The notes under the pieces are model-generated. The model was given only the letters and a program-made list of their open reading frames with translations, did not search any database and was not told the DNA's origin. Positions 1 through 64,000 of a stretch of DNA of 64,000 nucleotides are shown here, in pieces. The DNA is from a virus (taxonomy: Duplodnaviria > Caudoviricetes). Numbering within the stretch: the stretch's first letter is position 1; every line of letters starts with the position of its first letter. The position numbers and the translations under genes were made by a program. The DNA lies in the IMG/VR virus record IMGVR_UViG_3300032280_000320, positions 50,332-114,331 of that record; one strand, 5' to 3'.

Positions 1-1569
1 TACATCTGTTCCATATGCCGATGTTTTATTGCCCAGTATCTTTGCTGATTTATTTAAAGATAAAGATATGTCAATTGGTTTAGCTGGGCGTTCATCAAAT
101 TTGGTACTTAGTCTATAGATCTCTCTCACTGTTGATCCAAACTCTTCCACCGCCCCTGGCTTTTTTTCAATTGCATCATCTTCGCTAACAGCGTTATATA
201 TAAAATCTCCAAATGATAGGTCTAATATATCATTTGAAAATTGTCCTGAATAAAAGTTTGGAGAATACTCTGCTTTTTTATACTGCTCTTCAGTTATTGT
301 GTCTGCGTACACATAGTCAAAAAACGCTTTACCAATTGTTGAAAATAAGGCAACACCCTTTTTAGGGCTTATTGTTCCTGGGAATCTTTTATCATTGCTT
401 ACTTTGTCTGTAGCAACAATTCTTTGTCCATTAATAAAACATATTATGGTTGTTTGGGCTGATGTATATTTTACCTTTAAATCAATAGAGTATGTTGTAC
501 CAGAAATCACTCCTGCAAACATAGAGTTTCTGGTTATCTGTGAGTCATTTAAAACTCTTTGCTCTGATCCGTCTACCTTTATTATCCTAAATGGTTTTTT
601 ATTTGCATCTGATGCATTTGCTTCTGTACTAAGCTGAATGAAGTATCCAGTGCCTCCATTATTGGATACAAAAAATCCTAGCCCTGCCGAGTTTCTTCCA
701 TTTGAGTTAATCTCTGGATCAAAGTAAATGGTTGTTCCAAAAGAATAGTATCCACTTTGCGGTGTTCCCACAACTTCATCTCTGCCGTATGTTGTGACTG
801 GGGGAATTACTGAGTCAAAATCTTTGTATACTATAGAGCTTTCACCTTTTATTTCATTAAAAATTTCTAAATATGATTTACCAGATGTTTGATTTGCTAA
901 AGATGCAGGTGATATTTTGTCTCTTGCAATTGGAGAATAGTATGAAGTTTTATATTTATTTACCTTCTCTGCAGGGCCTCTATTGGCAAGTAGTGTTGGG
1001 TTTCCCTTATAAGGTATGATGTTAAAGTCATAGTATCTTCCAGAATTTATTCCAGTTATAATTATATCTTGTATAGCTTTGCCTGTTGTAGCTCTTTCTG
1101 TTATAGGAGTTATTCCAGTACCATCAAAAGAAAATGTATCTGCTGTTACTGCTATTACTTTCTTTTTTGACACATTAAATCTTTGATATGTATTAGTTAT
1201 AGTTACATAATCTCCTACTGCAAAATTATGTGCAGTAGCAGTAAATGTAATTAAATTATTTGCACATACTAGTTTTGTTACAGCATGTTTATAAAAGATT
1301 AATCTTCTAGTTTGGCTTCCTGGCCAAAACTCTGATATGGGCCCGTCTGGAGATGTGCCGTCTGATGAAAACATTTGATGAGTTACTATATAGCCGTCTG
1401 GGTCTATGCCTAGATCAATTTCTTTTACAGAAATATTTATATTTATATTTGAGTTCTCTGCTATTCCAAGATCTTTATTTGATATCTCGTGTATTGATGA
1501 TGCATACAATATATCCATACCAATAGCGGTTCCACCGCTTCCATTAATATATGCTTCTGTTAGTCTCAT
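1..1569 (-). CDS. Tail/baseplate-region structural protein, partial (appears to run off the left edge)
   Basis: ATG at 1569 overlaps the stop of the upstream gene (ATGA) and reads MRLTEAYINGSGGTAIGMDILYASSIHEISNKDLG. Only the first ~100 codons were translated by hand. It is absent from the ORF track, as expected for a truncated ORF. Function is inferred from position downstream of the TMP. Confidence 0.65.
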   Translation of the reverse strand, partial: MRLTEAYINGSGGTAIGMDILYASSIHEISNKDLGIAENSNININISVKEIDLGIDPDGYIVTHQMFSSDGTSPDGPISEFWPGSQTRRLIFYKHAVTKLVCANNLITFTATAHNFAVGDYVTITNTYQRFNVSKKKVIAVTADTFSFDGTGITPITERATTGKAIQDIIITGINSGRYYDFNIIPYKGNPTLLANRGPAEKVNKYKTSYYSPIARDKISPASLANQTSGKSYLEIFNEIKGESSIVYKDFDSVIPPVTTYGRDEVVGTPQSGYYSFGTTIYFDPEINSNGRNSAGLGFFVSNNGGTGYFIQLSTEANASDANKKPFRIIKVDGSEQRVLNDSQITRNSMFAGVISGTTYSIDLKVKYTSAQTTIICFINGQRIVATDKVSNDKRFPGTISPKKGVALFSTIGKAFFDYVYADTITEEQYKKAEYSPNFYSGQFSNDILDLSFGDFIYNAVSEDDAIEKKPGAVEEFGSTVREIYRLSTKFDERPAKPIDISLSLNKSAKILGNKTSAYGTDV

Positions 1570-3833
1570 ACCCAGGCCACCCTCTTTTGTATCCAGCCTC
1601 CAGATTCTATTACATCCATTGGAGTGGCTTTATGGTCTGCTGCTGCTGTTCCAAGTGCGCCACGTGTTTTAACACGATATCTTCCTGTTGGCTTAAAGTA
1701 TGCTGTTCCTAAAATGTTATTGATATCAACAAACCCTGGCTTTGACAGGGATACATATTTGTTTACATCGTTTTGTGATGCTATCCAAACAATATTTTCA
1801 TCATCATTAAAGTCAATAAATTGATACTCTAATGCATCAAATTCAATTACCTCTGAGTCAATAAGGAAGTATCCACTGAATGCAAATCCACTTTGATATT
1901 GGCTATAAGAATCTCCAACAGTATTATTATTTATTACCAATACGGTATTATCTGCTGGCGTGTCCTTTGATATGTCTAGCTTTAGTCCGCCTGCGCTTAA
2001 AAATGTTGTTGGTGCTTGGGCAAGCTTTGTCGCATCTCCAGTATATTGTGTTGGCACAATTGAATTCCATATAACCTTTACGTTATTTCCAGAAGCAATT
2101 TCTTCCTGGCTTAAAGAAATAATGTTTGGCAAAACTGATCCTTCTGGCTTTTCGTAAAAATTCCATACAGGCGTTGTTTGTGAATATATCTTGTCTCTTG
2201 TATAAAACTGCAAAACATTGTTCTGATCAAAAAATGCATTCATCTGTATGTCTCTGCATAGATCTTGAAGGTGTTCCCAAACTGTTTTTGAATCTGTAGT
2301 CCACCAATATCCTATTGTAGGGATTGAAGTATCTTTAATTATTATAGCACCTTTTGCGGATGTTTCTGTTACCATGTTTATATTATAGTTTGTAAATCCA
2401 ACTGAGTCTAGGAGTCTTCTAATTATTGCAGTTGCTGAATATGTCTCGCAAAGCATGTCTGGTGCAATTGATTCCATTAAATACTTTGCGCCATCTAGCG
2501 CAACTATGTCTGTCTCGCCAAAATTATTGATTGTCCAGCTATCCATATAATAAGATCCCTGTGGAATTTTATATTCTGTTGCGCCATCATATATTTTAAA
2601 GTGTGGTCTTAGTTCTGCATTTTTAAATGTGTATAAGAAATCAAAATCAGAAGGGCCACCTACAATACTTGTCCATGGCTTTTCTCTGTTATATGATCTA
2701 ATCATAACTTGGCTTTGGTTGTAGTTTGCCAGAGACAGAGAAAGTACGTTTGCCGAAAGCTTTCCTACTGGTAAGATATCACTCGAAGATGAGTTTGATG
2801 ATTCTTGTGACAAGCTAACTGCTGAGACTAGTGGGCTTATTTCCTTTACCCATCTTGCAGAAATTTCTATTAACCCCATAACACTTGTTCCGCCAGGATT
2901 TTTTGCAGTTAATGCAATTGATTTTATATACTTTGGGGCTCTGTAAATATTGTCAGTAAAATGAATCCAGTTTGTATCTGCTTCAGTGGGATATAAGGAT
3001 ACTTCTCCTGATGGGAAATTTGTGCTGAAGTTAGGCATTGTTCCTGACTTTACTGTTCCATCTTTATAGGTTATGCTAACTGTAACTTCGGATGGTAGTG
3101 CATGATTCTTATCAAATCTAATTAATATCTTATTTGCAATTGCTGCTTTTGTTTCTGGTATGGTGGCTACTCCAGCAGATGTTAGATAGCCAATCTTACC
3201 TATGTTCTTTTCTATAATAAATGAAGTACTTGATGGCACCTCTATAATTTTGCCGTTTGTGTTATATGCTGTGTCTGACATGCCAGTTATTGTTATTGTA
3301 TTGCCAGTTACAAATCCATGTGGCACCGTGGTTGTATATTTAACCTTATATCGTGTACCAGTATTTGATGCCTCCGCCTTTACAATAGGAACTGTAGTCT
3401 GTGAATACTTAATTGTTATTGTTGAGTCTTTGCCTTCTGGTGACAACCAATACTTGTAAAATGTTGAGGGGCCTGGGTAGTAAACTCTAGGTGTAGATAG
3501 ATTATAGTATATAGCTTTTGGATCCTTGTATATAAAATTAGTTCCATCCGTTGGTATAACAAAATACTTAACCCCAGAATTTAATGGGCGGAATGGCTTG
3601 ATGATAGAATCTACTGGGAAAAGCTTTTTATAGGGGTTAATTGATCCTTGCTTAAATCCATTTATGCCAGCAGTATATTCTGCATCTGTGTTTGAAGAAT
3701 AGACTGATATGTTATCTATCATTGTATTCATATTGTATTCTACTTCACAGCCAACTGATATATTGATTGATGATCTATTTTTTAATATTCCTGTTACGGC
3801 ATCTGTTTGTGCCTGTGTTGCAAGAGAAATCAT
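1566..3833 (-). CDS. Minor tail / baseplate hub-like protein (755 aa)
   Basis: Second gene after the TMP. Motifs QGSYYMDSW, DGAKYL and WEHLQDLCRDIQMNAFFDQNNVLQF resemble tail hub proteins; includes a TTTVPHGFVTGNTITITG beta-domain insert. Confidence 0.65.
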   Translation of the reverse strand: MISLATQAQTDAVTGILKNRSSINISVGCEVEYNMNTMIDNISVYSSNTDAEYTAGINGFKQGSINPYKKLFPVDSIIKPFRPLNSGVKYFVIPTDGTNFIYKDPKAIYYNLSTPRVYYPGPSTFYKYWLSPEGKDSTITIKYSQTTVPIVKAEASNTGTRYKVKYTTTVPHGFVTGNTITITGMSDTAYNTNGKIIEVPSSTSFIIEKNIGKIGYLTSAGVATIPETKAAIANKILIRFDKNHALPSEVTVSITYKDGTVKSGTMPNFSTNFPSGEVSLYPTEADTNWIHFTDNIYRAPKYIKSIALTAKNPGGTSVMGLIEISARWVKEISPLVSAVSLSQESSNSSSSDILPVGKLSANVLSLSLANYNQSQVMIRSYNREKPWTSIVGGPSDFDFLYTFKNAELRPHFKIYDGATEYKIPQGSYYMDSWTINNFGETDIVALDGAKYLMESIAPDMLCETYSATAIIRRLLDSVGFTNYNINMVTETSAKGAIIIKDTSIPTIGYWWTTDSKTVWEHLQDLCRDIQMNAFFDQNNVLQFYTRDKIYSQTTPVWNFYEKPEGSVLPNIISLSQEEIASGNNVKVIWNSIVPTQYTGDATKLAQAPTTFLSAGGLKLDISKDTPADNTVLVINNNTVGDSYSQYQSGFAFSGYFLIDSEVIEFDALEYQFIDFNDDENIVWIASQNDVNKYVSLSKPGFVDINNILGTAYFKPTGRYRVKTRGALGTAAADHKATPMDVIESGGWIQKRVAWV

Positions 3834-4309
3834 TATACTTCCTCCAGCGTCATTGATATTGTCCAGAAAGAATGTAATCCACGCTTTTGTAAGACTGCGG
3901 AAAATTCTGTAAACGAGACTGTATATACTTCTCCTGTTAAAGCTGTGTCTTCTGCGGCACCAGACTTTGCAAAATTTAATAGTATTCTAAATGTGCCCTT
4001 GCCTTCTTCGCTTGCATAAAATCTTCTTAGGTCTTCTGCACCAAGGTTTCCGTCTGCCGTATGTGTTCTTGTTGTGGGTAGCATATTCCAAGACATGCTA
4101 AATGTTTTTTTGTCAGCAATAAAAAATTTTCTAAGGGTTCCGTTAGCCATTCTTTGAGTTTGTTGGATTCTATTTGAGCCTACAGTTATTTCTGATCTAT
4201 TGTGATCAGATATTTTTAGCCAAGTTAAAGTGGTGCCTGGGACAGTAGCAAGAACATCCTTGCCTTCTATTTGTAACCCTACACCTTTAGGTAATTTTGT
4301 ATAACCCAT
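3833..4309 (-). CDS. Distal tail (Dit)-like protein
   Basis: 158 aa immediately after the TMP; RMANGTLRKFFIADKKTFSMSW motif and a C-terminal MTLEEV typical of such tail proteins. Confidence 0.6.
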   Translation of the reverse strand: MGYTKLPKGVGLQIEGKDVLATVPGTTLTWLKISDHNRSEITVGSNRIQQTQRMANGTLRKFFIADKKTFSMSWNMLPTTRTHTADGNLGAEDLRRFYASEEGKGTFRILLNFAKSGAAEDTALTGEVYTVSFTEFSAVLQKRGLHSFWTISMTLEEV

Positions 4310-7300
4310 TATGCTTTAACCTCCAATCCACTTCCTAGTGATCTACTTTCTCCCATAGATTTAACTGATATCTTGCTCATTGTCTTTATAGACTCAACTG
4401 TTTTTCTTGTAACCATGTCAGACAGTGCATTTATGTCACCATCATATCCATTAATATTATTTGTAATATTATATACGCCTCCACCCATTGTAGCATTATT
4501 AGCGTTTGGATTAAAGGGGTTCATATTAGCAGGAACTACTGCTTCATTCTTATGAAGCATGGCAAGCATGTTTGCTGGGACGTTATTTATACCAGTTTCA
4601 AATCTAGGGATATTGAATTTGCCTCCACTTAAGTATCCCCCAGTTGCACCAGTAATTCTTTTACTTTGAAGACCCGCAATTTGGGCAAGCTTTGCATCCA
4701 TTTCTGTACCAGATATAAATCCTCTAGCATATTGATTTATAATAAACTCCTGCATTGCTTTAAGGTCACTTGGATTTGGGTAAGTCTTTCCGCTTTCATA
4801 TTTACCAAAACGTGTCCACATTAAAAGTGCATCTAAAGCTTTTGTTGCTGTGGTGGTTCCAGTATTGGGAGTACCTACTGAAGTTTTATATTCATTTAAA
4901 AGATATGTAAACGGATTGCTTCCAGATCCTTTTGCCAGCATATCTAAGTCACCACTGTTATGGCCTCCATCAAATCTTACTCCAAGCTTAGAGGCTACTT
5001 CTTGAATTACATCTTGATTTAAAGAATGATGCTCACCGCCGACAGCGTATAAGTATGGCTGATCTATTCCAATTTGTTTTTTTGCTTTATCTATTGCTAT
5101 TATCTGTAGGGCTCTTTGGGCACTCATAGGAGTATCAACCTCATAAGAACTTCTTGCTGGCATGTAGAGATCTTGATTGCCAAACACTCTTTCATGATTT
5201 GGCCTAGCCCTCATAGCGTCGTCTACTTGTGCGGCAGGTCTTAAATTACTATTTTCGTTAATTTCTTTTAATATTTGATCAAGCTCTGACTGGGAATATT
5301 TTTCTTTTGCTAAGTAAAATATTTCTTTTGTTGAAGGGTTTTCTGCCATTATTGGCAGCGGGTCTCCTTGTTTATATAACCCAAGCTCTGTTAATCTTTT
5401 AATATAGGCTGATTCTTCTAAAGGAAATACTGAACTGAGCTGCCCTTCTTTTTTACTATACTTAAATGGTTTCCCAAATTTTTGTAAGAAAAAGCTGTCG
5501 ATTGAATGAAGCTGTTCTGGCTTACCGTTATATTTCATTAAATTAGAAAGTGTACTTACTATAAACGGCTTGTCTGGCTTCCAAGATCCCTGAAAATGAG
5601 ATTGAACTGCATCATAAATTCCAAAGTGCCTTGATGTTCTAGCAACAGCATAATCAGCAGCTTTATCAGTTCCAGCAACAGAGCCTTTGGGTCCTACAAA
5701 CCTATCAAATATTTTAAATCCTGCAGCAGTTTCTAGAAGGTCTCCGCTGGCATCTGCTGTTGGGAACTCTTCATTAAACACTCTTATCATTGGAATATCG
5801 TCTGGTGTTGGTGGAGCATAGGGGTCCATTCCTCTTGCTCTGTAAGCTGCAATCTCTGCTCTAGTTAGAGGAACTTCTCCACGGAATCCATGGAAACCTC
5901 CCTTTACTCCACCAGCACGTTCTGTGGCTGCTGCAATTAATGCGGCTTGCTCTTTGGCATTCTCTGCATATTCTTTTGCTGATCTGGCAAGTATCGGTGA
6001 CATTGCTTTTGTTTTAGTTCTAATAGCAATATCGTCTTTTGCGCTACCAAGAGTTGCAGAAATCAATTGAGTAAGTCCTGCTGAATCTAGAGAGGTTGCA
6101 AGCTCTGGCATTCTTAGATCTTGGCCCAGCATGCTGATAGGGAGTAGGTCTGTATCTATTTTCCTTAAATTTATGCTTCCTGCCGCTAGCATGTTCATTA
6201 AAAATTCTCTTACCTGTTTGTCATCCCACTTGTTATTATTCATCTTGTCTAACAAAATTTGAGCTTTTTTATTTTTTGGATCTTTTTTCAAAATATAAGA
6301 AAGTATTCCTTCGGGTGTTGTTGGTATAATATCAGAAACCTGATGATTTGTTAATAGGGAGCCAAGGTTTTCATTTGTGCCTTGGAAAACAACGGCATCG
6401 TTACCAAAAGGCCCTCCTGAATGTAATGGTACTTTATTTCCTTCATGAACTACAAATGGCGGATAATTATTATTTGGTTTCATCTGCTCTGCAGTTGCAG
6501 TTATTTTTGGTTTTTGAATTACTGAAGCTACTCTATTTTCAACAAATGGCCTTGCTGCACCGATTACTGCAGCAGTTGCTGCATTTGTTGCAATCTTTGA
6601 TCCAGATGCTCCAAGGAATGGTATCGAACCCTTTGGCAATAAGTGGCCAAGGTTTGGAATTCCTTTTGCTGCGCCAAATCCCTCAACTATAGATCTCATA
6701 AGTGCATTTCCGTTTGCCCCGCCAACCCTAGCTAAGGCAACATTTATTGCTGCGGTTAGGTATTCTCCTTTAGCCCAATCCCTGCCATCTTGGTAACGCT
6801 GAGCTCCTCCTGCTCCGACAAGGGCGGTGAGTAGAATATTTTGCATTTCGGTATGTATCGGACCACCAGGATTATTTCCCCCAATGGCTGCTGTCCAGTT
6901 TTTACTTGTTGTAAATGTTTCCCATAGAGATGGAGGGTTTTTTACCCATTCACCATTTTCATTTTTATAATAGTTGCCATCCTTCTCATAAAATTTGTCG
7001 GTTGCTTTAGAGTTTGCTGCAGCTCTTGCTGGACTTAATGCACTCATGCTTGGACCTGAATAAGGTGCTTTGTAACTGCTTGCCATATGCCCTGGACTCA
7101 AATGCTTATGTCCTACTAGTCCGCCTTTATGGAAACCTAGCCCAGATTTAATTTTCTTAAATAGCTTACTCCAATTAACAACTGAATGCATGGATCCACC
7201 AGATACCATTGTTCCCTGATTGCCAACAATTTCTCCGCCGCCAACCAGCATGCCTCTACTCCAAGAGTATTCATGGTTTTCAGGAATATAATCTGGATAA

Positions 7301-10300
7301 ATTGTTTTATATTTATCTGGTAGGAACAGCTCCGCTCTTCTATTTTTAGCTTTGTTTTCAGAAGTTGTATTTGGAACAAGAGGTCTATATTCGCCATATC
7401 CTACTGGAGTGAATGCTGTGCCAGGAACAAACTTTGACATATATTCTGCAATAGCATTTGCTCTATTTTGTGAAAGGATCTTGTTGTCTTTTTCTTTACC
7501 TACAGAGTCTGTGTGTCCTTGAACAACTATTGATGCTAGCTTATGCTTAATAAGATCTTTAGCAATTTTTTGAAGCTCTAGTCTTTGCTCTTTATTTAAT
7601 GTGTAAGAATTTGTATCAAAATTAGCTGTGATAGGCGGAACTTCAATTTTAACAACCTGCTTATTGGCATCTTGCCATGCTTCTATTGGGCCCATTAGTT
7701 TTCCGCCTTGTTCGACTCCCTCAGTTGTCGATCCATGCCTATGTCCTACAGGCCCGCCTTTATGTAGCCTTTGAGCATTTAATTTATCAAAAAAATTAAC
7801 TCCATATTGCTTTACAGCTTTTTCTTTAATTACATATTCACCATTTGAAAGCATGGCTGGAATAGAATCAGATGTTCCAGTTCCTGGACCAGATACTTTT
7901 CCTCCTGGCTCAAAATACTTTACCTTACCGCCCTTATTATATGAAACTACTTTTTTATCCCAAGGATTGCTAGCGTAATTTTCGCTTGCCCATCTACCAA
8001 TTATTTTTCCATTTTTATCGGTTACTCTACCATCTGCTGTGTAGGTATATCCAGTTTTTGGATCAATATAATCTTTAAATTTATTACGACCATCTTCTTC
8101 TCTGATAGTAGTTCCACGTTTAGTTGGATCTGGGTGCTTAAATGATTTATACTGGGCTCCTCCTGGAGTATCCTCTGCAGGTTTAGGCATAAAGAATCTT
8201 TCACTTTCTTTATAAACTTTACCAGATGAATCTATGTACTGTCCAGTTTTCTTATCAAAAGTTAATTTTATTGGTGCTCCCTTTGCATTAGCAAAGGCAT
8301 TAGCTTCTCCTACTTCTGGTAATCCTAGTAGCTTTTTGACATACATTCCAAATGAATCTACGTGTTCTCCAAAGCCATCAAAATATTTTTCTGCATATTC
8401 TACAGCTGAGTTACTTGCTCCACCAGGATCATTAGTTATCTTTTTTAGATATGTGAGCCAATCAGCTGAACCAGGCTGCTGGAAACTTAATCCCTTTGGA
8501 CCAGTAACTGTTTTTCCTGCTGTTATTGGAACACCAGCTGTAACTGTTTTTGCTGCAGCCGCACCTTCTGAATTTATTGCAGCTAACGCTGCTACGTCTG
8601 ATTGTAGTGCTTTTGCCAAGGTGCCTAGAACACCCTCATCTGTTGTCATTCCAGCTTTTGATATAGTAGTTGCAATACTTTGCTGTAGGGCCTGTATTGA
8701 TGCATATTCTTTTTGCTTAATGTTAGCAATTTCTTGTAGCTTGTTTGCTTTCTCTTGAAGCTTAATAAGTCTCTCTTGAACTGCAGCTTTTGCTTCTTCA
8801 AGCTTTTTAACTTCTGCATCTCTTTTATCTTGGATTGCATCTATTGATAATGTTTTTTGTCTTTCGTTTGTTAGACTTTGTATATTAAGCTGTGACTGCG
8901 CTGCACGTGACATATCTCCAGCTAACAATGCTTGCTGGTAATTTAGTTGCTCTTTTTGTACCTCTGTTAAATAATCTTGCTTTTCTGCTTGATCTTCAAT
9001 AGCACGTATTCTTGCATCTGCTTCTTCGTTGATTTTTTCTATCTTTTTGTCGAGAGCCTTTATCTCTGCATCTGCATTCTTTTGAGCATTCTTTGTTGCA
9101 TCGTCTGAGGCTTTCTTTGCTTTATCGTATGCAAGTTTTGCTGCTGTTCCATAATCTGCAATTGCATCAATTGGGTTATTTAATAAGTTAGCATTTGTAG
9201 TCATTTCAGATGCAGCTTGTGAAATTGCTGTCACTACCTGTAGCAAATCTTGTGCTTCTTGTCCGCTTAACCCTGATAGATTAGCAGTTACGCCATTTGT
9301 ATAAAGCTGTATTTTTGCCCATGCATCAACCATACTGTCATTTGAATTAAGTATATCTTTGTATAAAGGATTTTCTTTTACAAGAAGATTTAATATGTCA
9401 TCGCCAATATCTTTTTGATTATTCTTATTTGCATTCATTTGCTCTATTGTGTCATTTAGAGCTTCTGTCTGTGTCTTTGCTTTTCCAGTCTCATCTTTTA
9501 TTCCAACTAGGCTTTGGTAGTATAGCTGTATTGCATCTAGCCCGCCGCTAAATGAGGCTGCTATTTCTTTTTTGTCTACGTCTGCGCCTTCAATTGATTT
9601 AACAAATGTCTCTATTGCTACTCTTGCTGCGGATGCTCTGTCTACTACTCTTAAAAATTCTGATGAGGATACAGCTGCCGTTGCCTGAGCAGCTTTATTT
9701 GAAACAGATATAATGCTGTAAATTTCTTTTGCAGCTTCTTGTGCTGATTTTCCTGCTGCAACTAGCTGAACCTTGAGTGCTGTTGCTGCTTTTGTAACGT
9801 CATTTTCATCAAGGTTATTAAACATCTGTACGATGTCACCTTGTGTTTCTTTAGCTTTCTTTTGTAGAGCATTAAGTTCTTTTACAGACATATTGATTCC
9901 GCCGCCTATAGCGGTAGATCCAGCAGCCTTAATCTTTGCTAACTCTCCCTGTGCCTTTGCAGCTTCTGTTGCTTTTTTAATTTTGTCTGTCAGGCTTGTG
10001 TATGTTATGCCAAGTTGTTTTGCTTGTATTTCATTTACATCTAATGCTTCTTGAGAAGCAAGTCTTGCTTTTCTTGCATTCTCCCATGCTCCATAAGAGA
10101 CTGTTGCAAGTGTTGTTAATGCAAATATTGCAACCTTACCCCAACCAGGAATTGCTTTGCCAGCAGCATTAAGCTTTCCTAAAGTTTGACCAAACTTGCC
10201 AACGTTTCTTTCTGCTGCAACAGCTGCCGTTGCTTCTCCTACAGCACCTCCTGCTTTGGCGGCTTTAGCAGTTTTTATACCTTTGTAAATTGATCCAGCA

Positions 10301-13300
10301 GTCATTACTGCAAATATTCCATTTAGAATAAGGTTTGATTTTTCGCTGGCGATTCCCAACTTCTCTAAAGCTTTTGGCAATAGCATAAATGCAGCTAGTG
10401 GTAAAGCTTGCTGTGCAACAACACCTGCAACTGGACCTAGTGCTCCATAATTATATTTTCCACTTTTAATCATTCCTCCCAATGCATGGTTAGGAACAAT
10501 ACCTCCACTGTTCATAGGAACAAATAGTTCTGGTCCCTTTTCTCCAACTATGTAAGGTGTGCCACCAGATACAGGTCCGCCTTTTTCTCTAGCCTCTAAG
10601 CCAAATATTAATTTCTTTAACTCTTCTGTTAATGGAGTATCTTTTCTTGATTCCCAGTTTGTATATCTTCTTTTAAGTATATCTCTGTCTATTGCAGACA
10701 ATACCTTTCTTCCTTCTGGTGCGGAAATTGTAGAAGATGCAGCTGATCTAATAACTGAGTCCATAATATCTGGCTCTAGTGCTTTTAGTAATTGTCCTTG
10801 TGCATTTTTAGAATAGCCATAAGGCATTTCTTTTGCAAGTGCTTCTGCAAACTTGTCATAAAGAATTCTTTGTGCTCTCTTTGTTAATCCGCTAGAAGCA
10901 AATAGCTTTTCTGCCATTCCTATTTCTAGTGATGTTACTCCCCATCCGCCAGTTGTATTCTTTCCAAATCCCGCTCCAATTCTACGCATAGCAAGAGATT
11001 TAATAACATTGATTAATCCACCACCATTAAATCCATTAGCATCAGATTTAAATTCCATATCACTTAAGCTTACAGCGTGGCCCTTTTGTCTTGCTCTTAA
11101 TGCTGCAGCTTCTTCTAATTTAGCAAGTGCTGCTGGCGTCAATGATTTTGGAGCACTTGGCTTAACTGCTGCATGTATGCCGTGAAGTTCTTTCCAGTTT
11201 ACATGCCTTGCATCTTCAAGCCTTCTTATCATTGCAGCATAAACTTCTTCTTCTCTTGGAGTTAGACCTTTAAAGCCAGCAATTGTTTCTTTTAGTCTAG
11301 GAAGGACCTCATCAATTTCATTAAGCATTGATTGCTGATATTGCTGAGGAGTCATTCCTCTTGGAATGTCTACTGTTGATTCTGCAAAGAATCTTTTTGC
11401 TCCGCCCTTTACGCCAAGTAAATTAATTCTTGCTTGTTCTCCAACTGATGGCATATCGTCTGCGTATGATCTCAGACCAGAAGCTGTTTTAAATACACCC
11501 ATAGTTCCGCCATCTGCAACAAAACTTCCACCAATGTTACCAGGTGATAAATCTTTGTCTCCTCTTAATGCTGATGCGAGTAGCTGTTGGAAGTACTCTT
11601 GCTCTGACATTTCTTTTGGCAAGCTTGCAAATCTTGGGTCATAAGGTGATTCAAGAACAAGGAGTTTTCTTTTGCCTGCTGGATCTGTTGGGTCTATCAT
11701 TACCCTTATTTCCTGCTGAGGTGTTGTTAATCTATGTGCTCCTTGGTGTATTGCATTATATCTTTGCTCAGCAAGTGCAGCAGTTTCATCAAGGACTGGC
11801 TTAACAAATACTCTTGTTCCGTCTGGCTTTGTGTATACTCCGCCCACTCCTTCGACTGGGAAGCTGTGACCTTTTGTATCTTCTTCTTTCTTTCCAAAGT
11901 TAGTTGGTTCTTCTTTTGCAAAACGACTCTTGTTTACTGCTTCTGTCGTCTGCTCCATAACCTCTCTACGTTTTCTTTGCTCTTGAACCTGCTTAATTGA
12001 TTTAGGCATTCCAAGAAACAGTCTGCCGTAGTTTCTTTTCTTCTTTAAAATAGGTCCGCCCATTGCAAATTCTTCAAATTCATCAAGCTGCATATGGGCA
12101 AAAGCTCCACGCTCACCATTAACTGTCATTCCTTTAGGATTGTATGATTCATAAGAACCCATGAAGTCTGTTCCGAATTCATCATTCTTTGCAATTAATT
12201 CATCTACGCTTGTTGTGCCATAAGGATTTATTCCTGTGGCAGCTTTAAATCCAGATTTAGTATCTCCTGGTTTACGGAATGCTCTTCTTTGTCCAGGTAT
12301 ACCTAAAGACCTAATATATTTCTTTCTTAAACCTAATCTCTTTGCTATCTCTAGATATACATCGTGTTGTGCTTTTGCAAATAATTTTTCTCCAATTAAT
12401 GTATCACCATGTGCTTGGAAGTTCCCTACAATTTTATCTCTTGCTTCTAAAACTAATGAGTCTGCCATATCGTCATCTATTTTATTTACCTTTAAGAATC
12501 TTCTTAGTGCTGGTAGCGCTTCTGAAGGAGGGAGTGACATTATGTCATCTATTATTTCTTGTGGCTTGGCTGTACTACTATTTATTTTTGAGTTTGTTGT
12601 TTTTCTAGTATTGAGTCCCCAGTTACCAACAAAGAAATATCCAAATGGATTTTTAAGTGTGCGTTTTACTGGTGCTGCTGCTCCTAGTGTTTCATCAACA
12701 AATTTTTGAGCATTAGATCCAGAAGTTGCAACTCTCTTACCCATCTTCATTATTGGAGACAAAAGATCTTCTGCTGCATCTGTAACAGCCTTTGGCAACT
12801 TAACTCTTCCATAATTGTGCTTACCAGAAACAATTGGTCCACCTAAAATTCCGCCTGCATTTCTAAATTGAATTCTTTGTCCGTTATTTGCCGCCTCTAA
12901 TATAGGCAACATCTCTTGTGTTTGTTCTGGTGTAAATACTGTCTCATATGGAGTCAGCATTGCATCAATCATTCCGCCACGATTATATGGCTTAGTCTTT
13001 TTTGCATATTCAACTAGCTGTGGATTATTTCTTGTTGCATCTTGATTTAATACAAAACCACCAACTGGTATTTTTGCCATTGTATTGTCATAGTTTACAC
13101 TCTTGTCACCAGGTACAACTGGGCCATCTTCTAATGTGTATACATATCCACCATCATTAAACCCTCTAGATGGACCTCTTTTTGGAAGAATAATTCTTGG
13201 CTTAGTGGTTTCTATACTATAGCCTCCGCCTGACGTTCTAACTCCTAAGCCTCTTGCAACATCATCAACAAGTGCTGCGGTTTCTGGCTTATGGAACATT

Positions 13301-15906
13301 TCTTTCATGTTTGATTTACCAGTTACTGGATCAACTACTGGCTGGCTAGTAAATGGTACTGTTGTTAAATTAATACTTCTTCCCATACCTGCTGCAACTT
13401 GTGCCGCAGTCTCTGCCATCATTATTTCAATTGTTGCATTAAGTGAAATTATTCTTGCTCTAGCTTGCTCTACAGTTATTACACCTTGCTGTAGCTGTCT
13501 TACAATCATTGCTCCTTCATCAGCCGCCAATGAAGTAAGTTGTTGCATTTGTGGAAGCATCTGTTGATAAACTGAGGATAACTCATGTGTTACTGTTCCA
13601 GTTGCTGCTACTTCCGTTTTTAATAATGTAAGTTCTGCTTGAGACTGGGTTGCAATAGCTGCTGTCATTGCATGCCATTTAGCTGCTTCTGTTGCGACTA
13701 TACCAGTTGACACTCCGCTAATAGATGTAACTCCAGGAATTCTTGGTAAATCCTCATTCATATACATCTGTGGGTTATTGCTTACTCTAACATTTACTGG
13801 ACCTGGGTTTGGAACAACACCAAATATTGTTCCTGGTTGTTCTATTGCTGTAGGAATAGTGTGTGCAAACTGTCTGCTAAATGGGGCACCTATAAACCTG
13901 CTATCTTTATCTGCCATTCTGTCTGCATTTGCTGCAGCTCCTGCTGGAGATAGGATTGTTGATCCGCCCATTGTACTTATGCTTGAGCTTGTTGCAACTG
14001 CTGAATTTAATGCACTTGCCTTTAATCTATCAAATGATGCAGCAAGATTATTAACTGCTGTTTCTAATGCTATTGCAGCCTGTGCATCACTAAAGAAAGA
14101 TTTTTCTACAACCTTACCAGCTTCTGCAGCTGCCATCATTTCTGGTGTTAATAATTTAAATCCTGATCCACCCTTAAATAATTGCTTTAGATGGAATACG
14201 CCCTTGATAATATATCCAAGGAAGTTTCCAAGAACACCAGTAAGCATGATAAGTGGTCCTGCAAATGCTGTTAATCCACCAAGGAATGTTAACAGTGACT
14301 TAATTGGCCCTGGTAGATTTTCTACAAACTTAATAATTCCGCTGATTGTTTTTAATACAAATGTGCTTATCTTTAAGAACTGATCACCAACACCTGCAAG
14401 TTCTGCCTTAATTGTTTCAAGTGCTCTTTTATATTGTCCAGATGCAGACTCTGTCATAGCCTTTAATTCTCGGTCTGCAATTCCTGCTAGCTCTTCAGTG
14501 CTTGCCTTCATCAAATCTAATACTTGTAAAGTCTGTGACCCTTCTTTACCAAGGTTATTAAATAGAGCTCCCATACGAGCAAACTGGAACTTTCCAAAAA
14601 GCTGTTCAATTGCCTGAGCCTTTTGTAGTGGATCTAGCTTATCTAGTGATGCTTGAAGTGCTAATATTGTTGCAGTTATATCTCCAGCATTATTCTTTAC
14701 AATTGATCCAAGATCAATTCCAAATCCCATAAACATTTCTCTTGCAACTTTAGTTGGGTTAATAAGTGATGCGAGAGATGACTTAATAGCGTTAGCACCT
14801 TCTGATGCATTTACTCCGCCTTCTTTCATTGCAGTTAAATAAAGAGCAAGATCTTGAACGTCTCCGCCAAGTGATTGGATTACTGGTCCTGCTTTTGGAA
14901 TTGCTTCAACCAAATCTGCAAGCGATGTTGATGTCTGGTTTTCAACTGCGTTTAGGAAGTTAATTGATCCTGCTAGCTCTTCGTTGCTTTGCTTAAATGC
15001 ATTTTGAATAGCAAGTGTTGCTTTCATTGCATCTTGTCTATCTACTTCACCAAGAATAGAAAGTCTTGTTGTTTCTTGTGTTGATACAAGAAGATCATTT
15101 CCTTGCTTACCAGTTGCTGCAATATCCGCTGCTAATGCGATTGTTTCTTTATATGATGCACCGTAGATAGATGCTAATTCTTTCGCTGTCTCTTCGACAT
15201 CTTTTCTAACTTGCTTTAGCTCTGCAGAAGATGTTTCTGCTAGACCGCCATAAACCTTTGTTAATCTAACTAGCTGTTGGTCTGCTTCTAAGAATGCTTT
15301 TTGTGCTGCTGCACCAAATGCCATCATTGGGACTGTTAGTCCAACTGTTAGCTGACGTCCTGCCCACTGTGTATTTTTACCCCAGTTAATAAGCTGGTTA
15401 GATCCATCAAGCATTACCTTGTTAAGAATTGATGCTTCTTGTCTTAATAAAGCAGTTCTATTCTTTAAAACATCTAGTCCATTTGCTACGTGGACATTGT
15501 ATTGCATTTGCCCCTGGGCATTTCTTCCCAGGGGTTGCATTACGGCTTGTTCCATTAATACTTGCTGCTTAGCAAGATCTTTAATTAATGTGCTTGTTTT
15601 TCTTGTGTGTCCTTGCCAGACTCCGAAGTACTCGCCAAGTTTCATTCGGCCAGTATCTAGCCTCTTTCCAAACTTCTGTACATCAGATTCAAGTGTTACA
15701 AAGTGTGAAGAAAACTGTCCAGTTGCTCGCATTGTGTCGGCAAATGAACGATTCATTCGGCCTACTTCATTTGATAGATTTCTATCTAATCCAATGGTTG
15801 TGGCTTGTAGTTTAATTAACTCGGCGGTTACGGCTCTTAACTGCGCTGTTAAACTTGTAAAGTTTGCCGTCGCAGTTATGTTCGTATTAATATTTTGTTC
15901 AGCCAA
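4309..15906 (-). CDS. Giant tape measure protein (3,865 aa) with embedded cargo domains (kinase-like, OmpA-like)
   Basis: Follows the tail chaperones. TP901-type TMP core (GRQLTVGLTVP...AVENQTSTSLADLVEAIPKAGPV...EGANAIKS), long Ala/Lys/Glu helical tracts, and TMP-type motifs GGPVSGGTPYIVGEKGPELFVP and GPGTGTSDSIPAMLSNGEYV. Confidence 0.9.
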   Translation of the reverse strand: MAEQNINTNITATANFTSLTAQLRAVTAELIKLQATTIGLDRNLSNEVGRMNRSFADTMRATGQFSSHFVTLESDVQKFGKRLDTGRMKLGEYFGVWQGHTRKTSTLIKDLAKQQVLMEQAVMQPLGRNAQGQMQYNVHVANGLDVLKNRTALLRQEASILNKVMLDGSNQLINWGKNTQWAGRQLTVGLTVPMMAFGAAAQKAFLEADQQLVRLTKVYGGLAETSSAELKQVRKDVEETAKELASIYGASYKETIALAADIAATGKQGNDLLVSTQETTRLSILGEVDRQDAMKATLAIQNAFKQSNEELAGSINFLNAVENQTSTSLADLVEAIPKAGPVIQSLGGDVQDLALYLTAMKEGGVNASEGANAIKSSLASLINPTKVAREMFMGFGIDLGSIVKNNAGDITATILALQASLDKLDPLQKAQAIEQLFGKFQFARMGALFNNLGKEGSQTLQVLDLMKASTEELAGIADRELKAMTESASGQYKRALETIKAELAGVGDQFLKISTFVLKTISGIIKFVENLPGPIKSLLTFLGGLTAFAGPLIMLTGVLGNFLGYIIKGVFHLKQLFKGGSGFKLLTPEMMAAAEAGKVVEKSFFSDAQAAIALETAVNNLAASFDRLKASALNSAVATSSSISTMGGSTILSPAGAAANADRMADKDSRFIGAPFSRQFAHTIPTAIEQPGTIFGVVPNPGPVNVRVSNNPQMYMNEDLPRIPGVTSISGVSTGIVATEAAKWHAMTAAIATQSQAELTLLKTEVAATGTVTHELSSVYQQMLPQMQQLTSLAADEGAMIVRQLQQGVITVEQARARIISLNATIEIMMAETAAQVAAGMGRSINLTTVPFTSQPVVDPVTGKSNMKEMFHKPETAALVDDVARGLGVRTSGGGYSIETTKPRIILPKRGPSRGFNDGGYVYTLEDGPVVPGDKSVNYDNTMAKIPVGGFVLNQDATRNNPQLVEYAKKTKPYNRGGMIDAMLTPYETVFTPEQTQEMLPILEAANNGQRIQFRNAGGILGGPIVSGKHNYGRVKLPKAVTDAAEDLLSPIMKMGKRVATSGSNAQKFVDETLGAAAPVKRTLKNPFGYFFVGNWGLNTRKTTNSKINSSTAKPQEIIDDIMSLPPSEALPALRRFLKVNKIDDDMADSLVLEARDKIVGNFQAHGDTLIGEKLFAKAQHDVYLEIAKRLGLRKKYIRSLGIPGQRRAFRKPGDTKSGFKAATGINPYGTTSVDELIAKNDEFGTDFMGSYESYNPKGMTVNGERGAFAHMQLDEFEEFAMGGPILKKKRNYGRLFLGMPKSIKQVQEQRKRREVMEQTTEAVNKSRFAKEEPTNFGKKEEDTKGHSFPVEGVGGVYTKPDGTRVFVKPVLDETAALAEQRYNAIHQGAHRLTTPQQEIRVMIDPTDPAGKRKLLVLESPYDPRFASLPKEMSEQEYFQQLLASALRGDKDLSPGNIGGSFVADGGTMGVFKTASGLRSYADDMPSVGEQARINLLGVKGGAKRFFAESTVDIPRGMTPQQYQQSMLNEIDEVLPRLKETIAGFKGLTPREEEVYAAMIRRLEDARHVNWKELHGIHAAVKPSAPKSLTPAALAKLEEAAALRARQKGHAVSLSDMEFKSDANGFNGGGLINVIKSLAMRRIGAGFGKNTTGGWGVTSLEIGMAEKLFASSGLTKRAQRILYDKFAEALAKEMPYGYSKNAQGQLLKALEPDIMDSVIRSAASSTISAPEGRKVLSAIDRDILKRRYTNWESRKDTPLTEELKKLIFGLEAREKGGPVSGGTPYIVGEKGPELFVPMNSGGIVPNHALGGMIKSGKYNYGALGPVAGVVAQQALPLAAFMLLPKALEKLGIASEKSNLILNGIFAVMTAGSIYKGIKTAKAAKAGGAVGEATAAVAAERNVGKFGQTLGKLNAAGKAIPGWGKVAIFALTTLATVSYGAWENARKARLASQEALDVNEIQAKQLGITYTSLTDKIKKATEAAKAQGELAKIKAAGSTAIGGGINMSVKELNALQKKAKETQGDIVQMFNNLDENDVTKAATALKVQLVAAGKSAQEAAKEIYSIISVSNKAAQATAAVSSSEFLRVVDRASAARVAIETFVKSIEGADVDKKEIAASFSGGLDAIQLYYQSLVGIKDETGKAKTQTEALNDTIEQMNANKNNQKDIGDDILNLLVKENPLYKDILNSNDSMVDAWAKIQLYTNGVTANLSGLSGQEAQDLLQVVTAISQAASEMTTNANLLNNPIDAIADYGTAAKLAYDKAKKASDDATKNAQKNADAEIKALDKKIEKINEEADARIRAIEDQAEKQDYLTEVQKEQLNYQQALLAGDMSRAAQSQLNIQSLTNERQKTLSIDAIQDKRDAEVKKLEEAKAAVQERLIKLQEKANKLQEIANIKQKEYASIQALQQSIATTISKAGMTTDEGVLGTLAKALQSDVAALAAINSEGAAAAKTVTAGVPITAGKTVTGPKGLSFQQPGSADWLTYLKKITNDPGGASNSAVEYAEKYFDGFGEHVDSFGMYVKKLLGLPEVGEANAFANAKGAPIKLTFDKKTGQYIDSSGKVYKESERFFMPKPAEDTPGGAQYKSFKHPDPTKRGTTIREEDGRNKFKDYIDPKTGYTYTADGRVTDKNGKIIGRWASENYASNPWDKKVVSYNKGGKVKYFEPGGKVSGPGTGTSDSIPAMLSNGEYVIKEKAVKQYGVNFFDKLNAQRLHKGGPVGHRHGSTTEGVEQGGKLMGPIEAWQDANKQVVKIEVPPITANFDTNSYTLNKEQRLELQKIAKDLIKHKLASIVVQGHTDSVGKEKDNKILSQNRANAIAEYMSKFVPGTAFTPVGYGEYRPLVPNTTSENKAKNRRAELFLPDKYKTIYPDYIPENHEYSWSRGMLVGGGEIVGNQGTMVSGGSMHSVVNWSKLFKKIKSGLGFHKGGLVGHKHLSPGHMASSYKAPYSGPSMSALSPARAAANSKATDKFYEKDGNYYKNENGEWVKNPPSLWETFTTSKNWTAAIGGNNPGGPIHTEMQNILLTALVGAGGAQRYQDGRDWAKGEYLTAAINVALARVGGANGNALMRSIVEGFGAAKGIPNLGHLLPKGSIPFLGASGSKIATNAATAAVIGAARPFVENRVASVIQKPKITATAEQMKPNNNYPPFVVHEGNKVPLHSGGPFGNDAVVFQGTNENLGSLLTNHQVSDIIPTTPEGILSYILKKDPKNKKAQILLDKMNNNKWDDKQVREFLMNMLAAGSINLRKIDTDLLPISMLGQDLRMPELATSLDSAGLTQLISATLGSAKDDIAIRTKTKAMSPILARSAKEYAENAKEQAALIAAATERAGGVKGGFHGFRGEVPLTRAEIAAYRARGMDPYAPPTPDDIPMIRVFNEEFPTADASGDLLETAAGFKIFDRFVGPKGSVAGTDKAADYAVARTSRHFGIYDAVQSHFQGSWKPDKPFIVSTLSNLMKYNGKPEQLHSIDSFFLQKFGKPFKYSKKEGQLSSVFPLEESAYIKRLTELGLYKQGDPLPIMAENPSTKEIFYLAKEKYSQSELDQILKEINENSNLRPAAQVDDAMRARPNHERVFGNQDLYMPARSSYEVDTPMSAQRALQIIAIDKAKKQIGIDQPYLYAVGGEHHSLNQDVIQEVASKLGVRFDGGHNSGDLDMLAKGSGSNPFTYLLNEYKTSVGTPNTGTTTATKALDALLMWTRFGKYESGKTYPNPSDLKAMQEFIINQYARGFISGTEMDAKLAQIAGLQSKRITGATGGYLSGGKFNIPRFETGINNVPANMLAMLHKNEAVVPANMNPFNPNANNATMGGGVYNITNNINGYDGDINALSDMVTRKTVESIKTMSKISVKSMGESRSLGSGLEVKA

Positions 15907-15911
15907 GTAAT

Positions 15912-16283
15912 CTACTCCTTTGAGTATCCTAACCCTGCTCCAATACCAAAGCCAGCATCTGCTGCAAATGAGCCTTGTAATGAAACCACATCATCTCCTG
16001 ATGTTTCTATTCCAAGTGCCCTTCTTTGTATATCTTCAAAGGTAGGACCTTTGTTTTCTTCTTCTTCACCATCTAACTCAATACCTTGAATTGCTGCTAA
16101 GAACTTTCTTTTCTCTGATTCGCTCTTTTGCATTGACTTAAATGTTTGAACAAGTTCTGGCATTGAGAGGCTTTCTTCTAGCTCTTCGTAATTTTTCCAA
16201 TTACCTAAAAGAAAAACCTCTCCTAATAAAGCGGCTAAATCTAGTTCTGCCCAGCCAGAACCGCTGCCGCTAGAAGGTTTGGG
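15912..16283 (-). CDS. Tail assembly chaperone, -1 frameshift extension (gpGT-type C-terminal part)
   Basis: The -1 frame is open from the slippery site C CCA AAC (16277-16283) through PSSGSGSGWAELDLAALLGEVFLLGNWKNYEELEESLS into the track ORF MPELVQTFK (15912..16163). Confidence 0.8.
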   Translation of the reverse strand, partial: PKPSSGSGSGWAELDLAALLGEVFLLGNWKNYEELEESLSMPELVQTFKSMQKSESEKRKFLAAIQGIELDGEEEENKGPTFEDIQRRALGIETSGDDVVSLQGSFAADAGFGIGAGLGYSKE

Positions 16284-16573
16284 TCGTCCATCTTAATTCC
16301 ACCACATACTTCTAGAATGCGGTTAATTGTTGGAACATCTAGAACATCTTCAAAAGCATCTACATCTTTTACCAAGTCTGGTAACTGCTTTTCTAGTGCT
16401 ACTGCACATGCTTCAATAAGGATTGTTAATGTTTCGTCTTCTGTAGTTACATCTGCTGTCTTCTGGATAACAACCATAAACTTTCTAAGCTCTTTAATTG
16501 TTAAAGGCTTTAACTTTACGGTTACGCCATTTTGTAGAGTAATTTCTTCTACGCTATATACTGTTGTTGCCAA
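16241..16573 (-). CDS. Tail assembly chaperone (gpG-type)
   Basis: 110 aa between the major tail protein and the TMP, with an X XXY YYZ heptamer near its 3' end. Confidence 0.85.
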   Translation of the reverse strand: MATTVYSVEEITLQNGVTVKLKPLTIKELRKFMVVIQKTADVTTEDETLTILIEACAVALEKQLPDLVKDVDAFEDVLDVPTINRILEVCGGIKMDDPNLLAAAVLAGQN

Positions 16574-16634
16574 TTTGAATCCTCCTAGGATCTAGTCTTA
16601 ATTATTGTATCATATAGATTTTATCAGCACAAAC

Positions 16635-16666
16635 AGTAAATCCCCCCATTTCTGGAGGGATTTACT
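16635..16666 (-). terminator. Intrinsic terminator after the major tail gene
   Basis: Minus strand AGTAAATCCCTCCA-GAAA-TGGGGGGATTTACT followed by GTTTGT. Confidence 0.7.
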
Positions 16667-16686
16667 ATAATTAAATTAATTAATTA

Positions 16687-17370
16687 CTATGACCAAGAAC
16701 GGTCAATAATCTTACCGTATTCCTGACCAGCGTATGCTGCTTCTCCTGATGGGAGAAGACGGAATGTCACTGGGAAAGTTGTTGCAGCATTACGTGCAAG
16801 TGAGAACTGTGACTGTTGTACTGAAAGTACGCGACGTGCATAATATACACGCTCTGTCTTTGATGAAGCCTGTGTAGTTGGTGCTTGACCAACTGCAATT
16901 AGCTGACGCTCAGTTGGCTGTACACCAAGAGCTCCTGCCTCAAGACCAATGTTAGCGCCTTCTGTAGAACGAAGATTCTTATCCTTTGTTGATGCTCCTT
17001 GGCCAAATACTACTAGAGTATTCTGAAGTGTTCCTTCTGCCATTTCTGTTGCAATCATAACTTCCATTGACTCCTTGAATAGCTTTGCTGTATCAAGAAG
17101 CTGATCTACTGTTACTGAACCGTATGATGGGTTGTAAGTAATCTGAAGACCATTGTTTGTGTAACCTACGTTACGGTACTTATCTGTTGATGATGTGATA
17201 TCAATAGCATTAAGTGTATCTGTGTAAGACGCTGTTGCGCTATATGCACCTGCAGCTGTGCTGCCTGGTTCTGCATTTTCTACCATTCCTGATGTTGAAT
17301 CAAGATTTGAAATAAATAGTGGTGATGCACCAACTAGAATATTTCTAGCATTTCCTGTGGACTGTGCCAT
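16687..17370 (-). CDS. Major tail (tube) protein
   Basis: Motifs NILVGASPLF, VGYTNNGLQITY, VTVDQLLD and TFPVTFRLLP; strong AGGAGG RBS; upstream sigma70-like promoter TTGCAT-17-TAGAAT; terminator downstream. Confidence 0.85.
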   Translation of the reverse strand: MAQSTGNARNILVGASPLFISNLDSTSGMVENAEPGSTAAGAYSATASYTDTLNAIDITSSTDKYRNVGYTNNGLQITYNPSYGSVTVDQLLDTAKLFKESMEVMIATEMAEGTLQNTLVVFGQGASTKDKNLRSTEGANIGLEAGALGVQPTERQLIAVGQAPTTQASSKTERVYYARRVLSVQQSQFSLARNAATTFPVTFRLLPSGEAAYAGQEYGKIIDRSWS

Positions 17371-17482
17371 GTTTACTACCTCCTGTTAAATAAATATATA
17401 TATTGATTTATAAAAATCAAAAGTGCTGGCTAGGCTCTTTTCCTCTAGGACAATTCTAGAGTATAATACCCCCAAATGCAAC

Positions 17483-17989
17483 CTAAATAAATCTTCCGTC
17501 TGGACCAGTGACCCTTGAGTATTTAACCTCTATAATAACATCTGCTGAAAAGAAGCCCTGTATCTCTTCTGACGGGGCTGTGGCTGAGGCCTCAAGGATC
17601 ATGATATTATGAAATATTAAATTGTTCTCTGATTTGAACTCATTTACATCTTTAGCAGAATCGTCCATTCTTCTAAATACGTCTAGCATTAGGTTCCTGA
17701 CCTCATTTATATCGGCTACGTCAATTGCATATATTGTAAATATAATCTTCTCGCAAGAGAGTAGCCAGATGTCTTCATATGTTAAGCCTATCTTATCGTA
17801 GACTATATGCTTCTTCCCGCTTAAAAATTGATTCATTTCTGGCTGTTGCTGGACTGGGATAATTGGAATTATTTCCTGGCCTAGGTTATCGCTATAGTAA
17901 TCATTGGCATCAAATACGCCAGAGTCAGTTAACTCTTTCCAAAGGTATTTTCTTATTTCGTATATTGAGTCTACTTTATATTTTGTCAT
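17483..17989 (-). CDS. Tail terminator / tail completion protein
   Basis: 168 aa directly upstream of the major tail gene, in canonical siphovirus order. Confidence 0.6.
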   Translation of the reverse strand: MTKYKVDSIYEIRKYLWKELTDSGVFDANDYYSDNLGQEIIPIIPVQQQPEMNQFLSGKKHIVYDKIGLTYEDIWLLSCEKIIFTIYAIDVADINEVRNLMLDVFRRMDDSAKDVNEFKSENNLIFHNIMILEASATAPSEEIQGFFSADVIIEVKYSRVTGPDGRFI

Positions 17990-18780
17990 AGCACCCCTCC
18001 AAATGATTGTGTTAATGCCATATCTGCCTGCCGCCTTACAGCGTTTGGGGAAAAAGAATATTGCACCTTTTTAATATTGAGTGGTACCGCTAATGCTCTT
18101 GTAATCTTAGATCCAAATATTTGTTGAAAGCCAGAATTTTTAATTGATTCATTAACAAGTTGTCCGCTAAAGAATATACTGTAAGCAAGTTTGAACTGGT
18201 TTGTAGAAGCCCTTCCTCCAGGGCTCTTGACGGTCACTGAGGCCCCTTTAGGCATAAAGACTACTTCACCATCAATCTCAAAGACAAGCCTCTCAGCGGA
18301 CCTTGGGCGGATTATGACGGGCATACCCTCTTCCATAACAGAAGCCTTATTTTCAAAGATATATTTCTTCTTTTGCTTTACATTGTTTGATGGAACAGAA
18401 GTCTTAGATAATTTAAAATCAAAATCTATTTTAAAGGAAAGTCCTGTTGTGTCAATTGTTCTTAATTTAAAAAGTCTGGCTGCTGGCTTTCCGCCTTTAC
18501 CCCATTCATAAACATGGTGAAATGCCTTTGGTTTTGTTCTAGATAGTGCATCTATATATTGTCCAAAGTCTTTATCTATCTGCTTAAACAATGTATGTTT
18601 AAACAAAGCTTTAAATGCTTCATTTGCTTCTAGTTCTGCCATTACATTTGCTTGGTAATATAAGAATGCAGATATCTGTGCGACATTGCTATCTCTAATT
18701 GCCCCTTTTGTTGGAGTGCCAACCATGAGTCTTTCTAAACCGCTGGCTGCTTGTAGTAGTGCTACGTTACTAGATGCCAA
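17986..18780 (-). CDS. Neck / head-tail joining protein (probable start TTG at 18780)
   Basis: Track ORF is 17986..18870, but GGAG-N10-TTG at 18780 is the likelier start. Contains an HHVYEW motif; function from position. Confidence 0.55.
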   Translation of the reverse strand: MASSNVALLQAASGLERLMVGTPTKGAIRDSNVAQISAFLYYQANVMAELEANEAFKALFKHTLFKQIDKDFGQYIDALSRTKPKAFHHVYEWGKGGKPAARLFKLRTIDTTGLSFKIDFDFKLSKTSVPSNNVKQKKKYIFENKASVMEEGMPVIIRPRSAERLVFEIDGEVVFMPKGASVTVKSPGGRASTNQFKLAYSIFFSGQLVNESIKNSGFQQIFGSKITRALAVPLNIKKVQYSFSPNAVRRQADMALTQSFGGVL

Positions 18781-19198
18781 TTTGTTGATTCTCCGACCTT
18801 GATAATGTAGTGTTATATCCAACAACATTTCCAAAAGGATCAGTAATTGGAGTTGATCCAACAACCTCAAAAACCGTTGGGGTCTCTGTTGGGAAATCTA
18901 TTTCTGTCCAGATTGATTTGTTTTTTGCATCACGAATATTAGTAGCCTTTTCTCTATAGGTTATTCTTTCTGATGTTCTGACCTGGATCATTTGCTGGTT
19001 TGTGTATTTGTTTCCAAATACCTGCCTGTCATTCGTGCTACTTGATGAAGAGTTGCTAATGATTCCTTTTGCGTGGCAATCTAATGTTTTATAAAAATTC
19101 CAAGATTTTAATATTGCCCCAGTGTTTGGGTCTTGTGAATCAGACTGTCTATATAGATCCAATCTCATTACCAATATTGAGTCTATAAGGTCTAACAT
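18770..19198 (-). CDS. Head closure (stopper) protein
   Basis: 142 aa following the adaptor; QDPNTGAILKSW and PITDPFGNVVGY segments fit a beta-rich stopper. Confidence 0.6.
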   Translation of the reverse strand: MLDLIDSILVMRLDLYRQSDSQDPNTGAILKSWNFYKTLDCHAKGIISNSSSSSTNDRQVFGNKYTNQQMIQVRTSERITYREKATNIRDAKNKSIWTEIDFPTETPTVFEVVGSTPITDPFGNVVGYNTTLSRSENQQIGI

Positions 19199-20184
19199 TA
19201 TATAACAACCATGCTGCTTATGACATATGGGTAGAGTAGCTGGTCTGCGTATGCATTACCAGTTCCTCTGTAAGCATCTGATGCATATTCAAACTGCCAA
19301 TCAAATGTTTTAATATTCTTTAGGTACTTATTTGTCCAAACTCTATCCTTAGAGAAATAGTCTCCTATTAATTGGATAGCTGCCTGCTCAACATTGTCTG
19401 GTACTTCCGCCCAGCCAAATTTTCCTTGAATACGATACTTAACATCTTTCTGGAAAGCTCCGTGGTATGTGTCATTAATTGATGGCGGAATTAATCCATT
19501 TGCACTGTATGTTATGTTGTCAAGAGTATTAGTTCTATCTATTCTTAATCCAAAGCCTGTCTCAGAAATTATTGGATTGAATACCCAATTTGTTTCTTCA
19601 TTTATATTGTCTATAAGCTTTATATCATTTCCATATAACTCATGCAATGCATTAATTTTAAATGGCAGTGGCAAAACATCAGAACCTGATCCGTATATAG
19701 ATTCAGTGCTATCGTACAAATAGAATCTTTGTCCTGTATAGCTTTCAATTACTTTACGGGCAAATTTTTCTGCCATAACTAATTCATGATAGCTTTTATA
19801 CATTGGGTCGGATGGATCTGTTCCAAGACCAAGATCTTCAATAACTTCAGCAAGAGAAGCATATGGAGTTACAACATTCACAAATGTTTCATGCTGTATG
19901 CTAGTTGAATTCATCTGGTACTTCCAGACAAGCTTTAAGCTCTTGTCTCTGTTGGTTATTGAATATGGAATATTAATTTGATATGATCCATAATCAACCT
20001 CAGATTTTGACGCCAATATGTTTGTAAGTATTGGTGTTGCTGGGTTAACAGATGGTAATATTCCTGGGTCTTCAGTTATGTCATATATGTCTACACGTAC
20101 ATCACTTTCGGCATCAACAATAGCGCCACCCCAAAAAATTTTAGTAGACGCTGGTGCGTTGCTGTTTTTATATACTTCTGCCAT
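19198..20184 (-). CDS. Head-to-tail adaptor
   Basis: YASLAEV...ARKVIESYTGQRF...GWAEVPDNVEQAAIQL...TGNAYADQLLYPY is a gp15/gp6-like adaptor signature. Confidence 0.75.
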   Translation of the reverse strand: MAEVYKNSNAPASTKIFWGGAIVDAESDVRVDIYDITEDPGILPSVNPATPILTNILASKSEVDYGSYQINIPYSITNRDKSLKLVWKYQMNSTSIQHETFVNVVTPYASLAEVIEDLGLGTDPSDPMYKSYHELVMAEKFARKVIESYTGQRFYLYDSTESIYGSGSDVLPLPFKINALHELYGNDIKLIDNINEETNWVFNPIISETGFGLRIDRTNTLDNITYSANGLIPPSINDTYHGAFQKDVKYRIQGKFGWAEVPDNVEQAAIQLIGDYFSKDRVWTNKYLKNIKTFDWQFEYASDAYRGTGNAYADQLLYPYVISSMVVI

Positions 20185-20198
20185 ATATAACGTTTCGT

Positions 20199-20591
20199 TT
20201 AGTTATAGAAGTCTTGAACTTCCTTTGGTGTGGCTAAACGAAAACCCTCCTCTGTGTCAAAGATTTTTTGAGCATCTTCTTCAGACATTGCTACGAATGG
20301 ATGATCATTTGTAAATGTATGTCCATGAATATCATATCTAAAGTTTGCTCTTGTCATGCGTACCAAGACTGAATCTTCTAGCTGTGCTTTTGGATCAAAC
20401 TTTGGCAAAATTTCAATTTCTTCTGCTGCTTCCTCTAGTGTCTGCAATGTCTTTGCATACACTGAATAGGTAACTCCTTCTTCTGCAAGTGCAGCTATGA
20501 TATCCTTTTTATTTTTAAGGCCATCTGTGTCTACCGCAAAATCTTCTGCTATTGTTTTTAATTCGGCTACTTTTAATGTGTCAAACGACAT
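20199..20591 (-). CDS. Head-associated protein with N-terminal HeH/Rho-N-like domain
   Basis: LKVAELKTIAEDFAV...KKDIIAAL helix-extension-helix motif; lies directly after the capsid gene. Confidence 0.55.
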   Translation of the reverse strand: MSFDTLKVAELKTIAEDFAVDTDGLKNKKDIIAALAEEGVTYSVYAKTLQTLEEAAEEIEILPKFDPKAQLEDSVLVRMTRANFRYDIHGHTFTNDHPFVAMSEEDAQKIFDTEEGFRLATPKEVQDFYN

Positions 20592-20644
20592 ATTTATTTC
20601 TCCTTCTTGTAGGTCATTTAATTATAGCATTAGTCAATTAAAAT

Positions 20645-20676
20645 GAAAAGCCCCCAAAATTAATTGGGGGCCTTTC
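20645..20676 (-). terminator. Intrinsic terminator after the major capsid gene
   Basis: Minus strand GAAAGGCCCCCAA-TTAATT-TTGGGGGCTTTTC then ATTTT. Confidence 0.75.
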
Positions 20677-20698
20677 TTGGGATTAATTCTTAAATTAA

Positions 20699-21769
20699 TT
20701 AAGAAGCAACCTTTACGTTCTTTACAACGACCCAAGCATCTGCTTGTTCGATTTGAACGCCAACGCGAGTATACATTGTGTACTCAATTGAGTCCTTACG
20801 TGGCCAGAAGAAGCGGTAAACTGTAACGTCACGCTTGATACCAATAACTACGTTATTTGGGAATGTCAAGTGGATGTCACCGTGTGAACCAGATGCTCCT
20901 GAGTATGAACCTGTCTGAACTTCTGGAAGAAGTGGAACTTCAACGATTGGAATACCAAATGCGTATGGAGCTACATATCCTGCAGGACCAGAAACTGGTG
21001 CAACCTCACCACGGATGATGCCTGAAGCAATATCTTGTGGGTTAACGTTCTGGATGTTCTGTGATGTTGAGTATAAGTAATCCTGGATCAAGTTTGAACC
21101 TGATAGGAAGCGAAGGTCTGTACGACGCTGCTTGTACTTACGTGGAAGAGCCTTAAGTGCTGAGTTGAAAACTGCACGAGAAATTCCCGCACCAGCTGCA
21201 TCAACGACATGACCGTGAGCCTTTGCCTTCTTAACTGCACCGTCAAATGACTTATAAAGTGCATCTGATGATAGTGCTGTATCGCCATTAAGAACTAGGT
21301 CTTCAATGTCGTTACCTGCCTGTGTTGCCATCATTCTGGCAATGTGATCTTCGAGATCAGCACCTTCAATGTTGTCTTCTAGTGACTCAGTTGAAAGCTC
21401 CCAATCTAAACGAAGCTTCTTTGTTGTTAGAGAGATCTTTGAGAATGTCACTGGTGCGTTAACGCCTGTGTTTTCTCCTTCGGTTGCTAGCTTAACAAGC
21501 TTCTCACCGATTGACATGCGGTCAATCTCTGTTGTGTCAGACTTCATTCGGACCGTACGTGCAACCTTACCAATTACGGTAGCGTCGAACATATAATCTA
21601 AAAATCTTGCTGACTGCTCTGGGTTTAGAACACCACCGTTGCCATTTTCTGACGCAACGTGATCTCCTGAACCACCTGTTGCAGATGCGAAAGTACCTCC
21701 GACGGCCTGTGGGCCACCAGCGATTGTTGTACCAGCTGCTGCTGCTTTTTCTAATAATTCATTACTCAT
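20699..21769 (-). CDS. Major capsid protein (HK97 fold)
   Basis: GGVLNPEQSARF...LTTKKLRLDWELSTESLEDNIEG...GNDIEDLVLNGD; follows the protease/scaffold gene. Confidence 0.92.
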   Translation of the reverse strand: MSNELLEKAAAAGTTIAGGPQAVGGTFASATGGSGDHVASENGNGGVLNPEQSARFLDYMFDATVIGKVARTVRMKSDTTEIDRMSIGEKLVKLATEGENTGVNAPVTFSKISLTTKKLRLDWELSTESLEDNIEGADLEDHIARMMATQAGNDIEDLVLNGDTALSSDALYKSFDGAVKKAKAHGHVVDAAGAGISRAVFNSALKALPRKYKQRRTDLRFLSGSNLIQDYLYSTSQNIQNVNPQDIASGIIRGEVAPVSGPAGYVAPYAFGIPIVEVPLLPEVQTGSYSGASGSHGDIHLTFPNNVVIGIKRDVTVYRFFWPRKDSIEYTMYTRVGVQIEQADAWVVVKNVKVAS

Positions 21770-21786
21770 TTATTTCACCTACCTTT

Positions 21787-23100
21787 TTAGTTAAAGATTT
21801 CATTTACGGAACCGAGGAAAGAACCGTTCCATTTTGATTTAGATTTTGTTACTACTTCAGACCCGCCGAGGTCTGAAGACTTCTTAATTGCTGTTTCGCC
21901 TTCTACGGCATCAACACGCTTCTGAACACCGTCAATAGTGCCCTTGATTTCTGTTACTGCTGCGCTTAGTGCGCTGTGCTTCTCTGCTAACTCTGAAATT
22001 CTAACATCGACATTCTTGCTGAATGCTTCAACAGATTCTTTGATCTGTGAAACTTGTGCAGCATTTGCCTCTGTAGCCTTTGAAAGTGTGTCCGAGAAAA
22101 AGCCTTTTAGGTCGCCCAACATTTTTGCAAAATCAGGTGTATCAACCTCTGCTGTGGCTGCTTCTTCAACGGAGTCGGCAGGAGCGTCTACTACTGCAGC
22201 TTCTGCTACAGGAGCATCTTCTACAATAGTTTCTACAACAGCTTCAACAGCTGGTGCTTCTTCTAGTACGTCTACAGATTTTTCAATTACTGTCTCATTT
22301 TGTACGTCTGACACTTCATTACCTCCTTCTACGTTTGCCTGTTTTGCTATTTGTGTATCAGGCAACGCTAATCTTGTCTTCTTGAATGAAGCAAGAATCT
22401 TATCTATTTCTTTTGACTTGTTTATATCTGATGATTCAACCCAGCCAATTAGTGTCGCTGGCTTTCCAGATATTGGTGAGTCAAATGTTTTTTCTGTTGA
22501 TATAAATACAGAATCACTTTCTTCGCAATAAAAAATATTTTCAGCAACTACTTCTGTTGCTATACCTTTGTAAACCATCTTTCCACCAACTTTTTCAATA
22601 GAGAAAATATTGCATAGCTCATTTGCTGGTGAGTCTACAATTGATAGCTCAACAAGATCATAATCCTTAATGAATCTTACTGCTTCTCCTGTTGCCTTGT
22701 TAACTTCATTGTCTGACTCATTAATCTTTCCGCCGATTGAAAAACCAGAAAGAGTGCCATCAAGAATTTTTTCCCAAGTATCTTGTGCACCCTTTGAAAT
22801 GTATGAAGTTACATAAACTCCATTATAAAATGTCTGTGACTTTTGATCGTAGTATGTCTCTGGCTTAAATCCAATAACTTTGCCTACTGCAATTGCTTGA
22901 TGCATCTCTCTAAGATTTCCACGGAAATTTTCAAATGCCTTCATGCTTGCTTCTGCTGTAACAACGTCGCCTGTTTGGTCAACATTGTCTAATGTTGCAA
23001 ATCCTGATACAGTTCTCTGCTCACGGTTTACTTTTGTAAATGGGACTGAGAGATGGAGCTTTTCTCCATCACTAGACCAGTTAGACTTTTCGATAATCAT
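21787..23100 (-). CDS. Prohead maturation protease fused to scaffold-like C-terminus (probable start 23100)
   Basis: VSGFATLDNVDQTGDVV...LREMH...LSGFSIGG...LVELSIVDSPAN is an HK97-type protease; acidic coiled-coil C-terminus. TTGCCT-17-TAAAAT lies 7 nt before the ATG at 23100. Confidence 0.88.
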   Translation of the reverse strand: MIIEKSNWSSDGEKLHLSVPFTKVNREQRTVSGFATLDNVDQTGDVVTAEASMKAFENFRGNLREMHQAIAVGKVIGFKPETYYDQKSQTFYNGVYVTSYISKGAQDTWEKILDGTLSGFSIGGKINESDNEVNKATGEAVRFIKDYDLVELSIVDSPANELCNIFSIEKVGGKMVYKGIATEVVAENIFYCEESDSVFISTEKTFDSPISGKPATLIGWVESSDINKSKEIDKILASFKKTRLALPDTQIAKQANVEGGNEVSDVQNETVIEKSVDVLEEAPAVEAVVETIVEDAPVAEAAVVDAPADSVEEAATAEVDTPDFAKMLGDLKGFFSDTLSKATEANAAQVSQIKESVEAFSKNVDVRISELAEKHSALSAAVTEIKGTIDGVQKRVDAVEGETAIKKSSDLGGSEVVTKSKSKWNGSFLGSVNEIFN

Positions 23101-23153
23101 ATGCTTAATTTTATAGGTATATATATCAAAAGGCAAATAGTAGTTGAGTAAAG

Positions 23154-24740
23154 TTATTTGACTTTTGGACCGTCGCCCTTTGCATTCCTGCCTTCCCCGT
23201 TTTTGTCTGGGGCATTCTTGGCACGTTCTTGGTCTCTAGTTTTATTGCCAGTCGATTTAGCTTTTTGATCAGCCTCTTGCTGTGGCTTTAATTCTATGAC
23301 TTCGTCTCCTCCGTCTAAAGGAATCATGCCCTTTCTAATTCTAACTTCATTAGGAGTAAGAACCTGCATGCGTAGATAAATCTCATCAATTTGGCTCTGA
23401 GAAATCTCATCAGTTAGGCTTAGCTCATTAAATTTAATAACTAGAGCGTCTGTCTTTTCTTCAATAATTGCATTGATTTTCTTCTCAAGTCTCATCTGTG
23501 CTGGACGGCAGACCTGCTCTTTAAATGTCTTGTCTGCATCACGAGCAACTGCTAAATTTACTCCTGGTGGGGTACCAATTTTATTAATTGGTACACGATG
23601 AGCCATAAGAATTTCGTCTCTATTTGTTTCACGGTATACGTTAAATGAAGACTCTTGTGCGCCTGCCTCAATAGGCTCCATCTTAAATTCTGTCTTTGAG
23701 TCTGGTGTGTCTGCTGGCAAAGGAATATAAAGGGATCTGTGATTCTTGCCCTTAAGACCTACCTGAAAAAACTCAAGTAACTTTCTTTCTGACTCTGGTG
23801 AAAGCTTTGCGCCCTTTACTGTAATAATATATCTTGGCACTGCTTTATTTTCAAAGTAGTCAAGGTTGTATCTTCCAGAAAATTCATTTCCAGTTAATGC
23901 CATTTGTGCTGCAATAATGTCTGGGATTCCGTAGTAATTATTCATTGGTGTGTATTTCTTTAAATGAATAATCTCGTTAGGTCTATCCTCTGCACCTGCT
24001 ATCGGATTGGGTGTTTCTGTATCTCCGAAGTTTCTAAAAAATACAGCCTTTCCATATAGAAGCTGCATGAATCCATCACGTAGTCTGCGTACACGCATAG
24101 TCTTTGATGGTATGTGTCCAATATATCCAATGTTACCAGCTGTGGTTCTACCTATTTCAATGTAGCCATTTCCAGTTGCTTCAAGGTCTGTATAAGCTTT
24201 GATTAGTGTTTCTGTAAAAGTATCTTCATCATTTGTAGAGTCAAGCCAATCTTGTAGATCCTGCTTTAATTTATTGATCTTTCTTCTTGCTCTTTCAAGC
24301 TGCTTGTCGTCTGTTATTTCATCAATAGCGTCGTTGGTTTTTCTTGTCTCCATAAAATTGTATCCAAGCCCAACAATATTTGCAACTTTAGCATTTACTG
24401 CAGCATAGTTATATGTTGATATTTCGTATACCTGAGACAAGTATTCTAAATTATATTGTGGCTGAATAAGGTCAAACATAGCATATCCGCTAATTGCTTG
24501 AGCCATTAAGTTCTGCTGTGTAGCCGCCCCGTCTTGACCACTAAATGATTTAGAAAAATCTCTATTTATTTTTCTTTTAAAGTTAGTTCCAAGACCTCTT
24601 ACCTTTTTTAAATCATCGATGCCTATTGCAAATGGATCAAAGTGCTCTTTTTCTTTTTTAAATGAAAACCAGTCAGCAGTATTTGATATGTTGATTGTTG
24701 AAGAGTTGTCTTCGCCATCTTCAATAAATTGTGCTGTCAT
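23154..24740 (-). CDS. Portal protein
   Basis: DLEATGNGYIE...EIIHLK...YYGIPD...RDEILMAHRVP...LTPNEVR are HK97-type portal motifs. Confidence 0.92.
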   Translation of the reverse strand: MTAQFIEDGEDNSSTINISNTADWFSFKKEKEHFDPFAIGIDDLKKVRGLGTNFKRKINRDFSKSFSGQDGAATQQNLMAQAISGYAMFDLIQPQYNLEYLSQVYEISTYNYAAVNAKVANIVGLGYNFMETRKTNDAIDEITDDKQLERARRKINKLKQDLQDWLDSTNDEDTFTETLIKAYTDLEATGNGYIEIGRTTAGNIGYIGHIPSKTMRVRRLRDGFMQLLYGKAVFFRNFGDTETPNPIAGAEDRPNEIIHLKKYTPMNNYYGIPDIIAAQMALTGNEFSGRYNLDYFENKAVPRYIITVKGAKLSPESERKLLEFFQVGLKGKNHRSLYIPLPADTPDSKTEFKMEPIEAGAQESSFNVYRETNRDEILMAHRVPINKIGTPPGVNLAVARDADKTFKEQVCRPAQMRLEKKINAIIEEKTDALVIKFNELSLTDEISQSQIDEIYLRMQVLTPNEVRIRKGMIPLDGGDEVIELKPQQEADQKAKSTGNKTRDQERAKNAPDKNGEGRNAKGDGPKVK

Positions 24741-25075
24741 TGTACTTTACCATTCCTTAAGGCACCATCTTTGTAGTTACCAATGTCTAGTGGATCTGGT
24801 AGAAGACCCCACTGAAGTCTTTGTGACTGATGTTCAAATTCTTCATCATCAATTTTTCTACGACCCGCTAAAAACTTTGGCTGCCCTACATCAATACCGT
24901 ATGAGCGCACTTCTCTTGCAAGCTGGTCCATCTTTGACTTGTTGCCCTTCATGGATGTGACTGAAAGGAAGTTGCCGTCATCGTCACCAATCCATCTGCC
25001 ATCTGGCATTTCCCATACGTATATGCCAAGTCGTGTTTCTTCTACAATTGATGATTTTTGATTTAAGATGTCCAT
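24737..25075 (-). CDS. Hypothetical protein upstream of portal (probable start 25075)
   Basis: Track ORF 24737..25093; an extended -10 TGGTAAAAT sits 8 nt before the ATG at 25075. Contains GIYVWEMPDG and LLPDPLD motifs. Confidence 0.6.
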   Translation of the reverse strand: MDILNQKSSIVEETRLGIYVWEMPDGRWIGDDDGNFLSVTSMKGNKSKMDQLAREVRSYGIDVGQPKFLAGRRKIDDEEFEHQSQRLQWGLLPDPLDIGNYKDGALRNGKVQ

Positions 25076-25137
25076 AGTAATTAATTTTACCATTACTTAG
25101 TGCCAAAGTCCAGATTTTGTCAAGACTTTGTACAAAA

Positions 25138-26952
25138 TTATGAGTTCTGGAGAACCACCCAGTCATTATCGTAGTACTCGACAGAGCTTTCGGTCATTCC
25201 GATGCCAGAATCATATACTATTGCAGTTGCTCTGCCTATATACAATGAATAATTATATAAACATTCAGATACATTAAACTGCTTTTCATACAGGGTTATA
25301 TTTTGATACAAAGACTTTGGGCCAGACCCATTAAACTCTATATCTCCAGATATTGGGGTTCTTAGTACGACTAGAATATGATACATATTGCCAGGCTCAA
25401 AAACCGTTGATATATTTGAATCAAATATCTTACTTACTCCATTGACATAGAATCTCAAAATGTTACTTCCTATGCTTATTTGACCTGAGCTATTCCATGA
25501 AATTCCGTCAACAATGGATCCCGCAATTCTGGAGTTTGGGGTATAAAACATTTCTATTGTATTTATTTGGCTGGAGGTGTTAATGAAGAATCCTGAACCA
25601 GCCTCTACATTTACTCCGCTTCTTGAGTCTCTAGTCATAATAGGATATCTTCTATTACCAATTCCAATATTGTTATCTCCTGGATATAGGTAGTCTTGAG
25701 AATTGTTTGAATACTCTTTATTGTCGGCATACATTTTAACTATGAGATACTCTAAAGATGGTATATATCTAGATGTATCTTCAGATGTAAATACTATTTT
25801 AATGTAAAGCTTTCTTGATTCACTAAAGTCTGTTGAGGTATATTGAGGTATTACTGAGTTGTTTTCACACGGCTCAAATGCTATTCCGTCTGTACTTGAA
25901 AATACTGTTATTCCATTATCTCCTGCCCATTCTATTTTTGAAGAAGTTGGAGAAAGAGAGTATGGAATATATATCATGTCTGTTATTTCAACAATAGAAT
26001 CTTCTGCGGTATCTGTTTTAGATATAGAAAGTGTTTTTTTAGATGTGTTGTGATCAAGACCATCTACTAATATATCTGACCAATCTTTATCTACTGGGTA
26101 TCTAAAAACAAAATCTGTCATATAGTTGCTGTCATTGATTTCAAAAGCTTTTCCATTTAATGGACCATAGACATCTAAAGGCCTTGTTGATACTGCATTT
26201 AAATAATGATTTTTAATTTTAACATCTGTTAGTGCGTATCTGTATATTGCTAGGCCGTTTACTAAAAAGTAGTTGCTGCTATTTTCAGTTGGCCCGCATA
26301 GCAAAGATAAGCTAGAATTTGTAAATTTAAAGTTTTCAATGTCTATCGATGAAACCAATTCTCCATCTACATAAAGCATTGCGGAGTCTTTGTTGTACAC
26401 TGCAGCCAGATAGTAGGCCTTCTTTTTGTATGGCAAAGTATACTCAATAGTATTTGTATTTAGCTTAAAAAGAATATTGCCTTTATGATAGAACAGACCT
26501 ACGCTATTTAATGAATCTCCAATTAGTGGTATTGGATCAGACTCTAAAGCATTGATTGATGGGTATATAAAAATTTCAAAAGAAAATGTATTATCAGAGA
26601 ATGTATCTTTTGCAAATCCGCCTTTAACAATTTCTCCGTTGTATCCTCTTGCATTATTTATATTAATAGATGCAGCGCTATCTATTTTTATTGCATATGG
26701 GTCACCGTATACTAAAGGGATAATATCTGACTTTACTTCTCCTGAATAGAATCCGTTATTTTGGCAACCAGAAATATCAACAACTGCATTTCCAGAGTCT
26801 AATGAGTAGTTCGCAAATGCAGCTTTAAATTCCTCATATGTATTATAATCATTCAATACATCTTGGTAAGACGGAATGCTAAATGATTCTGTTATTGCAC
26901 CGCTATAATATACTATTGGGTTGTCTGATAAGACAGAGTATTTATATGACAT
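25138..26952 (-). CDS. LamG/concanavalin-A-like lectin-domain virion protein
   Basis: SYKYSVLSDNPIVYY...FSFEIFIYP...AMLYVDGELV...LAIYRYALTDVKIKNHY is a LamG-type pattern. Confidence 0.7.
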   Translation of the reverse strand: MSYKYSVLSDNPIVYYSGAITESFSIPSYQDVLNDYNTYEEFKAAFANYSLDSGNAVVDISGCQNNGFYSGEVKSDIIPLVYGDPYAIKIDSAASININNARGYNGEIVKGGFAKDTFSDNTFSFEIFIYPSINALESDPIPLIGDSLNSVGLFYHKGNILFKLNTNTIEYTLPYKKKAYYLAAVYNKDSAMLYVDGELVSSIDIENFKFTNSSLSLLCGPTENSSNYFLVNGLAIYRYALTDVKIKNHYLNAVSTRPLDVYGPLNGKAFEINDSNYMTDFVFRYPVDKDWSDILVDGLDHNTSKKTLSISKTDTAEDSIVEITDMIYIPYSLSPTSSKIEWAGDNGITVFSSTDGIAFEPCENNSVIPQYTSTDFSESRKLYIKIVFTSEDTSRYIPSLEYLIVKMYADNKEYSNNSQDYLYPGDNNIGIGNRRYPIMTRDSRSGVNVEAGSGFFINTSSQINTIEMFYTPNSRIAGSIVDGISWNSSGQISIGSNILRFYVNGVSKIFDSNISTVFEPGNMYHILVVLRTPISGDIEFNGSGPKSLYQNITLYEKQFNVSECLYNYSLYIGRATAIVYDSGIGMTESSVEYYDNDWVVLQNS

Positions 26953-26954
26953 AA

Positions 26955-27935
26955 TTACCCCTGTTCTAGTTGTGCAACTCTTGTAGATAATTCCTGTACG
27001 GCTTTGATAAGTGGAGCAATAAACTGCTCATATCTTAATGCTTGGCTTTGATCTTCTTTCAGAATCCATCCGCCAAAATCTTCTGCCCCAGATCCATCTA
27101 CTGCTGCTTTTACTTCTTGAGCTATTAATCCATAATGAACTCTTTCGCCAGCAACTGGTGTTTCAATCTGATTGCCTTCTGGGTCAAAGGTGGTTACGGT
27201 ATCGCCAACTATGTATTTATATTTTACTGGGTTTAGAGAATTAATAAAGTTTAGCCCTAAATCAGAAGACTCTATCTCTGTTTTTAAATTTAAGTCTGAA
27301 GGTGTAATTAAAGATGCAGCATATACTGAGCCTTGGAAAAATCCTCTTTTCCAATTCTTTGCAACTGGTATTCCAGAAAATGCATCAACTTCTTGGCCTA
27401 AATCAAAAAAGTTATTTGATGACGGGTACCAGTTTGAGTTAACTCCATATGCAGAAGATGTTGCTAAGTTTAAACTTATTCTATTATCTAGCGGATCAAT
27501 GTTTGCATTTTGTCCTGCTGGACCTTGAGGTCCTGCTGCTCCTGTTGCTCCGTCTGCACCTCTTGGAATAGTAAAATTTAATTTTACATCAGATATTGTT
27601 CCAGAGTTTGTAACAGATGCATTTGTTCCAGCTGCGCCTGTTGATGTTGATTGAACTGTTATTGTTGCAGCAGCGTCGCCTTTATCGCCTTCTGGACCTA
27701 CGGGGCCCTGAACACCCTGCACACCTTGTGAGCCAGTTGCGCCAGTCAATCCCTGCGGACCCTGCGGTCCTTGCGCTCCTGTGGCTCCTGTGGGTCCTGC
27801 GGGCCCTACAGGGCCTGGGTGTGAGTCTAGGTACTGGTCAATGTCCAAAGCAAGCTGAGAGATATCCCTAGGTACGTCAGGGGTATCTGTATAGTCTGGG
27901 TAACTAAAGTTCTTGTCATTTGGTACAGTAGCCAT
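26955..27935 (-). CDS. Collagen-repeat tail fibre with C-terminal intramolecular chaperone (peptidase S74-like)
   Basis: Gly-X-Y run [18 protein letters not shown]...; autocleavage/chaperone motif SDLNLKTEI...GLIAQEV...[17 protein letters not shown]. Confidence 0.85.
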
Positions 27936-27956
27936 TTTTTAATTATACCACCTAAA

Positions 27957-28559
27957 TTACCAAAGCCAAAAACCTGGGCACATATACTTTGTGCCAGATA
28001 TTAACTTTTTAGATTGGTGCAGATATGGCTCTGAAGATGGGAATATGACTATGCTTCCAGCTTGAGGCTTTATAGTAACATTTTGATTTGGAAATGCTAA
28101 CTCTCCACCTTCATAATCATCGTTTAAATATGAAACAATAGAGTATCTTAATCTTGAATTTCCGTCATTTTGATCAGCATGTGGACCCATTTCTGTTCCA
28201 ACATTATACTTTTTAATAGCTGAGTCGGTATCAATTTTTACATCGCCTTCTACATTATTATACTGTTTATATAATGAAGCGCAGAATTTCATATTTGCAA
28301 TAACGCTATTAATTATATAAAGCTCTTTTGAAGAAGGCTCTTTACCAATTTTTTCATAATTAGCATCAATCATTTTTGCATAGCCGTATACTGTATCTGA
28401 ATCGTTGCTTGCTGTCCAAGGCTTCCATTTAGATATAAATGCAGTATCAATTGAATCGTCATTCTCTGACTGCTCTATAAGATCTATTAATCTGCTAGGC
28501 TCAGAAATTGAATTAGTAAAATAAAATATGTTTGGTGCTAATTGGTGAAACTCGTACAT
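27957..28559 (-). CDS. 2OG-Fe(II) oxygenase, prolyl 4-hydroxylase-like
   Basis: GPHAD...YLNDDYEGGEL...YLHQS...GTKY (HxD...H...K). Confidence 0.88.
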   Translation of the reverse strand: MYEFHQLAPNIFYFTNSISEPSRLIDLIEQSENDDSIDTAFISKWKPWTASNDSDTVYGYAKMIDANYEKIGKEPSSKELYIINSVIANMKFCASLYKQYNNVEGDVKIDTDSAIKKYNVGTEMGPHADQNDGNSRLRYSIVSYLNDDYEGGELAFPNQNVTIKPQAGSIVIFPSSEPYLHQSKKLISGTKYMCPGFWLW

Positions 28560-28560
28560 T

Positions 28561-29277
28561 TCAATCTCCTATAAACTCGGTTCCAGTAAACCAAAATGAT
28601 GGACACATGTATTTGTGTCCACTTTTAACTAAATGTGCTGTGTGACTGTATGGTGATGATGAAGGGAATAATATTGCACTTCCCGCCTTTGGTTTTACAG
28701 AAACTGTTATCTTGTTTGCATTTTCTTTTGCAAGGAAGTCTGGGTGAGGCTTTTCTTCATGGCCAACAATTCCATCTTGTATTGTAAATGAAATTTCTCC
28801 ACCCTCGTAATCATCGTTAAGATATAATACTACAGAATATCTTAATCTTGTATCTCCTTCTTGCTGATCAAAATGTCCTCCCATAAAAGTTCCAACATCG
28901 TACTTATTGATTCCGACATCTTGGTACATATTAAGAGGGTCTTCTATTTTATAAAAATCTCTATATGCTTCAAATGAATTTTTGAATGCTGAGTTTATTG
29001 TGCCAAATATATAAGAAAACTTATCTAATGTATCTTCGTCAACAACTTTTGCTAGATCACCAGATTTGTAGCTTTTCCAATGATCTGAGTTTATGTTTTT
29101 ATTTGTGCCATAAACATACATTTCTCCACTGCAGGCTTCCCATGATTTCCATTTTGGAATTAATGTAGTAATCTTTTCGTTATCTTCTGTTTTTTCAATT
29201 GCAGAAATTAACTCCTCATGGTTGTCAATTAAACCTGTTATATAAAGTATGCCATTGTTTATCTCTGTTACATTCAT
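28561..29277 (-). CDS. 2OG-Fe(II) oxygenase, prolyl 4-hydroxylase-like
   Basis: GGHFD...YLNDDYEGGEI...YSHTA...GHKY. Confidence 0.88.
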   Translation of the reverse strand: MNVTEINNGILYITGLIDNHEELISAIEKTEDNEKITTLIPKWKSWEACSGEMYVYGTNKNINSDHWKSYKSGDLAKVVDEDTLDKFSYIFGTINSAFKNSFEAYRDFYKIEDPLNMYQDVGINKYDVGTFMGGHFDQQEGDTRLRYSVVLYLNDDYEGGEISFTIQDGIVGHEEKPHPDFLAKENANKITVSVKPKAGSAILFPSSSPYSHTAHLVKSGHKYMCPSFWFTGTEFIGD

Positions 29278-29286
29278 AGTGTCTCC

Positions 29287-29874
29287 TTAGTGAACTATTG
29301 TTCCATTTCTCCAAAAATGCGGTATAAATATTTTTCTGCCAGAAGTTAACTTTAAAGAGCCATGTAAATATGGCTCTTTTGAAGGAAACAAAATAATACT
29401 ACCAGCTTTTGGCTTTAGTGTTATATTCTGCTTGCTAAAGTATATCTCTCCTCCTTCATAATTATCATTTAGATATATTACAAAAGAATATTCAAGCATT
29501 TTTTGATCTTCGTTCCAATCAGTATGCTGACCCATTTCTTGTCCCTCAGCATATTTATTTAAAACAAAATCTTTAGCTATTCCAGGCTCATCTTCTATAT
29601 CATATAGTTTAGCATATTCTTTAGCACAAGCGTACATGGCATCAATTATTTCCATTGTAAGTTTGCCTGAATCTGACTCCCGCTGTGAAGAATCTTTTAT
29701 TGATATAAATTTTCTTTCTCCATAGACATATGTTGTTTCTGCATTTGCTTCCCAGCTTACCCAATCTGAAATAACATCATCACTGATTGAATCAACTTTT
29801 TCAACCCATTTTTCTGGGTTTGATATTGCGTCTTCAAAATAAACTATTTTATCATATAGAACTTGAGATTTCAT
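29287..29874 (-). CDS. 2OG-Fe(II) oxygenase, prolyl 4-hydroxylase-like
   Basis: GQHTD...YLNDNYEGGEI...YLHGS...GRKI. Confidence 0.88.
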   Translation of the reverse strand: MKSQVLYDKIVYFEDAISNPEKWVEKVDSISDDVISDWVSWEANAETTYVYGERKFISIKDSSQRESDSGKLTMEIIDAMYACAKEYAKLYDIEDEPGIAKDFVLNKYAEGQEMGQHTDWNEDQKMLEYSFVIYLNDNYEGGEIYFSKQNITLKPKAGSIILFPSKEPYLHGSLKLTSGRKIFIPHFWRNGTIVH

Positions 29875-29875
29875 A

Positions 29876-30619
29876 TTAAAGACCCTTTGCTGGCCTACTA
29901 GAAACTCCTGGTCCTGGTAAAAGCCTTTCTCCTCGTTCTCTCATCTCAGCCCATTCTTCAGCATCTTTTGCTTGCTGTAGTCTTGCTTCTGCGATTTCCG
30001 TTTCCCATCTAGCTCTTGTTTCATCAGTATATTCTATTTCTTCAAAATCCCAAAACGATCCAACTGTATATCTTGTGCCATCTTCTATTGGTAGGACTTC
30101 GTGTATATTGTGATGTCCGCCCTCAAATGCTGCAAGCAGTCCTTTTCTTGGCTTTATTGTTATCTCGTGATCTCTAAAGTTAAGCTCTCCACCTTCAAAG
30201 TCATCGTTAAGATAAAGGAATGTTGCCATTTTACTTCTTTCAAATGCATTATACTCTGGGCTATCTAATGGAGTATTGTCTGAATGGAATCCAGCAAATG
30301 CTCCTTTTATCCATTTTTGTGAATGATAGCTAACTTTTCTAAGTGGTCCACCTCTTGTATCTTCGGTGGCAGCTTTAATTCCAGCCTCTAAATCTGTAAA
30401 GAAGTTTGCTGGTAGCCCAAACTGAAGCATGTCGTCATCTTCTGGTAAGTTTGAAGAGAATGATTCGTAGAAAGAAATTGGTCCCCAAATAAGAGTACCC
30501 TTTTCTGTTGAGTGTTCCCAATACTTTAATATAGCATCACAGTGTTCTGGCGATATGAAGTTTTCGTATAAAACTACATCGCTTTTTAAAACCTTCTTGC
30601 CATCAAGATTATATATCAT
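29876..30619 (-). CDS. 2OG-Fe(II) oxygenase, prolyl 4-hydroxylase-like
   Basis: GFHSD...YLNDDFEGGEL...NIHEV...GTRY. Confidence 0.88.
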   Translation of the reverse strand: MIYNLDGKKVLKSDVVLYENFISPEHCDAILKYWEHSTEKGTLIWGPISFYESFSSNLPEDDDMLQFGLPANFFTDLEAGIKAATEDTRGGPLRKVSYHSQKWIKGAFAGFHSDNTPLDSPEYNAFERSKMATFLYLNDDFEGGELNFRDHEITIKPRKGLLAAFEGGHHNIHEVLPIEDGTRYTVGSFWDFEEIEYTDETRARWETEIAEARLQQAKDAEEWAEMRERGERLLPGPGVSSRPAKGL

Positions 30620-31457
30620 TTAGTCTTCTCGCTTTCGATACGTCTTGTCGATTTATCTGTTGATAAACTCCGTTTGCCCTGTCTCTTTTCCATCTTTCTC
30701 TTTCCATCTCTGCCCATATTTCTTCTCCATAAAGCTGCTGGTTTTTTATCCATTCTTCAGTGCCTTCATGAAATCTAAGCATATTGTTTCTGATAAAGTA
30801 CTTTGGCTTACCCGTAATTTTTCTAACTCCATGATGGTATAACTCATCACCATCTGTTAAGAAATTAGGATCTCCTGCTGGGAAAACAATTACATCTCCA
30901 GCTTTTGGCTTATAGTAAAATAGCTTATCATTTATATAAAAATCAACTCCGCCGCCTTCGTAGTCATCATTTAAATACATAGTTACGGTTACAGCAAAAT
31001 TATATCCTCTAGCGTCTCTTTTTTCTACTTGGTAGTCTGTGTGATAGTGCATTGCAAGATCTAGTGCTACTTCTGCTTCTTCATTATACTTGCATATAGA
31101 AGGACCCATTTTTATCCATTTGTTTTTTGATTTACCATCAACTTCATCAAGAAACGATTCAAATGAATATTCAACATTATTTTTCTTAAAATAGTCATCA
31201 ACTACTGTGAAAAATACTCCTTCTATTTCTGCTAAAGCTTCTCTTTCTTTTATGACCCTTGGAGTGTCTTCTGCATCACGAATAAAATTATCTGCTTCTA
31301 GACCAAACGTATACCAATCTTCCCAAGGATGAATCATTGACCCTTCAGGATTTACCTCTGACTCTATTATTGTATTTAAAAGTGAGTCTAGGTCTCTGAA
31401 TGTGTTAGAATAAACAAAAATCTTTGGATAAATTTCTCTGTACTGAAGTTCACTCAC
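30609..31457 (-). CDS. 2OG-Fe(II) oxygenase, prolyl 4-hydroxylase-like
   Basis: HYHTD...YLNDDYEGGGV...YHHGV...KPKY. Confidence 0.87.
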   Translation of the reverse strand: MSELQYREIYPKIFVYSNTFRDLDSLLNTIIESEVNPEGSMIHPWEDWYTFGLEADNFIRDAEDTPRVIKEREALAEIEGVFFTVVDDYFKKNNVEYSFESFLDEVDGKSKNKWIKMGPSICKYNEEAEVALDLAMHYHTDYQVEKRDARGYNFAVTVTMYLNDDYEGGGVDFYINDKLFYYKPKAGDVIVFPAGDPNFLTDGDELYHHGVRKITGKPKYFIRNNMLRFHEGTEEWIKNQQLYGEEIWAEMERERWKRDRANGVYQQINRQDVSKARRLNDI

Positions 31458-32143
31458 GGCTGCTTTTCTCCTGTATGTTTTAATATATTCCAGAAAAATG
31501 GTGAGGTATATCTATTACCAGATAATACTGGTCTTACTCCATGAACATAATTTCTATCTCCTGGGAAGAAGTAAGCTGATCCAGCATTTGGCTTAAATTC
31601 AATTCCTTGTATTGGAAAAAATAGTTCTCCGCCTTCGTAGTCATCGTTAAAATAAAATATTGATGCAATGTCGTAATGTGGGAAATCGTTAGGTGTTCCA
31701 GCATCTGGGCCTTCATGAAGTTCTTTGTCTGCATGAGGATCTTGTCTAGTTCCAACTGGCCATCTTACAATAGCTGGTCCTGTTGCCTGTACATCTACAT
31801 CAAAAAATTTATCTACTTCTTTTTTAAGTCTGACAATTAATCCTTCAACAACAGCTACAATTGAAGGGTCATGTGATATATCCATTGATTTTCTTGTGCA
31901 TACTCTGTCTGCCCAGACGTTTGCATCATATATAACTGTCCCGTTTTCATTAAAATGTGACTCTGTTATATCCCATGTCTTGTTGCTAAATGCAAAATCA
32001 GTTAATCTTTGCTTTTCTGATTCAGTTAAGAAGTTTTTTAACTCAACAATATTATCTGTTGAATCACCAAAAAAACCAGAAGGTGTAATTGATGTAAGCT
32101 CTTTGTAATTATGCTCTTTGTTTGTATTTACTTGCTTTTGCAT
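31454..32143 (-). CDS. 2OG-Fe(II) oxygenase, prolyl 4-hydroxylase-like (probable start 32143)
   Basis: DPHAD...YFNDDYEGGEL...YVHGV...GNRY; AGGAG RBS before the ATG at 32143. Confidence 0.88.
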   Translation of the reverse strand: MQKQVNTNKEHNYKELTSITPSGFFGDSTDNIVELKNFLTESEKQRLTDFAFSNKTWDITESHFNENGTVIYDANVWADRVCTRKSMDISHDPSIVAVVEGLIVRLKKEVDKFFDVDVQATGPAIVRWPVGTRQDPHADKELHEGPDAGTPNDFPHYDIASIFYFNDDYEGGELFFPIQGIEFKPNAGSAYFFPGDRNYVHGVRPVLSGNRYTSPFFWNILKHTGEKQP

Positions 32144-32151
32144 TTTTTCTC

Positions 32152-32901
32152 CTATTGGTATTTTCTTTTTGACCAAAACTTCTTTTTATAGACTCCACCA
32201 TCTGGTGTTCTAAATGTATTAGCTGTCTCCATATGCTTTTGTAAAATCTCTTCTGCCGTCCTAAAAACCAAGTCTGATTCCCAGTCTTCTCTTTTGAAAG
32301 GAATTATTTGCATATACGGTGTGCCTGCTGGCACTACGCCTGTAAAACCTTTTTGCAAGAAAAACGGGATAAGACCTGAGTTAGTTACCTTATCACTATC
32401 TATTATACCAGCCACTGTTAAAAATGGTAAATCAAATCTATTAACTGGCGATAGGTATATTGCACTATATCCTTCTGGAAGTACTGGTGCCCAATTTGCA
32501 TACCAATGAAAATGATCATCGTCATACCCTGCTGGGGTTACAAATCCTTCCATGACTGTTCTTTCTCCAACAAAATCTTCAAAACCAATATCTGTCTTGA
32601 CTTTTGTTCTCCCACGCTTTTCATAAAACTCAATATCGCATGGAGTAAGTAGGGCATATCCTGTTGTAAATATATCAAGTATTGCTGGGCAGGACTTATA
32701 CGACATGACCTTTGATACCCCATCTTGGTTTACGTAAGGTACGCCATTTGGATCTTTAATATAAATGCTTGCATCTTGCCACCATTTTGCAATTGATTTA
32801 CTCATAGGAGATGGGGAATGAGTGCCATCTTTTTTATTATAAGTTTTATTAGAATGAAATGTTATTTTATTTGTCACTGCAGGCCACTGGCTTTCCGTCA
32901 T
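32152..32901 (-). CDS. Hypothetical beta-fold protein (DUF6065/dUTPase-like fold), oxygenase-cluster associated
   Basis: KSCPAILD...GYSAIYLSPVNR...GIIDSD...PAGTPYMQIIPFKRE shares the C-P...GTP..QIIP pattern with the neighbouring gene. Confidence 0.5.
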   Translation of the reverse strand: MTESQWPAVTNKITFHSNKTYNKKDGTHSPSPMSKSIAKWWQDASIYIKDPNGVPYVNQDGVSKVMSYKSCPAILDIFTTGYALLTPCDIEFYEKRGRTKVKTDIGFEDFVGERTVMEGFVTPAGYDDDHFHWYANWAPVLPEGYSAIYLSPVNRFDLPFLTVAGIIDSDKVTNSGLIPFFLQKGFTGVVPAGTPYMQIIPFKREDWESDLVFRTAEEILQKHMETANTFRTPDGGVYKKKFWSKRKYQ

Positions 32902-33589
32902 TAACCTTTAATCTTAAAGCTTTTATTTCATGATCACCTATTTTATTACCATAATGATCTACGCCATCTCTATAGAAATTTGTCCATTTGCCAGCCTTAT
33001 TTATTTCATAAACAATATCTCCATATTTATCATCTGGGAAAAACCCTGGAGGCAATTCAAACATATCACGAACTACCGCTTCTGAGTTGTTTAGTTCTTG
33101 TAATGATATTGGCATTATGGATATTACTGGTGTGCCAGCCTTAATAGTAATTACTGTATCTGGTCTAGTAATTCTCCATGCTACTGGAAATTCACCTTTA
33201 AAGAATGAAGTTGATATAACTCCAGTAAATGGGTGTGCTCCGTCTATAAATTGATTAGGGACGGGCATTCCCATTATACTGAGGTTCTCTTCAGTTCTAA
33301 AAAGCAAACCAGTATTAAAGCTTATAGTTGCATTTCCTCTTGTGTTATGTGCGTACTTTTCTCCTGAAAGGATCTTTACGTGATCTGATTCTGAATTAGA
33401 AATGCCATCCCATATAAAGCTAATATCCTCTGGGAAAGATATCCCCCAACCAAGAGCATTTGAAAGACTTACTGGAAAGCATTTATATGCATGCGCCTCA
33501 TAAGTTTCGTCCATCCAGGATCTTTTTATTCCCAGTGGCTCAAGCTTTCCATAGTTTGCTCTTGTTTGGTAGACATCAAATTTGTGCAT
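32867..33589 (-). CDS. DUF6065-like protein
   Basis: KRSWMDET...HAYKCFPVSLSNALGW...FPVAWRIT...KAGTPVISIMP resembles the DUF6065 R.WMD...AY.C.P...N..GW signature. Confidence 0.7.
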   Translation of the reverse strand: MHKFDVYQTRANYGKLEPLGIKRSWMDETYEAHAYKCFPVSLSNALGWGISFPEDISFIWDGISNSESDHVKILSGEKYAHNTRGNATISFNTGLLFRTEENLSIMGMPVPNQFIDGAHPFTGVISTSFFKGEFPVAWRITRPDTVITIKAGTPVISIMPISLQELNNSEAVVRDMFELPPGFFPDDKYGDIVYEINKAGKWTNFYRDGVDHYGNKIGDHEIKALRLKVNDGKPVACSDK

Positions 33590-34266
33590 TAGTACTCACT
33601 ATCTTTTAATGAAAGATTCGTAGCATGTTGTTTATAAAATTCTGGCGAATGTGCAGAATCATTATAGTCAGTCATTGTTACTAAGGAATATTTTGTTCCA
33701 GTTAGAACTGGCATTGCTCTATGTGAAAATAAATACGTTGATGGAAAAATAAATAAGTCTCCAGCATTTGGTTTTACCTCAATCCCAAGTTTTCCAAAGC
33801 TTAATCCGCCACCCTCGTAATCATCATTTAGGTATCCAACCATTGAAACTGTAGCAATATATGACCAGCCGTGGTCAGCATGCTCAGCAAAGTGTTGCCC
33901 TGGACCATACTTAATAAAATTCATTGCTTCCCAATACTTCATATCAATATTGTAAAACTTTGAGTAGTCATCTAGTGCAACCTTTTGAGCGTCATAAAGA
34001 TCTTGCCATACTCTATCAAATTCAAGCATGTACTCATCTTTGCCTGGGTAGTCCATCTTTTTTAATTTAAAATCGTAGCAATCACGATATTCTGGAATTT
34101 TTTCTCTATAGCCTACAGTGGCTTCTTTCCAGTTATGCAGTCCATTACTTGCCTTTAGAGTATTTTCAACTCTTTCAATGGCATTGATTTCTGGCTTTAA
34201 TACGTCACGGTATAGCCATAATCCAGGAAACAGCTCTTCTTTTGAAGAGTATCCAATATTTGACAT
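33589..34266 (-). CDS. 2OG-Fe(II) oxygenase, prolyl 4-hydroxylase-like
   Basis: KYGPGQHFAEHAD...YLNDDYEGG...FSHRA...GTKY. Confidence 0.88.
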   Translation of the reverse strand: MSNIGYSSKEELFPGLWLYRDVLKPEINAIERVENTLKASNGLHNWKEATVGYREKIPEYRDCYDFKLKKMDYPGKDEYMLEFDRVWQDLYDAQKVALDDYSKFYNIDMKYWEAMNFIKYGPGQHFAEHADHGWSYIATVSMVGYLNDDYEGGGLSFGKLGIEVKPNAGDLFIFPSTYLFSHRAMPVLTGTKYSLVTMTDYNDSAHSPEFYKQHATNLSLKDSEY

Positions 34267-34311
34267 TAATTACTTCTTTCTATTATTATCTAAATTAATA
34301 AAAAAATTAAT

Positions 34312-34704
34312 TTAGCTCCAAGCACTTCCAGTTTCTGGTAGGGTTTCAGAAGTTACTGGGTAAACTGATATACCTTCAGCTGCAGCCTTTATAAATGCCT
34401 GTACTGTTCCTGTACTTACATACATAACTCTTTTTATATAAAATATTTTATTGTCAGAGATAAAAGCAAATCTGTGCTGTCCTTCTACAATGTGTGCTGG
34501 TTCACTGTCATCATGAGTAAAAGATGTTCCATCCCATGTTGAGCCAATTCTTGCCTCTTCATTATCTGTTATATCAATAATGCCAGTTGTATTATCAAAT
34601 CCCGCTTTTTTTCTAGGATATGAAGGAGCTTCTGGATCTAATGTTACTGTTCCTAGAACAATATTATCTGAAACAAAAACGTATGAATTTTCTATAATTG
34701 CCAT
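34312..34704 (-). CDS. Hypothetical protein with internal duplication (FVSDN / FISDN; GSTWDG / GSAW)
   Basis: 130-aa ORF with AGGAG RBS; two similar halves, typical of small fibre-associated proteins. Confidence 0.6.
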   Translation of the reverse strand: MAIIENSYVFVSDNIVLGTVTLDPEAPSYPRKKAGFDNTTGIIDITDNEEARIGSTWDGTSFTHDDSEPAHIVEGQHRFAFISDNKIFYIKRVMYVSTGTVQAFIKAAAEGISVYPVTSETLPETGSAWS

Positions 34705-34733
34705 TTTTTTTCTCCTGTCAATAATTATATCAT

Positions 34734-34763
34734 TTAAGTGGGGCTGTTGCCAGCCCCACTTAA
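34734..34763. terminator. Perfect hairpin after the PPxF gene (terminator or processing stem)
   Basis: TTAAGTGGGGCTG-TTGC-CAGCCCCACTTAA, 13-bp stem. There is no clear U-tract on the minus strand. Confidence 0.55.
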
Positions 34764-34770
34764 ACTTAAT

Positions 34771-35736
34771 TTAGTATCTGAATCCGAACCGTGGTGGTGC
34801 GAAGTACGGTGGGAAGTATGGTGGTGAGAATCCGAAGTACGGATATCCTCCAAAGTAAGGTGGGAAGTATGGTGGTGAGAACCCGAAGTACGGTGGGAAG
34901 AATGGTGGGAAGTGTGGTGGGAAGAATGGTGGGAAGTGTGGTGGGAAGAACGGTGGGAAGAATGGTGGGAAGTGTGGTGGGAAGAATGGTGGGAAGTATG
35001 GTGGGAAGAACGGTGGGAAGAATGGTGGGAAGTACGGTGGGAAGAATGGTGGGAAGTGTGGTGGGAAGAACGGTGGGAAGAACGGCGGGAAGTGAGGTGG
35101 GAAGAACGGTGGGAAGAACGGCGGGAAGTGAGGTGGTGTAAAGGTTGTAACCTGATTAGTACCCACTCCTGCTGATGTTCCGTTTGCGTTTAATGCATAA
35201 ACTGTATAACTTTGTGTTGTATTACCTGTCTCTGATATGTCTTTTGGAGATACAGAGTTTACGTAAGATGGGCCGTCTGAAGAAACTATAGTATAACTTG
35301 ATACTGCTTTTCCTCCATCTGATGTCGGTGCGTCCCATGTAACTCGGTCAGTGTTATTAGCAGGAGTTGTTGCAACTGCGTTTCTTGGTGCTGAAGGAAC
35401 TGTGGTTGCTGTTACTGCAGCAGATGCAGCAGATGCAGCAGAAGTTCCAGCAGCATTTGTTGCAGTTACTGTAAATGTTACAGATGCTGCTGACGCAATA
35501 CCTTCAACAAGAAGTGGAGAAGATGCTCCAGTTTTTGTTTGTCCAGTACTTGCTGTTACTGTATATGATGTAGCGGCAGGAGAGAGTGCTGGTAGGGAAA
35601 AAGCTACAGATACTGCAGCATTATTAAATGCTCTACCCGTTCCAACATCTGTTCCTGTGACACCTATCGGTGCTAAAGGCTCTAAGAAGTCATTTGACGC
35701 CTGAGACTTTTTACCTATTTTCTTACCTGATGCCAT
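34771..35736 (-). CDS. Fibronectin type III-domain protein with C-terminal (PP[F/H/Y]F)n tail
   Basis: Two FN3-like repeats (SYTVTAS...[12 protein letters not shown]; [11 protein letters not shown]...[12 protein letters not shown]), then 25 PPxF units and a terminal PPRFGFRY. Confidence 0.85.
34774..35136 (-). repeat. 12-nt coding tandem repeat encoding [12 protein letters not shown]
   Basis: Plus-strand units such as GAAGAATGGTGG, GAAGTGTGGTGG and GAAGTATGGTGG; 21 contiguous tetrapeptides plus 4 more. Confidence 0.95.
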
Positions 35737-35768
35737 TTTTATCTCCTAATTTCTTACTGAATTTTTTA

Positions 35769-37802
35769 TTACGCTGTCAAGTCGCCGAAGACAACCCATG
35801 TATTTTGTGCTCTCTTGAATAGAGTTGCAGATGACCATTGGGTTCTCAACTTTAATCCTGGTGTTGCATTTACTGTTACTCCTGCACCTGCGGCTACTGT
35901 TACTTGACCTGCTCCAGTTTGAAGAATATCAATTGAAGTTCCAATTGGATAATCAACTGCTGATGCTGGTGGAATTGTTAGAGTTAGTGCTGATCCTGAA
36001 CCCATTTCAATTAGGTCATCTCTTTCAGTTAGTGATGAAAGTGTGTATGATGCTGTCTTCTGTGAAATTGGTGTTAAAGAGTCTACCTTTAATCCAAGGC
36101 TAGTTGTTACTGTTGCTGCAAAGTTTGCATCATCACCAAGGGCTGCAGCAAGCTCATCAAGTGTGTTAAGGGCTGCTGGAGCACCTGTTAGTAGTGCGTT
36201 AACCTGTGATGTAGCATCTGCGATTGCTTCTGCTTTTGCAGTTGCGATTGCTGAAGCTTGTGCTGTAGATACTGGCTTTGCTGTATCTGCTGTGTTATTA
36301 ACATTACCAAGACCTAAGCTTGTTGCTGTAACTGCTGCAACTTCTGACTTAAGAGCAAGAAGTGATGTGTCTGCAATGCCATGTACTGCTGTTGTATCTA
36401 ATGTATGTGTTGAAACTGCTGAATCTGCATAAGCTTTTGTTGCAAGATCTGCGGTGTTTGCAATTCCGTGAACATTTGTTTCATCTGCTGCGTGGGTTGT
36501 TAGATCTCCTGCATTTGCTTTTAAGTCTAATGCTGTCTGTGTAGCAGTTGAAATTGGCTTTGCTGCATCTGCTGTATCATCTACGTTAGAAAGACCAACC
36601 ATGCCCTTAGTTATTCCGCCAACTGTACCAGTAAATACTGGTGAAGCTAGTGGTGCTTTTTCATCTAACTGAGTCTGTACGTTAGATGTAACATTGTTTA
36701 GGTATCCAATTTCAGTGTTTGAAACATCACCGATTGATGTTGTTGCTGGAAGTGTTACTGATCCTGTAAATACAGGGCCTGCTGAAGGAGCTTTGCTATC
36801 TAACTGAACTTGTATGGCAGATGTTACTCCGTTGACATATCCAATTTCAGTGTTTGAAACATCACCGATTGATGTTGTTGCTGGAAGTGTTACTGATCCT
36901 GTAAATACAGGGCCTGCTGAAGGAGCTTTAGCATCTAGCTGTACTTGTAGGTTTGATGTTACTCCATCTACATATCCAATTTCAGTTGCTGAAACGTTTC
37001 CAATTGTTGTTGTTGAAGGAAGAACAACTCCTCCAGTAAATGTTGGTGAATTTAGTGGAGCTTTAGTATCTATTGCTGTTAGTGCTCCCTGTACAACAGA
37101 AGCGTCAGCCTTTGCTGTTAATGCTGTTGTTACTGTAGATGCAAAGTTAGCATCATCGCCAAGGGCATCTGCAAGTTCGCTTAATGTATTTAAAACTGCT
37201 GGTGCTGCACCAACAAGTTGAGCAAATGCTTGATCTGTGTATGACTCTGCATACATCTTTGTTGCCATAACTGATGTGTCGGCTGATACTGTAATTGTGT
37301 TAGCTACATCGTCGTATGACTTTGTTACACCAGTTCCAGCAATCATTGCTGTATTAACTGCGTCTTGAGCAGATTCTGCTAATTCAGATTTTACTGCAAT
37401 CACGCTAGTATCTACGCTTACAGTAATAGTATTAGCTGCATCGTCGTATGACTTTGTGATTCCAGTTCCAGCGGTAATTGCTGTATTAACTGCATCTTGT
37501 GATAACTCTGTTATATCTAATTGAGATGCTGGCACTTTACCTGAACTGTTAAGTGATGCTACACCATTAGCCTGACCAAGTAGATTATCTTCAAGATAAG
37601 CTCCTACTCTATTCTCTAAATCAGACAATGGTTCATTTGCATAAGGAAGGGCATTCCATGCCACGCTTCCAGTTCCAAATTTAAAATAATTTGTGTCGGA
37701 CTCTAGTCCAACTTCTCCTGCTGCTAGAATTGGGTTAACTTGAGCCCATTGAGCTTCTGTTCCTCTTCTTACTTGAATTCTTACTGTTGACATATTTGCC
37801 AC
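35769..37802 (-). CDS. Tail fibre/decoration protein with Mtd-type N-terminal domain and internal repeats
   Basis: VRIQVRRGTEAQWAQVNPILAAGEVGLESDT (Mtd_N-like); repeated KAPSAGPVFTGSVTLPATTSIGDVSNTEIGY and APAALNTL.ELA.ALGDDANF; C-terminus LRTQWSSATLFKR...WVVFGDL. Confidence 0.75.
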   Translation of the reverse strand: MANMSTVRIQVRRGTEAQWAQVNPILAAGEVGLESDTNYFKFGTGSVAWNALPYANEPLSDLENRVGAYLEDNLLGQANGVASLNSSGKVPASQLDITELSQDAVNTAITAGTGITKSYDDAANTITVSVDTSVIAVKSELAESAQDAVNTAMIAGTGVTKSYDDVANTITVSADTSVMATKMYAESYTDQAFAQLVGAAPAVLNTLSELADALGDDANFASTVTTALTAKADASVVQGALTAIDTKAPLNSPTFTGGVVLPSTTTIGNVSATEIGYVDGVTSNLQVQLDAKAPSAGPVFTGSVTLPATTSIGDVSNTEIGYVNGVTSAIQVQLDSKAPSAGPVFTGSVTLPATTSIGDVSNTEIGYLNNVTSNVQTQLDEKAPLASPVFTGTVGGITKGMVGLSNVDDTADAAKPISTATQTALDLKANAGDLTTHAADETNVHGIANTADLATKAYADSAVSTHTLDTTAVHGIADTSLLALKSEVAAVTATSLGLGNVNNTADTAKPVSTAQASAIATAKAEAIADATSQVNALLTGAPAALNTLDELAAALGDDANFAATVTTSLGLKVDSLTPISQKTASYTLSSLTERDDLIEMGSGSALTLTIPPASAVDYPIGTSIDILQTGAGQVTVAAGAGVTVNATPGLKLRTQWSSATLFKRAQNTWVVFGDLTA

Positions 37803-37854
37803 CCCTAATTTAGACTTATTTTGTAATTATAGCATCATAAAAATTCAAAAACAA

Positions 37855-38244
37855 TTAACCAATTGTTCCTGAATCAAAAGTCATACTATAGCTTGTTGTG
37901 CCTGTATCTCCACCGTCTGCAAACTTTGTAGCCGTACTATTGACTCCATTTGCATAAACTGTGTATATTGGCTGACCATCAAAATCTATGGCCAAACCAA
38001 TGTCCATAAATGTTAGTGCTGTTGTATCTTCGACTGCATCTTCTAAAAGAGCTATCTCTTTCCATACTCCGCCAACTTGGATCTTTAGTCTTCCAGTCGT
38101 CGAATCATACGCTAGGGGTGTTGAATTTAATACAAGATTATCTACATTTACGGCAGAAGAAAATGTTGCTGCTCCTGCTATTGTTGCTGCTCCTGCGACA
38201 TTCAAGCCATTCTTTACTCTAAAGTTTTTATCTACTGTTGCCAT
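37855..38244 (-). CDS. Virion structural protein, hypothetical
   Basis: N-terminus MATVDKNFRVKNGL is shared with the neighbouring gene. Confidence 0.6.
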   Translation of the reverse strand: MATVDKNFRVKNGLNVAGAATIAGAATFSSAVNVDNLVLNSTPLAYDSTTGRLKIQVGGVWKEIALLEDAVEDTTALTFMDIGLAIDFDGQPIYTVYANGVNSTATKFADGGDTGTTSYSMTFDSGTIG

Positions 38245-38276
38245 TTAAGTTCACATATCCCCTAATTGTTTTATTG

Positions 38277-38301
38277 TGGGGGATTTTTAAGGAATCCCCC
38301 A
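38277..38301. terminator. Intergenic hairpin, probable terminator
   Basis: TGGGGGATT-TTTAAGG-AATCCCCCA. Confidence 0.55.
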
Positions 38302-38315
38302 AAACCTTTATTTAA

Positions 38316-39608
38316 TTATTTAAGTAGTGTTCCAGTTACTTTGATTGTTGAATCATTTACTGGATTTACTCTTATCTGAACATTTGCTCCAGATACTATT
38401 GCTGTAATTGAACCTCTTGATCCATTAGTTCCAACAATTGCATATTCTGTAATTGCTACGTTATCTGATGAATCTAGTGTTAATAGAATTTCTGATATCT
38501 CATTGTGTGTTCCATTGTCAATTTTAACAAGGAACTTTCCTGAACGGTAATCTGCTTTTGGCCACTCGTAAGCAGTTACTATAACTGATCCAAGTGATGT
38601 TGATGATGCTGCAATTTGCTTAGCCTGATCATTAACATTTAGAGCTGTAAAGGCTGTGGTTCCGTTTTGCTGTGCTGTATTAGCTGCTGCTGCTGTAGCT
38701 TCTGCTGCTGCTTGAGCGGCGTTGGCCTTAGTTGTAGCGTCTGTTGCTGCTGCAGAAATTGCTGCTGCTTGAGCGGCGTTAGCCTTAGTTGTAGCGTCTG
38801 TTGCTGCTGCAGAAATTGCTGCTGCTTGAGCGGCGTTGGCCTTAGTTGTAGCGTCTGATGCTGCAGTTGAAACGGCTGTTGCAATGTTTGTCGCAACATC
38901 TGATGAGTTAGCCTTTGTTGCCAAAGCTGTTGTAATAGTTGTTGTGTAATTAGCATCATCATTTATTGCTGCTGCTAATTCATTTAATGTATTAAGAAGT
39001 GCTGGTGCACCATCTACTAATGAGTCTACTGCAGTTGAAATTGCTGTATTACGATTTGTAACCTCTGTTGAGATTGCAGTTGAAAGTGCTGCTGCTGCTG
39101 TAGCTTCTGCTGCTGCTTGAGCGGCGTTAGCCTTAGTTGTAGCGTCTGTTGCTGCTGCAGAAATTGCTGCTGCTTGAGCGGCGTTGGCCTTAGTTGTAGC
39201 GTCTGATGCTGCTGTAGCAACTGAGGCTGCGTCGCCTGATACTCTAAGTGCTGCTTCTGCTGCTACCTTTGTTGTAGCATCTGTTGCTGCTGCAGTAATT
39301 GCTGCAGACTGTGCTGCATTAGCTTTTGATGTTGCGTCAGATGCTGCGGTTGCTTCTGCTGCAGACTGTGCTGCTGCTGCTGAACCTGCTGGATCAAATA
39401 CGCCAGATTTTACGGAGAGTTTTCCTGCTCCATTTACTTCAAGTTGTGTAGCCTCTACGGACTTTACAAGAGTTGCTCCACCAACAAGATTCAGAATATA
39501 ATTATCTGCACCTGTTTCTGTAAGTATATTTTGGCCATTAATTGTACCCGTTGTACCTTCTACAATTAAGCCTTGTTTAATTCTAAAGTTCTTATTTACT
39601 GTTGCCAT
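38316..39608 (-). CDS. Ala-rich coiled-coil fibre protein (probable start 39608)
   Basis: MATVNKNFRIKQGL N-terminus after an AGGGGG RBS-like site; many ATDATTKANAAQAAA repeats. Confidence 0.7.
   Translation of the reverse strand: MATVNKNFRIKQGLIVEGTTGTINGQNILTETGADNYILNLVGGATLVKSVEATQLEVNGAGKLSVKSGVFDPAGSAAAAQSAAEATAASDATSKANAAQSAAITAAATDATTKVAAEAALRVSGDAASVATAASDATTKANAAQAAAISAAATDATTKANAAQAAAEATAAAALSTAISTEVTNRNTAISTAVDSLVDGAPALLNTLNELAAAINDDANYTTTITTALATKANSSDVATNIATAVSTAASDATTKANAAQAAAISAAATDATTKANAAQAAAISAAATDATTKANAAQAAAEATAAAANTAQQNGTTAFTALNVNDQAKQIAASSTSLGSVIVTAYEWPKADYRSGKFLVKIDNGTHNEISEILLTLDSSDNVAITEYAIVGTNGSRGSITAIVSGANVQIRVNPVNDSTIKVTGTLLK
38700..39215 (-). repeat. 57-nt near-exact coding repeats (ISAAATDATTKANAAQAAA)
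   Basis: GCTGCTGCTTGAGCGGCGTT(A/G)GCCTTAGTTGTAGCGTCTG occurs three times around 38704-38860 and twice around 39109-39206. Confidence 0.85.
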
Positions 39609-39622
39609 TTGCAACCCCCTTG

Positions 39623-40174
39623 TTAAGCTTTAAGCGCAGTTCTGTAATATCTAGCAGTTACGCTAGCGGCTACAGGAGTTACGCATAAACCAATTATACC
39701 TGAATTTTCTTCAAAAGTAACAGAAGCAAGCGTGTTATTTGTATTAGAAATAATGTTTGATTCTGCTACGTTTATGTTTGTACCATCATTCAAAATCACT
39801 AGAGATGAAGAAACGTATTCATTACCTCTTGTAATCTGAAGTTCATATTTTACTGTTCTGTATACTGTTTTTGAAAAAGTATCAATTGTTGTTTTGTTTT
39901 CTATACCATTTATAACAACATCATTATTACCTTCAAGGCCGAAAAGAATATCTCCAGCGTCTGTGGTATTTTGAAGTGTTGTAAGAGCAGTAGAAATCTC
40001 TGAGACCTTGTAGTCTAATGAGTCTGGATCTGTAGATCCATCTACACCAACCTTTGTCTGTATTGCTTCTAGAGCATCATTGATGTCTGTGTGAAGAGCT
40101 GCGTGACCAGATAAAGAGTCTGTTGCCGACGGATTATCTAGGTTATCTAAAGTTGTTGGAAAATCTGTTGCCAT
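39623..40174 (-). CDS. Virion structural protein, hypothetical
   Basis: MATDFPTTLD...HAALHTDINDALEAIQTKVG N-terminus; the C-terminal domain (YRTVKYELQI) resembles that of 38316..39608. Confidence 0.6.
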   Translation of the reverse strand: MATDFPTTLDNLDNPSATDSLSGHAALHTDINDALEAIQTKVGVDGSTDPDSLDYKVSEISTALTTLQNTTDAGDILFGLEGNNDVVINGIENKTTIDTFSKTVYRTVKYELQITRGNEYVSSSLVILNDGTNINVAESNIISNTNNTLASVTFEENSGIIGLCVTPVAASVTARYYRTALKA

Positions 40175-40227
40175 GTTGCCTCCATGCGGTGTAACCTTAT
40201 CTAATTATATCGTATATTTTATTATGA

Positions 40228-40461
40228 TTACCACTTTTTTAGTGGACATTCCGCATATTTTATTTTTGTTTTAGCTTTCATTATACACCCACATTCTTTA
40301 CATTGTGTTGTAAGACTTATGAATCTTGGGCATTCTTTGCATATAGATAGTTTTGATTCCGCTTCATCATCAGATACATACTCAGTTCTAGGATTCAATA
40401 AATCCCACGGTCTTGTATCTCCAAGCTTTTCTTTATAGTTTTCCCATGCAGAAAGTGTCAT
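40228..40461 (-). CDS. Small Cys-rich (probable Zn-binding) protein
   Basis: CKEC...QCKECGC...CPLKKW; translationally coupled to the upstream PPxF gene. Confidence 0.7.
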   Translation of the reverse strand: MTLSAWENYKEKLGDTRPWDLLNPRTEYVSDDEAESKLSICKECPRFISLTTQCKECGCIMKAKTKIKYAECPLKKW

Positions 40462-42842
40462 TAGTATCTAAATCCAAAACGTGGTGGTGAAACAGCAAAG
40501 TGTGGTGGGAAGAACGGTGGGAAGTGTGGTGGTGTGAATGCAAAGTATGGGAATCCACTAAAGTACGGTGGGAAAAACGGTGGGAAGTGTGGTGGGAAGA
40601 ACGGTGGGAAGTGAGGTGGGAAGAACGGTGGGAAGAACGGTGGGAAGTGTGGTGGGAAGAACGGTGGGAAGTGTGGTGGTGTAAATGCAAAGTATGGGAA
40701 TCCGCCAAAGTACGGTGGGAAGAACGGTGGGAAGTGTGGTGGTGAAAACGCAACGGTTGCACAAGCTGCTTGTGCGGCAGCAGCGAGTGCTGCTGCATAG
40801 GTAGATCTATAAACTATTTTTTCTCTTGAATTAGATGCGCCAGTTAGTACATCTGCTGGCATTGATGATGCAGTATAAGGACCAGCAGCAGAAGGGGCGG
40901 ATATATATGCACCGCTGTTTGCATTACACCAGGAAGTTCCAATGTAATATTCTATTGCAATAGGTTCTACATATCCGCAATCTGCTGAATTCCAAGTCCA
41001 ATATACAGTTGCCTGATAAGTCTTATCTCCATATGTTGGTGATCCAGTACAGTCTCTATAAATTCCTTGAGCAACTCCATTTAAATAATATTGTTCTCTG
41101 TATCCATAAATTGGTCTGGACCAAGTCATTTTTGTTGTTCCAGTACAGTCATATCCATAATCAGTTCCGTTATTATACTGTGTACATGCACCCCAAGTTG
41201 CTACTGGTGCAGGTGCAGAAGGAACTCTAGAATTTGATGTTGCAGTTGCTGATCCTGCGCTATTGCTTGCTGTAACTATACATTTAATTGAAAATCCATC
41301 TAGGTATGATGGTGTTGTTATTGAAGATCCAGTTCCTATATTTATCCAAACTGATCCCTGGTCATTATACTGCCACTGATAAGAGTAAGATGTTGGATTA
41401 TTATTCCAAGTTCCAACACTTGATACTGACCAGTCTCTATTTGATCCAGATATAACTGGTGAGCCACCAGCCCATGTTGGCGCAATAACTGTTGGTGGTT
41501 TAACAACTGATTGAGCTGAGTTGCTGCTTGCCACTGGTGTAGTTAAAGTTAAATCGGTTAACAAAAGTTGTACGGTACATGATATTGCTTTGTTGTCATA
41601 AGCTGTTGTGTCATAAAGATTAATTGTATCTGATTCATATATAAATATATTATCTATTGGTGATCCGTCTGCAAACCATTCATATAAATATGAATATATT
41701 GATGAAGTGTTTGTCCATGTTCCAGTTGTTGCAGAAAATACTCTTCCATTAGATGTAGACACTGTAGGGGCTACTGTATTTACTGGTTTTGGTACCGCTG
41801 GGTAATTGATTGCAAGTCCAGGAGAAGAGCTCCAAGATGTCTCATCAAATCTTGGCGCAGTTCCATTTATTGTTATTGTAAATGAGCCAAACGATGCGCC
41901 TCCTACTCCAACCTCTTGAATAGTATATGAGGTTACGTTAGGTCCTCCATTCATAAAGCTACCTGCGTATGAAACCCCATTATTATATATAATCCAAGAT
42001 GTTGGCTGTATTAAATTTAATGACCAGTTTAATGTTGCGCCAGACATGTTCGCCCCAGTCATTGTAGTTGTTACTGATGGCTTATTTGGCTTTAGGTCAT
42101 TAACGGATCCATTTTTACCATAGCCCGTTACTGTCATTCCACTCACATTGGAAGTGTTTAAAGGATTAATTAACAGGCCAATAGTCCCATCAGCATTACC
42201 AGTATCAAATGTATATGTGTTAACATCTCCAAGAGAAGGCACCTGGGTAAATGATACTTCAGGACCTTGATATTGTAGATAGAAATCATTTGCTCCAATT
42301 GGCTTTACCCAATCAATCTTTACAACACCATTTTCTACAACTGTAACAGTTAAGTTTGTTAATTTTTGTGGGGCAATAATAGGTGTTGGTAAAGTATATA
42401 CTGGCTCTCTGTTATCTCCATATTGATTGGTTGCAGTAACTTTGCATCTTACTACATATCCAACATATTTTAATGTTCTTGAAGAATTCCATTCATCTTC
42501 ATTTAAGAATAACGAGTTCTCTGTTTTACCATTAATGTCAGACCAATTTAAAGATGATCCAGAATAAGGAGCTTTTTGCCATTGGTACCTATAAGATGTT
42601 GGAGAATTATCCCATGTTCCAGTTGAGACAGATATGGTTTCTTGTGCTCCATATAAATAATTATCTGGTTGTAAAGATATAATTGGCAATACTTTGTTTA
42701 TTGGAGTAACTTCTGTTACTGGTTTCCAAGTTGTGCCGTCATAAATAAAAATGCGCTTAGCATCATTCCAGGTAATCCCGTCATGAAGTTTTATTTTTTT
42801 GAAGGGATTCCACGAAGAACCATTCCAAATATTTAGCGGCAT
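40461..42842 (-). CDS. Multi-Ig/FN3-like virion protein with C-terminal (PP[F/H/Y]F)n tail
   Basis: Three repeats of the type STGTW.N.PTSY.YQW...C.VTA.N, a Cys-rich segment, then 16 PPxF units and a terminal PPRFGFRY. Confidence 0.85.
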   Translation of the reverse strand: MPLNIWNGSSWNPFKKIKLHDGITWNDAKRIFIYDGTTWKPVTEVTPINKVLPIISLQPDNYLYGAQETISVSTGTWDNSPTSYRYQWQKAPYSGSSLNWSDINGKTENSLFLNEDEWNSSRTLKYVGYVVRCKVTATNQYGDNREPVYTLPTPIIAPQKLTNLTVTVVENGVVKIDWVKPIGANDFYLQYQGPEVSFTQVPSLGDVNTYTFDTGNADGTIGLLINPLNTSNVSGMTVTGYGKNGSVNDLKPNKPSVTTTMTGANMSGATLNWSLNLIQPTSWIIYNNGVSYAGSFMNGGPNVTSYTIQEVGVGGASFGSFTITINGTAPRFDETSWSSSPGLAINYPAVPKPVNTVAPTVSTSNGRVFSATTGTWTNTSSIYSYLYEWFADGSPIDNIFIYESDTINLYDTTAYDNKAISCTVQLLLTDLTLTTPVASSNSAQSVVKPPTVIAPTWAGGSPVISGSNRDWSVSSVGTWNNNPTSYSYQWQYNDQGSVWINIGTGSSITTPSYLDGFSIKCIVTASNSAGSATATSNSRVPSAPAPVATWGACTQYNNGTDYGYDCTGTTKMTWSRPIYGYREQYYLNGVAQGIYRDCTGSPTYGDKTYQATVYWTWNSADCGYVEPIAIEYYIGTSWCNANSGAYISAPSAAGPYTASSMPADVLTGASNSREKIVYRSTYAAALAAAAQAACATVAFSPPHFPPFFPPYFGGFPYFAFTPPHFPPFFPPHFPPFFPPFFPPHFPPFFPPHFPPFFPPYFSGFPYFAFTPPHFPPFFPPHFAVSPPRFGFRY
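40464..40742 (-). repeat. Second PPxF 12-nt coding tandem repeat
   Basis: GAAGAACGGTGG / GAAGTGTGGTGG units interrupted by [G/S]GFPYFAFT spacers. Confidence 0.95.
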
Positions 42843-42853
42843 TTAATCTCCTA

Positions 42854-44797
42854 TCAGTATTGTATGTAAATATCTCCAGCTACGGGGCTCACTATAGAAG
42901 GTGTCTCTGATGTTCCGTATGCAATTTTGTTCTGTACATTTGGTGTAGCAGGATTTGTATAGCCACCTAGTGTTATTGTTTCTCCCAAGTTTACTACGTT
43001 ACCATTTATTCCAATATAGGCTGTTTCTATTTTGCTATTTGGAATTGATCCAGTTAATGCTGAACTTGCTATTGATGAATCTGCAAAAGTAACATTGGCA
43101 TTAGCAAATGAAACTGTTCCTGCAAAAACTGGGCTAATTAGGGTTGCATATAGAGAAAGGTCAACCGATGCCCATGATGCAGAGGATCCGTTTGTTGTTA
43201 AAAATTTACCATTATTATCTAATTGATTTGGTAATGTATTTATTCCAGTAACTGTTGCATTTGTAAAATCTACAGTTCCAGAAAATGATGGTGATGCAAG
43301 TGGTGCTTTGAGCTCTAAATCAGATTGAGATCCTTTTAAATTTAAAGCAGATTGTGTTGCTGTTGAAATAGGTTTGTCTAAATCGCTAGTATCATTAACA
43401 TTTCCAAGGCCAACCATTGATTTTGTTATTCCAGAAACAGTTCCTGTAAATGTAGGATTTGCAATTGGTGCCTTTAATGCAACATTAGTAATTGTTTCAT
43501 ATGTTGTTGCCGCATCCGAAGAATTTAGCTTATTGCCAACTACTGTAGTCAAAGAATTAATTACATTAGCATCATCTCCAAGTGCTGCAGAAAGCTCAGC
43601 AATTGTATTTAATGCTGCAGGTGCAGTACCAACAAGTGCTGCAATTGCATTATCTGCGTATAGCTTTGTTGCGATTGTGTCTGGTATAACCGACTCTAGT
43701 ATTTTGCTAGTTGAATCTAAACCTGCGTAACCATTTTGCTGGTTTCTTAATGAGTCAAGAACATAATCTCCAAGAGAGTTTTCAATATTTGTAACTTCTT
43801 GATTTGTATCAGCAATCATGTCCATTAAAGATGTTCTTAACTCATCATCTGCTGTTTGTAGTGCTGCTACTCTTGAATTAATTGTTGGGGTTAATGCTGA
43901 AATTGCCCTAGGGTTTGTAAAATAAAGGTTTGTTCCTTCTGGTAGGTTGGTAGTAGAAGTTATTACGCTTCCTCCGCTTCCCACTGGTATTGCTGCTATT
44001 GCTGCAACAATATCTGGGGCAACCGCATCTTTAGCTCTTTGTGCTGTAAAGTAAAGTCTGCTGCCCTCTGCTACATCGGAAGTTGTAAGATCCATAATTT
44101 CAGCTTGTATTGCAATATTTCTATTTATAACTTCATTACCTATAGCTGTGCTTATTGCGGTATTTCTGTTACCAACTTCTTGTGTAATTGCTGTTGATAC
44201 AGCAGTATTGATTGCAGATGTTGTATCAGTCAAAGCTTGATTAACTTTAGTTGTTGCATCGTTTGAAGCTGTGCTTATTGCTTCTGATTTTGCAGTTGCA
44301 ATTTTTCCTTCAGCATTTGATATTGCTGTGGCCTGTGCTGTATTAGCTTTTGTTGTTGCATCTGTTGCGGCAGCAGCTATGGCAGCAGCTTGTGCTGCAT
44401 TAGCTTTTGTTGTTGCATCTGCTGCGGCAGTTGTCGATATACCTGAAACAATTGAGGCATTTGCTGCAATTGCTCTAGCATCAGTAAAGTATTTATTTGT
44501 TCCTTCAGTTAGGCTTGTTGTAGTTAATGCAGCTATGGCAGCTGCAATTTCTCCAGATACTGAGGTTTGGTTTGGCAGTTGGGATGTAGGAATTTTACCA
44601 CTTGAATCAAGTGTTGCTATACCATTTGCTTCTCCTGGTTTAAATGCATAAGATGATACTGAATTCCATCTTGATCCATTACCAATTTTAAATTTGTTAG
44701 TATCTGATTCTATTCCTATTTCTCCAGCAAGAAGAACTGGGTTGTTTAGTACCCAATTTGATGCTGTATCTCTTCTAAGTTTTATTCTGACTGCCAT
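42854..44797 (-). CDS. Tail fibre/decoration protein with Mtd-type N-terminal domain
   Basis: AVRIKLRRDTASNWVLNNPVLLAGEIGIESDT; repeated T..L.EG...YFT..RA units; shares the ADATTKANAAQ repeat with 38316..39608. Confidence 0.75.
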   Translation of the reverse strand: MAVRIKLRRDTASNWVLNNPVLLAGEIGIESDTNKFKIGNGSRWNSVSSYAFKPGEANGIATLDSSGKIPTSQLPNQTSVSGEIAAAIAALTTTSLTEGTNKYFTDARAIAANASIVSGISTTAAADATTKANAAQAAAIAAAATDATTKANTAQATAISNAEGKIATAKSEAISTASNDATTKVNQALTDTTSAINTAVSTAITQEVGNRNTAISTAIGNEVINRNIAIQAEIMDLTTSDVAEGSRLYFTAQRAKDAVAPDIVAAIAAIPVGSGGSVITSTTNLPEGTNLYFTNPRAISALTPTINSRVAALQTADDELRTSLMDMIADTNQEVTNIENSLGDYVLDSLRNQQNGYAGLDSTSKILESVIPDTIATKLYADNAIAALVGTAPAALNTIAELSAALGDDANVINSLTTVVGNKLNSSDAATTYETITNVALKAPIANPTFTGTVSGITKSMVGLGNVNDTSDLDKPISTATQSALNLKGSQSDLELKAPLASPSFSGTVDFTNATVTGINTLPNQLDNNGKFLTTNGSSASWASVDLSLYATLISPVFAGTVSFANANVTFADSSIASSALTGSIPNSKIETAYIGINGNVVNLGETITLGGYTNPATPNVQNKIAYGTSETPSIVSPVAGDIYIQY

Positions 44798-45249
44798 TAT
44801 ACTGATGCTCCTCCGTCAAGGATGTCTCCAACAAAATCTGTAGAGTCTCCTCCTATAATTAATGTGTCTTCTGGTGTTTCTTCTGGTTCTCCCCCATCAA
44901 ATAATGTTAGATTATCCCAGCTTGGGTTTTCATTTGATAAAGAAGGTGTTCCGCCTTCTACTCCAACAACTTCTGGGAGGATAACTGCGGGAGATGCAAT
45001 TTCATTATACTCCAAGAAAGTGATTGGATTTTGAATATCAATTGTATGGACTTCTCCATCAAATGCGTGAGTATGTCTATAAAATGGAGTTGGGTCTGTA
45101 CTTGGTGGAGTTAGCTCAATCCATGAATCACCATTGTGAATTCTTAAATTTTTGCTAATTACATTAAAGTAGACATCGCCTTCTTTTCCAGATGACGGAT
45201 CTACTTCCATTGTAAGTAAGTTTAACGCAACTTTCATTTGTCTAGACAT
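44797..45249 (-). CDS. Virion structural protein, hypothetical
   Basis: EGDVYFN...W and repeated DGG motifs typical of fibre-cluster proteins. Confidence 0.55.
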   Translation of the reverse strand: MSRQMKVALNLLTMEVDPSSGKEGDVYFNVISKNLRIHNGDSWIELTPPSTDPTPFYRHTHAFDGEVHTIDIQNPITFLEYNEIASPAVILPEVVGVEGGTPSLSNENPSWDNLTLFDGGEPEETPEDTLIIGGDSTDFVGDILDGGASV

Positions 45250-45250
45250 A

Positions 45251-46219
45251 TTAACCTACTACTACTACTTTAAACTCTCCAGCTGAAGGTGCGACTGCAA
45301 AATCAACTTTAACATTATTTTCATCATGCAACTTAATGTCTGCTTCTACAAGTGAGCCAGTTGCTGTATCAAATACCTGTACTGTAACTTCTAAGGTTCC
45401 AAGTTTATGTTCTACTGTATATGATGTTTGTGATGTGCCAAGTGTTGTTACTGACTTTCTAGCAATTGAGTGATAGTCTACTCCATTGTTTGTTAGTGAC
45501 CACTTGTCTGTTGCTTCATTCCATAAAATTTCAACATCTGCGTCTGAACCACGTTCTACCATTATTCCAGCATTTGTAGTTGCAGATCCAGTGGCATTGC
45601 TATTAAGCTTTACCTTGTTATCTTCAATGTTAATCTGTGTAGTGTTTACAGAGTTAACTGTTCCAATAACATTAAGGTTTCCGCCAACTTGTAAGTTACC
45701 AGTTATCTCTACGTTGTCTGGCAATCCGATTGTTACGGCTGCATCATGACCACTATTTGGTGAAACTGTAATTTCATTTACTGTTCCAGCAATTGTAGCT
45801 ACATAATCTCCTGTGGTCTGTGTGCTCAAAGGAACAATTAAATCTGCCTGACTTGCAGCAGTTAATCTACCTTGCTGATCTACTGAAAATGTTACTGTCT
45901 TTGATGTAGACCCGTATGTTCCAGCAGTTACTGCTGTATTATCTAGATCTATGGTTGTTACGCCAGTTGTGTCATTGTATGAACGAGTTAATCCAACTCC
46001 GCCTTCTACATACTGACCAATAGCATCTTGAATTACTTCTAGTGAACCTGATGTGGAAATCCACTCTGTTCCATTCCAGAAGTACATGATGTTGTTGCCA
46101 GTATTGTAGTAAACTTGACCAGATACTGGATTTGAAGGGGCTGCCCCTAAGTTTTGAATTCTAGCATTGAGTAACTCATTCTTGTTGAGATCAATACTAA
46201 CTAAATATTTTTTTGCCAT
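45251..46219 (-). CDS. Virion structural/fibre protein
   Basis: IDLNKNELLNARIQNL...GQVYYNT; IEDNKVKLN...AGIMVERG; C-terminal VEHKLGT...VQVFD. Confidence 0.65.
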   Translation of the reverse strand: MAKKYLVSIDLNKNELLNARIQNLGAAPSNPVSGQVYYNTGNNIMYFWNGTEWISTSGSLEVIQDAIGQYVEGGVGLTRSYNDTTGVTTIDLDNTAVTAGTYGSTSKTVTFSVDQQGRLTAASQADLIVPLSTQTTGDYVATIAGTVNEITVSPNSGHDAAVTIGLPDNVEITGNLQVGGNLNVIGTVNSVNTTQINIEDNKVKLNSNATGSATTNAGIMVERGSDADVEILWNEATDKWSLTNNGVDYHSIARKSVTTLGTSQTSYTVEHKLGTLEVTVQVFDTATGSLVEADIKLHDENNVKVDFAVAPSAGEFKVVVVG

Positions 46220-46233
46220 TTGCTATCTCCCTT

Positions 46234-46674
46234 TTAGGACAGGTGTGCTGTCCCTGAAAATGGCTGTGCCATTGTCAATGTTATTTTATTAAAGCTATTG
46301 TAATCTATGCCTGTTTCAAGAATATCTCCAGCGCTTGATTTCACAGTTACATTTGGATTGTATCCAAGGTTGTGAATAATTTCTACTGAGTATACCCCAT
46401 TTATTGGACCCTGAAGTTGAGCAAGTTCCCAGGATGTTGTTAGAGTTGAATTTGTTAATATAATTACTTTTGCGTCTGCCCAAGAAGAATCACTAGTCTT
46501 TGGACCGATAAATTTATTTAGTGTCGTTTCATAGTAAAAATCTCCAGTTAGCCCAAGATTATTTGCTGGGTTACCGACTCCATTGAGTATTGTTCTACCT
46601 CTTGGTCCTTGTGGACCAGGAGATGAAATAATTAGATTATTTTTTTGTTCTTTAACTATTACTTTGTCGACCAT
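46234..46674 (-). CDS. Virion structural protein, hypothetical
   Basis: GPQGPRG...GDFYY...IHNLGYNPNVTV...PFSGTAHL. Confidence 0.6.
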   Translation of the reverse strand: MVDKVIVKEQKNNLIISSPGPQGPRGRTILNGVGNPANNLGLTGDFYYETTLNKFIGPKTSDSSWADAKVIILTNSTLTTSWELAQLQGPINGVYSVEIIHNLGYNPNVTVKSSAGDILETGIDYNSFNKITLTMAQPFSGTAHLS

Positions 46675-47024
46675 TATATAGTTACCGACCTACTGAGAGT
46701 AATAAACCCCTCTAGGAGTTTAATCTTATTCCCATTAGTGTCAATAACCATAATGTCATATGCAGATTTTGGATAAAAGAGTTTGTTAGTTTGTGTTGGA
46801 GTCATCTTTACATCTAATGTTCCTGTTGGGCCATTGATTATAATTCCACCCGCTGGTGATGTTAGTGTGAAAGCAAGTTTGTTGCCACCCTGTGTATCAC
46901 GAACTTGTAGTTTTGCCGATGCACCAGTAAGATCAATAGCTGTTACCTCATCATCTTCAGTATACTGTATCTGAAAATTAAATGTAGCGTTTTGATCTAC
47001 TTCGAAATTCTTTTTTACTGCCAT
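46674..47024 (-). CDS. BppU-like baseplate/fibre anchor protein
   Basis: DQNATF...IDLTGASAKLQVR...AYDIMV...LLEGFITL Ig-like pattern. Confidence 0.6.
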   Translation of the reverse strand: MAVKKNFEVDQNATFNFQIQYTEDDEVTAIDLTGASAKLQVRDTQGGNKLAFTLTSPAGGIIINGPTGTLDVKMTPTQTNKLFYPKSAYDIMVIDTNGNKIKLLEGFITLSRSVTI

Positions 47025-47042
47025 TTGCCATAGTCTCCTAAA

Positions 47043-47084
47043 TAGGAATACTCCTGTACCAATTTTAGCACAGGAGTATTTCTA
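47043..47084. promoter_or_regulatory. Inverted repeat enclosing an extended -10 promoter
   Basis: AATACTCCTGT-accaattttagc-ACAGGAGTATT; the minus strand reads TGCTAAAATT across the loop. Confidence 0.55.
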
Positions 47085-47093
47085 ATCGACTAA

Positions 47094-47333
47094 TTACTTA
47101 GTTGGGGATTTGAAACCAAATTCTTGGTTGCTTGGGCTTAGTGCCTTTAGAATTACGGGTGCAACTGCTGCAAATCCGCCCATCAAAAGGTCTCTCGGAC
47201 TTGTATTTCCAGTCATGTATAGAGCAATTGAAGCTGAAAGAAAAGCTCTTGCATATGTTCCAAGTGCTGCTAAAATTTGTTCTGTCATTGTTACCTTTCC
47301 ATCTTTATTTAAATCGGCTTTATCGTGTGCCAT
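47094..47333 (-). CDS. Holin-like two-TM membrane protein
   Basis: TYARAFLSASIALYMTG...LLMGGFAAVAPVILKALSP resembles actinophage holin-like proteins; N-terminal DLNKDGKVT is an EF-hand-like loop. Confidence 0.55.
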   Translation of the reverse strand: MAHDKADLNKDGKVTMTEQILAALGTYARAFLSASIALYMTGNTSPRDLLMGGFAAVAPVILKALSPSNQEFGFKSPTK

Positions 47334-47400
47334 TTAATTATCTCCATTTCGGGGCGGGGTGCCCAGGAATTTTGGTTTTACCCAATACTATATTTTACCA

Positions 47401-49332
47401 CTATGCTGATATATCCACAATCTCGCAATTTCCGTCAGAAGTACATGCTAAGGTCTGTGTACCGCTTGTTCCATCCTCTGTCTCATAGAAAGATAGGTCT
47501 TCCCAGCGAATGCTTTTTGGCATCCTTGAAACAAGGTCTTCATAGTCTTCCTTGCTCACTTCCTGATATGGAGCTTGCTTATATGAGTGTTCTGAGTGGG
47601 GTAGGAATGATATTCCAGACACTTCATCAAAGTGCTTATATACCCAGGCTCCTACTTCCATCCACTCATCTTCTTTTACAGAAACTGTAATAGATGGCTT
47701 GTGCTCACACCATGCACGTTGGTAAACCAACCAAATATTTAAATGTTCAATAGCAGTTAAATCATTTCTAACAATTGCACCTTCTGGTGCTTTAACTGGG
47801 AATGAGAAAACGTATGTATCGTTTGGTTTCATTACATCGTCTTCCACTGGTATACCAACTTCTTTAAGAAATACAGAAATTGGATCTCCCTTTGAACCAC
47901 GAACTGTGCGAATGTAATATGGAGAATGCCATGCATGCATTCCTGAAGATACCCCGACCAATTGAGATACTGTTCCTGAAGGCTTTACACATGTGATAGC
48001 TGCAGACTCAGGAATCCCAATTTTCCCAGCCTCACCTTTATTAGTTTCTCTAGCCGCTTCTCTAAGTGTCATTAAAAATGCTTCTAATGAGACTAGGTCT
48101 TCTTTGCCAGACATAAACTTGTGACCAAACTGGCCCGTTAAAGAAACTCCTAGAAGCCTTTCCTCTTCCGTGTTATCTTTCCAAATTTTTCTAAGATATT
48201 TAAAATCAGTTAAAGTTGATTGCCAGGTGCCAAGAATTGTTGCAAGTTCAACTTTGCGTTGAATATCTTTCTTTGTATCTTTTTCACGTAGTACCACTTC
48301 TGAAAGATTACAAAACTGGTAAGGACGTAAAATAATTTCTGAACATGGGTTAGTTCCATAGTGAATATCTGGATCTCTTCTTCCAAACTTTGCTGCTTGG
48401 GCTTGAGCTGCGGCCACATTGTATATGCCTCGCTCTCCTGATTTCGAGTCATATAAAGATTTCCATTCTGCAATAAACTGTTCCATCTCTGGTTTGCGAG
48501 AATACGCAACAGAGTTATTTGATAAAGCACGTTGAGTGTTGTTTTCCCACCAGTTACCAGACTTTGCAGATGCCATCTCAATGTCGTTAATGTTTGACAG
48601 AGAGATCATTGCTGAACGTCTGACTCCACCTACTACAACCACTTCCCCAATCTTACACATTATGTCATGTGCTTCAATTGGCTTTAGTTGACGTCCTGCT
48701 GAGGATTTAAACTTTGCAATTGTAAAATCAAAAAGATTAATAAGTGGTTGTGGACCTGATGAACGTCCACCCATTGTCTTAAGTCTTGCTCCTGCTGGAC
48801 GAAGTTTGCTAACATCAATTGCTGGCACCTGACCTGACCAAAGTAGTGCTAGCAACTCACGATATGCTTTTGCCCATCCTTGTTTTGAATCTTCAACTGT
48901 AATAACTGTTGTAGACTTATCAAATGAATCTGGGACGGCAGGAAGCTTATTAACATACTTGTATTCAACAGAGAACCCAACACCAGTACCGCACATTAAG
49001 ATATACATGGTTTCATCAAATGATCTTGGTGAATCTACTGGAACAAATGAACAGTTGTATCCTGCTACATGGTCTCTATCTAATGCTGCTCCAGCTGTCA
49101 TGACTGAACGCATGGATGGCATAACATTTCTATTATATACTGCTTCTTTTATTTCAGCTACTACTTTTGAATCTGGAACATAGTCCATAGTTTTGAGATG
49201 TGATAGCATAAAGTCAAAATACCTATCTACTGTCTCACCCCATGTTTCACGACGATTATCTTCTTGTAACCATCTTGCATATCTTGATAATGCAATAAAG
49301 TTTTCATATGGGTTTGCAATAGTTCTTGACAT
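47401..49332 (-). CDS. nrdJ: Class II (adenosylcobalamin-dependent) ribonucleotide reductase
   Basis: YNCSF...GTGVGFS, VVVGGVRRSAMI, catalytic TNPCSEI, CNLSEV, TCVKPSGTVS and a C-terminal C..G.CE pair; no beta-subunit gene nearby. Confidence 0.9.
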   Translation of the reverse strand: MSRTIANPYENFIALSRYARWLQEDNRRETWGETVDRYFDFMLSHLKTMDYVPDSKVVAEIKEAVYNRNVMPSMRSVMTAGAALDRDHVAGYNCSFVPVDSPRSFDETMYILMCGTGVGFSVEYKYVNKLPAVPDSFDKSTTVITVEDSKQGWAKAYRELLALLWSGQVPAIDVSKLRPAGARLKTMGGRSSGPQPLINLFDFTIAKFKSSAGRQLKPIEAHDIMCKIGEVVVVGGVRRSAMISLSNINDIEMASAKSGNWWENNTQRALSNNSVAYSRKPEMEQFIAEWKSLYDSKSGERGIYNVAAAQAQAAKFGRRDPDIHYGTNPCSEIILRPYQFCNLSEVVLREKDTKKDIQRKVELATILGTWQSTLTDFKYLRKIWKDNTEEERLLGVSLTGQFGHKFMSGKEDLVSLEAFLMTLREAARETNKGEAGKIGIPESAAITCVKPSGTVSQLVGVSSGMHAWHSPYYIRTVRGSKGDPISVFLKEVGIPVEDDVMKPNDTYVFSFPVKAPEGAIVRNDLTAIEHLNIWLVYQRAWCEHKPSITVSVKEDEWMEVGAWVYKHFDEVSGISFLPHSEHSYKQAPYQEVSKEDYEDLVSRMPKSIRWEDLSFYETEDGTSGTQTLACTSDGNCEIVDISA

Positions 49333-49412
49333 ATACGACCTCTTCTCCGCCCTGCGGTGTAATTTTTGTGTGAAGTCCTAGTGTATCAAACTTTTTTTTA
49401 CAGGTCTAGTGT

Positions 49413-50402
49413 TTAAGAAAACTTTTTAAAAATATGATCAAATGAATTTTCAGTTAACTGCAACCAGTTGTATTCTTCATGAATCTTAGTCGACTGAGCA
49501 TAATAATATCCTGAGTAAGCGTTGTAATCTAAAACAACATCTCTCATAAGCTCAAGTAGGTGTTGATAGTTTGGTTCAAAAACTAATCCTGGTAAATTTA
49601 AAAATGGTGACTGAGTTAGTTTTGATTTTAAAGAAAGTGGACCTATAAATTTTTTATAATCTGCCCAAGCAGAAGTACAAATTGTTGGCATACCAGTTGC
49701 TAATGCCTGAAGTGGAATGAAACCAAATCCTTCTCCATAACTAGGGTAAACTAAAACGTCATGATCATAATAAAGTTGAAGTAGTTGACTTTCTGTAAAC
49801 TCTTCTGTTATAATATTAATATTATTATATATATAATTAGGTAAACCTATTATTTCTTTATCTATATAATTATTATATACTCTAGTAGTATTATTATGAT
49901 ATGCTTTAATAGTTAAAGAGTAAGAAGGATTGTTTCCGTATAATTGTGTGAATGCGTTAACAACCATCTGTCCAGCTTTTCTTGGTGCTGGCTCTCCAAC
50001 ATGTAAAAACTTAATAACACCATCAGGTTTTCTCCTGCGTGGTTTCCAAACATCGCTTATACCATGATTGTAAACATGTATTGGTTTTTTTAAACCAGCA
50101 TCTTCAAATACTTGTGCATTCCATTCAGATGTTGTCCACATTTCATCAACATGATCTGCAATCGGAAACCAGTTAGATGGAACTACGGTTGACTCCCAAG
50201 GGGTATATCCTATTTGATATTGTCCCCTGTGCATCTTAAATTGATTTGGTTGTGCAAAATTAACTTGTACTTCAGGTTTACTGTTTGAATAAAGTACTTC
50301 ATGGCCTAGATCTTCTAGAGACTTTTTTATGTTTAAATAAGCAGAATTATACCCACCAGCATTTTTAATGTGAGTTGTAGGCGTAAATAGAGATATTTCC
50401 AT
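49413..50402 (-). CDS. Glycosyltransferase, GT-B / GT4 family
   Basis: FLHVGEPAPRK...DVLVYPSYGEGFGFIPLQALATGMPTI. Confidence 0.88.
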   Translation of the reverse strand: MEISLFTPTTHIKNAGGYNSAYLNIKKSLEDLGHEVLYSNSKPEVQVNFAQPNQFKMHRGQYQIGYTPWESTVVPSNWFPIADHVDEMWTTSEWNAQVFEDAGLKKPIHVYNHGISDVWKPRRRKPDGVIKFLHVGEPAPRKAGQMVVNAFTQLYGNNPSYSLTIKAYHNNTTRVYNNYIDKEIIGLPNYIYNNINIITEEFTESQLLQLYYDHDVLVYPSYGEGFGFIPLQALATGMPTICTSAWADYKKFIGPLSLKSKLTQSPFLNLPGLVFEPNYQHLLELMRDVVLDYNAYSGYYYAQSTKIHEEYNWLQLTENSFDHIFKKFS

Positions 50403-50424
50403 GATTACTTTCTAGTTAACTGAC

Positions 50425-50454
50425 TTGACAGTAACTTACTGACAATGCTATGAT
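50425..50454 (+). promoter_or_regulatory. Sigma70-type promoter of the transglycosylase gene
   Basis: TTGACA-18-TATGAT with an extended TG; AAAGGAGG RBS downstream. Confidence 0.7.
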
Positions 50455-50481
50455 TATAGTTCGTTATCTCTAAAGGAGGAA

Positions 50482-51051
50482 ATGCCAATGGAGAATATAA
50501 AACAAAAGCTTAGTGATTTTGTTCATAGTACGACTGCTATAGTAATGATAACATTATTTCTATTCAGTAACAATACTGTGATTGCAATACAAAATTCACA
50601 AGCTCTAATAGTAAAACCAAAGACAGAAGTACAACTTAAGAAAGAAACCTTAGAAAAGTACAGCAATACTGTTTATAAGCCTTCTCAGGCTCTGTCAGAT
50701 GAAGATTTAAAAGATCTTTTGATAGCAGTAGGTTTTGAAGGAAAAGCCCTTAAAACGGCTTGGGCCATTGCCAAGAGGGAGTCCAACGGACGACCAATGG
50801 CATATAATGGCAACAGGAATACTGGAGACAGTTCCTATGGAATTTTTCAGATTAATATGTTGGGTAACCTCGGAATTGATCGAAAAGAAAAGTTCGACCT
50901 GAAGTCAAATGTACTATTATTTGACCCAGTAATCAACGCAGAGATAACGTATCATATGACTAATGGCGGTGAGGATTGGTCAGCTTGGAAGGGTTTAACC
51001 CAAAGAGCACAGGAATTTTATTTAAAGTTCCCAACAGACATAAAGAAGTAG
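50482..51051 (+). CDS. Membrane-anchored lytic transglycosylase (lysozyme-like/SLT fold)
   Basis: N-terminal hydrophobic segment; AIAKRESNG...SYGIFQIN...NAEITY...WSAW. Confidence 0.85.
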   Translation: MPMENIKQKLSDFVHSTTAIVMITLFLFSNNTVIAIQNSQALIVKPKTEVQLKKETLEKYSNTVYKPSQALSDEDLKDLLIAVGFEGKALKTAWAIAKRESNGRPMAYNGNRNTGDSSYGIFQINMLGNLGIDRKEKFDLKSNVLLFDPVINAEITYHMTNGGEDWSAWKGLTQRAQEFYLKFPTDIKK

Positions 51052-51057
51052 GAGACT

Positions 51058-51276
51058 ATGCAAAGGATACAGTATGTATCTAAATACATAGCAATGGCTG
51101 AAGAAGGCCTTGTTCCTCAATTGGAATGCCCAATGGATCAAGGTCTTCTTTATCCCAATCAAGATTTGCAAGACAATCTTTATCTGTATTGCTTGTCTTG
51201 CAACTACAAAAAATTTATAGGATTTGGCTTTTACGATGACATTGTAAAAGCAGTTAAAAAAGGCGGTTCCAAATGA
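51058..51276 (+). CDS. Small Zn-ribbon protein
   Basis: CPMD...CLSC; AGGAG RBS. Confidence 0.65.
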   Translation: MQRIQYVSKYIAMAEEGLVPQLECPMDQGLLYPNQDLQDNLYLYCLSCNYKKFIGFGFYDDIVKAVKKGGSK

Positions 51277-51386
51277 CATGTAAAAGCAGTGATTGCAAAT
51301 GTCAAAATGAATCACAACCAATCCCCATAACAGACGCTATGGGCAGAGAAATATTTTGGGAAGATTTAGGTAGAGAGAATGACTGA
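51273..51386 (+). CDS. Small hypothetical protein (37 aa)
   Basis: MTCKSSDCKCQNESQPIPITDAMGREIFWEDLGREND; overlaps both neighbours. Confidence 0.5.
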   Translation: MTCKSSDCKCQNESQPIPITDAMGREIFWEDLGREND

Positions 51387-51585
51387 AGAACAACCAACAA
51401 CGAATCTAGAAGATAATCTTCCTATGGTGACATATATTATGCTCCATAGGATTTATGATCTGCTTACAATAATTTCGAATAAAGTTGTAGGCGGAGAAGA
51501 TACACAGAAGATGATAAATTATCATGAACAGGGCTATCTATTAGGTCCTGCCCCAGCGTATACAACAGGAGAAGAAAATGGATAA
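51379..51585 (+). CDS. Hypothetical protein
   Basis: ORF track; coupled to neighbours. Confidence 0.65.
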   Translation: MTEEQPTTNLEDNLPMVTYIMLHRIYDLLTIISNKVVGGEDTQKMINYHEQGYLLGPAPAYTTGEENG

Positions 51586-51772
51586 AGATAGAGACTCAAT
51601 TGTTAACTTAATGACAAGAGTTTTCCAAAACGGTAACAAGATGATGTGCATTCAGTCAGGAATGTCTGAAGAAGAAACTGAAGAAAAGATGAACCAAAGT
51701 TTGCCATCAATTACATACCTTATGGGATTAGTTTTTGACAAGCTTGATGAAAACAATCTTATTGTAGAATAA
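51578..51772 (+). CDS. Hypothetical protein
   Basis: ORF track; AGGAG RBS. Confidence 0.6.
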   Translation: MDKDRDSIVNLMTRVFQNGNKMMCIQSGMSEEETEEKMNQSLPSITYLMGLVFDKLDENNLIVE

Positions 51773-51775
51773 TCC

Positions 51776-51804
51776 TTGACTTAGGATAGAATCTATTTTA
51801 CAAT
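51776..51804 (+). promoter_or_regulatory. Near-consensus sigma70 promoter with no ORF downstream
   Basis: TTGACT-17-TACAAT. Confidence 0.7.
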
Positions 51805-51809
51805 AATAT

Positions 51810-51890
51810 TGTAAGTTGAGCTTTTAGTTCCTTACATGTGCTTAGGCACAACAGAACCCAGTCGGATCCGCCTCTGACTGGGTTTTGTGC
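51810..51890 (+). ncRNA. Candidate ~80-nt small RNA (three hairpins, last one terminator-like)
   Basis: Lies between the promoter and the CAGAACCCAGTCGGA-TCCGCC-TCTGACTGGGTTTTG stem; internal stems TGTAAG/CTTACA and TGTGC/GCACA. Confidence 0.5.
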
Positions 51891-52453
51891 TATCTACCTT
51901 TGTCTAATGTTCCCTTTTTAAAAACAAAACCTGTTATAAAATATCGTGTCCCAGATGTTACATGTGTTACTGCGTGTGTGTAGTCTTTGTATCCAGAGTG
52001 AACAAGAAGTCTTCCAGCTTTAGGTTTAAGTTTAATTCCTTTGTTTATGTAAACAGTTTCTCCGCCTTCAAAGTCATCGTTAAAGTACACAATGTATCCT
52101 TTAGTAACATTGACACTTGATCCATCTCCATACTCATGGTTATCTGCATGCATTCCAAGTGCCCATTCTTTACCATTGCCAGTTGATACACGAAGTCTAT
52201 TTACAAAAGTGTTTGAGTCACATTCTTCTTCATCATTGTTTATAATGTCTTGGACACGGCTACTTATTGTCATACGAAATTCCATAGAAGACGAGCATTC
52301 TTTAATGTTATTTACCCAGTCGTTCTCACCAATTGACCATCCGTCTTCTTTAAGACAGTCAGTCATCATGATTTCAATTTCATTTGGGGTTAGAAAGTTA
52401 TCAATATAATAGATACCATCATCGACCTTAGTTATGACATAATTATTTTCCAT
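51890..52453 (-). CDS. 2OG-Fe(II) oxygenase, prolyl 4-hydroxylase-like
   Basis: GMHAD...YFNDDFEGGE...YTHAV...GTRY; TGATAGAAT 6 nt before the ATG (leaderless). Confidence 0.88.
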   Translation of the reverse strand: MENNYVITKVDDGIYYIDNFLTPNEIEIMMTDCLKEDGWSIGENDWVNNIKECSSSMEFRMTISSRVQDIINNDEEECDSNTFVNRLRVSTGNGKEWALGMHADNHEYGDGSSVNVTKGYIVYFNDDFEGGETVYINKGIKLKPKAGRLLVHSGYKDYTHAVTHVTSGTRYFITGFVFKKGTLDKGR

Positions 52454-52557
52454 ATCTATATTCTATCATTTTGTAGAACATAGTGCGAAAAATAGTGCAA
52501 AAAAAGTGCTTCGGCGGCAGAAGAACCCTTTTATAAATTTGGGTGTATAATAATAAT

Positions 52558-52719
52558 ATGAGTCCAAGACATTTTGCAAAGATGATGTACGGTCCTTATT
52601 TTTTAAGTGACACCCATCCAGATCAAAAGCAAGTTCAAATAGAGGCAGATATAGAAGAACGTGCCAAAAAGTTTTGGCATATACTCTTAAAGCCTTTCTC
52701 TAAGTTCACCAAATCCTAA
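52558..52719 (+). CDS. Small hypothetical protein (53 aa), leaderless
   Basis: TATAAT 6 nt before the ATG; MSPRHFAKMMYGPYFLSD... Confidence 0.5.
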   Translation: MSPRHFAKMMYGPYFLSDTHPDQKQVQIEADIEERAKKFWHILLKPFSKFTKS

Positions 52720-53241
52720 AGATACTCCAAAGCGGGGGGAAGAAGCAATAACATTATGCTTTCTACCATTAGGACAATATAGGATATCTCCTGGTCCAAT
52801 TACTTTATCAAATTCAATTTCACTATTAGTCTTATCATATATCTGCCATCTGGAATGTCCCTGAAGTTGCCAGAATATAACATTTTCCATATCTATGTGT
52901 TCTCCACCATATGCTGATGGATCTGTAGTTAAGGACATGTATATTTGATGATCACTTCCTACTTCTTCAGCCAATGGAGATTCATGGAGTACCTCTAATA
53001 AATCCTCTAAGGCCTCTCTAACAGCTTTGATCCTATGTGCCTGCCTTATCTTATACCCGCCAAATTTAAATCGCTTCTGACCATACTTCTTGCCATTTTT
53101 TACATCTTCATCTAATAATACAAATACTTCATCCCATGTAACTATTGGCAACTCTAGGTCAGTACGATAGTATATATGTCTGTTTTGTATACTTTGTAGT
53201 AGATTGATATCATTTTGAAATTTATACATAATTCTAGTCAA
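52687..53241 (-). CDS. JmjC/cupin-4 family 2OG oxygenase (YcfD/ROX-like)
   Basis: GEHIDMENVIFWQLQGHSRWQI...PGDILYCPNGRKHNV. Confidence 0.82.
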   Translation of the reverse strand: MTRIMYKFQNDINLLQSIQNRHIYYRTDLELPIVTWDEVFVLLDEDVKNGKKYGQKRFKFGGYKIRQAHRIKAVREALEDLLEVLHESPLAEEVGSDHQIYMSLTTDPSAYGGEHIDMENVIFWQLQGHSRWQIYDKTNSEIEFDKVIGPGDILYCPNGRKHNVIASSPRFGVSLGFGELRERL

Positions 53242-53246
53242 CTGCT

Positions 53247-53324
53247 TTATTTAATGTCATCCCAAGATGCAATTAACAGAACTATCATTGGACCAAATAT
53301 AATTGATGCTTGTAGCCAATTCAT
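53247..53324 (-). CDS. 25-aa membrane peptide
   Basis: GGAGG RBS just after the tRNA; MNWLQASIIFGPMIVLLIASWDDIK. Confidence 0.5.
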   Translation of the reverse strand: MNWLQASIIFGPMIVLLIASWDDIK

Positions 53325-53337
53325 TTTAACCTCCTTG

Positions 53338-53412
53338 TAGGGATACTGGGATTTGAACCCAGAATCTATTGTATATAAGACAAGTGCTTTAACCAGATTA
53401 AGCTATATCCCC
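53338..53412 (-). tRNA. tRNA-Ile (anticodon UAU)
   Basis: GGGGATA acceptor pairs with TATCCCT; D-arm AGCTTAATCTGGTTAAAGC; anticodon loop CT-TAT-AT in stem TTGT/ACAA; T-arm CTGGG-TTCAAAT-CCCAG; CCA not encoded. Confidence 0.85.
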
Positions 53413-53418
53413 TAGGGA

Positions 53419-53496
53419 CTAGCGTATTATCTGATACATTATTCCAAGTATAAATACCATAAAGGTTACTATCGTAACCGCAATTATTGTCTTCAT
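53419..53496 (-). CDS. 25-aa membrane peptide
   Basis: ATGA overlap with the upstream oxygenase; MKTIIAVTIVTFMVFILGIMYQIIR. Confidence 0.45.
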   Translation of the reverse strand: MKTIIAVTIVTFMVFILGIMYQIIR

Positions 53497-53999
53497 GGTA
53501 AAAATTCCAGAGAGTCATCTCCATATGCAAATCCAGTGATATAGTATCTATCTCCTGAAGTTACCACTTGAACCTTATGTGGGATATCTCCTCTATGAAT
53601 GAGCATTGATCCCATCTTTGGTTTAAATGCAATACCTTGATCTGGATACTCTATGTTCCCGCCCTCATATTCATCATTGAGATAAATTACAATTCCCCAT
53701 TTGATTCCAACTTGATCTGGACGTTCTCCATATGCATCATCACGATGTAAATCCATTCCGCTATTGGTTTCCCATCTTTGAACTCTATAAAACCCAGCCA
53801 TTCTTTCTAAATTTTTAAACATAGGATCAACTCTACTACGTAATTTACGAAACAATGGAGCAAAATCATTATGCTCAAAATATAGCTGCATCTCACCATC
53901 ATTTTTAAGATTTCTTTTTGAAACTTCCATGAATGATGCTATCTCACTATCTGAGATATAATTTTCAAACTCATAGATACCATCTGCAATTAAATTCAT
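53493..53999 (-). CDS. 2OG-Fe(II) oxygenase, prolyl 4-hydroxylase-like
   Basis: DLHRD...YLNDEYEGG...IPHKV...GDRY. Confidence 0.88.
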   Translation of the reverse strand: MNLIADGIYEFENYISDSEIASFMEVSKRNLKNDGEMQLYFEHNDFAPLFRKLRSRVDPMFKNLERMAGFYRVQRWETNSGMDLHRDDAYGERPDQVGIKWGIVIYLNDEYEGGNIEYPDQGIAFKPKMGSMLIHRGDIPHKVQVVTSGDRYYITGFAYGDDSLEFLP

Positions 54000-54568
54000 C
54001 TTAAATCTCCAAATCCTAGAGAAGCACCAAACCTTGGAGTAATAGCTTCTACCTTATGTGGTCTACCATATGGACAATAAAGAATATCACCAGGTTCTAG
54101 TATAACATCTACATCTATCAAATCATCTGAGACGTTTTCTAGATCTTCGTATTCCCCCGCTTTATAAATTGTCCATCTTGACTTGCCTTCAATATTCCAG
54201 AAGATCACATTCTCAGTATCCTGATGAAGTTTCCAGTATGTTCCATCTTGTGTAGTAATATTCATGTATAGATGTGTAGATCTACCCTCAACCTCAAGTT
54301 GATAGTTTGATTCTGTAAAAATTTCTAATAATTTTTTTTGTGCATCTGCAATTCCTGGAATACGCATTGCATTTAGGATTCTAAATCCACCATTTTCATA
54401 TCGCTTTTGTCCATATAGGTTTCCTGCCTTTACATCCTGATCTAAGATTCTGAATGCGTCATCCCATTTAATCTTTGGTAACCCCTCCACATTTTTTGCA
54501 ACATGAACAGTAGCGTTGTTAAAAGCTGATCTAAATTCAGCGTCATCAAAGATATCAAAAGTGGCCAT
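53996..54568 (-). CDS. JmjC/cupin-4 family 2OG oxygenase (probable start 54568, leaderless)
   Basis: KLHQDTENVIFWNIEGKSRW...PGDILYCPYGRPHKV; paralog of 52687..53241; TGCTATACT 6 nt before the ATG. Confidence 0.82.
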   Translation of the reverse strand: MATFDIFDDAEFRSAFNNATVHVAKNVEGLPKIKWDDAFRILDQDVKAGNLYGQKRYENGGFRILNAMRIPGIADAQKKLLEIFTESNYQLEVEGRSTHLYMNITTQDGTYWKLHQDTENVIFWNIEGKSRWTIYKAGEYEDLENVSDDLIDVDVILEPGDILYCPYGRPHKVEAITPRFGASLGFGDLR

Positions 54569-54587
54569 GTCTCTAGTATAGCATTTG

Positions 54588-54603
54588 TGTTTCACGTGAA
54601 ACA
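54588..54603. promoter_or_regulatory. parS: parS site (ParB-binding centromere-like palindrome)
   Basis: TGTTTCACGTGAAACA is an exact 16-bp match to the bacterial chromosomal parS consensus. Confidence 0.85.
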
Positions 54604-54853
54604 AGTTCTGGTCAACTACTATTTCAGATTTAAGAAAATGTTAATATTTATTTTTCTTGTATGATACACACCTAAAAAAAGAGCGATAAATCTTGATAGT
54701 CCGCCCATATTGTCCTCAATGTCCGATTTATACACTAAAAAAGTTGTGTGATGTGCCTCACAATGTCCGATTTACACCATTTTCGAGTTGATATTTGTCA
54801 GACCCCCGTGTTATGATTTATATATAAAGAAAAACAAACGAAAGGAGTCAAAA

Positions 54854-55009
54854 ATGACTCAACTTACAGAAACACTATTCTCAACAATAGTTCATGACTA
54901 CCATAACGGCGGAGTAAAATCCTCATATGGATTAGATAACTACACACGCAAGGAAATCCTTGCCTACCTTATCCGCTCTAAGGGTTGCGAGTGCATAAAC
55001 TGTCTGTGA
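54854..55009 (+). CDS. Small hypothetical early protein (start 54854)
   Basis: GAAAGGAG RBS; MTQLTET...GCECINCL. Confidence 0.65.
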   Translation: MTQLTETLFSTIVHDYHNGGVKSSYGLDNYTRKEILAYLIRSKGCECINCL

Positions 55010-55093
55010 TAGACATCACACGCAATACCCTTGCAAATGTCAGACTTATCTGATACCTTTATCTTATTGAACTACTAAAGAAAGAAGAAACAA

Positions 55094-55282
55094 ATGTCAT
55101 ACTCATTCGATACTAACACCGCCTCTAAGTGGGACACAATTCAAGAAGATGTTGCAGACATGTACCTTGAAGAAGAAGAAACAGAAGAAGAAGATTTCTT
55201 TGGTTTCTCTAAGTCTATTGAAACAGACCACCTAACAGATGAACAGATTGACACACTACTAACCACTATCGATTGGAACTAA
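55094..55282 (+). CDS. Small acidic hypothetical protein
   Basis: ORF track; Glu/Asp-rich; own promoter. Confidence 0.65.
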   Translation: MSYSFDTNTASKWDTIQEDVADMYLEEEETEEEDFFGFSKSIETDHLTDEQIDTLLTTIDWN

Positions 55283-55286
55283 TCTA

Positions 55287-55457
55287 ATGACTATCACTTA
55301 CTCAATTTGGCAAGGCTCTAAACTAATCTCTATCGACAATGTAGCGCATGAGGCTAAGGCTATTGACCACCTAATCCAATCTCTTAACGCTAGCGAATTA
55401 GGCAAGGTTAAGAAATTCACCGCTAATGTACAAAACATAAAGGTAGGGGCTAACTAA
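55287..55457 (+). CDS. Small hypothetical protein (56 aa)
   Basis: MTITYSIWQGSKLISID...; TAATG coupling to the next gene. Confidence 0.55.
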   Translation: MTITYSIWQGSKLISIDNVAHEAKAIDHLIQSLNASELGKVKKFTANVQNIKVGAN

Positions 55458-55594
55458 TGACTATTGAACTAGATAACTATGGTTTCATGCTAGATACAGA
55501 ATGGTGCTATGTTGCACTATCATGGCAACTACTAATCACCACCGCCCTACTAGTAACCGCTTACAAGATTTATAAGAGAAAGAAGAATAAGTAA
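55457..55594 (+). CDS. Small membrane protein (45 aa)
   Basis: MTIELDNYGF...LSWQLLITTALLVTAYKIYKRKKNK; TAATG coupling. Confidence 0.55.
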   Translation: MTIELDNYGFMLDTEWCYVALSWQLLITTALLVTAYKIYKRKKNK

Positions 55595-55716
55595 TGAACA
55601 GACTACTAACTACTATCGTGCAACTATCTATCGCTATCCCCGCCCTATACATGATGAGGATCGTGTATCATGATTTCAAGGCGGAGATGCGTGAGATGTG
55701 GCAAGAATCACACTAG
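55594..55716 (+). CDS. Small membrane protein (40 aa)
   Basis: MNRLLTTIVQLSIAIPALYMMR...; TAATG coupling. Confidence 0.5.
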   Translation: MNRLLTTIVQLSIAIPALYMMRIVYHDFKAEMREMWQESH

Positions 55717-55991
55717 CCTAACGGCGTGTCGACTTGACATTGTCAAGCTGGCCCGCAAAGGCGCGGGGTCGGGCGTGTCGTTATGAACATGTTATAAAAT
55801 CCCCTGAAATTTACGGCGTGTCGATTTGACAGACAAAACGGACATATTGGTGTGATGCTTATCACATAGCCAGTGTGATGCTTATCACAATACCCACGCT
55901 CCACATAGTGAGACAATTACCCCTAGGATTGGAAAATGTCAGTGCCTTTTGGTACAATACTCTTATAACAACAACGAAAGAAGGTCAATTC

Positions 55992-56111
55992 ATGAACCTA
56001 GATGAATTCCGTGCCCATGTAGAGGCAACCCGTCAAGCAAGCAAGGCAGAAGCCTTGTCAGTGCTATCTGCTACAATGTCCGTATCAACAACAACGAAAG
56101 AAGGTCGCTAA
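55992..56111 (+). CDS. Small hypothetical protein (start 55992)
   Basis: GAAAGAAGG RBS before MNLDEFRAHVEATR; its 3' half carries the next promoter. Confidence 0.55.
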   Translation: MNLDEFRAHVEATRQASKAEALSVLSATMSVSTTTKEGR

Positions 56112-56317
56112 TGTCAGCGAATGTCTATAATGTCGAAAGCCTCTTAGTAGGTAAAATGTATTACTCTAATTCAGTAAAGGGCGAGATTATCTCAGCCGAA
56201 AAAAATGATGATGTATGGTACTCAGGTGCAGATACATACAAGGTGCAAATTCGCCCTGTAAATTCTTTTGATTTTAAGGATACATACCGCTATGTAGCGG
56301 TGAAGGTAGGTGACTAA
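56111..56317 (+). CDS. Hypothetical protein
   Basis: ORF track; RBS and promoter upstream. Confidence 0.65.
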   Translation: MSANVYNVESLLVGKMYYSNSVKGEIISAEKNDDVWYSGADTYKVQIRPVNSFDFKDTYRYVAVKVGD

Positions 56318-56481
56318 TGCTGAACATAATTGACAAAACCGATTTCTATGAAATCGCAGATGAGCAACACTTTTGCTGTGATGAAAGTCAGTTTAAGTAT
56401 TACTGTATAGAGCACTTAGAATTTATGGGTTGCTACTTTTGTGGATTTGATTACGATAAAGATTGCGAGGAACAACACTAA
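56317..56481 (+). CDS. Small Cys-rich protein (54 aa)
   Basis: MLNIIDKTDFYE...CCDE...CIEH...GCYFC; TAATG coupling. Confidence 0.55.
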   Translation: MLNIIDKTDFYEIADEQHFCCDESQFKYYCIEHLEFMGCYFCGFDYDKDCEEQH

Positions 56482-56624
56482 TGGGATACATTGAGATTTT
56501 TAGAATGGATCAAAATGGTGCAGGCTGGGTAGATTTATCTGACGCTACCCCTGATGAACTATTTACTATTGAGGTAGGGCTACTTAATGAGGGAGCCTTA
56601 TTCCATACCCCCGAATCTGACTAA
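56481..56624 (+). CDS. Small hypothetical protein (47 aa)
   Basis: MGYIEIFRMDQNGAGWVDL...; TAATG coupling. Confidence 0.55.
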   Translation: MGYIEIFRMDQNGAGWVDLSDATPDELFTIEVGLLNEGALFHTPESD

Positions 56625-56676
56625 TTTGTCAGACCCCTCTGCTACAATACTCTAAACAACTACGAAAGGGAAACTA

Positions 56677-56883
56677 ATGCATAAAGTAACTTGCCAGTAT
56701 GACTTTGAGGAAAGCCCTCATTGGTCTGCAAACTACGAGGACGAATTCGAAGCGTGGAAATCTTTTTTCTCATTCACCGACTGGGGAATGGCTAATGAAT
56801 ACTCAACTGTAAATATTTACACACCAGCATTAAAATGCTACACAAAAGTTTTTTATCGCAACGGAATGGTGGTAACGAAATGA
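56677..56883 (+). CDS. Hypothetical protein
   Basis: ORF track; GAAAGGG RBS. Confidence 0.65.
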   Translation: MHKVTCQYDFEESPHWSANYEDEFEAWKSFFSFTDWGMANEYSTVNIYTPALKCYTKVFYRNGMVVTK

Positions 56884-57065
56884 TGACCCGTAAAGATTAT
56901 GTAGCAACCGCAGAAATTCTAAAGTATGCAAGCGATAAAGCGCACCCCGCTTTATTTTCTAAAATGGTAAATGATTTTGCGGAAATGTTTGCAAAAGATA
57001 ATCCGCGTTTTGATGTTGTGAGATTTCACGAAGCAAGCAATTACAAAGTAAAGGTGGGCAAATAA
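56880..57065 (+). CDS. Hypothetical protein (MTRKDY...DNPRFD type; start 56880)
   Basis: ATGA overlap; MMTRKDYVATAEIL...FAKDNPRFDVVRF. Confidence 0.65.
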   Translation: MMTRKDYVATAEILKYASDKAHPALFSKMVNDFAEMFAKDNPRFDVVRFHEASNYKVKVGK

Positions 57066-57176
57066 ATGCAAATCGTTGAAATGTTTGTGTGTTCAGATTG
57101 TGAAGATTTCGGTGCAGTTTATATTGAAGGGAATGTGTTAAGTGTTAAAAGATGTGAATGTATTGCAGAAGATTAA
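57066..57176 (+). CDS. Small Zn-finger-like peptide (36 aa)
   Basis: MQIVEMFVCSDC...RCECIAED. Confidence 0.45.
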   Translation: MQIVEMFVCSDCEDFGAVYIEGNVLSVKRCECIAED

Positions 57177-57273
57177 ACGAATTCAAGAATTGCGAAGATC
57201 AAATGCAGCAACCGCAATTCCTTCAAAGAAAAAATATTCACGAAAGCGCAAGCATAAAAATTCAGAGTATTGA
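57163..57273 (+). CDS. Small basic peptide (36 aa)
   Basis: TTG start; QKIKRIQELRRSNAATAIPSKKKYSRKRKHKNSEY. Confidence 0.45.
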   Translation: MQKIKRIQELRRSNAATAIPSKKKYSRKRKHKNSEY

Positions 57274-57419
57274 ATATTTATGCGGCCCGCAATCTTTTGT
57301 GGGGGGCAAGTGTGAATTACGACACATTTTAAAAATCGCCTGAATTTTTCGGCGTGTCGATTATGATATGTCAGTGGCCCATGGTATTATTCTCTTAAAT
57401 CTAACGAAAGGTCCAACTC

Positions 57420-57629
57420 ATGGAACTATTTACTGTTGCTTGCTTAAACTATGAAATTTGTGGCGATATGGCTACCTTTGATTCTGATTCAGAATATGAA
57501 ATCTATGGTGATGATTATATCTGCGCTGAATGCTATGCGTCTGAGGAAATGGAATTTTTTGAAACTATTGGCTGGGCAGATTCAGACGCATTAGCGTCTG
57601 CAGGCCATGGAATGGATGAGGATTACTAA
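57420..57629 (+). CDS. Small acidic Cys-containing protein
   Basis: ORF track; CLNYEIC...CAEC; GAAAGG RBS. Confidence 0.65.
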   Translation: MELFTVACLNYEICGDMATFDSDSEYEIYGDDYICAECYASEEMEFFETIGWADSDALASAGHGMDEDY

Positions 57630-57660
57630 TATGTCAGATCTAACCGCTATAATTACCTCT

Positions 57661-58380
57661 ATGAAACTTAAACGGTCCAACGATAGAAAGGTGGCTAACC
57701 TTGTCACAAAAAATGGAAAGCAAGCCGCAATTGCTAACACATTCGGATTACCTGCAGGAAAGGCTTATTCATGTCCTGGCGCTACGTCTATCTGCGAAAG
57801 TGTTTGCTATGCAGGCAAATTGGAAAAGCTCTTCCCTGGTGTAAAAACTAATCTTCTTCACAATTGGGAATTGCTACGCAATGCAGACATGGACACAATG
57901 CTCATTCTATTAGATGAGATGATTGTTGAATTTATTGCTGATTGTGAGAAGAAAGACGCTCCTAAATTATTCCGTATCCACTGGGACGGTGATTTTTTCA
58001 ATGATACTTATACATATGCGTGGAAAGTAATTATTAATAATCATCCTGATATTCAATTTTGGGTTTACACACGTGTAAAGTCTGCAGCGCTTATTCTTAA
58101 GGATGTTGCTAACCTATCTCTTTATTATTCCACCGACGATGATAATAAAGAAATTGGCCATGAGTTAAAAGTAAATGAAGGTATTCGCCTTGCATATCTT
58201 GGGAAGACATTCGCCGTAACTGAGGGCACCATGAAAGAATTGACTGGTAAGCCTGGCGCTAAGTGTCCTGAGAATATGAAAAGCATTCCACTTATTAGCA
58301 ATGCAGGTTCTGCATGCGTGTCATGCGGTCTCTGCGTATATGGTAAGGCTGATGTTAGATTTTCTGCGAGTAAGAAATGA
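57661..58380 (+). CDS. Mycobacteriophage gp88-like protein (CxxxxxxCxxxC, radical-SAM-like); probable leaderless start 57661
   Basis: FGLPAG...SCPGATSICESVCYA...FRIHWDGDF...FWVYTR...CVSCGLC; TATAAT 7 nt before the ATG. Confidence 0.75.
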   Translation: MKLKRSNDRKVANLVTKNGKQAAIANTFGLPAGKAYSCPGATSICESVCYAGKLEKLFPGVKTNLLHNWELLRNADMDTMLILLDEMIVEFIADCEKKDAPKLFRIHWDGDFFNDTYTYAWKVIINNHPDIQFWVYTRVKSAALILKDVANLSLYYSTDDDNKEIGHELKVNEGIRLAYLGKTFAVTEGTMKELTGKPGAKCPENMKSIPLISNAGSACVSCGLCVYGKADVRFSASKK

Positions 58381-58472
58381 CGGATATACTGGGGGCAATT
58401 ATTGGAGTCGGGATCTTAATTGCATTACTGGTCCCGCTTCCAATAATTATTTATACAATATTTAAACAATAG
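58377..58472 (+). CDS. 31-aa membrane peptide
   Basis: ATGA overlap; MTDILGAIIGVGILIALLVPLPIIIYTIFKQ. Confidence 0.5.
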   Translation: MTDILGAIIGVGILIALLVPLPIIIYTIFKQ

Positions 58473-58661
58473 CGGCGTGTCGGCTTGACAAGATCAAGCT
58501 GGCCCGCAATGTTGCGGGGTTATCCACAGGCTTACGGGAGTTATCCACAATCCCTTGAAATTGTGAGTATTATCACAAAAGCTGCGACACGCCCATAATG
58601 GATTAGGTAATGTCAGTGGCATAGTGTAAAATACTCTTATCAACCAAACGAAAGGCAACAA

Positions 58662-58886
58662 ATGTCAAATGTAATCCGTGTTCCACACACAATAGTATTC
58701 GAGGCTATTATTAATCTTGATACTATTCCCGCTAACCTACTACCTGCGCTAATTGCTCTTGATGAAGCAACAATGACGCAAATGTGCAAAGAAGCAACAC
58801 TACACGCACTTGGTATGTCTAATGTATTACCACTTGCTAATGAACACAACACTTGGGCAGAAGTAACAATTAAGGAAGGTAACTAA
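58662..58886 (+). CDS. Hypothetical protein
   Basis: ORF track; GAAAGG RBS and promoter. Confidence 0.65.
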   Translation: MSNVIRVPHTIVFEAIINLDTIPANLLPALIALDEATMTQMCKEATLHALGMSNVLPLANEHNTWAEVTIKEGN

Positions 58887-58888
58887 TA

Positions 58889-59155
58889 ATGGGATACACA
58901 ACAGCATTAGCATTAGAAGAAGAATTGTCTTTAGAGGCAGGACTTGCTTATCACTTGCAGGGTAATCATTACCCACCCGTTCCCGTCTCAATGGTGCAAC
59001 CTTGCATAGACGCTATTGATGCGTTCTATGATGAGGATTTTGATCGTGAGATTAATTTACCTGAAGGTATCTCTTGGCGAGGTAAAACTTCAGCACCCGC
59101 ATCTGCCATAATTGATGCTCACCACTTAGACCCGTGGCTACCTGAGTGTGATTAA
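58889..59155 (+). CDS. Hypothetical protein
   Basis: HLQGNHYPPVP...AIIDAHHLDPW. Confidence 0.7.
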   Translation: MGYTTALALEEELSLEAGLAYHLQGNHYPPVPVSMVQPCIDAIDAFYDEDFDREINLPEGISWRGKTSAPASAIIDAHHLDPWLPECD

Positions 59156-59250
59156 CCTCACACAATAATTTTCTCAAATACTGAGATAGGGCTAGACAAA
59201 TGTCATACCCCAATGTTATACTACCTACCTAACAAAGAAAAGAGGCAAAA

Positions 59251-59427
59251 ATGACAATCAACGACAAGTTGTATCAGGTTGGCGATTTATTCACCACCCT
59301 AAAGTCAAAGAAAACAGGTGTGATTAAGGAAATCCACCCACAGGCATCTGGCTCGGTGCGTGTGTTGCTAGAAATGCCAAACAAGGAAACTCGCTGGACT
59401 TCGGTATCAGCAAGCACTTTGGCATAA
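59251..59427 (+). CDS. Small SH3/KOW-like protein (58 aa)
   Basis: AGAGG RBS; YQVGDLFTTLKSKKTGVIKEI...VRVLLE...TRWTSV. Confidence 0.6.
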   Translation: MTINDKLYQVGDLFTTLKSKKTGVIKEIHPQASGSVRVLLEMPNKETRWTSVSASTLA

Positions 59428-59567
59428 AACTAAATAATCGAAACAGGGGCAGTTTAAGAGAGTGTTCTCGCCCAATGTCGTAAGTAAGAACTCTCTCCCT
59501 TCGGGGAAATGTCAGACCCCCCTGCTATACTATCCACTAACAACAACCCATCAACGAAAGGTAACAA

Positions 59568-59984
59568 ATGTCAAGAGCAATCACAGTAAAGGTGGCAACA
59601 CCTAAAGTAATCAAGGCACTAGAAACTCGTCTAGCAACACTAGAAAAAGACTATGCTAGTCAAACAGCAAATGAAGCAAAGTTCCAAAAGGCACACGAAG
59701 CGTGGAAAAAGGAAATTGGTAAGTGGGCTATTGCTAACTTCTCAAAGGCTGAGAACCTTCGCACATCTTATCGCTCTTGGAACAACACTCTCAATGTTGA
59801 TTTTGACATCATCACAAAAGAGGGAACTTTCCCTACCGAACCTGAAAAGGATTTCGAGGTTATCCATCAGCACACTTATCGTGAGATGAAAGAGGACATC
59901 ACAAATGCTCTCACCATCTTAAAGATGACAGATGAGGAAACAGTAAATGCTTCTACAATGAAGCAAATTGCTAAGTATCTCTAA
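59568..59984 (+). CDS. Hypothetical protein
   Basis: ORF track; GAAAGG RBS and promoter. Confidence 0.7.
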   Translation: MSRAITVKVATPKVIKALETRLATLEKDYASQTANEAKFQKAHEAWKKEIGKWAIANFSKAENLRTSYRSWNNTLNVDFDIITKEGTFPTEPEKDFEVIHQHTYREMKEDITNALTILKMTDEETVNASTMKQIAKYL

Positions 59985-60083
59985 ATAATTTGGGGGGCAG
60001 AACTAAAGTCCTGAACCCAAACGACCTGAGTAAGTCGCCAAACTGCTCTCCCTTATGGGACAACTACTAACAAAGGTAATACA

Positions 60084-60344
60084 ATGGCAAATCGTTTTAG
60101 AGTTGAAATCTATGACGCAAACAAAATGAATGACATCACAATCTATTCAGATCAAGGTGTCGATAAAGAATACTTAACTGAATTAGTATTCAGCAACATC
60201 AGAAACTTTAGCGGAAGAGTTAATGCTTATGTTTTTGATAATGTAAAAAAGAAAAAGACAACTGCATTATTTTTTGATGAGGATACAGTTGAAAAAGTTA
60301 ATTCAATTACACGTGGCTTAAAGAAAATGGAGTTGGGGTTCTAA
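60084..60344 (+). CDS. Hypothetical protein
   Basis: ORF track; AAAGG RBS. Confidence 0.65.
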   Translation: MANRFRVEIYDANKMNDITIYSDQGVDKEYLTELVFSNIRNFSGRVNAYVFDNVKKKKTTALFFDEDTVEKVNSITRGLKKMELGF

Positions 60345-60524
60345 ATCCCAGCTTTGCCCGCAGTATTGCGGGGTTATCCACAGGTTTATGAGGGGCTGTG
60401 GAAAACCCTGAAAGTTTGTGAGATTACTCACATGGATCAAATCGGACAAATGACTATCTAATCTAGACAATGTCAGTGCCACCTGTTATACTTACTTAAT
60501 CAACCAATCGAAAGGAATAAATCC

Positions 60525-61529
60525 ATGGCTCATAATCTAGAAATGGAAAATGGCGAAGTTGCATTTGCACTTCGTGGCGCACCTGCTTGGCATAATCTTG
60601 CCAATCGTATTTTCTCACAAGATGAGGAAGTAACTACACAATCTATGCTTGAAGAAGCAAAGTTATCAAATTGGAATGTTCGTCTATCTCCAATCACTGA
60701 GCACATTCCAGAATCTTGGAATGATGTATCTACTGCATCTCTTGTCATTCGTGATAATCCATTCAATGGCGGAACTGATGTTCTTGCTACTGTTGGTAAG
60801 CGTTACAAGCCTGTGCAGAATGAAGAACTATTTGCATTCGCTGATGCAATTCACGATGCCAATGCTGATTGCCGTTGGGAATCTGCTGGCTCACTAAAGA
60901 AGGGCAAAGTCGTGTTTGGAACTGTAGACATTCCTCGCACAATGGTTATCGACCCACAAGGCGCTAACGATGAGACTAAACTCTATCTAATTGTTTGGAC
61001 ATCACACGATGGTTCTGTAGCGGTGCAGGCTGCCGTTACTCCTGTTCGTGTTGTTTGCCAAAACACTCTTAACCTTGCAATGAAAAGCGCAAAGCAATCT
61101 TTCAAGATTCGCCACACGCAATCTGTTGAAGGTCGCATTCAAGTTGCTCGTGAAACTCTTGGGCTTGCTCTTGGATACTTTGATGAATTTGAAAAAGAGG
61201 CTCAGGCTCTTTACACTCAGGCAATTACTGATGCTGAATTCTCTAAGTTGATTCGAGCAATCTATCCTAAGCCTGAAAAGGATTCTAAGGGTGCGCTAAA
61301 GAAGTGGGAAAATAAGGTTGTTCTACTTGATGACCTTTATCATAACTCACCAACTAACGCTACAATCAAGGGAACTAAGTGGGGCGCATTTAATGCACTT
61401 ACTGAGCGACTTGATTACTATCGTTCAGGTCGTGGTAATTCTGAATCACTAATGGCTGGTGCATCAGGATTTGACCCTGTACTAACCGCAGAGAAAAATA
61501 AAATTCTCAAGTTAGTAAAATCATTTTAA
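60525..61529 (+). CDS. DUF932/DUF945-family phage-plasmid protein
   Basis: PAWHNL...YKPVQNEELF...ESAGSLKKGK...TSHDGS...TPVRVVCQNTL...IRHT...GTKWGAFNALTE. Confidence 0.85.
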   Translation: MAHNLEMENGEVAFALRGAPAWHNLANRIFSQDEEVTTQSMLEEAKLSNWNVRLSPITEHIPESWNDVSTASLVIRDNPFNGGTDVLATVGKRYKPVQNEELFAFADAIHDANADCRWESAGSLKKGKVVFGTVDIPRTMVIDPQGANDETKLYLIVWTSHDGSVAVQAAVTPVRVVCQNTLNLAMKSAKQSFKIRHTQSVEGRIQVARETLGLALGYFDEFEKEAQALYTQAITDAEFSKLIRAIYPKPEKDSKGALKKWENKVVLLDDLYHNSPTNATIKGTKWGAFNALTERLDYYRSGRGNSESLMAGASGFDPVLTAEKNKILKLVKSF

Positions 61530-61538
61530 CTAAATGAT

Positions 61539-61572
61539 TAACGGGGGAGAGAAATCTCCCCCGTTTTTATTT
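61539..61572 (+). terminator. Intrinsic terminator
   Basis: AACGGGGGAGA-GAAA-TCTCCCCCGTT then TTTATTT. Confidence 0.85.
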
Positions 61573-61645
61573 GGTTCGTTAGCTTAGTGGTTAAAGCGCT
61601 ACCCTGTCACGGTAGAGATCATGGGTTCAAATCCCATACGAATCG
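61573..61645 (+). tRNA. tRNA-Asp (anticodon GUC)
   Basis: GGTTCGT/ACGAATC acceptor; CTACC-CT GTC AC-GGTAG anticodon arm; ATGGG-TTCAAAT-CCCAT T-arm; CCA not encoded. Confidence 0.88.
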
Positions 61646-61801
61646 CAATAAATATTTATGCATAAGTGTGCATAAATATTCGCCCGCAATGTTAAGGGAA
61701 AATTTTTTGTGTTACGGATCACATAAAAAAAGCCCTGAAAAGTATAGACAGATGTCAGTGGGGTCCGCTATAATACTCCTATACAAACGAAAGAGGTAAA
61801 A

Positions 61802-62227
61802 ATGTCAAATAGAACTAAAGGATACACTGGAACAATTGTTGACGGCAAGAAGCTTGCTGAAATTGCAAACGGTATTTATAATCTACAATACAGTTCAGAT
61901 TTTTCTGAGTGCACAGTAGATAATCTATTGTTCATTGAACTAGAAGAGAAGAATGTTTTTGGTGATCCAAAATATGCTCTTGTATGTTCAGAAGGTGTTG
62001 GTTGGGAACAAGATACATATGGTTGCCTGGAAGTACCTACTAATATTGGTGCTATGGGCCTATGGAATGGAAGAGTATTCATTTCAGTAGATACTGTTAA
62101 GTCTTGCCTTACTGATAAGACTGAGGATATATCAGATTACATTAGAGTCTTTGGTTCCCGCCTTGATTCTAACTGCTCCCTATGGCAGTCCAAAATGTCA
62201 GTGGTCTCTGATAGAATACTCGTATGA
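61802..62227 (+). CDS. Hypothetical protein
   Basis: ORF track; GAGG RBS and promoter. Confidence 0.65.
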   Translation: MSNRTKGYTGTIVDGKKLAEIANGIYNLQYSSDFSECTVDNLLFIELEEKNVFGDPKYALVCSEGVGWEQDTYGCLEVPTNIGAMGLWNGRVFISVDTVKSCLTDKTEDISDYIRVFGSRLDSNCSLWQSKMSVVSDRILV

Positions 62228-62886
62228 CCAACGAACTCATATCATCTAAATATACATTTGTCTGTGACCCAGATGAATGCGACTGCTTAATTGAATTAAC
62301 ATCATCAGACGGGTTTGGATTCCCTTCTGGTGTGACAGAACTCACATGTCCATGTGGCCGTAAGACTACCTTATTGTCAGTGGAGCATGCTACAATTGCA
62401 CCTTCAACCCAAACGAAAGAGGAAAAAATGGAAGATACAACAACACCTGCAGTAACAGTTCCTGCTACATATAACCCTAATCTATTGGTAACTTACAAAG
62501 TTATCCGTGGTTACTCAGATGCAGAATATGCAACTGACAAGGTCACATCAATTGAATGGGACCTACACAATGCACGTCAAGCACAAAAGCACAATAGTGT
62601 TTATCAAGACAAGATTAACACAGTAAAAGATATTATCACTGAGGCATATGGAGATTCAGACGACCAAGAAACTCTTCGCTCAATTGCTGAAGCGCTTGAC
62701 ATTGCTTTGACACGAGATGTTGAGTGGTCTGCAACAATTGAGGTTAGCGGAACTATTCAATTAGATTTGCTTGCTGATTCAGATACAGATGTAGAACAAG
62801 AAATCTACGATAATCTTTATGTTGATTCACAAAATGGCAACATTGAAATTGTTGACACTGAAGTATGTAATGTTCGTGAGAACTAA
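62224..62886 (+). CDS. Hypothetical protein with N-terminal Zn-ribbon and internal in-frame start at 62428
   Basis: CDPDECD...CPCG; internal promoter at 62375 and GAAAGAGG RBS before MEDTTTP. Confidence 0.65.
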   Translation: MTNELISSKYTFVCDPDECDCLIELTSSDGFGFPSGVTELTCPCGRKTTLLSVEHATIAPSTQTKEEKMEDTTTPAVTVPATYNPNLLVTYKVIRGYSDAEYATDKVTSIEWDLHNARQAQKHNSVYQDKINTVKDIITEAYGDSDDQETLRSIAEALDIALTRDVEWSATIEVSGTIQLDLLADSDTDVEQEIYDNLYVDSQNGNIEIVDTEVCNVREN

Positions 62887-63089
62887 TGTACTTTGAACTT
62901 ACCGCTCCTGATAGGCTCTCCATGGAGAGAGCCTATTGGGATGCAGAGATAACTGGGCTAGACCCTGAGCAATGCGGGCCGTTGACTTTCAACATTGGAA
63001 CTGGTAGTATTGAGAAAGTAAGTCGCATTCGTGACAAGTATAATTTAAAAGAATCATACTGGTCAGACAAAGAAGCGACAGGATACTAG
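62886..63089 (+). CDS. Hypothetical protein
   Basis: ORF track; TAATG coupling. Confidence 0.65.
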   Translation: MYFELTAPDRLSMERAYWDAEITGLDPEQCGPLTFNIGTGSIEKVSRIRDKYNLKESYWSDKEATGY

Positions 63090-63097
63090 GAGATAAT

Positions 63098-63244
63098 ATG
63101 TCAGACTATAGAGATGGATTTGATGACGGGTATAAGTTTGCTCGTGAAGAACTAATTGAGAAGTTATCAGAGATTGATATTTCTGATATCGACACTTGGA
63201 TTCTTGACCGTCTCTCAGAGATGATTGAAGGTGGAACACTGTGA
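63098..63244 (+). CDS. Small acidic protein (48 aa)
   Basis: AGGAG RBS; MSDYRDGFDDGYKFAREELIEKL... Confidence 0.6.
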   Translation: MSDYRDGFDDGYKFAREELIEKLSEIDISDIDTWILDRLSEMIEGGTL

Positions 63245-63432
63245 TGGCTGAATGGCTTAAGTGTGATCAGTGTGCAGCTCAGGCAATGTGGGAAGCAAAG
63301 AAAGATGAGATGTCTCTTTATTTCTGCGGGCACCACAAGAATTCACAGGGAGAGTCCCTTGTGGACTGGGCCCAAGAAATGGTACAATTGCTTAACTACG
63401 AGCAAAATCAACTACTAGCAAAGGCGGAATAA
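63241..63432 (+). CDS. Small Zn-binding protein
   Basis: CDQC...LYFCGHH. Confidence 0.65.
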   Translation: MMAEWLKCDQCAAQAMWEAKKDEMSLYFCGHHKNSQGESLVDWAQEMVQLLNYEQNQLLAKAE

Positions 63433-63433
63433 A

Positions 63434-63832
63434 ATGGGAGATAGAGCAAACTTCGGATTTAAACAGAGCAATGGTGACGTTATTGTTTTGTACGGTCACT
63501 GGGCTGGCCACGAGATGTTAGCGCAATTGGCTAGCGCTGTTGAAGCGGCACGTCCTAGGTGGACCGATGAGGGATATGCAACACGTATTGCTATCTCTCA
63601 CCTAGTGGGCCAAGATTGGGAATCAACAACTGGTTGGGGAATTTATATTAATACAATTCCTGACAATGAGCACAAGATTCCTCTAATCGATTGGCGCAGT
63701 GGGACCTTTAGTCTTCATGAGGAAGCATCTTATGATGAAGATACAAAAGTAAATGGCATGGCGGATGAGCCGATGTTTACACAAACATTGGATGCATTTG
63801 TAAATAAATATTCCTTGATACTTTCTAAGTAA
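63434..63832 (+). CDS. Hypothetical protein
   Basis: MGDRANF...LYGHWAG...RWTDEGYATRI. Confidence 0.7.
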   Translation: MGDRANFGFKQSNGDVIVLYGHWAGHEMLAQLASAVEAARPRWTDEGYATRIAISHLVGQDWESTTGWGIYINTIPDNEHKIPLIDWRSGTFSLHEEASYDEDTKVNGMADEPMFTQTLDAFVNKYSLILSK

Positions 63833-64000
63833 CACGGAACCATATGGTGCCTCTATCAGTCATTAAATGGCCAGGGGTTAAATAAAGCAGAGTTCTTTTA
63901 CTTTCGTTGGTGAAACTCTAGCAGCCTATATAAAAGCTTGACAAATCATGATCTGGCCCGCAAAAACATAAGGGTAACATATTTTGTTTACGAGGTCAAT

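Follow-up and report, generated by a model that had tools for sequence, protein, structure and literature searches.

A Viral Tape Measure Protein With Exchangeable Domain Blocks Bounded by Short GG Units

The window analysed here, a whole stretch of 64,000 nucleotides, contains an open reading frame (ORF) of 3,865 aa that is the tape measure protein (TMP) of an uncultured siphovirus of ~114 kb. TMPs are usually regarded as length rulers to which no more than a single cell-wall enzyme is attached, whereas the TMP of this lineage appears as a platform, for which 41 domain line-ups have been found in 55 related proteins of 2,163–4,210 aa. The explanation that accounts best for the observations overall, and that we consider likely, is a protein with colinear slots at short GG units, in which the cassettes are recombined and the unit itself most likely has a structural role. 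The exchange of blocks at these motifs among related phages is well supported by sequence comparison, and the junction unit also occurs in the cultured phages Douge and JBD30.

The Tape Measure Protein and Its Core

The ORF runs as a single uninterrupted frame of 3,865 codons plus stop from a TTG start on the (-) strand (4309..15906; all features described below lie on this strand, with nucleotide coordinates given for the window). PHROG TMP families cover aa 1–846, ten of them matching the N-terminal part of the core with phrog_10030 as the best (E 4.8e-123), and PhageMin_Tail PF10145 has been found in Pfam at aa 239–438 (E 9.2e-25, 88.1 bits vs. a cut-off of 33.2). Based on Pfam, PHROG and hydropathy, a conventional TMP core can be delimited at aa 1–900 (13207..15906), which includes the first hydrophobic segment at the hydropathy peak of aa 537–571 and is kept in all 55 TMPs compared (cluster 0). 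The gene lies within a tail gene block, with a 755-aa ORF for a minor tail protein downstream (phrog_10359, E 8.5e-45) and the head-tail adaptor, capsid, protease and portal genes upstream. With the tail length rule of 0.15 nm per residue quoted in PMC1796659, the 3,865 aa would give a tail of ~580 nm. One match named after a Chitinophagia genome bin hints at a possible host within Bacteroidota. A DNA search with the whole gene against 50,697 phage records has returned no match.

The GG Unit and Its Module

A sequence-only reading of this DNA had listed 13 short motif strings along the TMP, and all of them have been found within ~12 nt of the places given, namely FNDGG at aa 916, YNRGG at 974, RNAGG at 1015, FAMGG at 1280, FNGGG at 1626, REKGG at 1773, HALGG at 1807, YNKGG at 2656, FEPGG at 2665, LHKGG at 2714, FHKGG at 2925, LHSGG at 3161 and ATGG at 3754. 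The extensions described with them have been recovered as well, K.NYG following three motifs (aa 1015–1036, 1280–1296 and 1807–1823) and VGH(R/K)H following two (aa 2714–2724 and 2925–2935), and the OmpA domain lies, as had been proposed, between the LHKGG and FHKGG motifs (Pfam match at aa 2763–2856, E 4.7e-18). The strict regular expression [FYH]xxGGx[VILMF] matches nine times in aa 881–3865, compared with 0.51 on average and at most 4 across 2,000 shuffles; no match occurs in the first 880 aa of any of the 55 family proteins, and family-wide its frequency outside this region is 2.3 per 1,000 aa. The plain GG dipeptide has been observed 52 times vs. 32 expected from composition. REKGG, RNAGG and ATGG miss the strict form, yet exchange boundaries coincide with all three. 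LHSGG is a loose fit to the motif but lies within a confidently folded domain (pLDDT 86–92) and has no homology break nearby; this one of the 13 motifs is not a boundary. Taken over 338 unique contexts, the unit follows the consensus (G/K/R)-(F/Y/L)-(N/A)-x-G-G-x-(V/I), with F/Y/L at −3 in 85%, N/A at −2 in 58% and V/I at +2 in 87%, and in the AlphaFold2 models the units fall in stretches with pLDDT <50 that are flanked by confident domains.

What the sequence-only reading had overlooked is the membership of the motif in a widespread TMP module that cultured phages carry as well. As judged from sequence matches, the motif extends beyond this phage and is the repeat unit of a C-terminal module, which consists of one or several GG units, a ~45-aa hook with the consensus GPGTxTSDSIPAxLSNGEYV...LNA, and a further GG unit. 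Ordinary TMPs carry this GG array plus hook near the C-terminus, and in distant TMP relatives three to five tandem units are followed by the hook and then by ~50 aa at the end, with no cargo between the units. The canonical array and hook of the window TMP have been located at aa 2656–2724 (7735..7941; YNKGG, FEPGG, GPGTGTSDSIPAMLSNGEYVI...LNAQRLHKGGPVGHRH; phrog_23013 TMP), and the alignment of this hook module took in 29 family copies. A query with aa 900–3865 matches 223 phage records and, among the matches listed, many lie at the canonical module. Searched against PDB sequences, the module (aa 2665–2714) matches gp16 of mycobacteriophage Douge with E 7e-20 as a single sequence and 9e-33 as a profile, and gp46 of Pseudomonas phage JBD30 with E 4e-7 and 3e-12, respectively. 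Douge gp16 contains two module copies ~400 aa apart (aa 964–1013 and 1413–1464) and thus has the same layout of module, insert and module as found here. JBD30 gp46 has a single module (aa 1019–1065), ~90 aa from the C-terminus, and for its residues 1022–1066 a hook made up of two helices and one beta-hairpin has been predicted and a role proposed (PMC11445458). Unlike JBD30, the window TMP contains module B and four copies of the hook type, distributed along 2,900 aa. In the published cryo-EM models considered here, only the last 33–42 TMP residues are resolved.

Among the other copies, two tandem hook-type mini-domains led by FNDGG (aa 916) and YNRGG (aa 974) (12877..13161) show strand-strand-helix twice in the AlphaFold2 model (pLDDT 77–88), and their ...MIDAMLTPYETVF... 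resembles the hook consensus when read by eye. Module B (REKGGPVSGGTPYIVGEKGPELFVP...) together with the HALGG...GKYNYG unit (aa 1773–1823, 10438..10590) has been delimited by PHROG and break clusters; it matches phrog_30701 and phrog_1538 (TMP family, near its C-terminus), and cyanophage TMPs match it at 67% identity. The C-terminal module (aa 3754–3865, 4312..4647), present in 28 of the 55 TMPs (cluster 4), comprises the ATGG unit, a degenerate hook (NNVPANMLAMLHKNEAVVP) and a terminal helix at model residues 901–925. Compared with PDB sequences, module B has given one weak match to a TMP chain (25vf_5, E 0.028), all other matches of this module and of the last 121 aa being spurious. The complex prediction for three hook-module copies has scored 0.02 (mark 0.42) and has been counted neither for nor against. 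The guess, taken from SDSIPAMLSNGEYVI, that the hook is a LexA/signal-peptidase-like Ser-Lys peptidase has been dropped, because the corresponding Ser is replaced by Thr, Ile or Val in distant relatives and the whole-protein Pfam scan gives no S24/S26 match.

Cassette Exchange Among Related Phages

The check that had been suggested for the sequence-only reading, an alignment of related TMPs, has been run on 54 complete relatives and has shown that the inter-motif blocks are exchanged as units with the exchange edges at the motifs; the terms "recombination joints" and "swappable" are thus justified. Of 222 internal HSP ends in these relatives, which are not independent events since the 79 loci kept from at least 595 related ones include many near-duplicates, and to which BLAST extensions halting preferentially in glycine-rich linkers may contribute, 63.5% fall within 15 aa of a motif vs. 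12.8% at random, a value reached by none of 5,000 random motif sets. Nine of the 11 break clusters with at least seven ends lie within 14 aa of a motif, and all-against-all, 23.3% of 780 break clusters are found within 15 aa of a strict motif compared with 6.9% of random positions. Individual clusters have been observed at the RNAGG unit (aa 997–1062, 41 ends), the FAMGG unit (aa 1259–1297, 30 ends), the FNGGG unit (aa 1614–1628, 10 ends) and the ATGG unit (aa 3746–3763, 14 ends), and two further ones (aa 1764–1773 and 1821–1832) at module B and the HALGG unit. The large clusters located off-motif, at aa 1930–1942 (10 ends) and aa 2401–2480 (36 ends), sit in a helical stretch of 25–30% identity, where the alignments fade and do not stop abruptly. 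FNDGG and LHSGG are without a break cluster, and YNRGG has only three ends nearby.

Taken together, the 55 TMPs are composed of 62 block clusters in the 41 architectures, and shared blocks are always colinear. The exchange is also visible in the DNA, where relatives are 94–96% identical on one side of a motif and unrelated on the other. In the relative L007, an identity of ~70–83% along the gene changes from 82.6% to 96.2% from aa 2925 (FHKGG) onward. With L002, identity amounts to 94.7% as far as aa 2533 and to 94% for aa 2654–2694, after which no match follows before aa 3765, and both L002 and L003 show 91–94% identity over the C-terminal module, starting at aa 3761–3765. On its left side, the block in which L002 differs begins away from any motif (aa ~2533); the protein junctions fall at LxxGG and AxGG. 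Four relatives (L007, L034, L035 and L042) contain an extra cassette of ~375–395 aa between two copies of FH(K/T)GGxVGH(R/K)H.

Blocks Between the Units

The proposal that globular domains lie between motif pairs stands for aa 1099–1199, 1299–1599, 1629–1769 and 3145–3751, according to AlphaFold2, and for the OmpA domain, according to Pfam, but fails for aa 1824–2480, where a hydrophobic segment is followed by an Ala/Lys/Gln/Glu-rich stretch. The junction unit RNAGG...SGKHNYG (aa 1015–1036, 12799..12864), assigned by its break cluster and pLDDT <50, precedes the partly helical cassette B2 (aa 1037–1279, 12070..12798), which has a pLDDT of 69–93 for aa 1099–1199 only, gives no Pfam match and occurs in nine of the 55 TMPs (cluster 7), unrelated blocks filling its slot in others.

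The units FAMGG...KRNYG (aa 1280–1296, 12019..12069) and FNGGGLI (aa 1626–1632, 11011..11031), both assigned in the same way, enclose cassette B3 (aa 1297–1625, 11032..12018), which occurs in 30 of the 55 TMPs and for which structure comparison of the model points to an atypical protein/lipid-kinase fold. The best 30 rows of this comparison (VIA-align) are all kinases aligned to model residues 414–685, among them the CotH kinase 5jda (Z 11.7, rmsd 3.8, 216 aligned), PI4KIIalpha (Z 9.8), MavQ (Z 9.5) and Fam20C (Z 8.9), and the fold is bilobal as in kinases; Foldseek alone is weak, with a best E of 1.7e-3. Among 27 unique sequences, FVKP, AxAE, LRGDKDL..xN and DxG show a conservation of at least 95%, and they can be read as candidates for the beta-3 Lys, the helix-C Glu, the catalytic-loop D..N and the metal-binding D of a DFG-like motif. 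No named kinase family profile covers B3, as no Pfam family matches it at E up to 0.05. The BFVD matches of the B3-containing model include phage proteins named "PI3K/PI4K catalytic domain" and "large polyvalent protein associated domain".

Cassette B4 (aa 1633–1772, 10591..11010) is folded (pLDDT ~75–85), has no Pfam match and is found in 42 of the 55 TMPs (cluster 2). The region of aa 1824–2480 (8467..10437), shared by 54 of the 55 (cluster 1), consists of the second hydrophobic segment (aa 1825–1844) and the long Ala/Lys/Gln/Glu-rich stretch, which is presumed to form a coiled coil; P+G make up 7.1% of the region vs. 13.4% overall. Block B7 (aa 2481–2655, 7942..8466) shows similarity to a Gordonia phage TMP, B7 and the following hook together being 30% identical to that of phage Sidious, and is partly replaced in L002 from aa ~2533.

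The OmpA-like cassette (aa 2725–2924, 7135..7734) belongs to Pfam PF00691 with 65.8 bits vs. a curated cut-off of 27.2 and contains GHTD...LSQNRA and NRRAE, which we take to be the peptidoglycan-binding motifs of an OmpA-like domain. It is present in six of the 55 TMPs (cluster 12) and missing from L002 and L003, otherwise the closest relatives. Beyond the junction unit FHKGGLVGHKH (aa 2925–2935, 7102..7134), which is marked by its motif and by the jump in DNA identity, lies block B10 (aa 2936–3143, 6478..7101), a mostly low-confidence model (pLDDT 25–78) with all relatives within TMPs. Domain B11 (aa 3144–3753, 4648..6477), the large folded domain of the AlphaFold2 model that contains LHSGG, reaches pLDDT >90 in many 10-residue blocks. 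It has no recognised fold among the structures compared (best PDB Z 5.8; Foldseek E >2), no Pfam match and no usable match in the ESM Atlas, and 63 relatives have been found among 1.84 billion representatives. B11 had been considered as an ADP-ribosyltransferase for its R...STxS...EE pattern, which has been rejected, OspC3 and CopC appearing only at Foldseek E 4.1–4.8 (prob 0.02).

A Pfam search with 20 of 49 cassette representatives has given a sub-threshold ABC1/APH match in one cassette and otherwise three chance-level matches only; aa 2854–3239 of L034, a cassette other than B3, score 20.4 bits for ABC1 and 18.4 bits for APH, both sub-threshold. In a word-index search for stand-alone relatives of aa 1030–1775, all 42 matches look like fragments of same-family TMPs. 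The term "effectors", under which the blocks had been introduced, is kept in part: the modelled kinase-fold block B3 fits such a role, but the OmpA-like block is more suggestive of anchoring in the envelope, and most other blocks are without recognisable function.

Role of the GG Unit

In the reading that we favour, the ordinary TMP core is followed by a colinear chain of slots, each bounded by a short GG unit, and unrelated domain cassettes of 100–800 aa (kinase fold, OmpA-like, many unknowns) fill the intervals in this lineage. Cassettes would be replaced by recombination between co-infecting relatives, for which the conserved hook, unit and C-terminal modules may provide the homology arms, and only in-frame joints at autonomous linkers would survive. 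The units would contribute something of their own to the protein, because their amino acids are conserved while synonymous sites vary, and this role is most likely structural, in the threading, docking or holding of the extended TMP in tube and hub, rather than cargo-release cleavage.

Under the main proposal of the sequence-only reading, which we regard as unlikely, proteases would act on the units, and the TMP would be a polyprotein from which several injected proteins are released, either while the tail assembles or once ejection has taken place. TMP cleavage is established elsewhere, as in T5 pb2, which is cut after R1127 between a hydrophobic stretch and the peptidase domain, the fragment being retained in the tail (PMC10038345). 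The units do look like recognition sites, with fixed −3, GG and +2 positions and the extended classes K.NYG and VGH(R/K)H, and they lie within predicted disordered linkers. Proteases of adenovirus, African swine fever virus and the ubiquitin type cut after GG. However, Prok-JAB PF14464, Peptidase_C39 PF03412 and Peptidase_C48 PF02902 have no match each in the 114-kb record, the head maturation protease being the only protease found, although a divergent enzyme or one of the host may act on the units. Proline follows GG at 4 of the 13 sites and in 9% of the 338 unique contexts. Units also stand in tandem without cargo between them, either 8–11 aa apart (35 of 328 spacings in the family) or in the arrays of distant TMPs, contrary to the prediction for a cargo-release site, and this argues for a structural role. 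In the TMP of TM4, deletion of an embedded enzyme motif has led to a tail shorter by ~20 nm (PMC1796659), and therefore such inserts belong to the ruler at assembly. That the units are cut by a not-yet-recognised protease or by self-cleavage, and that the TMP is a tail-borne polyvalent polyprotein whose cargo is re-dealt by recombination there, seems similarly doubtful; if true, the tail lumen would be a second cargo bay of this phage lineage, from which a kinase, a peptidoglycan anchor and unknown enzymes would enter the envelope or the cytoplasm of the host before the DNA arrives.

The low pLDDT at the units would also suit function-free glycine-rich linkers, at which edges are found since domain-breaking recombinants have been lost, and any modular protein has viable recombination points at its domain borders. 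Yet passive linkers would not keep the preferred residues at −3, −2 and +2 over 338 contexts, nor would classes of 11–16 residues be expected to persist across different TMPs, and the units are common to actinophage and Pseudomonas phage TMPs, so that we consider such linkers very improbable. We assign an equally small chance to short recombination signals (microhomology) at the DNA level, of which the amino-acid motif would be a by-product. In the windows compared, the two units on either side of the OmpA cassette are identical at 35 of 60 nt; within the motif they have uninterrupted matches of 11 and 10 nt and agree at 26 of 30 nt. The exchange edges are sharp in DNA. On the other hand, 17 instances of the HxGGxVGHxH unit are present in 15 DNA versions (mean pairwise identity 75%, minimum 57%) that differ mainly at synonymous sites, and selection therefore acts on the protein. 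GGN GGN is all that most units share, and the longer flanks, with 124–158 nt at 87–94% for the hook and 306–319 nt at 91–94% for the C-terminal module, are better substrates.

Implications and Comparison With Known Systems

The junction unit gives a testable rule for the insertion tolerance of TMPs, which would be useful to engineer cargo-carrying tails, and it poses the physical puzzle of how three chains with foldable domains of 200–600 aa are stored inside a narrow tube. The blocks represent a pool of unknown entry-stage proteins, including the conserved domain with a kinase fold and the one of 600 aa without fold match, that would reach the host earlier than the DNA. In the titles and abstract openings of the literature searched, no description of the junction unit or of TMP cassette exchange has been found.

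In polymorphic toxins, a short motif (VENN in CdiA, PxxxxDPxGL in Rhs) marks the border between constant and exchangeable parts and serves as the recombination edge, and in these systems a single variable toxin at the C-terminus is accompanied by its immunity gene. The window TMP differs from them by many internal slots in a virion protein, and neither immunity genes nor a toxin domain have been seen with it. Polyvalent proteins have been described as very large, multidomain and virion-associated, with variable domain sets, a kinase family for which Bacteroidetes and Verrucomicrobia prophages are the main source, and a suggested recombinational variability (Iyer et al., 2017; PMC5512222). The window TMP resembles this type in having at least eight distinct blocks in one polypeptide, and its TMP role would imply delivery with the virion. 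Unlike the window TMP, polyvalent proteins are head-packaged (MuF, DarB or N4 RNAP type), and "tape measure" does not occur in the main text of that work (PMC5512222); none of their signature domains (MuF, MPTase, ART, DarB-type helicase and others) has been found by whole-protein Pfam at E up to 1.

The window TMP can also be compared with gp17 of mycobacteriophage TM4, whose motif 3 is dispensable and has peptidoglycan hydrolase activity (PMC1796659), and with T5 pb2 with its muralytic metallopeptidase motif (PMC10038345), both being TMPs in which additional domains work on the envelope of the cell at entry. In contrast to these, the window TMP contains six to eight inserted blocks in one protein instead of one, its family displays at least 62 block types in 55 relatives, and a kinase fold and an OmpA-like domain are found among its blocks in place of cell-wall hydrolases, with a defined unit at the block edges.

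Genome Setting and Identity of the Long Reading Frame

The window is the final 64 kb of a 114,331-base IMG/VR virus record rated complete by CheckV, and an ordinary siphovirus structural block has been found on its minus strand. The block holds the genes for the portal (23154-24740), the head maturation protease (21787-23136), the capsid protein (20699-21769) and the head-tail adaptor (19198-20184), next several small tail genes, then a long ORF of 3,865 codons (4309-15906), and after it an ORF of 158 aa and a minor tail protein of 755 aa. Since residues 1 to ~850 of the 3,865-codon frame align with tape measure protein (TMP) families (PF10145, E 9.2e-25; phrog_10030, E 4.8e-123), it has been identified as a very long TMP, to which aa numbers refer unless stated otherwise. 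The contigs of its relatives derive from environmental metagenomes, and one match named after a Chitinophagia genome bin hints at the host.

Elsewhere on the minus strand, ten large ORFs have been scanned, of which four match tail-fibre families (26955-44797), and the ORFs at 35769-37802 and 42854-44797 have a ~50-aa N-terminal piece in common (phrog_697 and phrog_23595 matches, residues 1-55), as if alternative fibres docked on one adaptor; no PHROG match has been obtained for 25138-26952 or 40461-42842. The ribonucleotide reductase large subunit (47401-49332, phrog_367, E 3.8e-186) lies on the strand of the structural genes, as does a tRNA-Ile with anticodon TAT (53337-53412), and a tRNA-Asp with anticodon GTC is encoded on the plus strand (61573-61646).

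A Recurrent Junction Unit and Exchange of the Blocks Between

The sequence-only reading had named 13 short GG strings in the TMP, here called units, and all 13 have been recovered at the positions given, together with the claimed K.NYG and VGH(R/K)H extensions and the placement of an OmpA domain (PF00691, aa 2763-2856) between two VGH(R/K)H units. The strict form [FYH]xxGGx[VILMF] occurs nine times within aa 881-3865, against a mean of 0.51 and a maximum of 4 in 2,000 shuffles, and is absent from the first 880 residues in all 55 family proteins, which shows the motif to be real and enriched. The units flanking the OmpA cassette (7102-7134 and 7735-7767, minus strand) each hold three histidines, HKGGxVGH(R/K)H, and it is conceivable that these form a metal site clamping the base of the inserted domain.

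An IMG/VR scan has yielded at least 595 relatives, from which the best 79 loci have been used, 54 of them with a complete TMP ORF (2,163-4,210 aa). When the query was compared with these 54 by BLASTP, 63.5% of the 222 internal alignment ends fell ≤15 aa from one of the 13 motifs, as opposed to 12.8% for random 13-position sets, none of 5,000 of which reached the observed value; in an all-against-all version, 23.3% of 780 clusters have been located near a strict motif, compared with 6.9% of random positions. Nine of the eleven clusters with at least seven ends lie ≤14 aa from a motif (RNAGG, FAMGG, FNGGG, REKGG, HALGG+NYG, YNKGG/FEPGG, LHKGG, FHKGG, ATGG), and the off-motif clusters (aa 1930-1942 and 2401-2480) lie in a helical stretch of 25-30% identity, in which the alignments fade. 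Conversely, ten of the 13 motifs match a major cluster; FNDGG and LHSGG show no end cluster among the 54 relatives, and YNRGG has only three ends nearby. Because many relatives are near-duplicates and alignment ends are therefore not independent events, the DNA evidence weighs more.

At the DNA level, the related locus L002 shares 94.7% identity with the query across aa 1-2533 and 94% across aa 2654-2694, without any match thereafter until aa 3765, where identity resumes at 91%, and L003 shows the same pattern. The left junction reads ...LNAQRLHKGG|PVGHRH... in the query versus ...LNAQKLAGGG|AVGLGS... in L002, and at the right junction protein similarity is back immediately past ATGG, ANGG or AEGG. 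For a third locus, L007, identity is ~70-83% along most of the gene and 96.2% from the FHKGG unit at aa 2925 to aa 3834; this ~96% identical 2.7-kb block (window 4312-7134, minus strand, versus L007:17497-20228) is a clear case of recent transfer between genomes that have otherwise diverged. L007, L034, L035 and L042 carry an extra cassette of ~375-395 aa between two copies of FH(K/T)GGxVGH(R/K)H. The left edge of the L002-divergent block (window ~8308, minus strand, aa ~2533) is placed inside B7, one of the blocks between units, and away from the GG units, so that exchange edges do not all obey the unit rule. Alignment ends at motifs and DNA switches together bear out the proposal that inter-motif blocks are exchanged as units among related TMPs. 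Cutting the 55 proteins at the units and clustering the 353 resulting pieces has given 62 clusters and 41 distinct line-ups, in all of which the order of shared pieces is constant; the pattern is one of alternative cassettes in fixed slots, not of free shuffling.

Folded Parts Between the Units

AlphaFold2 modeling of aa 900-1830 (alignment of 109 rows) has resulted in confident domains at aa 920-1014, 1099-1199, 1299-1599 and 1629-1769, and pLDDT drops below 50 at the units (aa 1015-1095, 1202-1301, 1607-1632, 1771-1830). The model of aa 1330-1585 shows a kinase fold with CotH kinase as top match (5jda, Z 11.7, rmsd 3.8 Å, 216 aligned), ahead of PI4KIIalpha, MavQ, Fam20C, CtkA and HipA; Foldseek alone is weak for this domain (best E 1.7e-3), and no Pfam kinase family matches the cassette. 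FVKP, AxAE, LRGDKDL..xN and DxG are conserved to at least 95% in 27 unique sequences of the cassette and have been read as the predicted Lys and Glu of kinases, their catalytic loop and the Asp that binds metal. This CotH/PI4K/Fam20-like cassette (block B3, window 11032-12018, minus strand, aa 1297-1625) is carried by 30 of the 55 TMPs, and its nearest viral fold neighbours are phage 'PI3K/PI4K catalytic domain' and polyvalent-type proteins (E 1e-6 to 1e-3). Sub-threshold ABC1/APH matches have been noticed in a second, unrelated cassette of L007, L034, L035 and L042, located between two FHxGG units.

In a 941-residue model of aa 2925-3865 (alignment of 47 rows), aa 3145-3751 form a large domain predicted with confidence, in which many 10-residue blocks exceed pLDDT 90. 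LHSGG, one of the 13 strings, lies inside this predicted fold and does not mark a boundary. For the ~600-aa domain (block B11, window 4648-6477, minus strand, aa 3144-3753) no PDB fold match has been obtained (best Z 5.8, helical hairpin only; Foldseek E >2), the query having been the whole 941-residue model, so that a single-domain search could do better. Only 63 relatives have been detected in a set of 1.84 billion representatives; almost all are long proteins, or pieces, that show TMP-type ends, and the domain is nearly always positioned directly ahead of the GG array plus hook of the TMP C-terminus.

The GG Array and Hook Module

The C-terminal TMP module consists of a GG array and a ~45-aa hook, and its canonical copy at aa 2656-2724 reads YNKGG-KVKY-FEPGG-KVSGPGTGTSDSIPAMLSNGEYVIKEKAVKQYGVNFFDKLNAQR-LHKGG-PV, with the hook at aa 2665-2713. 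Further elements are module B (aa 1773-1823) and degenerate hooks recognised by visual comparison with the consensus, two at aa 916-1010 and one at aa ~3768-3800. A search with aa 900-3865 has retrieved 223 phage records, including Gordonia (84), Ralstonia (56) and Mycobacterium (26), and among the matches listed many fall at this module and carry TMP annotation. Two TMPs, and no other sequences of solved structures, match it; mycobacteriophage Douge gp16 has two copies (its aa 964-1013 and 1413-1464), and Pseudomonas phage JBD30 gp46 one match (its aa 1019-1065). In the JBD30 study, the hook at TMP residues 1022-1066 is predicted as two helices and a beta-hairpin and proposed to retain the TMP in the baseplate after exit of the C-terminal domain (PMC11445458); in two cryo-EM studies, that one included, the TMP is resolved for its final 33-42 residues only. 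Across 29 family copies conservation spans the leading GG unit, the hook and a trailing (F/Y/L)AxGGx(V/I) and stops abruptly thereafter, and distant relatives found via blocks B10-B11 end with three to five tandem units 8-11 aa apart, a hook and ~50 residues. The unit is thus an element repeated within an ancient TMP module, its native setting being a cargo-free tandem array adjoining the hook.

Proposed Mechanism and Role of the Unit

The data show that the units exist, that they link folded regions, and that homology is interrupted where they lie. Cassettes would be replaced by recombination between related phages. Two conserved segments could serve as homology arms, namely the hook, with 87-94% identity along 124-158 nt, and the C-terminal module, with 91-94% along 306-319 nt, and joints would survive solely at autonomous linkers, the units. 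HxGGxVGH(R/K)H is found in 17 instances with 15 DNA versions (mean identity 75%), and 338 unique unit contexts have F/Y/L at -3 in 85% and V/I at +2 in 87%; from this conservation we infer that selection probably acts on the unit as protein.

It is possible that the GG units are instead cut by a protease; T5 pb2 is cut between its hydrophobic part and enzyme domain. Against such processing, Prok-JAB, C39 and C48 each give no match in this genome, and in TM4 an embedded enzyme motif of the TMP contributes to tail length; support for cleavage at the units has not been found in this genome. We favor a structural role, in which the unit would dock or thread the extended TMP trimer in tube and hub.

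Comparison with Known Systems

Border motifs mark exchangeable cassettes in polymorphic toxins. The TMPs of TM4 and T5 are already known to embed one wall enzyme each, whereas the TMP of this window is a multi-slot carrier. Very large virion proteins that combine many domains, kinase domains included, are also known, under the name of polyvalent proteins, but the main text of the polyvalent-protein paper never mentions tape measure proteins (PMC5512222). A literature search, covering texts without their supplements, has returned no account of multi-slot TMP cassettes with a junction unit. What is new is the combination of a multi-slot cassette-carrier TMP, a defined junction unit common to cultured phages, and an almost entirely uncharacterised cassette pool.

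What the first reader, a model, noticed from the sequence alone, without database searches (positions are those of the whole stretch)
11165..11860. HipA/PI3K-like kinase domain inside the tape measure protein
Seen: GVGGVY.KPDG.RVFVK (Gly loop plus beta3 Lys), ALAEQ (alphaC Glu), ASALRGDKDLSPGNI (catalytic loop D.D...N) and VADGG (Mg-binding Asp), in the correct order. Established: this arrangement defines HipA/PI3-4-kinase-like atypical kinases. Inference: a kinase injected with the DNA could phosphorylate host defence or translation proteins before any phage gene is expressed. The usual catalytic-loop His is Ser here, so activity is uncertain.
Basis: partly seen in the sequence, partly recalled or inferred. 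Interest (0 to 1): 0.72.

Follow-up and report, generated by a model that had tools for sequence, protein, structure and literature searches.

The report
Kinase-fold domain inside phage tape measure
The giant tail tape measure protein of an uncultured phage carries a conserved domain with the fold and catalytic residues of an atypical kinase, so the phage may deliver an enzyme into the cell ahead of its DNA.

Summary
The motifs lie in a 3865-aa ORF (window 4309-15906, minus strand). That ORF is the tape measure protein (TMP) of a 114-kb uncultured siphovirus related to Streptomyces phages.

The motifs alone are not beyond chance: a loose regex of the same order hit 220 of 2000 shuffles. K1369, E1380, N1457 and D1465 are kept in 131 of 131, and D1452 in 130 of 131.

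AlphaFold2 gives a bilobal model (pLDDT 95.9, pTM 0.91). Its structural neighbours are all kinases, with atypical ones on top:
- CotH, Z 11.8
- CtkA, 10.7
- PI4KIIalpha, 10.3
- MavQ, 10.1
- LepB, 9.7
- HipA, 9.0

Canonical kinases score 6.8 or less. No Pfam, NCBIfam, PHROG or PDB sequence match exists.

The module occurs in at least 670 TMP clusters. Apart from the N-terminal core, it is the only widely shared part of them.

Best reading: a new kinase-fold family carried by the TMP and acting at infection. Substrate and delivery are inferred, not shown.

The parts
4309..15906 (-). Tape measure protein gene, 3865 aa (P0001), TTG start
   Evidence: ORF list and translation. PF10145 PhageMin_Tail E 9.2e-25. 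11 of 13 PHROG hits are 'tail length tape measure protein'. Synteny with portal, protease, capsid, Ig-domain tail protein and chaperone. Collinear BLASTP with the 2084-aa TMP of Streptomyces phage Wofford.
11077..11997 (-). Kinase-fold module, residues about 1304-1610: N-terminal helix, bilobal core and C-terminal helix
   Evidence: AF2 models: pLDDT 95.9 for residues 1320-1602. In the 516-aa model, confident residues 20-325 equal P0001 1304-1609. Shared by 101-113 of 113 long homologs in BLASTP coverage.
11833..11850 (-). Gly-rich loop G1353-V-G-G-V-Y1358, between the first two strands of the N-lobe
   Evidence: G1356 131/131, Y1358 127/131, G1353 106/131, G1355 104/131. Lies before strand 37-40 of the model.
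11800..11802 (-). K1369, strand beta3 lysine (predicted ATP phosphate contact)
   Evidence: 131/131. Lies in strand 46-51 of the model.
11767..11769 (-). E1380, helix alphaC glutamate (predicted partner of K1369)
   Evidence: 131/131. Lies in helix 55-70 of the model.
11536..11559 (-). Catalytic loop D1450-K-D1452-L-S-P-G-N1457
   Evidence: D1452 130/131, N1457 131/131, D1450 125/131, L1453 130/131. Position 1454 is variable. The loop follows helix 116-129 of the model.
11506..11514 (-). D1465-G-G1467, the metal-binding Asp motif (DFG equivalent)
   Evidence: D1465 131/131, G1467 128/131. Lies directly after the two short strands 139-140 and 143-144 of the model.
12004..12060 (-). Linker motif GGPILKKKRNYGRLFLGMP (residues 1283-1301) just upstream of the module
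   Evidence: Listing of GG motifs. 'FLGMP' is conserved in the consensus of alignments A1 and A3. Similar GG..NYG motifs occur at residues 1022 and 1810.
10603..10923 (-). Small helical module downstream of the kinase (residues about 1662-1768), subfamily-specific
   Evidence: AF2 pLDDT about 70-80, all helical. 60-98% identical over residues 1586-1800 in 10 representatives. The middle of that stretch is missing in P0005, P0007 and P0010.
14593..15192 (-). TMP core domain PF10145 (residues 239-438)
14197..14286 (-). Hydrophobic segment, residues 541-570 (predicted membrane-inserting)
   Evidence: Kyte-Doolittle window 19, score 1.6-1.8. Aligned with the equivalent segment of the Wofford TMP.
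10378..10434 (-). Second hydrophobic segment, residues 1825-1843
   Evidence: Kyte-Doolittle score 1.63. Prediction by hydropathy only.
7339..7620 (-). OmpA-like peptidoglycan-binding domain (residues 2763-2856) in the same protein
   Evidence: PF00691 E 4.7e-18.

Best explanation
Residues about 1304-1610 of the tape measure protein form a previously unclassified family of the protein-kinase-like fold. It is structurally nearest to the atypical kinases CotH, CtkA, PI4KII, LepB/MavQ and HipA, and it has a complete catalytic set: K1369, E1380, D1452, N1457 and D1465.

Most likely it is an active ATP-dependent phosphotransferase carried in the virion as part of the TMP. Proposed course of events:
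1. The TMP sits in the tail tube in a non-native, extended state.
2. It is expelled ahead of the DNA at infection.
3. Its hydrophobic segments (541-570 and about 1825-1843) insert into the host membrane.
4. The stretch between them, with the kinase module, refolds on the cytoplasmic side, where ATP is available.
5. There it phosphorylates a host target before any phage gene is expressed. The target is more likely a protein Ser/Thr than a lipid.

Shown here: TMP identity, the fold, conservation of the catalytic residues, and wide distribution in TMPs. Inferred: catalysis, presence in the virion, topology, timing and substrate.

My odds: kinase fold about 0.97. Catalytically active about 0.8. 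Acts in the newly infected cell about 0.5. Protein rather than lipid substrate about 0.6, given activity.
For: - TMP identity: PF10145 and 11 of 13 PHROG hits. Position after portal, protease, capsid, tail protein and chaperone. Same gene order as Streptomyces phage Wofford, and a collinear alignment with its TMP.
- Fold: AF2 pLDDT 95.9, pTM 0.91.
- Foldseek against PDB: 18 hits at E<=1e-3, and every row shown is a kinase.
- Unbiased VIA search of 48,161 chains: all 50 rows shown are kinases or kinase-fold proteins by title. CotH Z 11.8 (219 aligned, rmsd 3.9), PI4KIIalpha 10.3, MavQ 10.1, Fam20C 9.5, CtkA 9.4, HipA 8.8.
- Second look at 1000 Foldseek candidates: 36 chains at Z>=8. The 30 entries shown with Z>=8 are atypical kinases or bear non-descriptive titles. 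The next entry is RioK1 at 6.8.
- Topology: K1369 lies in strand 46-51 and E1380 in helix 55-70. D1452..N1457 lies in the loop after helix 116-129. D1465 lies after two short strands.
- Purifying selection on the catalytic set: 130-131 of 131.
- Distribution: 165 representatives at E<=1e-3, of which 139 at E<=1e-30. 670 proteins of 2125-6764 aa at E<=1e-3. By my count 115 of the 120 listed carry PF10145.
- In 113 long homologs, only the N-terminal core (95-100 of 113 over residues 51-550) and the kinase module (101-113 of 113 over residues 1301-1550) are widely shared.
- Precedents from papers, passages seen: kinases in phage and plasmid 'polyvalent' proteins thought to be delivered with the DNA (PMC5512222). 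TMP-related ejected effectors whose globular domain is proposed to fold after leaving the tube (PMC13277306).
- Language-model neighbours with a family name: LepB_N 0.93, PI3_PI4_kinase 0.92, HipA_2 0.91. These are leads only.
Against: - No sequence-level link to any characterised kinase: Pfam, NCBIfam, PHROGs, PDB phmmer and PDB profile all gave nothing. hhalign against HipA gave probability 0.17%.
- Foldseek TM-scores are low, 0.20-0.36.
- No cultured phage holds the domain: no tblastn match in 50,697 records. So there are no virion proteomics or infection data.
- A folded 250-300-aa domain cannot fit a tail-tube lumen (established knowledge). The model therefore needs unfolding and refolding, or proteolytic removal.
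- Topology rests on hydropathy alone.
- ATP is absent outside the cell, so activity at entry requires cytoplasmic exposure, which is not shown.
- The catalytic-loop position that is His or Lys in other kinases is variable here.
- N1457 to D1465 is only 8 residues, shorter than in the kinases I recall.
- The best structural match, CotH, is an assembly kinase. That favours the morphogenetic rival.
Confidence: 0.5

Rival explanations
1. It is a lipid kinase. The module phosphorylates a membrane lipid head group at the entry site, for example phosphatidylinositol, which is abundant in actinobacterial membranes (established knowledge). This would remodel the membrane for channel formation or DNA passage.
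For: PI4KIIalpha (Z 10.3), MavQ lipid kinase (10.1), LepB N-terminal fragment (9.7), PI4KIIIbeta and Vps34 (9.0) are within about 1.5 Z of the best hit. The nearest named language-model clusters are LepB_N and PI3_PI4_kinase. The module lies between two hydrophobic segments of a membrane-inserting protein. The phage looks like an actinophage: WhiB 41.9 bits and portal 55-58% identical to Streptomyces phages.
Against: Protein kinases (CotH 11.8, CtkA 10.7, Fam20C, HipA) score as high or higher. There is no PF00454 match. The DRH catalytic motif of PI3/4-kinases (recalled) is absent: the family has D-K-D-L and a variable +2 position. The host is not identified.
Confidence: 0.17
2. It is a morphogenetic kinase acting in the producer cell. 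Like CotH in spore-coat assembly, the module would phosphorylate the TMP itself or other tail proteins while the tail is built. This could keep the giant TMP soluble or extended, or prime it for ejection. It may be cleaved off before the virion is finished.
For: CotH, a kinase that patterns a proteinaceous structure, is the top structural match at Z 11.8 (role of CotH from passages of PMC7821199). ATP is available during assembly. A folded domain does not fit the tube lumen (established knowledge). Recurrent GG linker motifs flank the modules and could be processing sites (this is inference).
Against: No protease site or processing is shown. The module is in-frame within the TMP in at least 670 clusters rather than a separate gene. 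The related Streptomyces phage Wofford builds a long tail with a 2084-aa TMP that lacks the module.
Confidence: 0.17
3. It has a kinase fold but a different chemistry, or no catalysis. It could transfer AMP or another group, as some kinase-fold enzymes do (recalled: SelO, SidJ). Or it could be a pseudokinase serving as a structural or binding module.
For: The fold does not fix the reaction (note). The +2 catalytic-loop residue is not conserved. The invariant G1346, S1348, Q1441 and Y1556 have no assigned role.
Against: Near-invariance of Lys, Glu, Asp, Asn and Asp (130-131 of 131) is what catalysis predicts, not a scaffold. Pseudokinases typically lose some of these (established knowledge).
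Confidence: 0.1

Closest known systems
CotH spore-coat kinase (PDB 5jda; Pfam PF08757)
   Same: It is the best structural match: Z 11.8, 219 residues aligned, rmsd 3.9. It is an atypical kinase-like fold with two catalytic Asp residues, D228 and D251 in CotH (passages of PMC7821199). It is associated with a large proteinaceous assembly.
   Different: Only 6% identity in the structural alignment, and no PF08757 match. CotH is a free-standing bacterial or eukaryotic protein, not a module of a phage tail protein.
PI4KIIalpha and the Legionella lipid kinases MavQ and LepB N-terminal domain
   Same: Z 10.3, 10.1 and 9.7. LepB_N is the nearest named cluster by language-model features, 0.93. MavQ and LepB are effectors delivered into another cell (recalled).
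   Different: No PF00454 or PF18640 match. The DRH motif is absent. Lipid activity is untested.
HipA toxin kinase and the CtkA kinase of Helicobacter pylori
   Same: CtkA Z 10.7 and HipA Z 9.0. Same atypical branch of the kinase fold. An invariant Ser (S1348) sits in the loop before the Gly-rich motif. This recalls the regulatory P-loop Ser150 of HipA. The role of Ser150 is recalled. Entry titles naming HipA(S150A) and HipA(D309Q) are.
   Different: No HipA Pfam match. hhalign probability 0.17% against E. coli HipA. HipA residues before about 121 have no counterpart in the alignment ranges. No HipB-like partner was looked for. His at +2 of the catalytic Asp occurs in only 4 of 131.
Kinase domains of phage and plasmid 'polyvalent proteins' (Iyer et al. 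2017, PMC5512222)
   Same: A kinase-superfamily domain inside a huge multidomain protein of a phage. It is proposed to enter with the DNA and modify host proteins (passages).
   Different: That family is described as having lost the whole C-terminal subdomain. Here a helical C-lobe is present. 'Tape measure' occurs 0 times in that paper. The supplementary alignments of that paper were not seen.
PI3K/PI4K-like domains in large virion-associated phage proteins (BFVD models)
   Same: The top viral structural matches are long phage proteins. They include a protein named ADP-ribosyltransferase in Mycobacterium phage Onyinye (E 7.9e-6), 'PI3-/4-kinase catalytic domain containing' proteins of uncultured Caudovirales, and Gordonia phages GodonK and Sixama.
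   Different: 11-18% identity. None is named a TMP. No BLAST-level similarity to any phage record.
Enzyme or effector modules in tape measure proteins and TMP-related CIS effectors (Sle1)
   Same: The TMP scaffold carries a globular functional domain that is proposed to fold after ejection (PMC13277306, abstract and passages). Peptidoglycan-directed domains sit in the same or related TMPs: OmpA here, and CHAP plus LysM in relatives.
   Different: The known TMP cargo acts on the cell wall or is uncharacterised. 'Kinase' occurs 0 times in PMC13277306.
Phage T7 protein kinase gp0.7
   Same: A phage kinase that phosphorylates host proteins early in infection (cited as the precedent in PMC5512222).
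   Different: It is expressed from an early gene, and is neither part of the virion nor of a tail protein (established knowledge).

Membership tests
Protein-kinase-like (PKL) fold superfamily | Bilobal fold: beta-sheet N-lobe with helix alphaC, and a helical C-lobe | tested here: met
   AF2 pLDDT 95.9. All 50 rows of the unbiased structure search are kinase-fold proteins, best Z 11.8. 36 of 1000 re-aligned chains have Z>=8.
Protein-kinase-like (PKL) fold superfamily | Beta3 Lys and alphaC Glu | tested here: met
   K1369 lies in strand 46-51 and E1380 in helix 55-70 of the model. Both are 131/131.
Protein-kinase-like (PKL) fold superfamily | Catalytic loop Asp-x4-Asn and the metal-binding Asp (DFG equivalent) | tested here: met
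   D1452 130/131, N1457 131/131, D1465 131/131, G1467 128/131. Positions lie after helix 116-129 and after two short strands.
Protein-kinase-like (PKL) fold superfamily | ATP/Mg binding and phosphotransfer | not testable with these tools
   Needs biochemistry.
HipA family (Pfam HipA_C and relatives) | Significant match to the family's sequence models | tested here: not met
   No Pfam hit at E<=1. hhalign of the 131-row profile against E. coli HipA gave probability 0.17%.
HipA family (Pfam HipA_C and relatives) | Catalytic loop D-x-H-x-x-N (motif recalled) | tested here: not met
   Position 1454 is S 55, Q 28, G 22, A 12, K 8, H 4 of 131.
HipA family (Pfam HipA_C and relatives) | Structural similarity of the kinase core | tested here: met
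   Z 8.8-9.0, 189-193 residues aligned. This is fold level only.
PI3/PI4-kinase family (PF00454) | Match to PF00454, and the G-D-R-H-x-x-N catalytic motif (motif recalled) | tested here: not met
   No Pfam hit. The loop is G-D-K-D-L-x-x-x-N with no conserved His. Fold similarity is Z 10.3 to PI4KIIalpha.
CotH family (PF08757) | Match to PF08757 | tested here: not met
   No Pfam hit at E<=1. It is the best structural neighbour, Z 11.8.
Kinases of polyvalent proteins (Iyer et al. 2017) | [quoted passage not shown] | tested here: not met
   The model has a helical C-lobe: helices 169-260 after the D-x-G motif. The definition comes from passages of PMC5512222.
Phage tail tape measure protein (PF10145 / TP901 family) | PF10145 domain, position downstream of the tail chaperone genes, hydrophobic segment, coiled-coil region | tested here: met
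   PF10145 88.1 bits against a cut-off of 33.2. PHROG TMP families. Synteny. Collinear with the Wofford TMP. Hydrophobic segment 541-570.

The most novel reading that the evidence does not exclude
The tape measure protein is a self-inserting delivery device. It places a phosphoinositide-kinase-like enzyme on the cytoplasmic face of an actinobacterial membrane. There the enzyme phosphorylates phosphatidylinositol, or a membrane-bound host protein, to open or stabilise the DNA entry channel. This would be the first virion-borne lipid kinase of a phage. It would also be direct evidence that a central part of a siphovirus TMP reaches the cytoplasm.
Probability: 0.12. Interest if true: 0.9.

Novelty: new variant of a known kind. 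Interest (0 to 1): 0.62.

Why it matters
Where a siphovirus tape measure protein goes after ejection, and what it does there, is still largely unknown. A conserved enzyme that needs ATP, embedded in the TMP, predicts that this part of the protein becomes exposed to the cytoplasm. That gives a handle for testing the question through kinase activity, phosphosites and mutants.

It would also extend the list of enzymes that phages bring along with their DNA to a kinase carried by the tail rather than the head.

The family is large: at least 670 clusters at 90% identity. It is absent from all cultured phage records searched and from Pfam, NCBIfam and PHROGs. It is therefore an unannotated protein family worth defining.

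Three literature searches combining tape measure with kinase terms found no description of it.

Tried and rejected
Sequence searches that gave nothing for the segment:
- Pfam at E<=1: only Bestrophin-like, E 0.23, far below its cut-off.
- PHROGs: 0 families.
- NCBIfam: only a Nudix model at E 0.19.
- phmmer against PDB sequences: 0 at E<=10.
- Profile of alignment A2 against PDB: 0 at E<=10. That profile had 875 positions because flanks were included, so it is not a clean domain profile.
- tblastn against 50,697 phage records: no match.
- hhalign of the 131-row domain profile against E. coli HipA: probability 0.17%. This is a weak test, because the template was a single sequence.

Search for stand-alone relatives:
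- Profile A2 with 'near' lengths gave 45 hits, all apparently TMP pieces, many on short contigs.
- The 'shorter' option was not run, so free-standing forms are not excluded.

Host identification by prophage search:
- The single protein found nothing in genome contigs.
- Alignment A4 found one locus, 53% identical, on an 85-kb contig. Its submitter labelled it an uncultured Bifidobacterium MAG.
- The locus has 42-44% G+C. I treat the label as unreliable.

Other steps that led nowhere:
- The second fold (residues 1285-1800) added only flanking helices and a moderately confident small helical module. No fold search was run on it.
- Pfam on relatives P0006, P0009 and P0129 gave no name for the conserved module that follows the kinase in most homologs.
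- Alignments A1 and A2 were not accepted by the search for related loci, because they had no conserved stretch.
- A1 was too large for the PDB profile search.

Rejected readings:
- Chance motif match. The regex alone is unconvincing (220 of 2000 shuffles), but conservation and fold settle it.
- Canonical Hanks-type kinase. These score Z 6.8 or less, against 8-11.8 for atypical kinases.
Full report
**What is at the coordinates.**
The finding lies on the minus strand inside one very long ORF, window 4309-15906, 3865 aa (P0001). The four motifs are all there, in frame and in the stated order:
- GVGGVYTKPDGTRVFVK at residues 1353-1369
- ALAEQ at 1377-1381
- ASALRGDKDLSPGNI at 1444-1458
- VADGG at 1463-1467

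**The ORF is the tape measure protein of a phage.**
- It carries PF10145 (PhageMin_Tail, residues 239-438, E 9.2e-25) and an OmpA-like domain (2763-2856, E 4.7e-18).
- 11 of its 13 PHROG matches are 'tail length tape measure protein'.
- Upstream on the same strand lie portal, head maturation protease, major head protein, adaptor, an Ig-domain protein and small ORFs. Downstream lies a minor tail protein.
- The window is part of a 114,331-bp IMG/VR virus record that CheckV rates 100% complete.
- Its portal is 55-58% identical to portals of Streptomyces phages of about 127-134 kb, such as BillNye, Circinus and StarPlatinum. 127 of the 301 matching records are Streptomyces phages.
- The first 700 residues of the TMP are 33-35% identical to their TMPs.
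- Streptomyces phage Wofford (Stanwilliamsviridae) has the same gene order and a 2084-aa TMP.
- BLASTP of the two TMPs is collinear: 172-627 with 124-586 (39% identity), 2260-2394 with 1261-1450, 2689-2717 with 1650-1678, and 3762-3842 with 1994-2075.
- The window's TMP is therefore the same backbone with large insertions, and the kinase-like segment lies in the first of them.
- The genome also encodes a WhiB-like protein (PF02467, 41.9 bits, over the cut-off) outside the window.
- Together this points to an actinobacterial host of lower G+C, since the window is 34-42% G+C. That is an inference.

**Is it more than chance?**
As plain motifs, no. A permissive regex with the same order matched in 220 of 2000 shuffles of this long protein. 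The case rests on two independent results.

First, homologs.
- A full HMMER scan of 1.84 billion representatives found 165 proteins at E<=1e-3, of which 139 at E<=1e-30.
- 113 of the 150 listed are 2000 aa or longer.
- I aligned the window's copy with the 130 representatives whose match spans query positions 30-255. The other 20 of 150 were dropped as partial.
- Residues kept in all 131 rows: G1346, S1348, G1356, K1369, E1380, P1396, Q1441, N1457, D1465 and Y1556.
- Others: D1452 130/131, G1467 128/131, D1450 and R1448 125/131.

Second, the fold.
- AlphaFold2 on a 44-sequence alignment gave pLDDT 95.9 and pTM 0.91 for residues 1320-1602.
- The order of elements is that of a kinase: three strands; K1369 on the third (model 46-51); E1380 on the following helix (55-70); two more strands; a long helix (116-129); the D1452..N1457 loop; two short strands; D1465-x-G1467; then a helical lobe.

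**Fold comparison.**
- Foldseek against the PDB gave 18 matches at E<=1e-3. Every row shown is a kinase (JNK, IRAK4, BAK1, a Leishmania MAP kinase, CtkA), but with low TM-scores of 0.20-0.36.
- The search that does not depend on Foldseek compared 48,161 chains. All 50 rows shown were kinase-fold proteins:
  - CotH, Z 11.8 (219 aligned, rmsd 3.9)
  - PI4KIIalpha, 10.3
  - MavQ, 10.1
  - Fam20C, 9.5
  - CtkA, 9.4
  - Golgi casein kinase, 9.3
  - HipA, 8.8
  - Vps34, 8.7
  - actin-fragmin kinase, 8.2
  - Rio kinases, about 7
- Re-alignment of Foldseek's 1000 best chains showed a step. 36 chains have Z>=8. The 30 entries shown with Z>=8 are CtkA, PI4KII, LepB, PI4KIIIbeta, Vps34, HipA, Golgi casein kinase, a bacterial Ser/Thr kinase, and entries titled 'MDT protein'. 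The next entry is RioK1 at 6.8, and canonical kinases such as PknB and CDK1 score 6.5 or less.
- The tool's own caution is that Z under 8 can be a common arrangement. Here the top matches are above that, cover most of the domain, and all belong to one fold.
CotH rather than HipA or PI3K is the nearest solved structure, and rows within about 1 Z are tied.

**Not a member of a named family.**
- Nothing was found with Pfam at E<=1, PHROGs, NCBIfam, PDB sequences by phmmer, or PDB sequences by a profile that included flanks.
- hhalign of the 131-row profile against E. coli HipA gave probability 0.17%.
- The position that is His in HipA and PI3K, or Lys in canonical kinases (recalled), is variable here: S 55, Q 28, G 22, A 12, K 8, H 4 of 131.
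- Language-model neighbours are unnamed bacterial clusters (0.96). Among named ones: LepB_N 0.93, PI3_PI4_kinase 0.92 (carried by 19% of that cluster's members) and HipA_2 0.91 (46%). These are leads only.

**Distribution and context.**
- A word-indexed search restricted to proteins of 2125-6764 aa found 670 at E<=1e-3 among 3861 candidates. By my count 115 of the 120 listed carry PF10145. Sources name them 'TP901 family phage tail tape measure protein'. A few also carry OmpA, or CHAP plus LysM. Their longest contigs reach about 120 kb.
- In most homologs the domain starts near residue 745-770, right after the TMP core. In the window's protein it starts near 1346.
- Among the 113 long representatives, BLASTP coverage along P0001 is high in only two places: residues 51-550 (95-100 of 113) and 1301-1550 (101-113 of 113). 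A short motif near 2651-2700 is shared by about 50. Elsewhere the figure is 2-16 for nearly all stretches. These proteins were selected for having the domain, so its own coverage is by construction. The point is that almost nothing else is shared.
- No stand-alone family emerged from a profile search at shorter lengths: 45 hits, all apparently TMP pieces. The 'shorter' option was not run.
- No cultured phage record holds the domain.
- In GTDB genomes, one locus was found, 53% identical, on an 85-kb contig labelled by its submitter as an uncultured Bifidobacterium MAG. Its G+C is 42-44%, so I give the label little weight.

**Module limits.**
- A second fold of residues 1285-1800 (mean pLDDT 73.6) keeps the kinase core confident. 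It adds an N-terminal helix (about 1304-1325) and a C-terminal helix (about 1591-1610).
- Then come a low-confidence linker and a small helical module (about 1662-1768, pLDDT 70-80).
- That downstream module is subfamily-specific. The stretch 1586-1800 is 60-98% identical in 10 representatives. Its middle is missing in P0005, P0007 and P0010.
- Short Gly-Gly motifs bracket the modules: GGPIVSGKHNYG at 1022, GGPILKKKRNYGRLFLGMP at 1283, FNGGGLINV at 1628, and GGMIKSGKYNYG at 1810. 'FLGMP' before the kinase is conserved in the family consensus.
- Hydropathy flags 541-570, and more weakly 1825-1843, as membrane-type segments on either side of the module.

**How it most likely works.**
Shown here: TMP identity, the kinase fold, the conserved catalytic set, and wide occurrence in TMPs.

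Inferred:
- The module binds ATP/Mg and transfers phosphate. Near-invariance of all five catalytic residues argues for catalysis.
- It travels in the virion as part of the TMP in a non-native state. A folded domain of this size does not fit a tail-tube lumen (established knowledge).
- It leaves ahead of the DNA. It then refolds on the cytoplasmic side between the two hydrophobic segments and modifies a host target before phage genes are expressed.

Precedents (passages seen):
- Kinase domains in phage and plasmid polyvalent proteins, proposed to enter with the DNA. T7 kinase is cited as the model there (PMC5512222).
- TMP-related effectors of actinobacterial contractile injection systems, whose globular domain is proposed to fold after ejection (PMC13277306).
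- BFVD models show PI3/4-kinase-like domains in other large phage proteins, including some from Mycobacterium and Gordonia phages.

**Rivals.**
- A lipid kinase acting on the host membrane. PI4KII, MavQ and LepB are within about 1.5 Z of the top, and actinobacteria have phosphatidylinositol (established knowledge).
- A morphogenetic kinase acting during tail assembly, like CotH in the spore coat (PMC7821199, passages).
- Another chemistry, or a pseudokinase.

I cannot separate protein from lipid substrate with these tools.

**Novelty.**
- Kinase-fold domains in phage proteins, and enzyme modules in TMPs, are each known.
- A conserved kinase-fold family embedded in TMPs was not found in three full-text searches combining tape measure with kinase terms. 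The hits I opened were unrelated.
- 'Tape measure' does not occur in the polyvalent-protein paper, and 'kinase' does not occur in the Sle1 paper.
The library also lacks most subscription journals.
- I rate it a new variant of a known kind.

Noticed in passing
Relatives P0150 (residues 1642-1775) and P0151 (residues 436-562): In the most divergent family members the kinase-fold domain is followed directly by a HAD-type phosphatase domain. P0151 matches Acid_phosphat_B at E 1.2e-6, over the cut-off. P0150 matches HAD_PNKP at E 2.5e-4, below the cut-off. A kinase and a phosphatase side by side in a TMP may hint at the substrate class.
   Followed up: partly
Relatives: the 400 aa after the kinase domain in 129 homologs: In 90 of 129 homologs the stretch after the kinase forms one BLAST cluster. 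This is a conserved companion module that the window's own subfamily (20 of 129) lacks. Pfam names nothing in P0006, a member of that cluster.
   Followed up: partly
window 4309-15906 (-): P0001 residues 919, 977, 1022, 1283, 1628, 1776-1810, 2659-2717, 2928, 3756: Short Gly-Gly linker motifs recur between modules, such as xNxGGxV, GGPI..K.NYG and GG..GPG..SD.IPA.LS.GE.V. The motif at 2689-2717 and the C-terminal one at 3762-3842 are shared with the Streptomyces phage Wofford TMP. PHROG TMP families match at 1766-1812 and 2667-2716. They could be processing or hinge sites. This was not tested.
   Followed up: partly
window 7339-7620 (-): There is an OmpA-like peptidoglycan-binding domain inside the TMP (PF00691, E 4.7e-18). 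Relatives carry CHAP and LysM instead.
   Followed up: no
window 4309-7200 (-), P0001 residues about 2900-3750: About 850 C-terminal residues have no family match. They are shared with only 2-10 of 113 long homologs. This may be further unclassified cargo.
   Followed up: no
G000:C1:15679-15852 (-), outside the window (locus L006): The same phage genome has a WhiB-like gene (PF02467, 41.9 bits, over the cut-off). This is typical of actinobacteria and their phages.
   Followed up: partly
window 53337-53412 (-) and 61573-61646 (+): Two phage tRNA genes, tRNA-Ile (anticodon TAT) and tRNA-Asp (GTC).
   Followed up: no
BFVD models A0A6B9L6W7, A0A6J5PWC9, A0A6J5MJB0, R4T6E8 and A0A4D6E245: Large phage proteins give the best viral structural matches to the domain. 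They are named ADP-ribosyltransferase, PI3-/4-kinase catalytic domain protein, or uncharacterised. They come from Mycobacterium and Gordonia phages and a haloarchaeal tailed virus. Kinase-fold modules in virion-associated giant proteins may be more common than annotated.
   Followed up: no

What the first reader, a model, noticed from the sequence alone, without database searches (positions are those of the whole stretch)
27957..42842. Candidate virion-protein tailoring system: (PP[F/H/Y]F)n substrate tails beside seven prolyl-hydroxylase-like oxygenases
Seen: inside the virion module, an FN3 protein ends in 25 [12 protein letters not shown] units. It is followed on the same strand by one small gene and then nine tightly packed genes: seven divergent 2OG-Fe(II) oxygenases, all with intact HxD...H...R/K, and two DUF6065-like genes. 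A collagen-repeat fibre comes next. A second, unrelated Ig-repeat protein (40461..42842) carries 16 of the same units. Established: this oxygenase family hydroxylates Pro in polyproline-II substrates (collagen, plant extensins), and related enzymes hydroxylate His and other residues. Inference: the layout resembles a precursor-plus-tailoring-enzyme cluster. Different paralogs may modify different Pro/His/Phe/Tyr positions to build an extensin-like adhesive, cross-linked or protease-resistant filament on the virion. I know of no described phage system of this kind.
Basis: partly seen in the sequence, partly recalled or inferred. Interest (0 to 1): 0.92.

Follow-up and report, generated by a model that had tools for sequence, protein, structure and literature searches.

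The report
Phage Pro-Phe tails with matched hydroxylases
An uncultured phage ends two fibre-region proteins in long proline-phenylalanine repeats and encodes seven proline-hydroxylase-like enzymes beside one of them; related phages keep the enzymes only where the repeats are proline-rich, so the repeats are their likely, still untested, target.

Summary
A 321-aa FN3-like protein ends in 26 PPxF units and a 793-aa protein in 17. Seven PF13640 oxygenases, all with an intact HxD...H...K/R, and two dUTPase-fold DUF6065-type genes lie downstream.

- Of 58 related loci with at least 6 kb downstream, 54 with proline-rich tails have at least 4 oxygenases. The 4 with FSFTP- or FGA-type tails have none.
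- The array-less phages are close kin of array-bearing ones (flanking RNR 94-99% identical).
- Searching from the enzyme side, 48 of 48 loci have a Pro-aromatic tail gene just upstream.
- Repeat "dialect" matches enzyme set (18 and 17 tail proteins, no exception). A second, distant tail protein in the same genome shares the dialect.
- The modelled enzyme is nearest to peptidyl prolyl 4-hydroxylases.

No chemistry is shown. Arrays of this kind, with the dUTPase-fold partner, were described for cyanophage Syn9 (Iyer 2010) without a substrate. Syn9 has no PPxF, so the class has other targets too. Chlorovirus PBCV-1 is the precedent for a viral P4H acting on viral Pro repeats. This scan has already reported the same system on many other genomes.

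The parts
34771..35736 (-). 321-aa protein: conserved N-terminus, FN3-like domains, then a tail of 26 PPxF units (residues 201-321, about 34774..35136) ending in PPRFGFRY. Candidate substrate.
   Evidence: Homologues in 78 of 79 related loci.
34733..34764 (-). 14-bp-stem palindromic hairpin directly after the tail gene's stop codon, followed by a TGnTATAAT-like element. It probably marks the boundary between the fibre transcription unit and the enzyme operon.
   Evidence: In related loci, 15 of 35 distinct downstream sequences fold at -21 kcal/mol or lower, against control means of -7.5 to -12.1.
34312..34704 (-). 130-aa protein of unknown function. Not a conserved member: found only in the window's nearest relatives (e.g. 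L040).
33589..34266 (-). Oxygenase 1 (225 aa), the most conserved paralogue. P4H-like, with H129, D131, H182 and K192 invariant.
32867..33589 (-). DUF6065 protein (240 aa), dUTPase-like fold, invariant Cys37.
32152..32901 (-). DUF6065-like paralogue B (249 aa). Keeps an invariant Cys and a G-I-I-D-S-D-type motif.
31454..32176 (-). Oxygenase 2 (240 aa), PF13640. One copy per locus in 65 loci.
30609..31457 (-). Oxygenase 3 (282 aa), PF13640.
29876..30619 (-). Oxygenase 4 (247 aa), PF13640.
29287..29874 (-). Oxygenase 5 (195 aa), PF13640. Belongs to a lineage-variable orthogroup.
28561..29277 (-). Oxygenase 6 (238 aa), PF13640.
27957..28559 (-). Oxygenase 7 (200 aa), PF13640. Its positional counterpart in a sister lineage has lost the iron ligands.
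40461..42842 (-). 793-aa protein with an unrelated N-terminal part and a tail of 17 PPxF units with the same PPRFGFRY end. Second candidate substrate, 4.7 kb upstream of the first.
26955..27935 (-). Collagen-repeat fibre with a Peptidase_S74 chaperone domain. A neighbour, not a conserved partner. Pro sits only in the X position (9 GPx, 0 GxP in 22 triplets).
35769..37802 (-). Fibre protein with an Mtd_N domain directly upstream of the tail gene (context; conserved neighbour).
51890..54604 (-). Second dioxygenase cluster: two PF13640 genes (51890..52453, 53493..53999) and two JmjC_2 genes (52687..53241, 53996..54604), with tRNA-Ile inside. Not linked to the tails.

Best explanation
The seven paralogous P4H-type Fe(II)/2-oxoglutarate oxygenases form a dedicated protein-tailoring operon. 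Its substrates are the Pro-aromatic repeat tails carried by fibre-region adhesin-like proteins: here the FN3-type 321-aa protein and the 793-aa protein, and PASTA-type proteins in relatives.

Most likely the enzymes hydroxylate peptidyl proline in the PP dipeptides. The conserved paralogues would take different positions or ring carbons of the roughly 12-residue [12 protein letters not shown] super-repeat. The result would stiffen or otherwise change a long polyproline-II-like stalk between a binding domain and a C-terminal cap.

Shown: the anatomy, the intact active sites, the P4H-like fold of paralogue 1, and the co-occurrence and co-variation of tails and arrays. Inferred: that the tails are the substrate, that proline is the modified residue, that the proteins sit on the virion, and what the modification achieves. 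The role of the two dUTPase-fold DUF6065 proteins is unknown; I guess an accessory or recognition role.
For: 1. Enzyme identity.
- 7 of 7 genes match PF13640 above the cut-off.
- HxD...H...K/R is kept in the large majority of unique orthologues: 62/62, 44/44, 36/40, 38/39, 33/35, 19/19 and 8/8 in the main groups.
- The profile of paralogue 1 hits B. anthracis P4H and collagen lysyl hydroxylases (E 1.5e-4 to 2.7e-3).
- Its AF2 model (pLDDT 88.3) is nearest to algal P4H with a (Ser-Pro)5 peptide, PPHD, PHD2 and PBCV-1 vCPH (E 3e-11 to 4e-10).

2. Forward association. Of 58 loci with an FN3 homologue and at least 6 kb downstream, 54 of 54 PP-type tails are followed by at least 4 oxygenase ORFs. 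4 of 4 non-PP tails (3 FxFxP, 1 FGA) are followed by none. Counting distinct tail proteins gives 40/40 and 4/4.

3. Whole genomes. The complete array-less genome G001 (109 kb, terminal repeats) has 1 PF13640 match. PP-type genomes G005 and G006 have 10 each.

4. The array-less phages are close kin of array-bearing ones. The flanking RNR is 94-99% identical and the two kinds interleave on the tree. Between G010 and G001 the portal is 80% identical and the RNR 98%.

5. Reverse association. Starting from paralogue 1 (best 80 of 587 relatives), 48 loci have at least 2.5 kb upstream of the first oxygenase ORF. 46 have a Pro-aromatic repeat ORF within 6 kb upstream by regex. The other 2 have a P-x-F-C dialect tail, seen by eye.

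6. Dialect matches enzyme set. 18 of 18 His-containing strict PPxF tails go with one ox1-group copy plus orthogroup 6 or 7. 17 of 17 His-free PFF/PPFF tails go with two ox1-group copies plus orthogroup 5. L052 carries the His-free type on a window-like backbone (RNR 88% identical to the window's).

7. A second tail-bearing protein 5-9 kb away shares the dialect in every genome where I saw one: window, L040, L043 group, L005, L007, L037, L009 group.

8. A more distant lineage behaves the same. Of 15 loci holding small PASTA-(PPxF)n proteins with at least 6 kb downstream, 12 have 3-6 oxygenase ORFs and a DUF6065-like ORF downstream.

9. Precedent. PBCV-1 P4H hydroxylates Pro-Ala-Pro-Lys repeats (review PMC3634087, passages).
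Against: - No chemical evidence of any kind.
- Tail and array are contiguous, so one recombination event can move both. The independent events are few: about 2-3 array-less cassette types, two dialect and array types, one backbone swap, one further lineage.
- All loci were found by homology to the tail protein or to the enzyme, so sampling is not neutral.
- Array-less phages still keep one PF13640 gene, a JmjC homologue and a DUF6065-like gene. That DUF gene stays next to the tail gene even without oxygenases.
- Syn9 has a comparable array right after its fibre genes but no PPxF anywhere in its genome (0 pattern hits). The enzyme class therefore does not need PPxF.
- 3 of 15 set-2 loci lack a nearby array. 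One of them has it 12 kb away; the other two are fragments.
- A hairpin and a promoter-like element separate the tail gene from the array, so the two may be expressed apart.
- The window genome has five more dioxygenases elsewhere with no tail nearby.
- Virion location of the tail proteins rests on gene position only.
Confidence: 0.6

Rival explanations
1. The array is an auxiliary metabolic or secondary-metabolite module: small-molecule or peptide-metabolite oxidation as proposed for Syn9, or drawing down 2-oxoglutarate as proposed for cyanophages. It merely rides in a hypervariable cassette next to the tail gene, and the tails are not its substrate.
For: - Iyer 2010 proposed secondary-metabolite synthesis for the Syn9 array.
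- Sullivan 2010 (PMC3037559, passages) proposed 2OG/NtcA or DNA-repair roles.
- PHROGs files the family under 'moron, auxiliary metabolic gene'.
- Syn9 has the array without PPxF.
- The array has its own promoter-like start after a hairpin.
- Further dioxygenases sit far from any tail.
Against: - The association with Pro-rich tails is exceptionless in both directions.
- The enzyme set matches the repeat dialect.
- A distant second tail gene shares the dialect.
- The nearest structures are all protein hydroxylases, not small-molecule enzymes.
- No peptide synthetase, halogenase or transporter was found among the ten array genes.
Confidence: 0.15
2. The enzymes modify some other protein, such as neighbouring fibres, the collagen-repeat fibre or a host surface or translation protein. 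The Pro-aromatic tails are docking or scaffold elements for the enzymes or for virion assembly, rather than substrates.
For: - Bacterial relatives of this family hydroxylate EF-Tu (PDB 4iw3 and 5v7y titles among the fold hits).
- A collagen-repeat fibre follows the array in the window.
- One positional paralogue in a sister lineage has lost its iron ligands yet is conserved, which suggests a binding-only role.
Against: - The collagen-like ORF is present in only 9 of 79 loci, and its Pro is never in the Y position (0 GxP in 22 triplets).
- The only partner conserved across lineages is the Pro-aromatic tail.
- Proline-free tails come without enzymes, which fits proline as the target better than a generic dock.
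Confidence: 0.12
3. The cluster acts on nucleotides or DNA. The dUTPase-fold proteins and the oxygenases would make or modify a nucleotide, in line with nearby ribonucleotide reductase.
For: - The DUF6065 model matches dUTPases (E 2e-4, TM to target 0.6-0.69).
- Paralogue B keeps an Asp-containing motif that I recall as resembling the catalytic third motif of dUTPases (recalled, not tested).
- In array-less phages the lone DUF6065-like gene lies directly next to the RNR gene.
- There are weak sub-threshold Tet_JBP hits (E 1.3e-3; 5.6e-3).
Against: - No sequence match of the paralogue-B profile to any solved dUTPase or deaminase (0 hits at E up to 10).
- The oxygenases match PF13640 and P4H structures, not AlkB or TET.
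- The association with proline content of the tails is unexplained by this reading.
Confidence: 0.05

Closest known systems
Chlorovirus PBCV-1 prolyl 4-hydroxylase (vCPH, PDB 5c5t) acting on viral Pro-rich repeats
   Same: A virus-encoded monomeric P4H-family enzyme in a genome that also encodes Pro-rich repeats. vCPH is rank 8 among the fold neighbours of paralogue 1 (E 4.4e-10). The enzyme hydroxylates Pro-Ala-Pro-Lys repeats (review PMC3634087, passages).
   Different: PBCV-1 is a eukaryotic algal virus with one enzyme. Here a tailed phage has seven conserved paralogues plus two dUTPase-fold proteins in one operon, placed directly beside the repeat gene. The repeats are aromatic (PP[FHY]F), not PAPK. 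No activity has been shown here.
Tandem dioxygenase array of Synechococcus phage Syn9, gp41-gp54 (Iyer, Abhiman, de Souza, Aravind 2010, PMC2938197)
   Same: [quoted passage not shown] Syn9 gp43 looks like paralogue B here. The array follows the tail-fibre genes. A JmjC member exists in both genomes.
   Different: Syn9 has two tryptophan halogenases and no PPxF anywhere, and its authors proposed secondary metabolites. Here there are no halogenases among the array genes, the JmjC genes lie in a separate cluster, and a candidate protein substrate is adjacent.
Plant and algal P4H with extensin or polyproline substrates (Chlamydomonas P4H, PDB 3gze and 2jig)
   Same: Best fold neighbour of paralogue 1 (E 2.9e-11). 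Monomeric enzymes that accept polyproline-II substrates (review PMC3634087).
   Different: 17-18% sequence identity only. The substrates there are Ser-Pro-rich and later glycosylated. Whether the nearby GT4 (49413..50402) has any link to the tails is untested.
RiPP precursor-plus-tailoring-enzyme clusters
   Same: The layout works alike: a substrate gene, then a hairpin, then an operon of modifying enzymes.
   Different: The substrates are 321-793-aa multi-domain proteins, not short leader-core peptides. No leader, protease or exporter was found. Not a member.
Mimivirus collagen lysyl hydroxylase L230 (PDB 6ax6 and 6ax7)
   Same: A virus-encoded hydroxylase of the same superfamily branch thought to modify the virus's own fibre proteins. 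It is hit by the paralogue-1 profile (E 2.6e-3) and by fold (E 1.1e-8).
   Different: That is a lysyl hydroxylase fused to a glycosyltransferase and acts on collagen repeats. That role is recalled, not read here.

Membership tests
P4H-like 2OG-Fe(II) oxygenases (Pfam PF13640) | Profile match above the curated cut-off | tested here: met
   7 of 7 array genes, 32.6-51.1 bits against a cut-off of 27. Also 51890..52453 and 53493..53999.
P4H-like 2OG-Fe(II) oxygenases (Pfam PF13640) | 2-His-1-carboxylate triad (HxD...H) and a basic 2OG-binding residue about 10 residues after the distal His | tested here: met
   Present in all seven (alignment). H129, D131, H182 and K192 are invariant in 29 orthologues of paralogue 1. 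Kept in most unique orthologues of the other groups. Absent in 11 of 11 members of orthogroup 6, a group the window does not have.
P4H-like 2OG-Fe(II) oxygenases (Pfam PF13640) | Double-stranded beta-helix fold, nearest to peptidyl prolyl hydroxylases | tested here: met
   Paralogue 1 only: model pLDDT 88.3. The ten best Foldseek hits are all prolyl hydroxylases. The other six paralogues were not modelled.
P4H-like 2OG-Fe(II) oxygenases (Pfam PF13640) | Peptidyl-proline hydroxylation with 2OG decarboxylation | not testable with these tools
   Needs an enzyme assay or mass spectrometry.
Collagen prolyl 4-hydroxylase system | Substrate with X-Pro-Gly triplets (Pro in the Y position) | tested here: not met
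   The neighbouring collagen tract has 9 GPx and 0 GxP in 22 triplets.
Syn9-type tandem dioxygenase array (Iyer 2010) | Several tandem classical 2OG dioxygenases of different families | tested here: met
   Seven in tandem. The paralogues share roughly 30-40% identity with each other, while positional orthologues in other phages reach up to 96%.
Syn9-type tandem dioxygenase array (Iyer 2010) | dUTPase-fold protein with a conserved cysteine inside the array | tested here: met
   Two such genes. Fold; Cys invariant in 38 sequences. Feature as described in PMC2938197.
Syn9-type tandem dioxygenase array (Iyer 2010) | Tryptophan halogenases and a JmjC (MINA-like) member within the array | tested here: not met
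   No halogenase or JmjC among the ten array genes. Two JmjC_2 genes lie 18-20 kb away.
DUF6065 (Pfam PF19541) | Profile match | tested here: met
   32867..33589 at E 1.8e-34. 32152..32901 only indirectly: hhalign 93.8%, phrog_7084 at E 1.9e-30, and nearest Atlas clusters that carry PF19541 on 12% of members.
dUTPase superfamily enzymes | Sequence relation and catalytic motifs of dUTPase or dCTP deaminase | tested here: inconclusive
   Fold similarity only (E 2e-4, 9-17% identity). The profile of paralogue B finds no solved chain. The motif resemblance is recalled, not tested.
RiPP biosynthetic clusters | Short precursor with a leader and core, leader protease or exporter | tested here: not met
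   The substrates are 321 and 793 aa with folded domains. No protease or transporter family was found among the array genes.

The most novel reading that the evidence does not exclude
The array is a position-specific 'hydroxylation code' for a new kind of virion biomaterial. Each conserved paralogue would oxidise a defined site of the 12-residue [12 protein letters not shown] super-repeat: proline C4 and C3, and perhaps beta-carbons of His, Phe or Tyr. This would turn a Pro-aromatic tail into a rigid, hydroxyl-rich, extensin- or mussel-adhesive-like stalk that carries FN3, PASTA or Ig-like binding domains. Enzyme sets and repeat dialects would co-evolve and be exchanged between phages as matched cassettes that set adsorption properties. 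The dead paralogue and the dUTPase-fold proteins would serve as substrate-holding subunits.
Probability: 0.2. Interest if true: 0.9.

Novelty: new variant of a known kind. Interest (0 to 1): 0.72.

Why it matters
Multiple 2OG-Fe(II) oxygenase genes are among the commonest unexplained genes of aquatic phages. They have been read as metabolic, DNA-repair or secondary-metabolite genes since at least 2010 (PMC3037559, PMC2938197). Here they come with a concrete candidate substrate encoded next door and with natural controls: sister phages whose tails lack proline lack the enzymes. That turns an old annotation problem into a simple co-expression and mass-spectrometry experiment. If confirmed, it would establish enzymatic hydroxylation of virion-associated proteins in tailed phages, reclassify a large set of 'auxiliary metabolic genes' as particle-tailoring genes, and reveal a new repeat material (Pro-aromatic stalks) with matched multi-enzyme chemistry.

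Tried and rejected
- Complex prediction of paralogue 1 with tail residues 196-260: no verdict (score 0.01, mark 0.32, controls not run). Not used as evidence either way.
- Cultured phages (INPHARED): megablast of the region, and tblastn of the tail protein and of DUF6065, found nothing. The low-complexity filter may hide tail matches.
- Nearest cultured phages by portal are Streptomyces phages at 55-58% identity. No Streptomyces phage appears among the 224 records that match paralogue 1, which are mostly cyanophages at 26-40% identity over part of the protein. So I found no cultured phage with this system.
- The collagen fibre as the conserved substrate: rejected.
- DUF6065 as a cupin or oxygenase: rejected, because the fold is dUTPase-like.
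- The profile of paralogue B against solved structures: 0 hits.
- Hint or intein-like caps after some tails are only weakly supported: Hint_2 at E 1.6e-4, under the cut-off, for L008; a precomputed PF07591 on P0049; no hit for L004, L042, L049 or the L040 934-aa protein.
- The GT4 at 49413..50402 had no match at E 1e-10 in the parts of G001 and G010 that I compared, so I did not link it to the tails.
- Supplementary files of the papers were not opened. The Iyer 2010 supplement lists the Syn9 families and might bear on which paralogues correspond.
- Papers: for PMC2938197, PMC3037559 and PMC3634087 I read passages found by term search only. Eriksson 1999 I saw only as a reference in PMC3634087.

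Full report
**What is there.** The window is the last 64 kb of a 114,331-bp virus record rated complete. From about 1 to 50 kb all genes run on the minus strand. In transcription order the relevant stretch reads as follows.
- Ribonucleotide reductase (47401..49332; phrog_367, E 3.8e-186).
- Four small genes.
- An Mtd_N fibre (42854..44797).
- The 793-aa protein (40461..42842).
- Four small or Ala-rich fibre-like genes.
- A second Mtd_N fibre (35769..37802).
- The 321-aa FN3-like protein (34771..35736), then a 130-aa gene.
- Nine tightly packed genes (27957..34266).
- A collagen/Peptidase_S74 fibre, a laminin-G protein, portal, protease, capsid, adaptor and a 3865-aa tape-measure-size protein.

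By portal similarity the nearest cultured phages are Streptomyces phages of about 120-134 kb (55-58% identity). Together with PASTA domains on related tail proteins, this suggests an actinobacterial host. That is an inference.

- The 321-aa protein ends in 26 PPxF units and the 793-aa protein in 17. Both finish with PPRFGFRY. All other minus-strand ORFs together hold one PPxF in 16,046 residues.
- The repeat DNA has a 12-nt period.
- The tail uses C-ending codons: TTC:TTT is 41:2 in the FN3 tail against 75:261 in 16 other genes, and CCG is enriched. This avoids homopolymer runs and argues for a selected coding repeat.
- The shared eight-residue end differs at three synonymous sites.
- Seven genes are PF13640 oxygenases with the full iron and 2OG-binding residues.
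- One gene is DUF6065, and a second is its distant paralogue.

**What the enzymes are.**
- A profile of 29 orthologues of the first paralogue finds B. anthracis P4H, collagen lysyl hydroxylases and the mimivirus lysyl hydroxylase among solved structures, with modest E-values of 1.5e-4 to 2.7e-3.
- Its model (pLDDT 88.3) is closest to the Chlamydomonas P4H bound to a (Ser-Pro)5 peptide, then to bacterial, Dictyostelium and animal prolyl hydroxylases and to the PBCV-1 viral P4H. All ten best hits are prolyl hydroxylases.
- The paralogues are old. Each has a positional orthologue in phages whose tail protein is only 44-50% identical, and orthologues are more alike (48-81% in L073 and L054) than the window's paralogues are to each other (about 30-40%).
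- Four orthogroups occur once per locus in 55-65 loci. The distal ones vary.
- The catalytic residues are kept almost everywhere. The exception is one orthogroup of a sister lineage that has lost both the HxD and the distal His.

**The DUF6065 pair.** The model of 32867..33589 (pLDDT 74.7) matches dUTPases by fold. One cysteine is invariant across 38 sequences of both paralogues. [quoted passage not shown] Syn9 gp43 looks like paralogue B. What it does is unknown. No solved protein matches its profile.

**Do tails and arrays go together?**

*From the tail side.* A search of viral contigs with the 321-aa protein gave 79 loci.
- Of the 58 with at least 6 kb downstream, all 54 with proline-rich tails have four or more oxygenase ORFs. 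In full-length loci these come with two DUF6065-type ORFs.
- The four with other tails have none. Their tails are (F/Y)-x-F-x-P repeats (L004, L005, L007) or F-G-A repeats without any proline (L042).
- The complete genome behind L005 has a single PF13640 match, far from the tail gene. Two 91-92% complete PP-type genomes have ten each.

*The array-less phages are not distant outliers.*
- The reductase gene that flanks the cassette is 94-99% identical between them and eight array-bearing phages. The three array-less loci do not form one clade, although divergence is too low for strong support.
- Between G010 (array) and G001 (no array) the flanking genes are 80-98% identical, while both are about 51% identical to the window's portal.

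*From the enzyme side.* I took the best 80 of 587 relatives of paralogue 1. 48 loci have enough upstream sequence. 46 have a Pro-aromatic repeat gene within 6 kb upstream of the first oxygenase. The remaining two have a P-x-F-C variant of it.

*In a more distant lineage.* There a 120-190-aa PASTA protein carries the PPxF tail. 12 of 15 loci with enough flank have 3-6 oxygenases and a DUF6065-like gene downstream. Of the three exceptions, one has eight PF13640 matches 12 kb further on. The other two are large second tail proteins on fragments rated 13% complete.

**Finer co-variation.**
- Tails come in dialects. Strict PPxF with His about every third unit always goes with one copy of the paralogue-1 group plus orthogroup 6 or 7 (18 of 18 distinct tail proteins). 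His-free mixed PFF/PPFF tails always go with two copies plus orthogroup 5 (17 of 17).
- One His-free cassette (L052) sits on a backbone whose reductase is 88% identical to the window's. So the enzyme set follows the dialect rather than the backbone in at least that case.
- Where a genome shows a second tail-bearing protein several kilobases away, with an unrelated N-terminal part, it uses the same dialect and often the same C-terminal cap. This holds in the array-less phages too.
- That second point cannot be explained by the tail and the array being one contiguous block.

**Limits.**
- Nothing here shows hydroxylation.
- Tail and array are adjacent, so linkage explains part of the association. 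The number of independent evolutionary events is small.
- Every locus was found through homology to one of the two partners.
- Array-less phages keep one PF13640 gene, a JmjC homologue and a DUF6065-like gene. The last stays beside the tail gene and next to the reductase.
- The window genome has five further dioxygenases away from any tail: two PF13640 and two JmjC at 51.9-54.6 kb, and one PF13640 outside the window.
- Syn9 has an array directly after its fibre genes but no PPxF in the whole genome. The enzyme class therefore has other targets elsewhere.
- A strong hairpin and a promoter-like element separate the tail gene from the array in the window and in 15 of 35 distinct relatives. The two are probably separate transcription units.

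**Most likely mechanism.** The tail proteins share one plan: a binding-type domain (FN3, PASTA or other), a Pro-aromatic stalk, and a short cap (PPRFGFRY, a Cys-rich knot, or a Hint-like domain). I think the array hydroxylates prolines of the PP dipeptides. Different paralogues would take different positions of the repeat, and the result would change the stiffness, stability or stickiness of a polyproline-II-like rod. At about 3.1 Å per residue, a recalled figure, 100 residues would span roughly 30 nm. Proline as the target is inferred from enzyme family and from the absence of arrays with proline-poor tails. Any modification of His, Phe or Tyr is speculation.

**Comparison with what is known, and novelty.** The nearest precedents are PBCV-1 P4H with PAPK repeats and the Syn9 array. 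The cyanophage literature treats these genes as metabolic or repair genes. I found no paper holding 'DUF6065' and none holding both 'PPFF' and 'phage'. This scan, however, has already noted the same system many times: 589 notes in at least 380 genomes hold the words 'DUF6065 oxygenase'. Earlier follow-ups reached similar conclusions. I used them as leads and re-tested the claims here. I rate the finding a new variant of a known kind: a viral P4H with viral Pro repeats, here as a multi-paralogue phage operon matched to aromatic Pro repeats.

Noticed in passing
window 51890..54604: A second dioxygenase cluster: PF13640 (51890..52453), JmjC_2 (52687..53241), tRNA-Ile(TAT) at 53337..53412, PF13640 (53493..53999), JmjC_2 (53996..54604). 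With one more PF13640 outside the window (G000:C1:6957-7226) the genome has about 12 dioxygenases.
   Followed up: partly
window 47401..50402: A ribonucleotide reductase (phrog_367) and a GT4 glycosyltransferase sit just upstream of the fibre block. In sister phages the reductase lies directly after the oxygenase array, or directly after the lone DUF6065-like gene where the array is missing.
   Followed up: partly
L054 17703-18264, L060, L058, L074 and L067 (orthogroup 6): The last paralogue of the array in one sister lineage has lost HxD and the distal His but keeps the Arg and is conserved (0 of 11 unique sequences have the motif). It looks like a catalytically dead paralogue.
   Followed up: partly
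L004 4030-5394, L008 6101-7477, L042 10001-11218, L049, L079, and the L040 934-aa protein: In some phages the tail is followed by a roughly 150-aa domain that starts with Cys and, in some, ends in His-Asn: Hint or intein-like. Only weak Pfam support (Hint_2 at E 1.6e-4 for L008; precomputed PF07591 on P0049). This suggests self-cleavage at the tail's C-terminus.
   Followed up: partly
window 34774..35136 and 40464..40715: Strong bias to C-ending codons in the tails (TTC 41:2, CAC 6:0, TAC 9:1, CCG enriched) against the genome's A/T-ending preference. This avoids T and C homopolymer runs.
   Followed up: yes
P0004 (300 aa) versus window 34771..35736: A public protein shares the window protein's C-terminal stretch (98% identity over the 40% of the query region that aligned) but has a different N-terminal FN3 part. 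The tail gene is mosaic, with a recombination point inside it.
   Followed up: no
L087 14427-16055 and equivalents in L088 and L092: Arrays of the PASTA-tail lineage also hold a roughly 540-aa TauD/TfdA-family dioxygenase (E 1.5e-23), a family absent from the window's array.
   Followed up: no
L169 6164-7022, L173 8295-9150: A further tail dialect with cysteine in every unit (P-x-F-C repeats), still followed by five oxygenases.
   Followed up: no
window 4309..15906: A 3865-aa ORF at the tape-measure position, unusually long. Other first-stage notes on it exist; I did not examine it.
   Followed up: no
L080 (Syn9) 13856-14806: Syn9 gp36, in the fibre block just upstream of the Syn9 dioxygenase array, is an extremely Gly-rich low-complexity protein. 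It could be looked at as a candidate substrate there.
   Followed up: no
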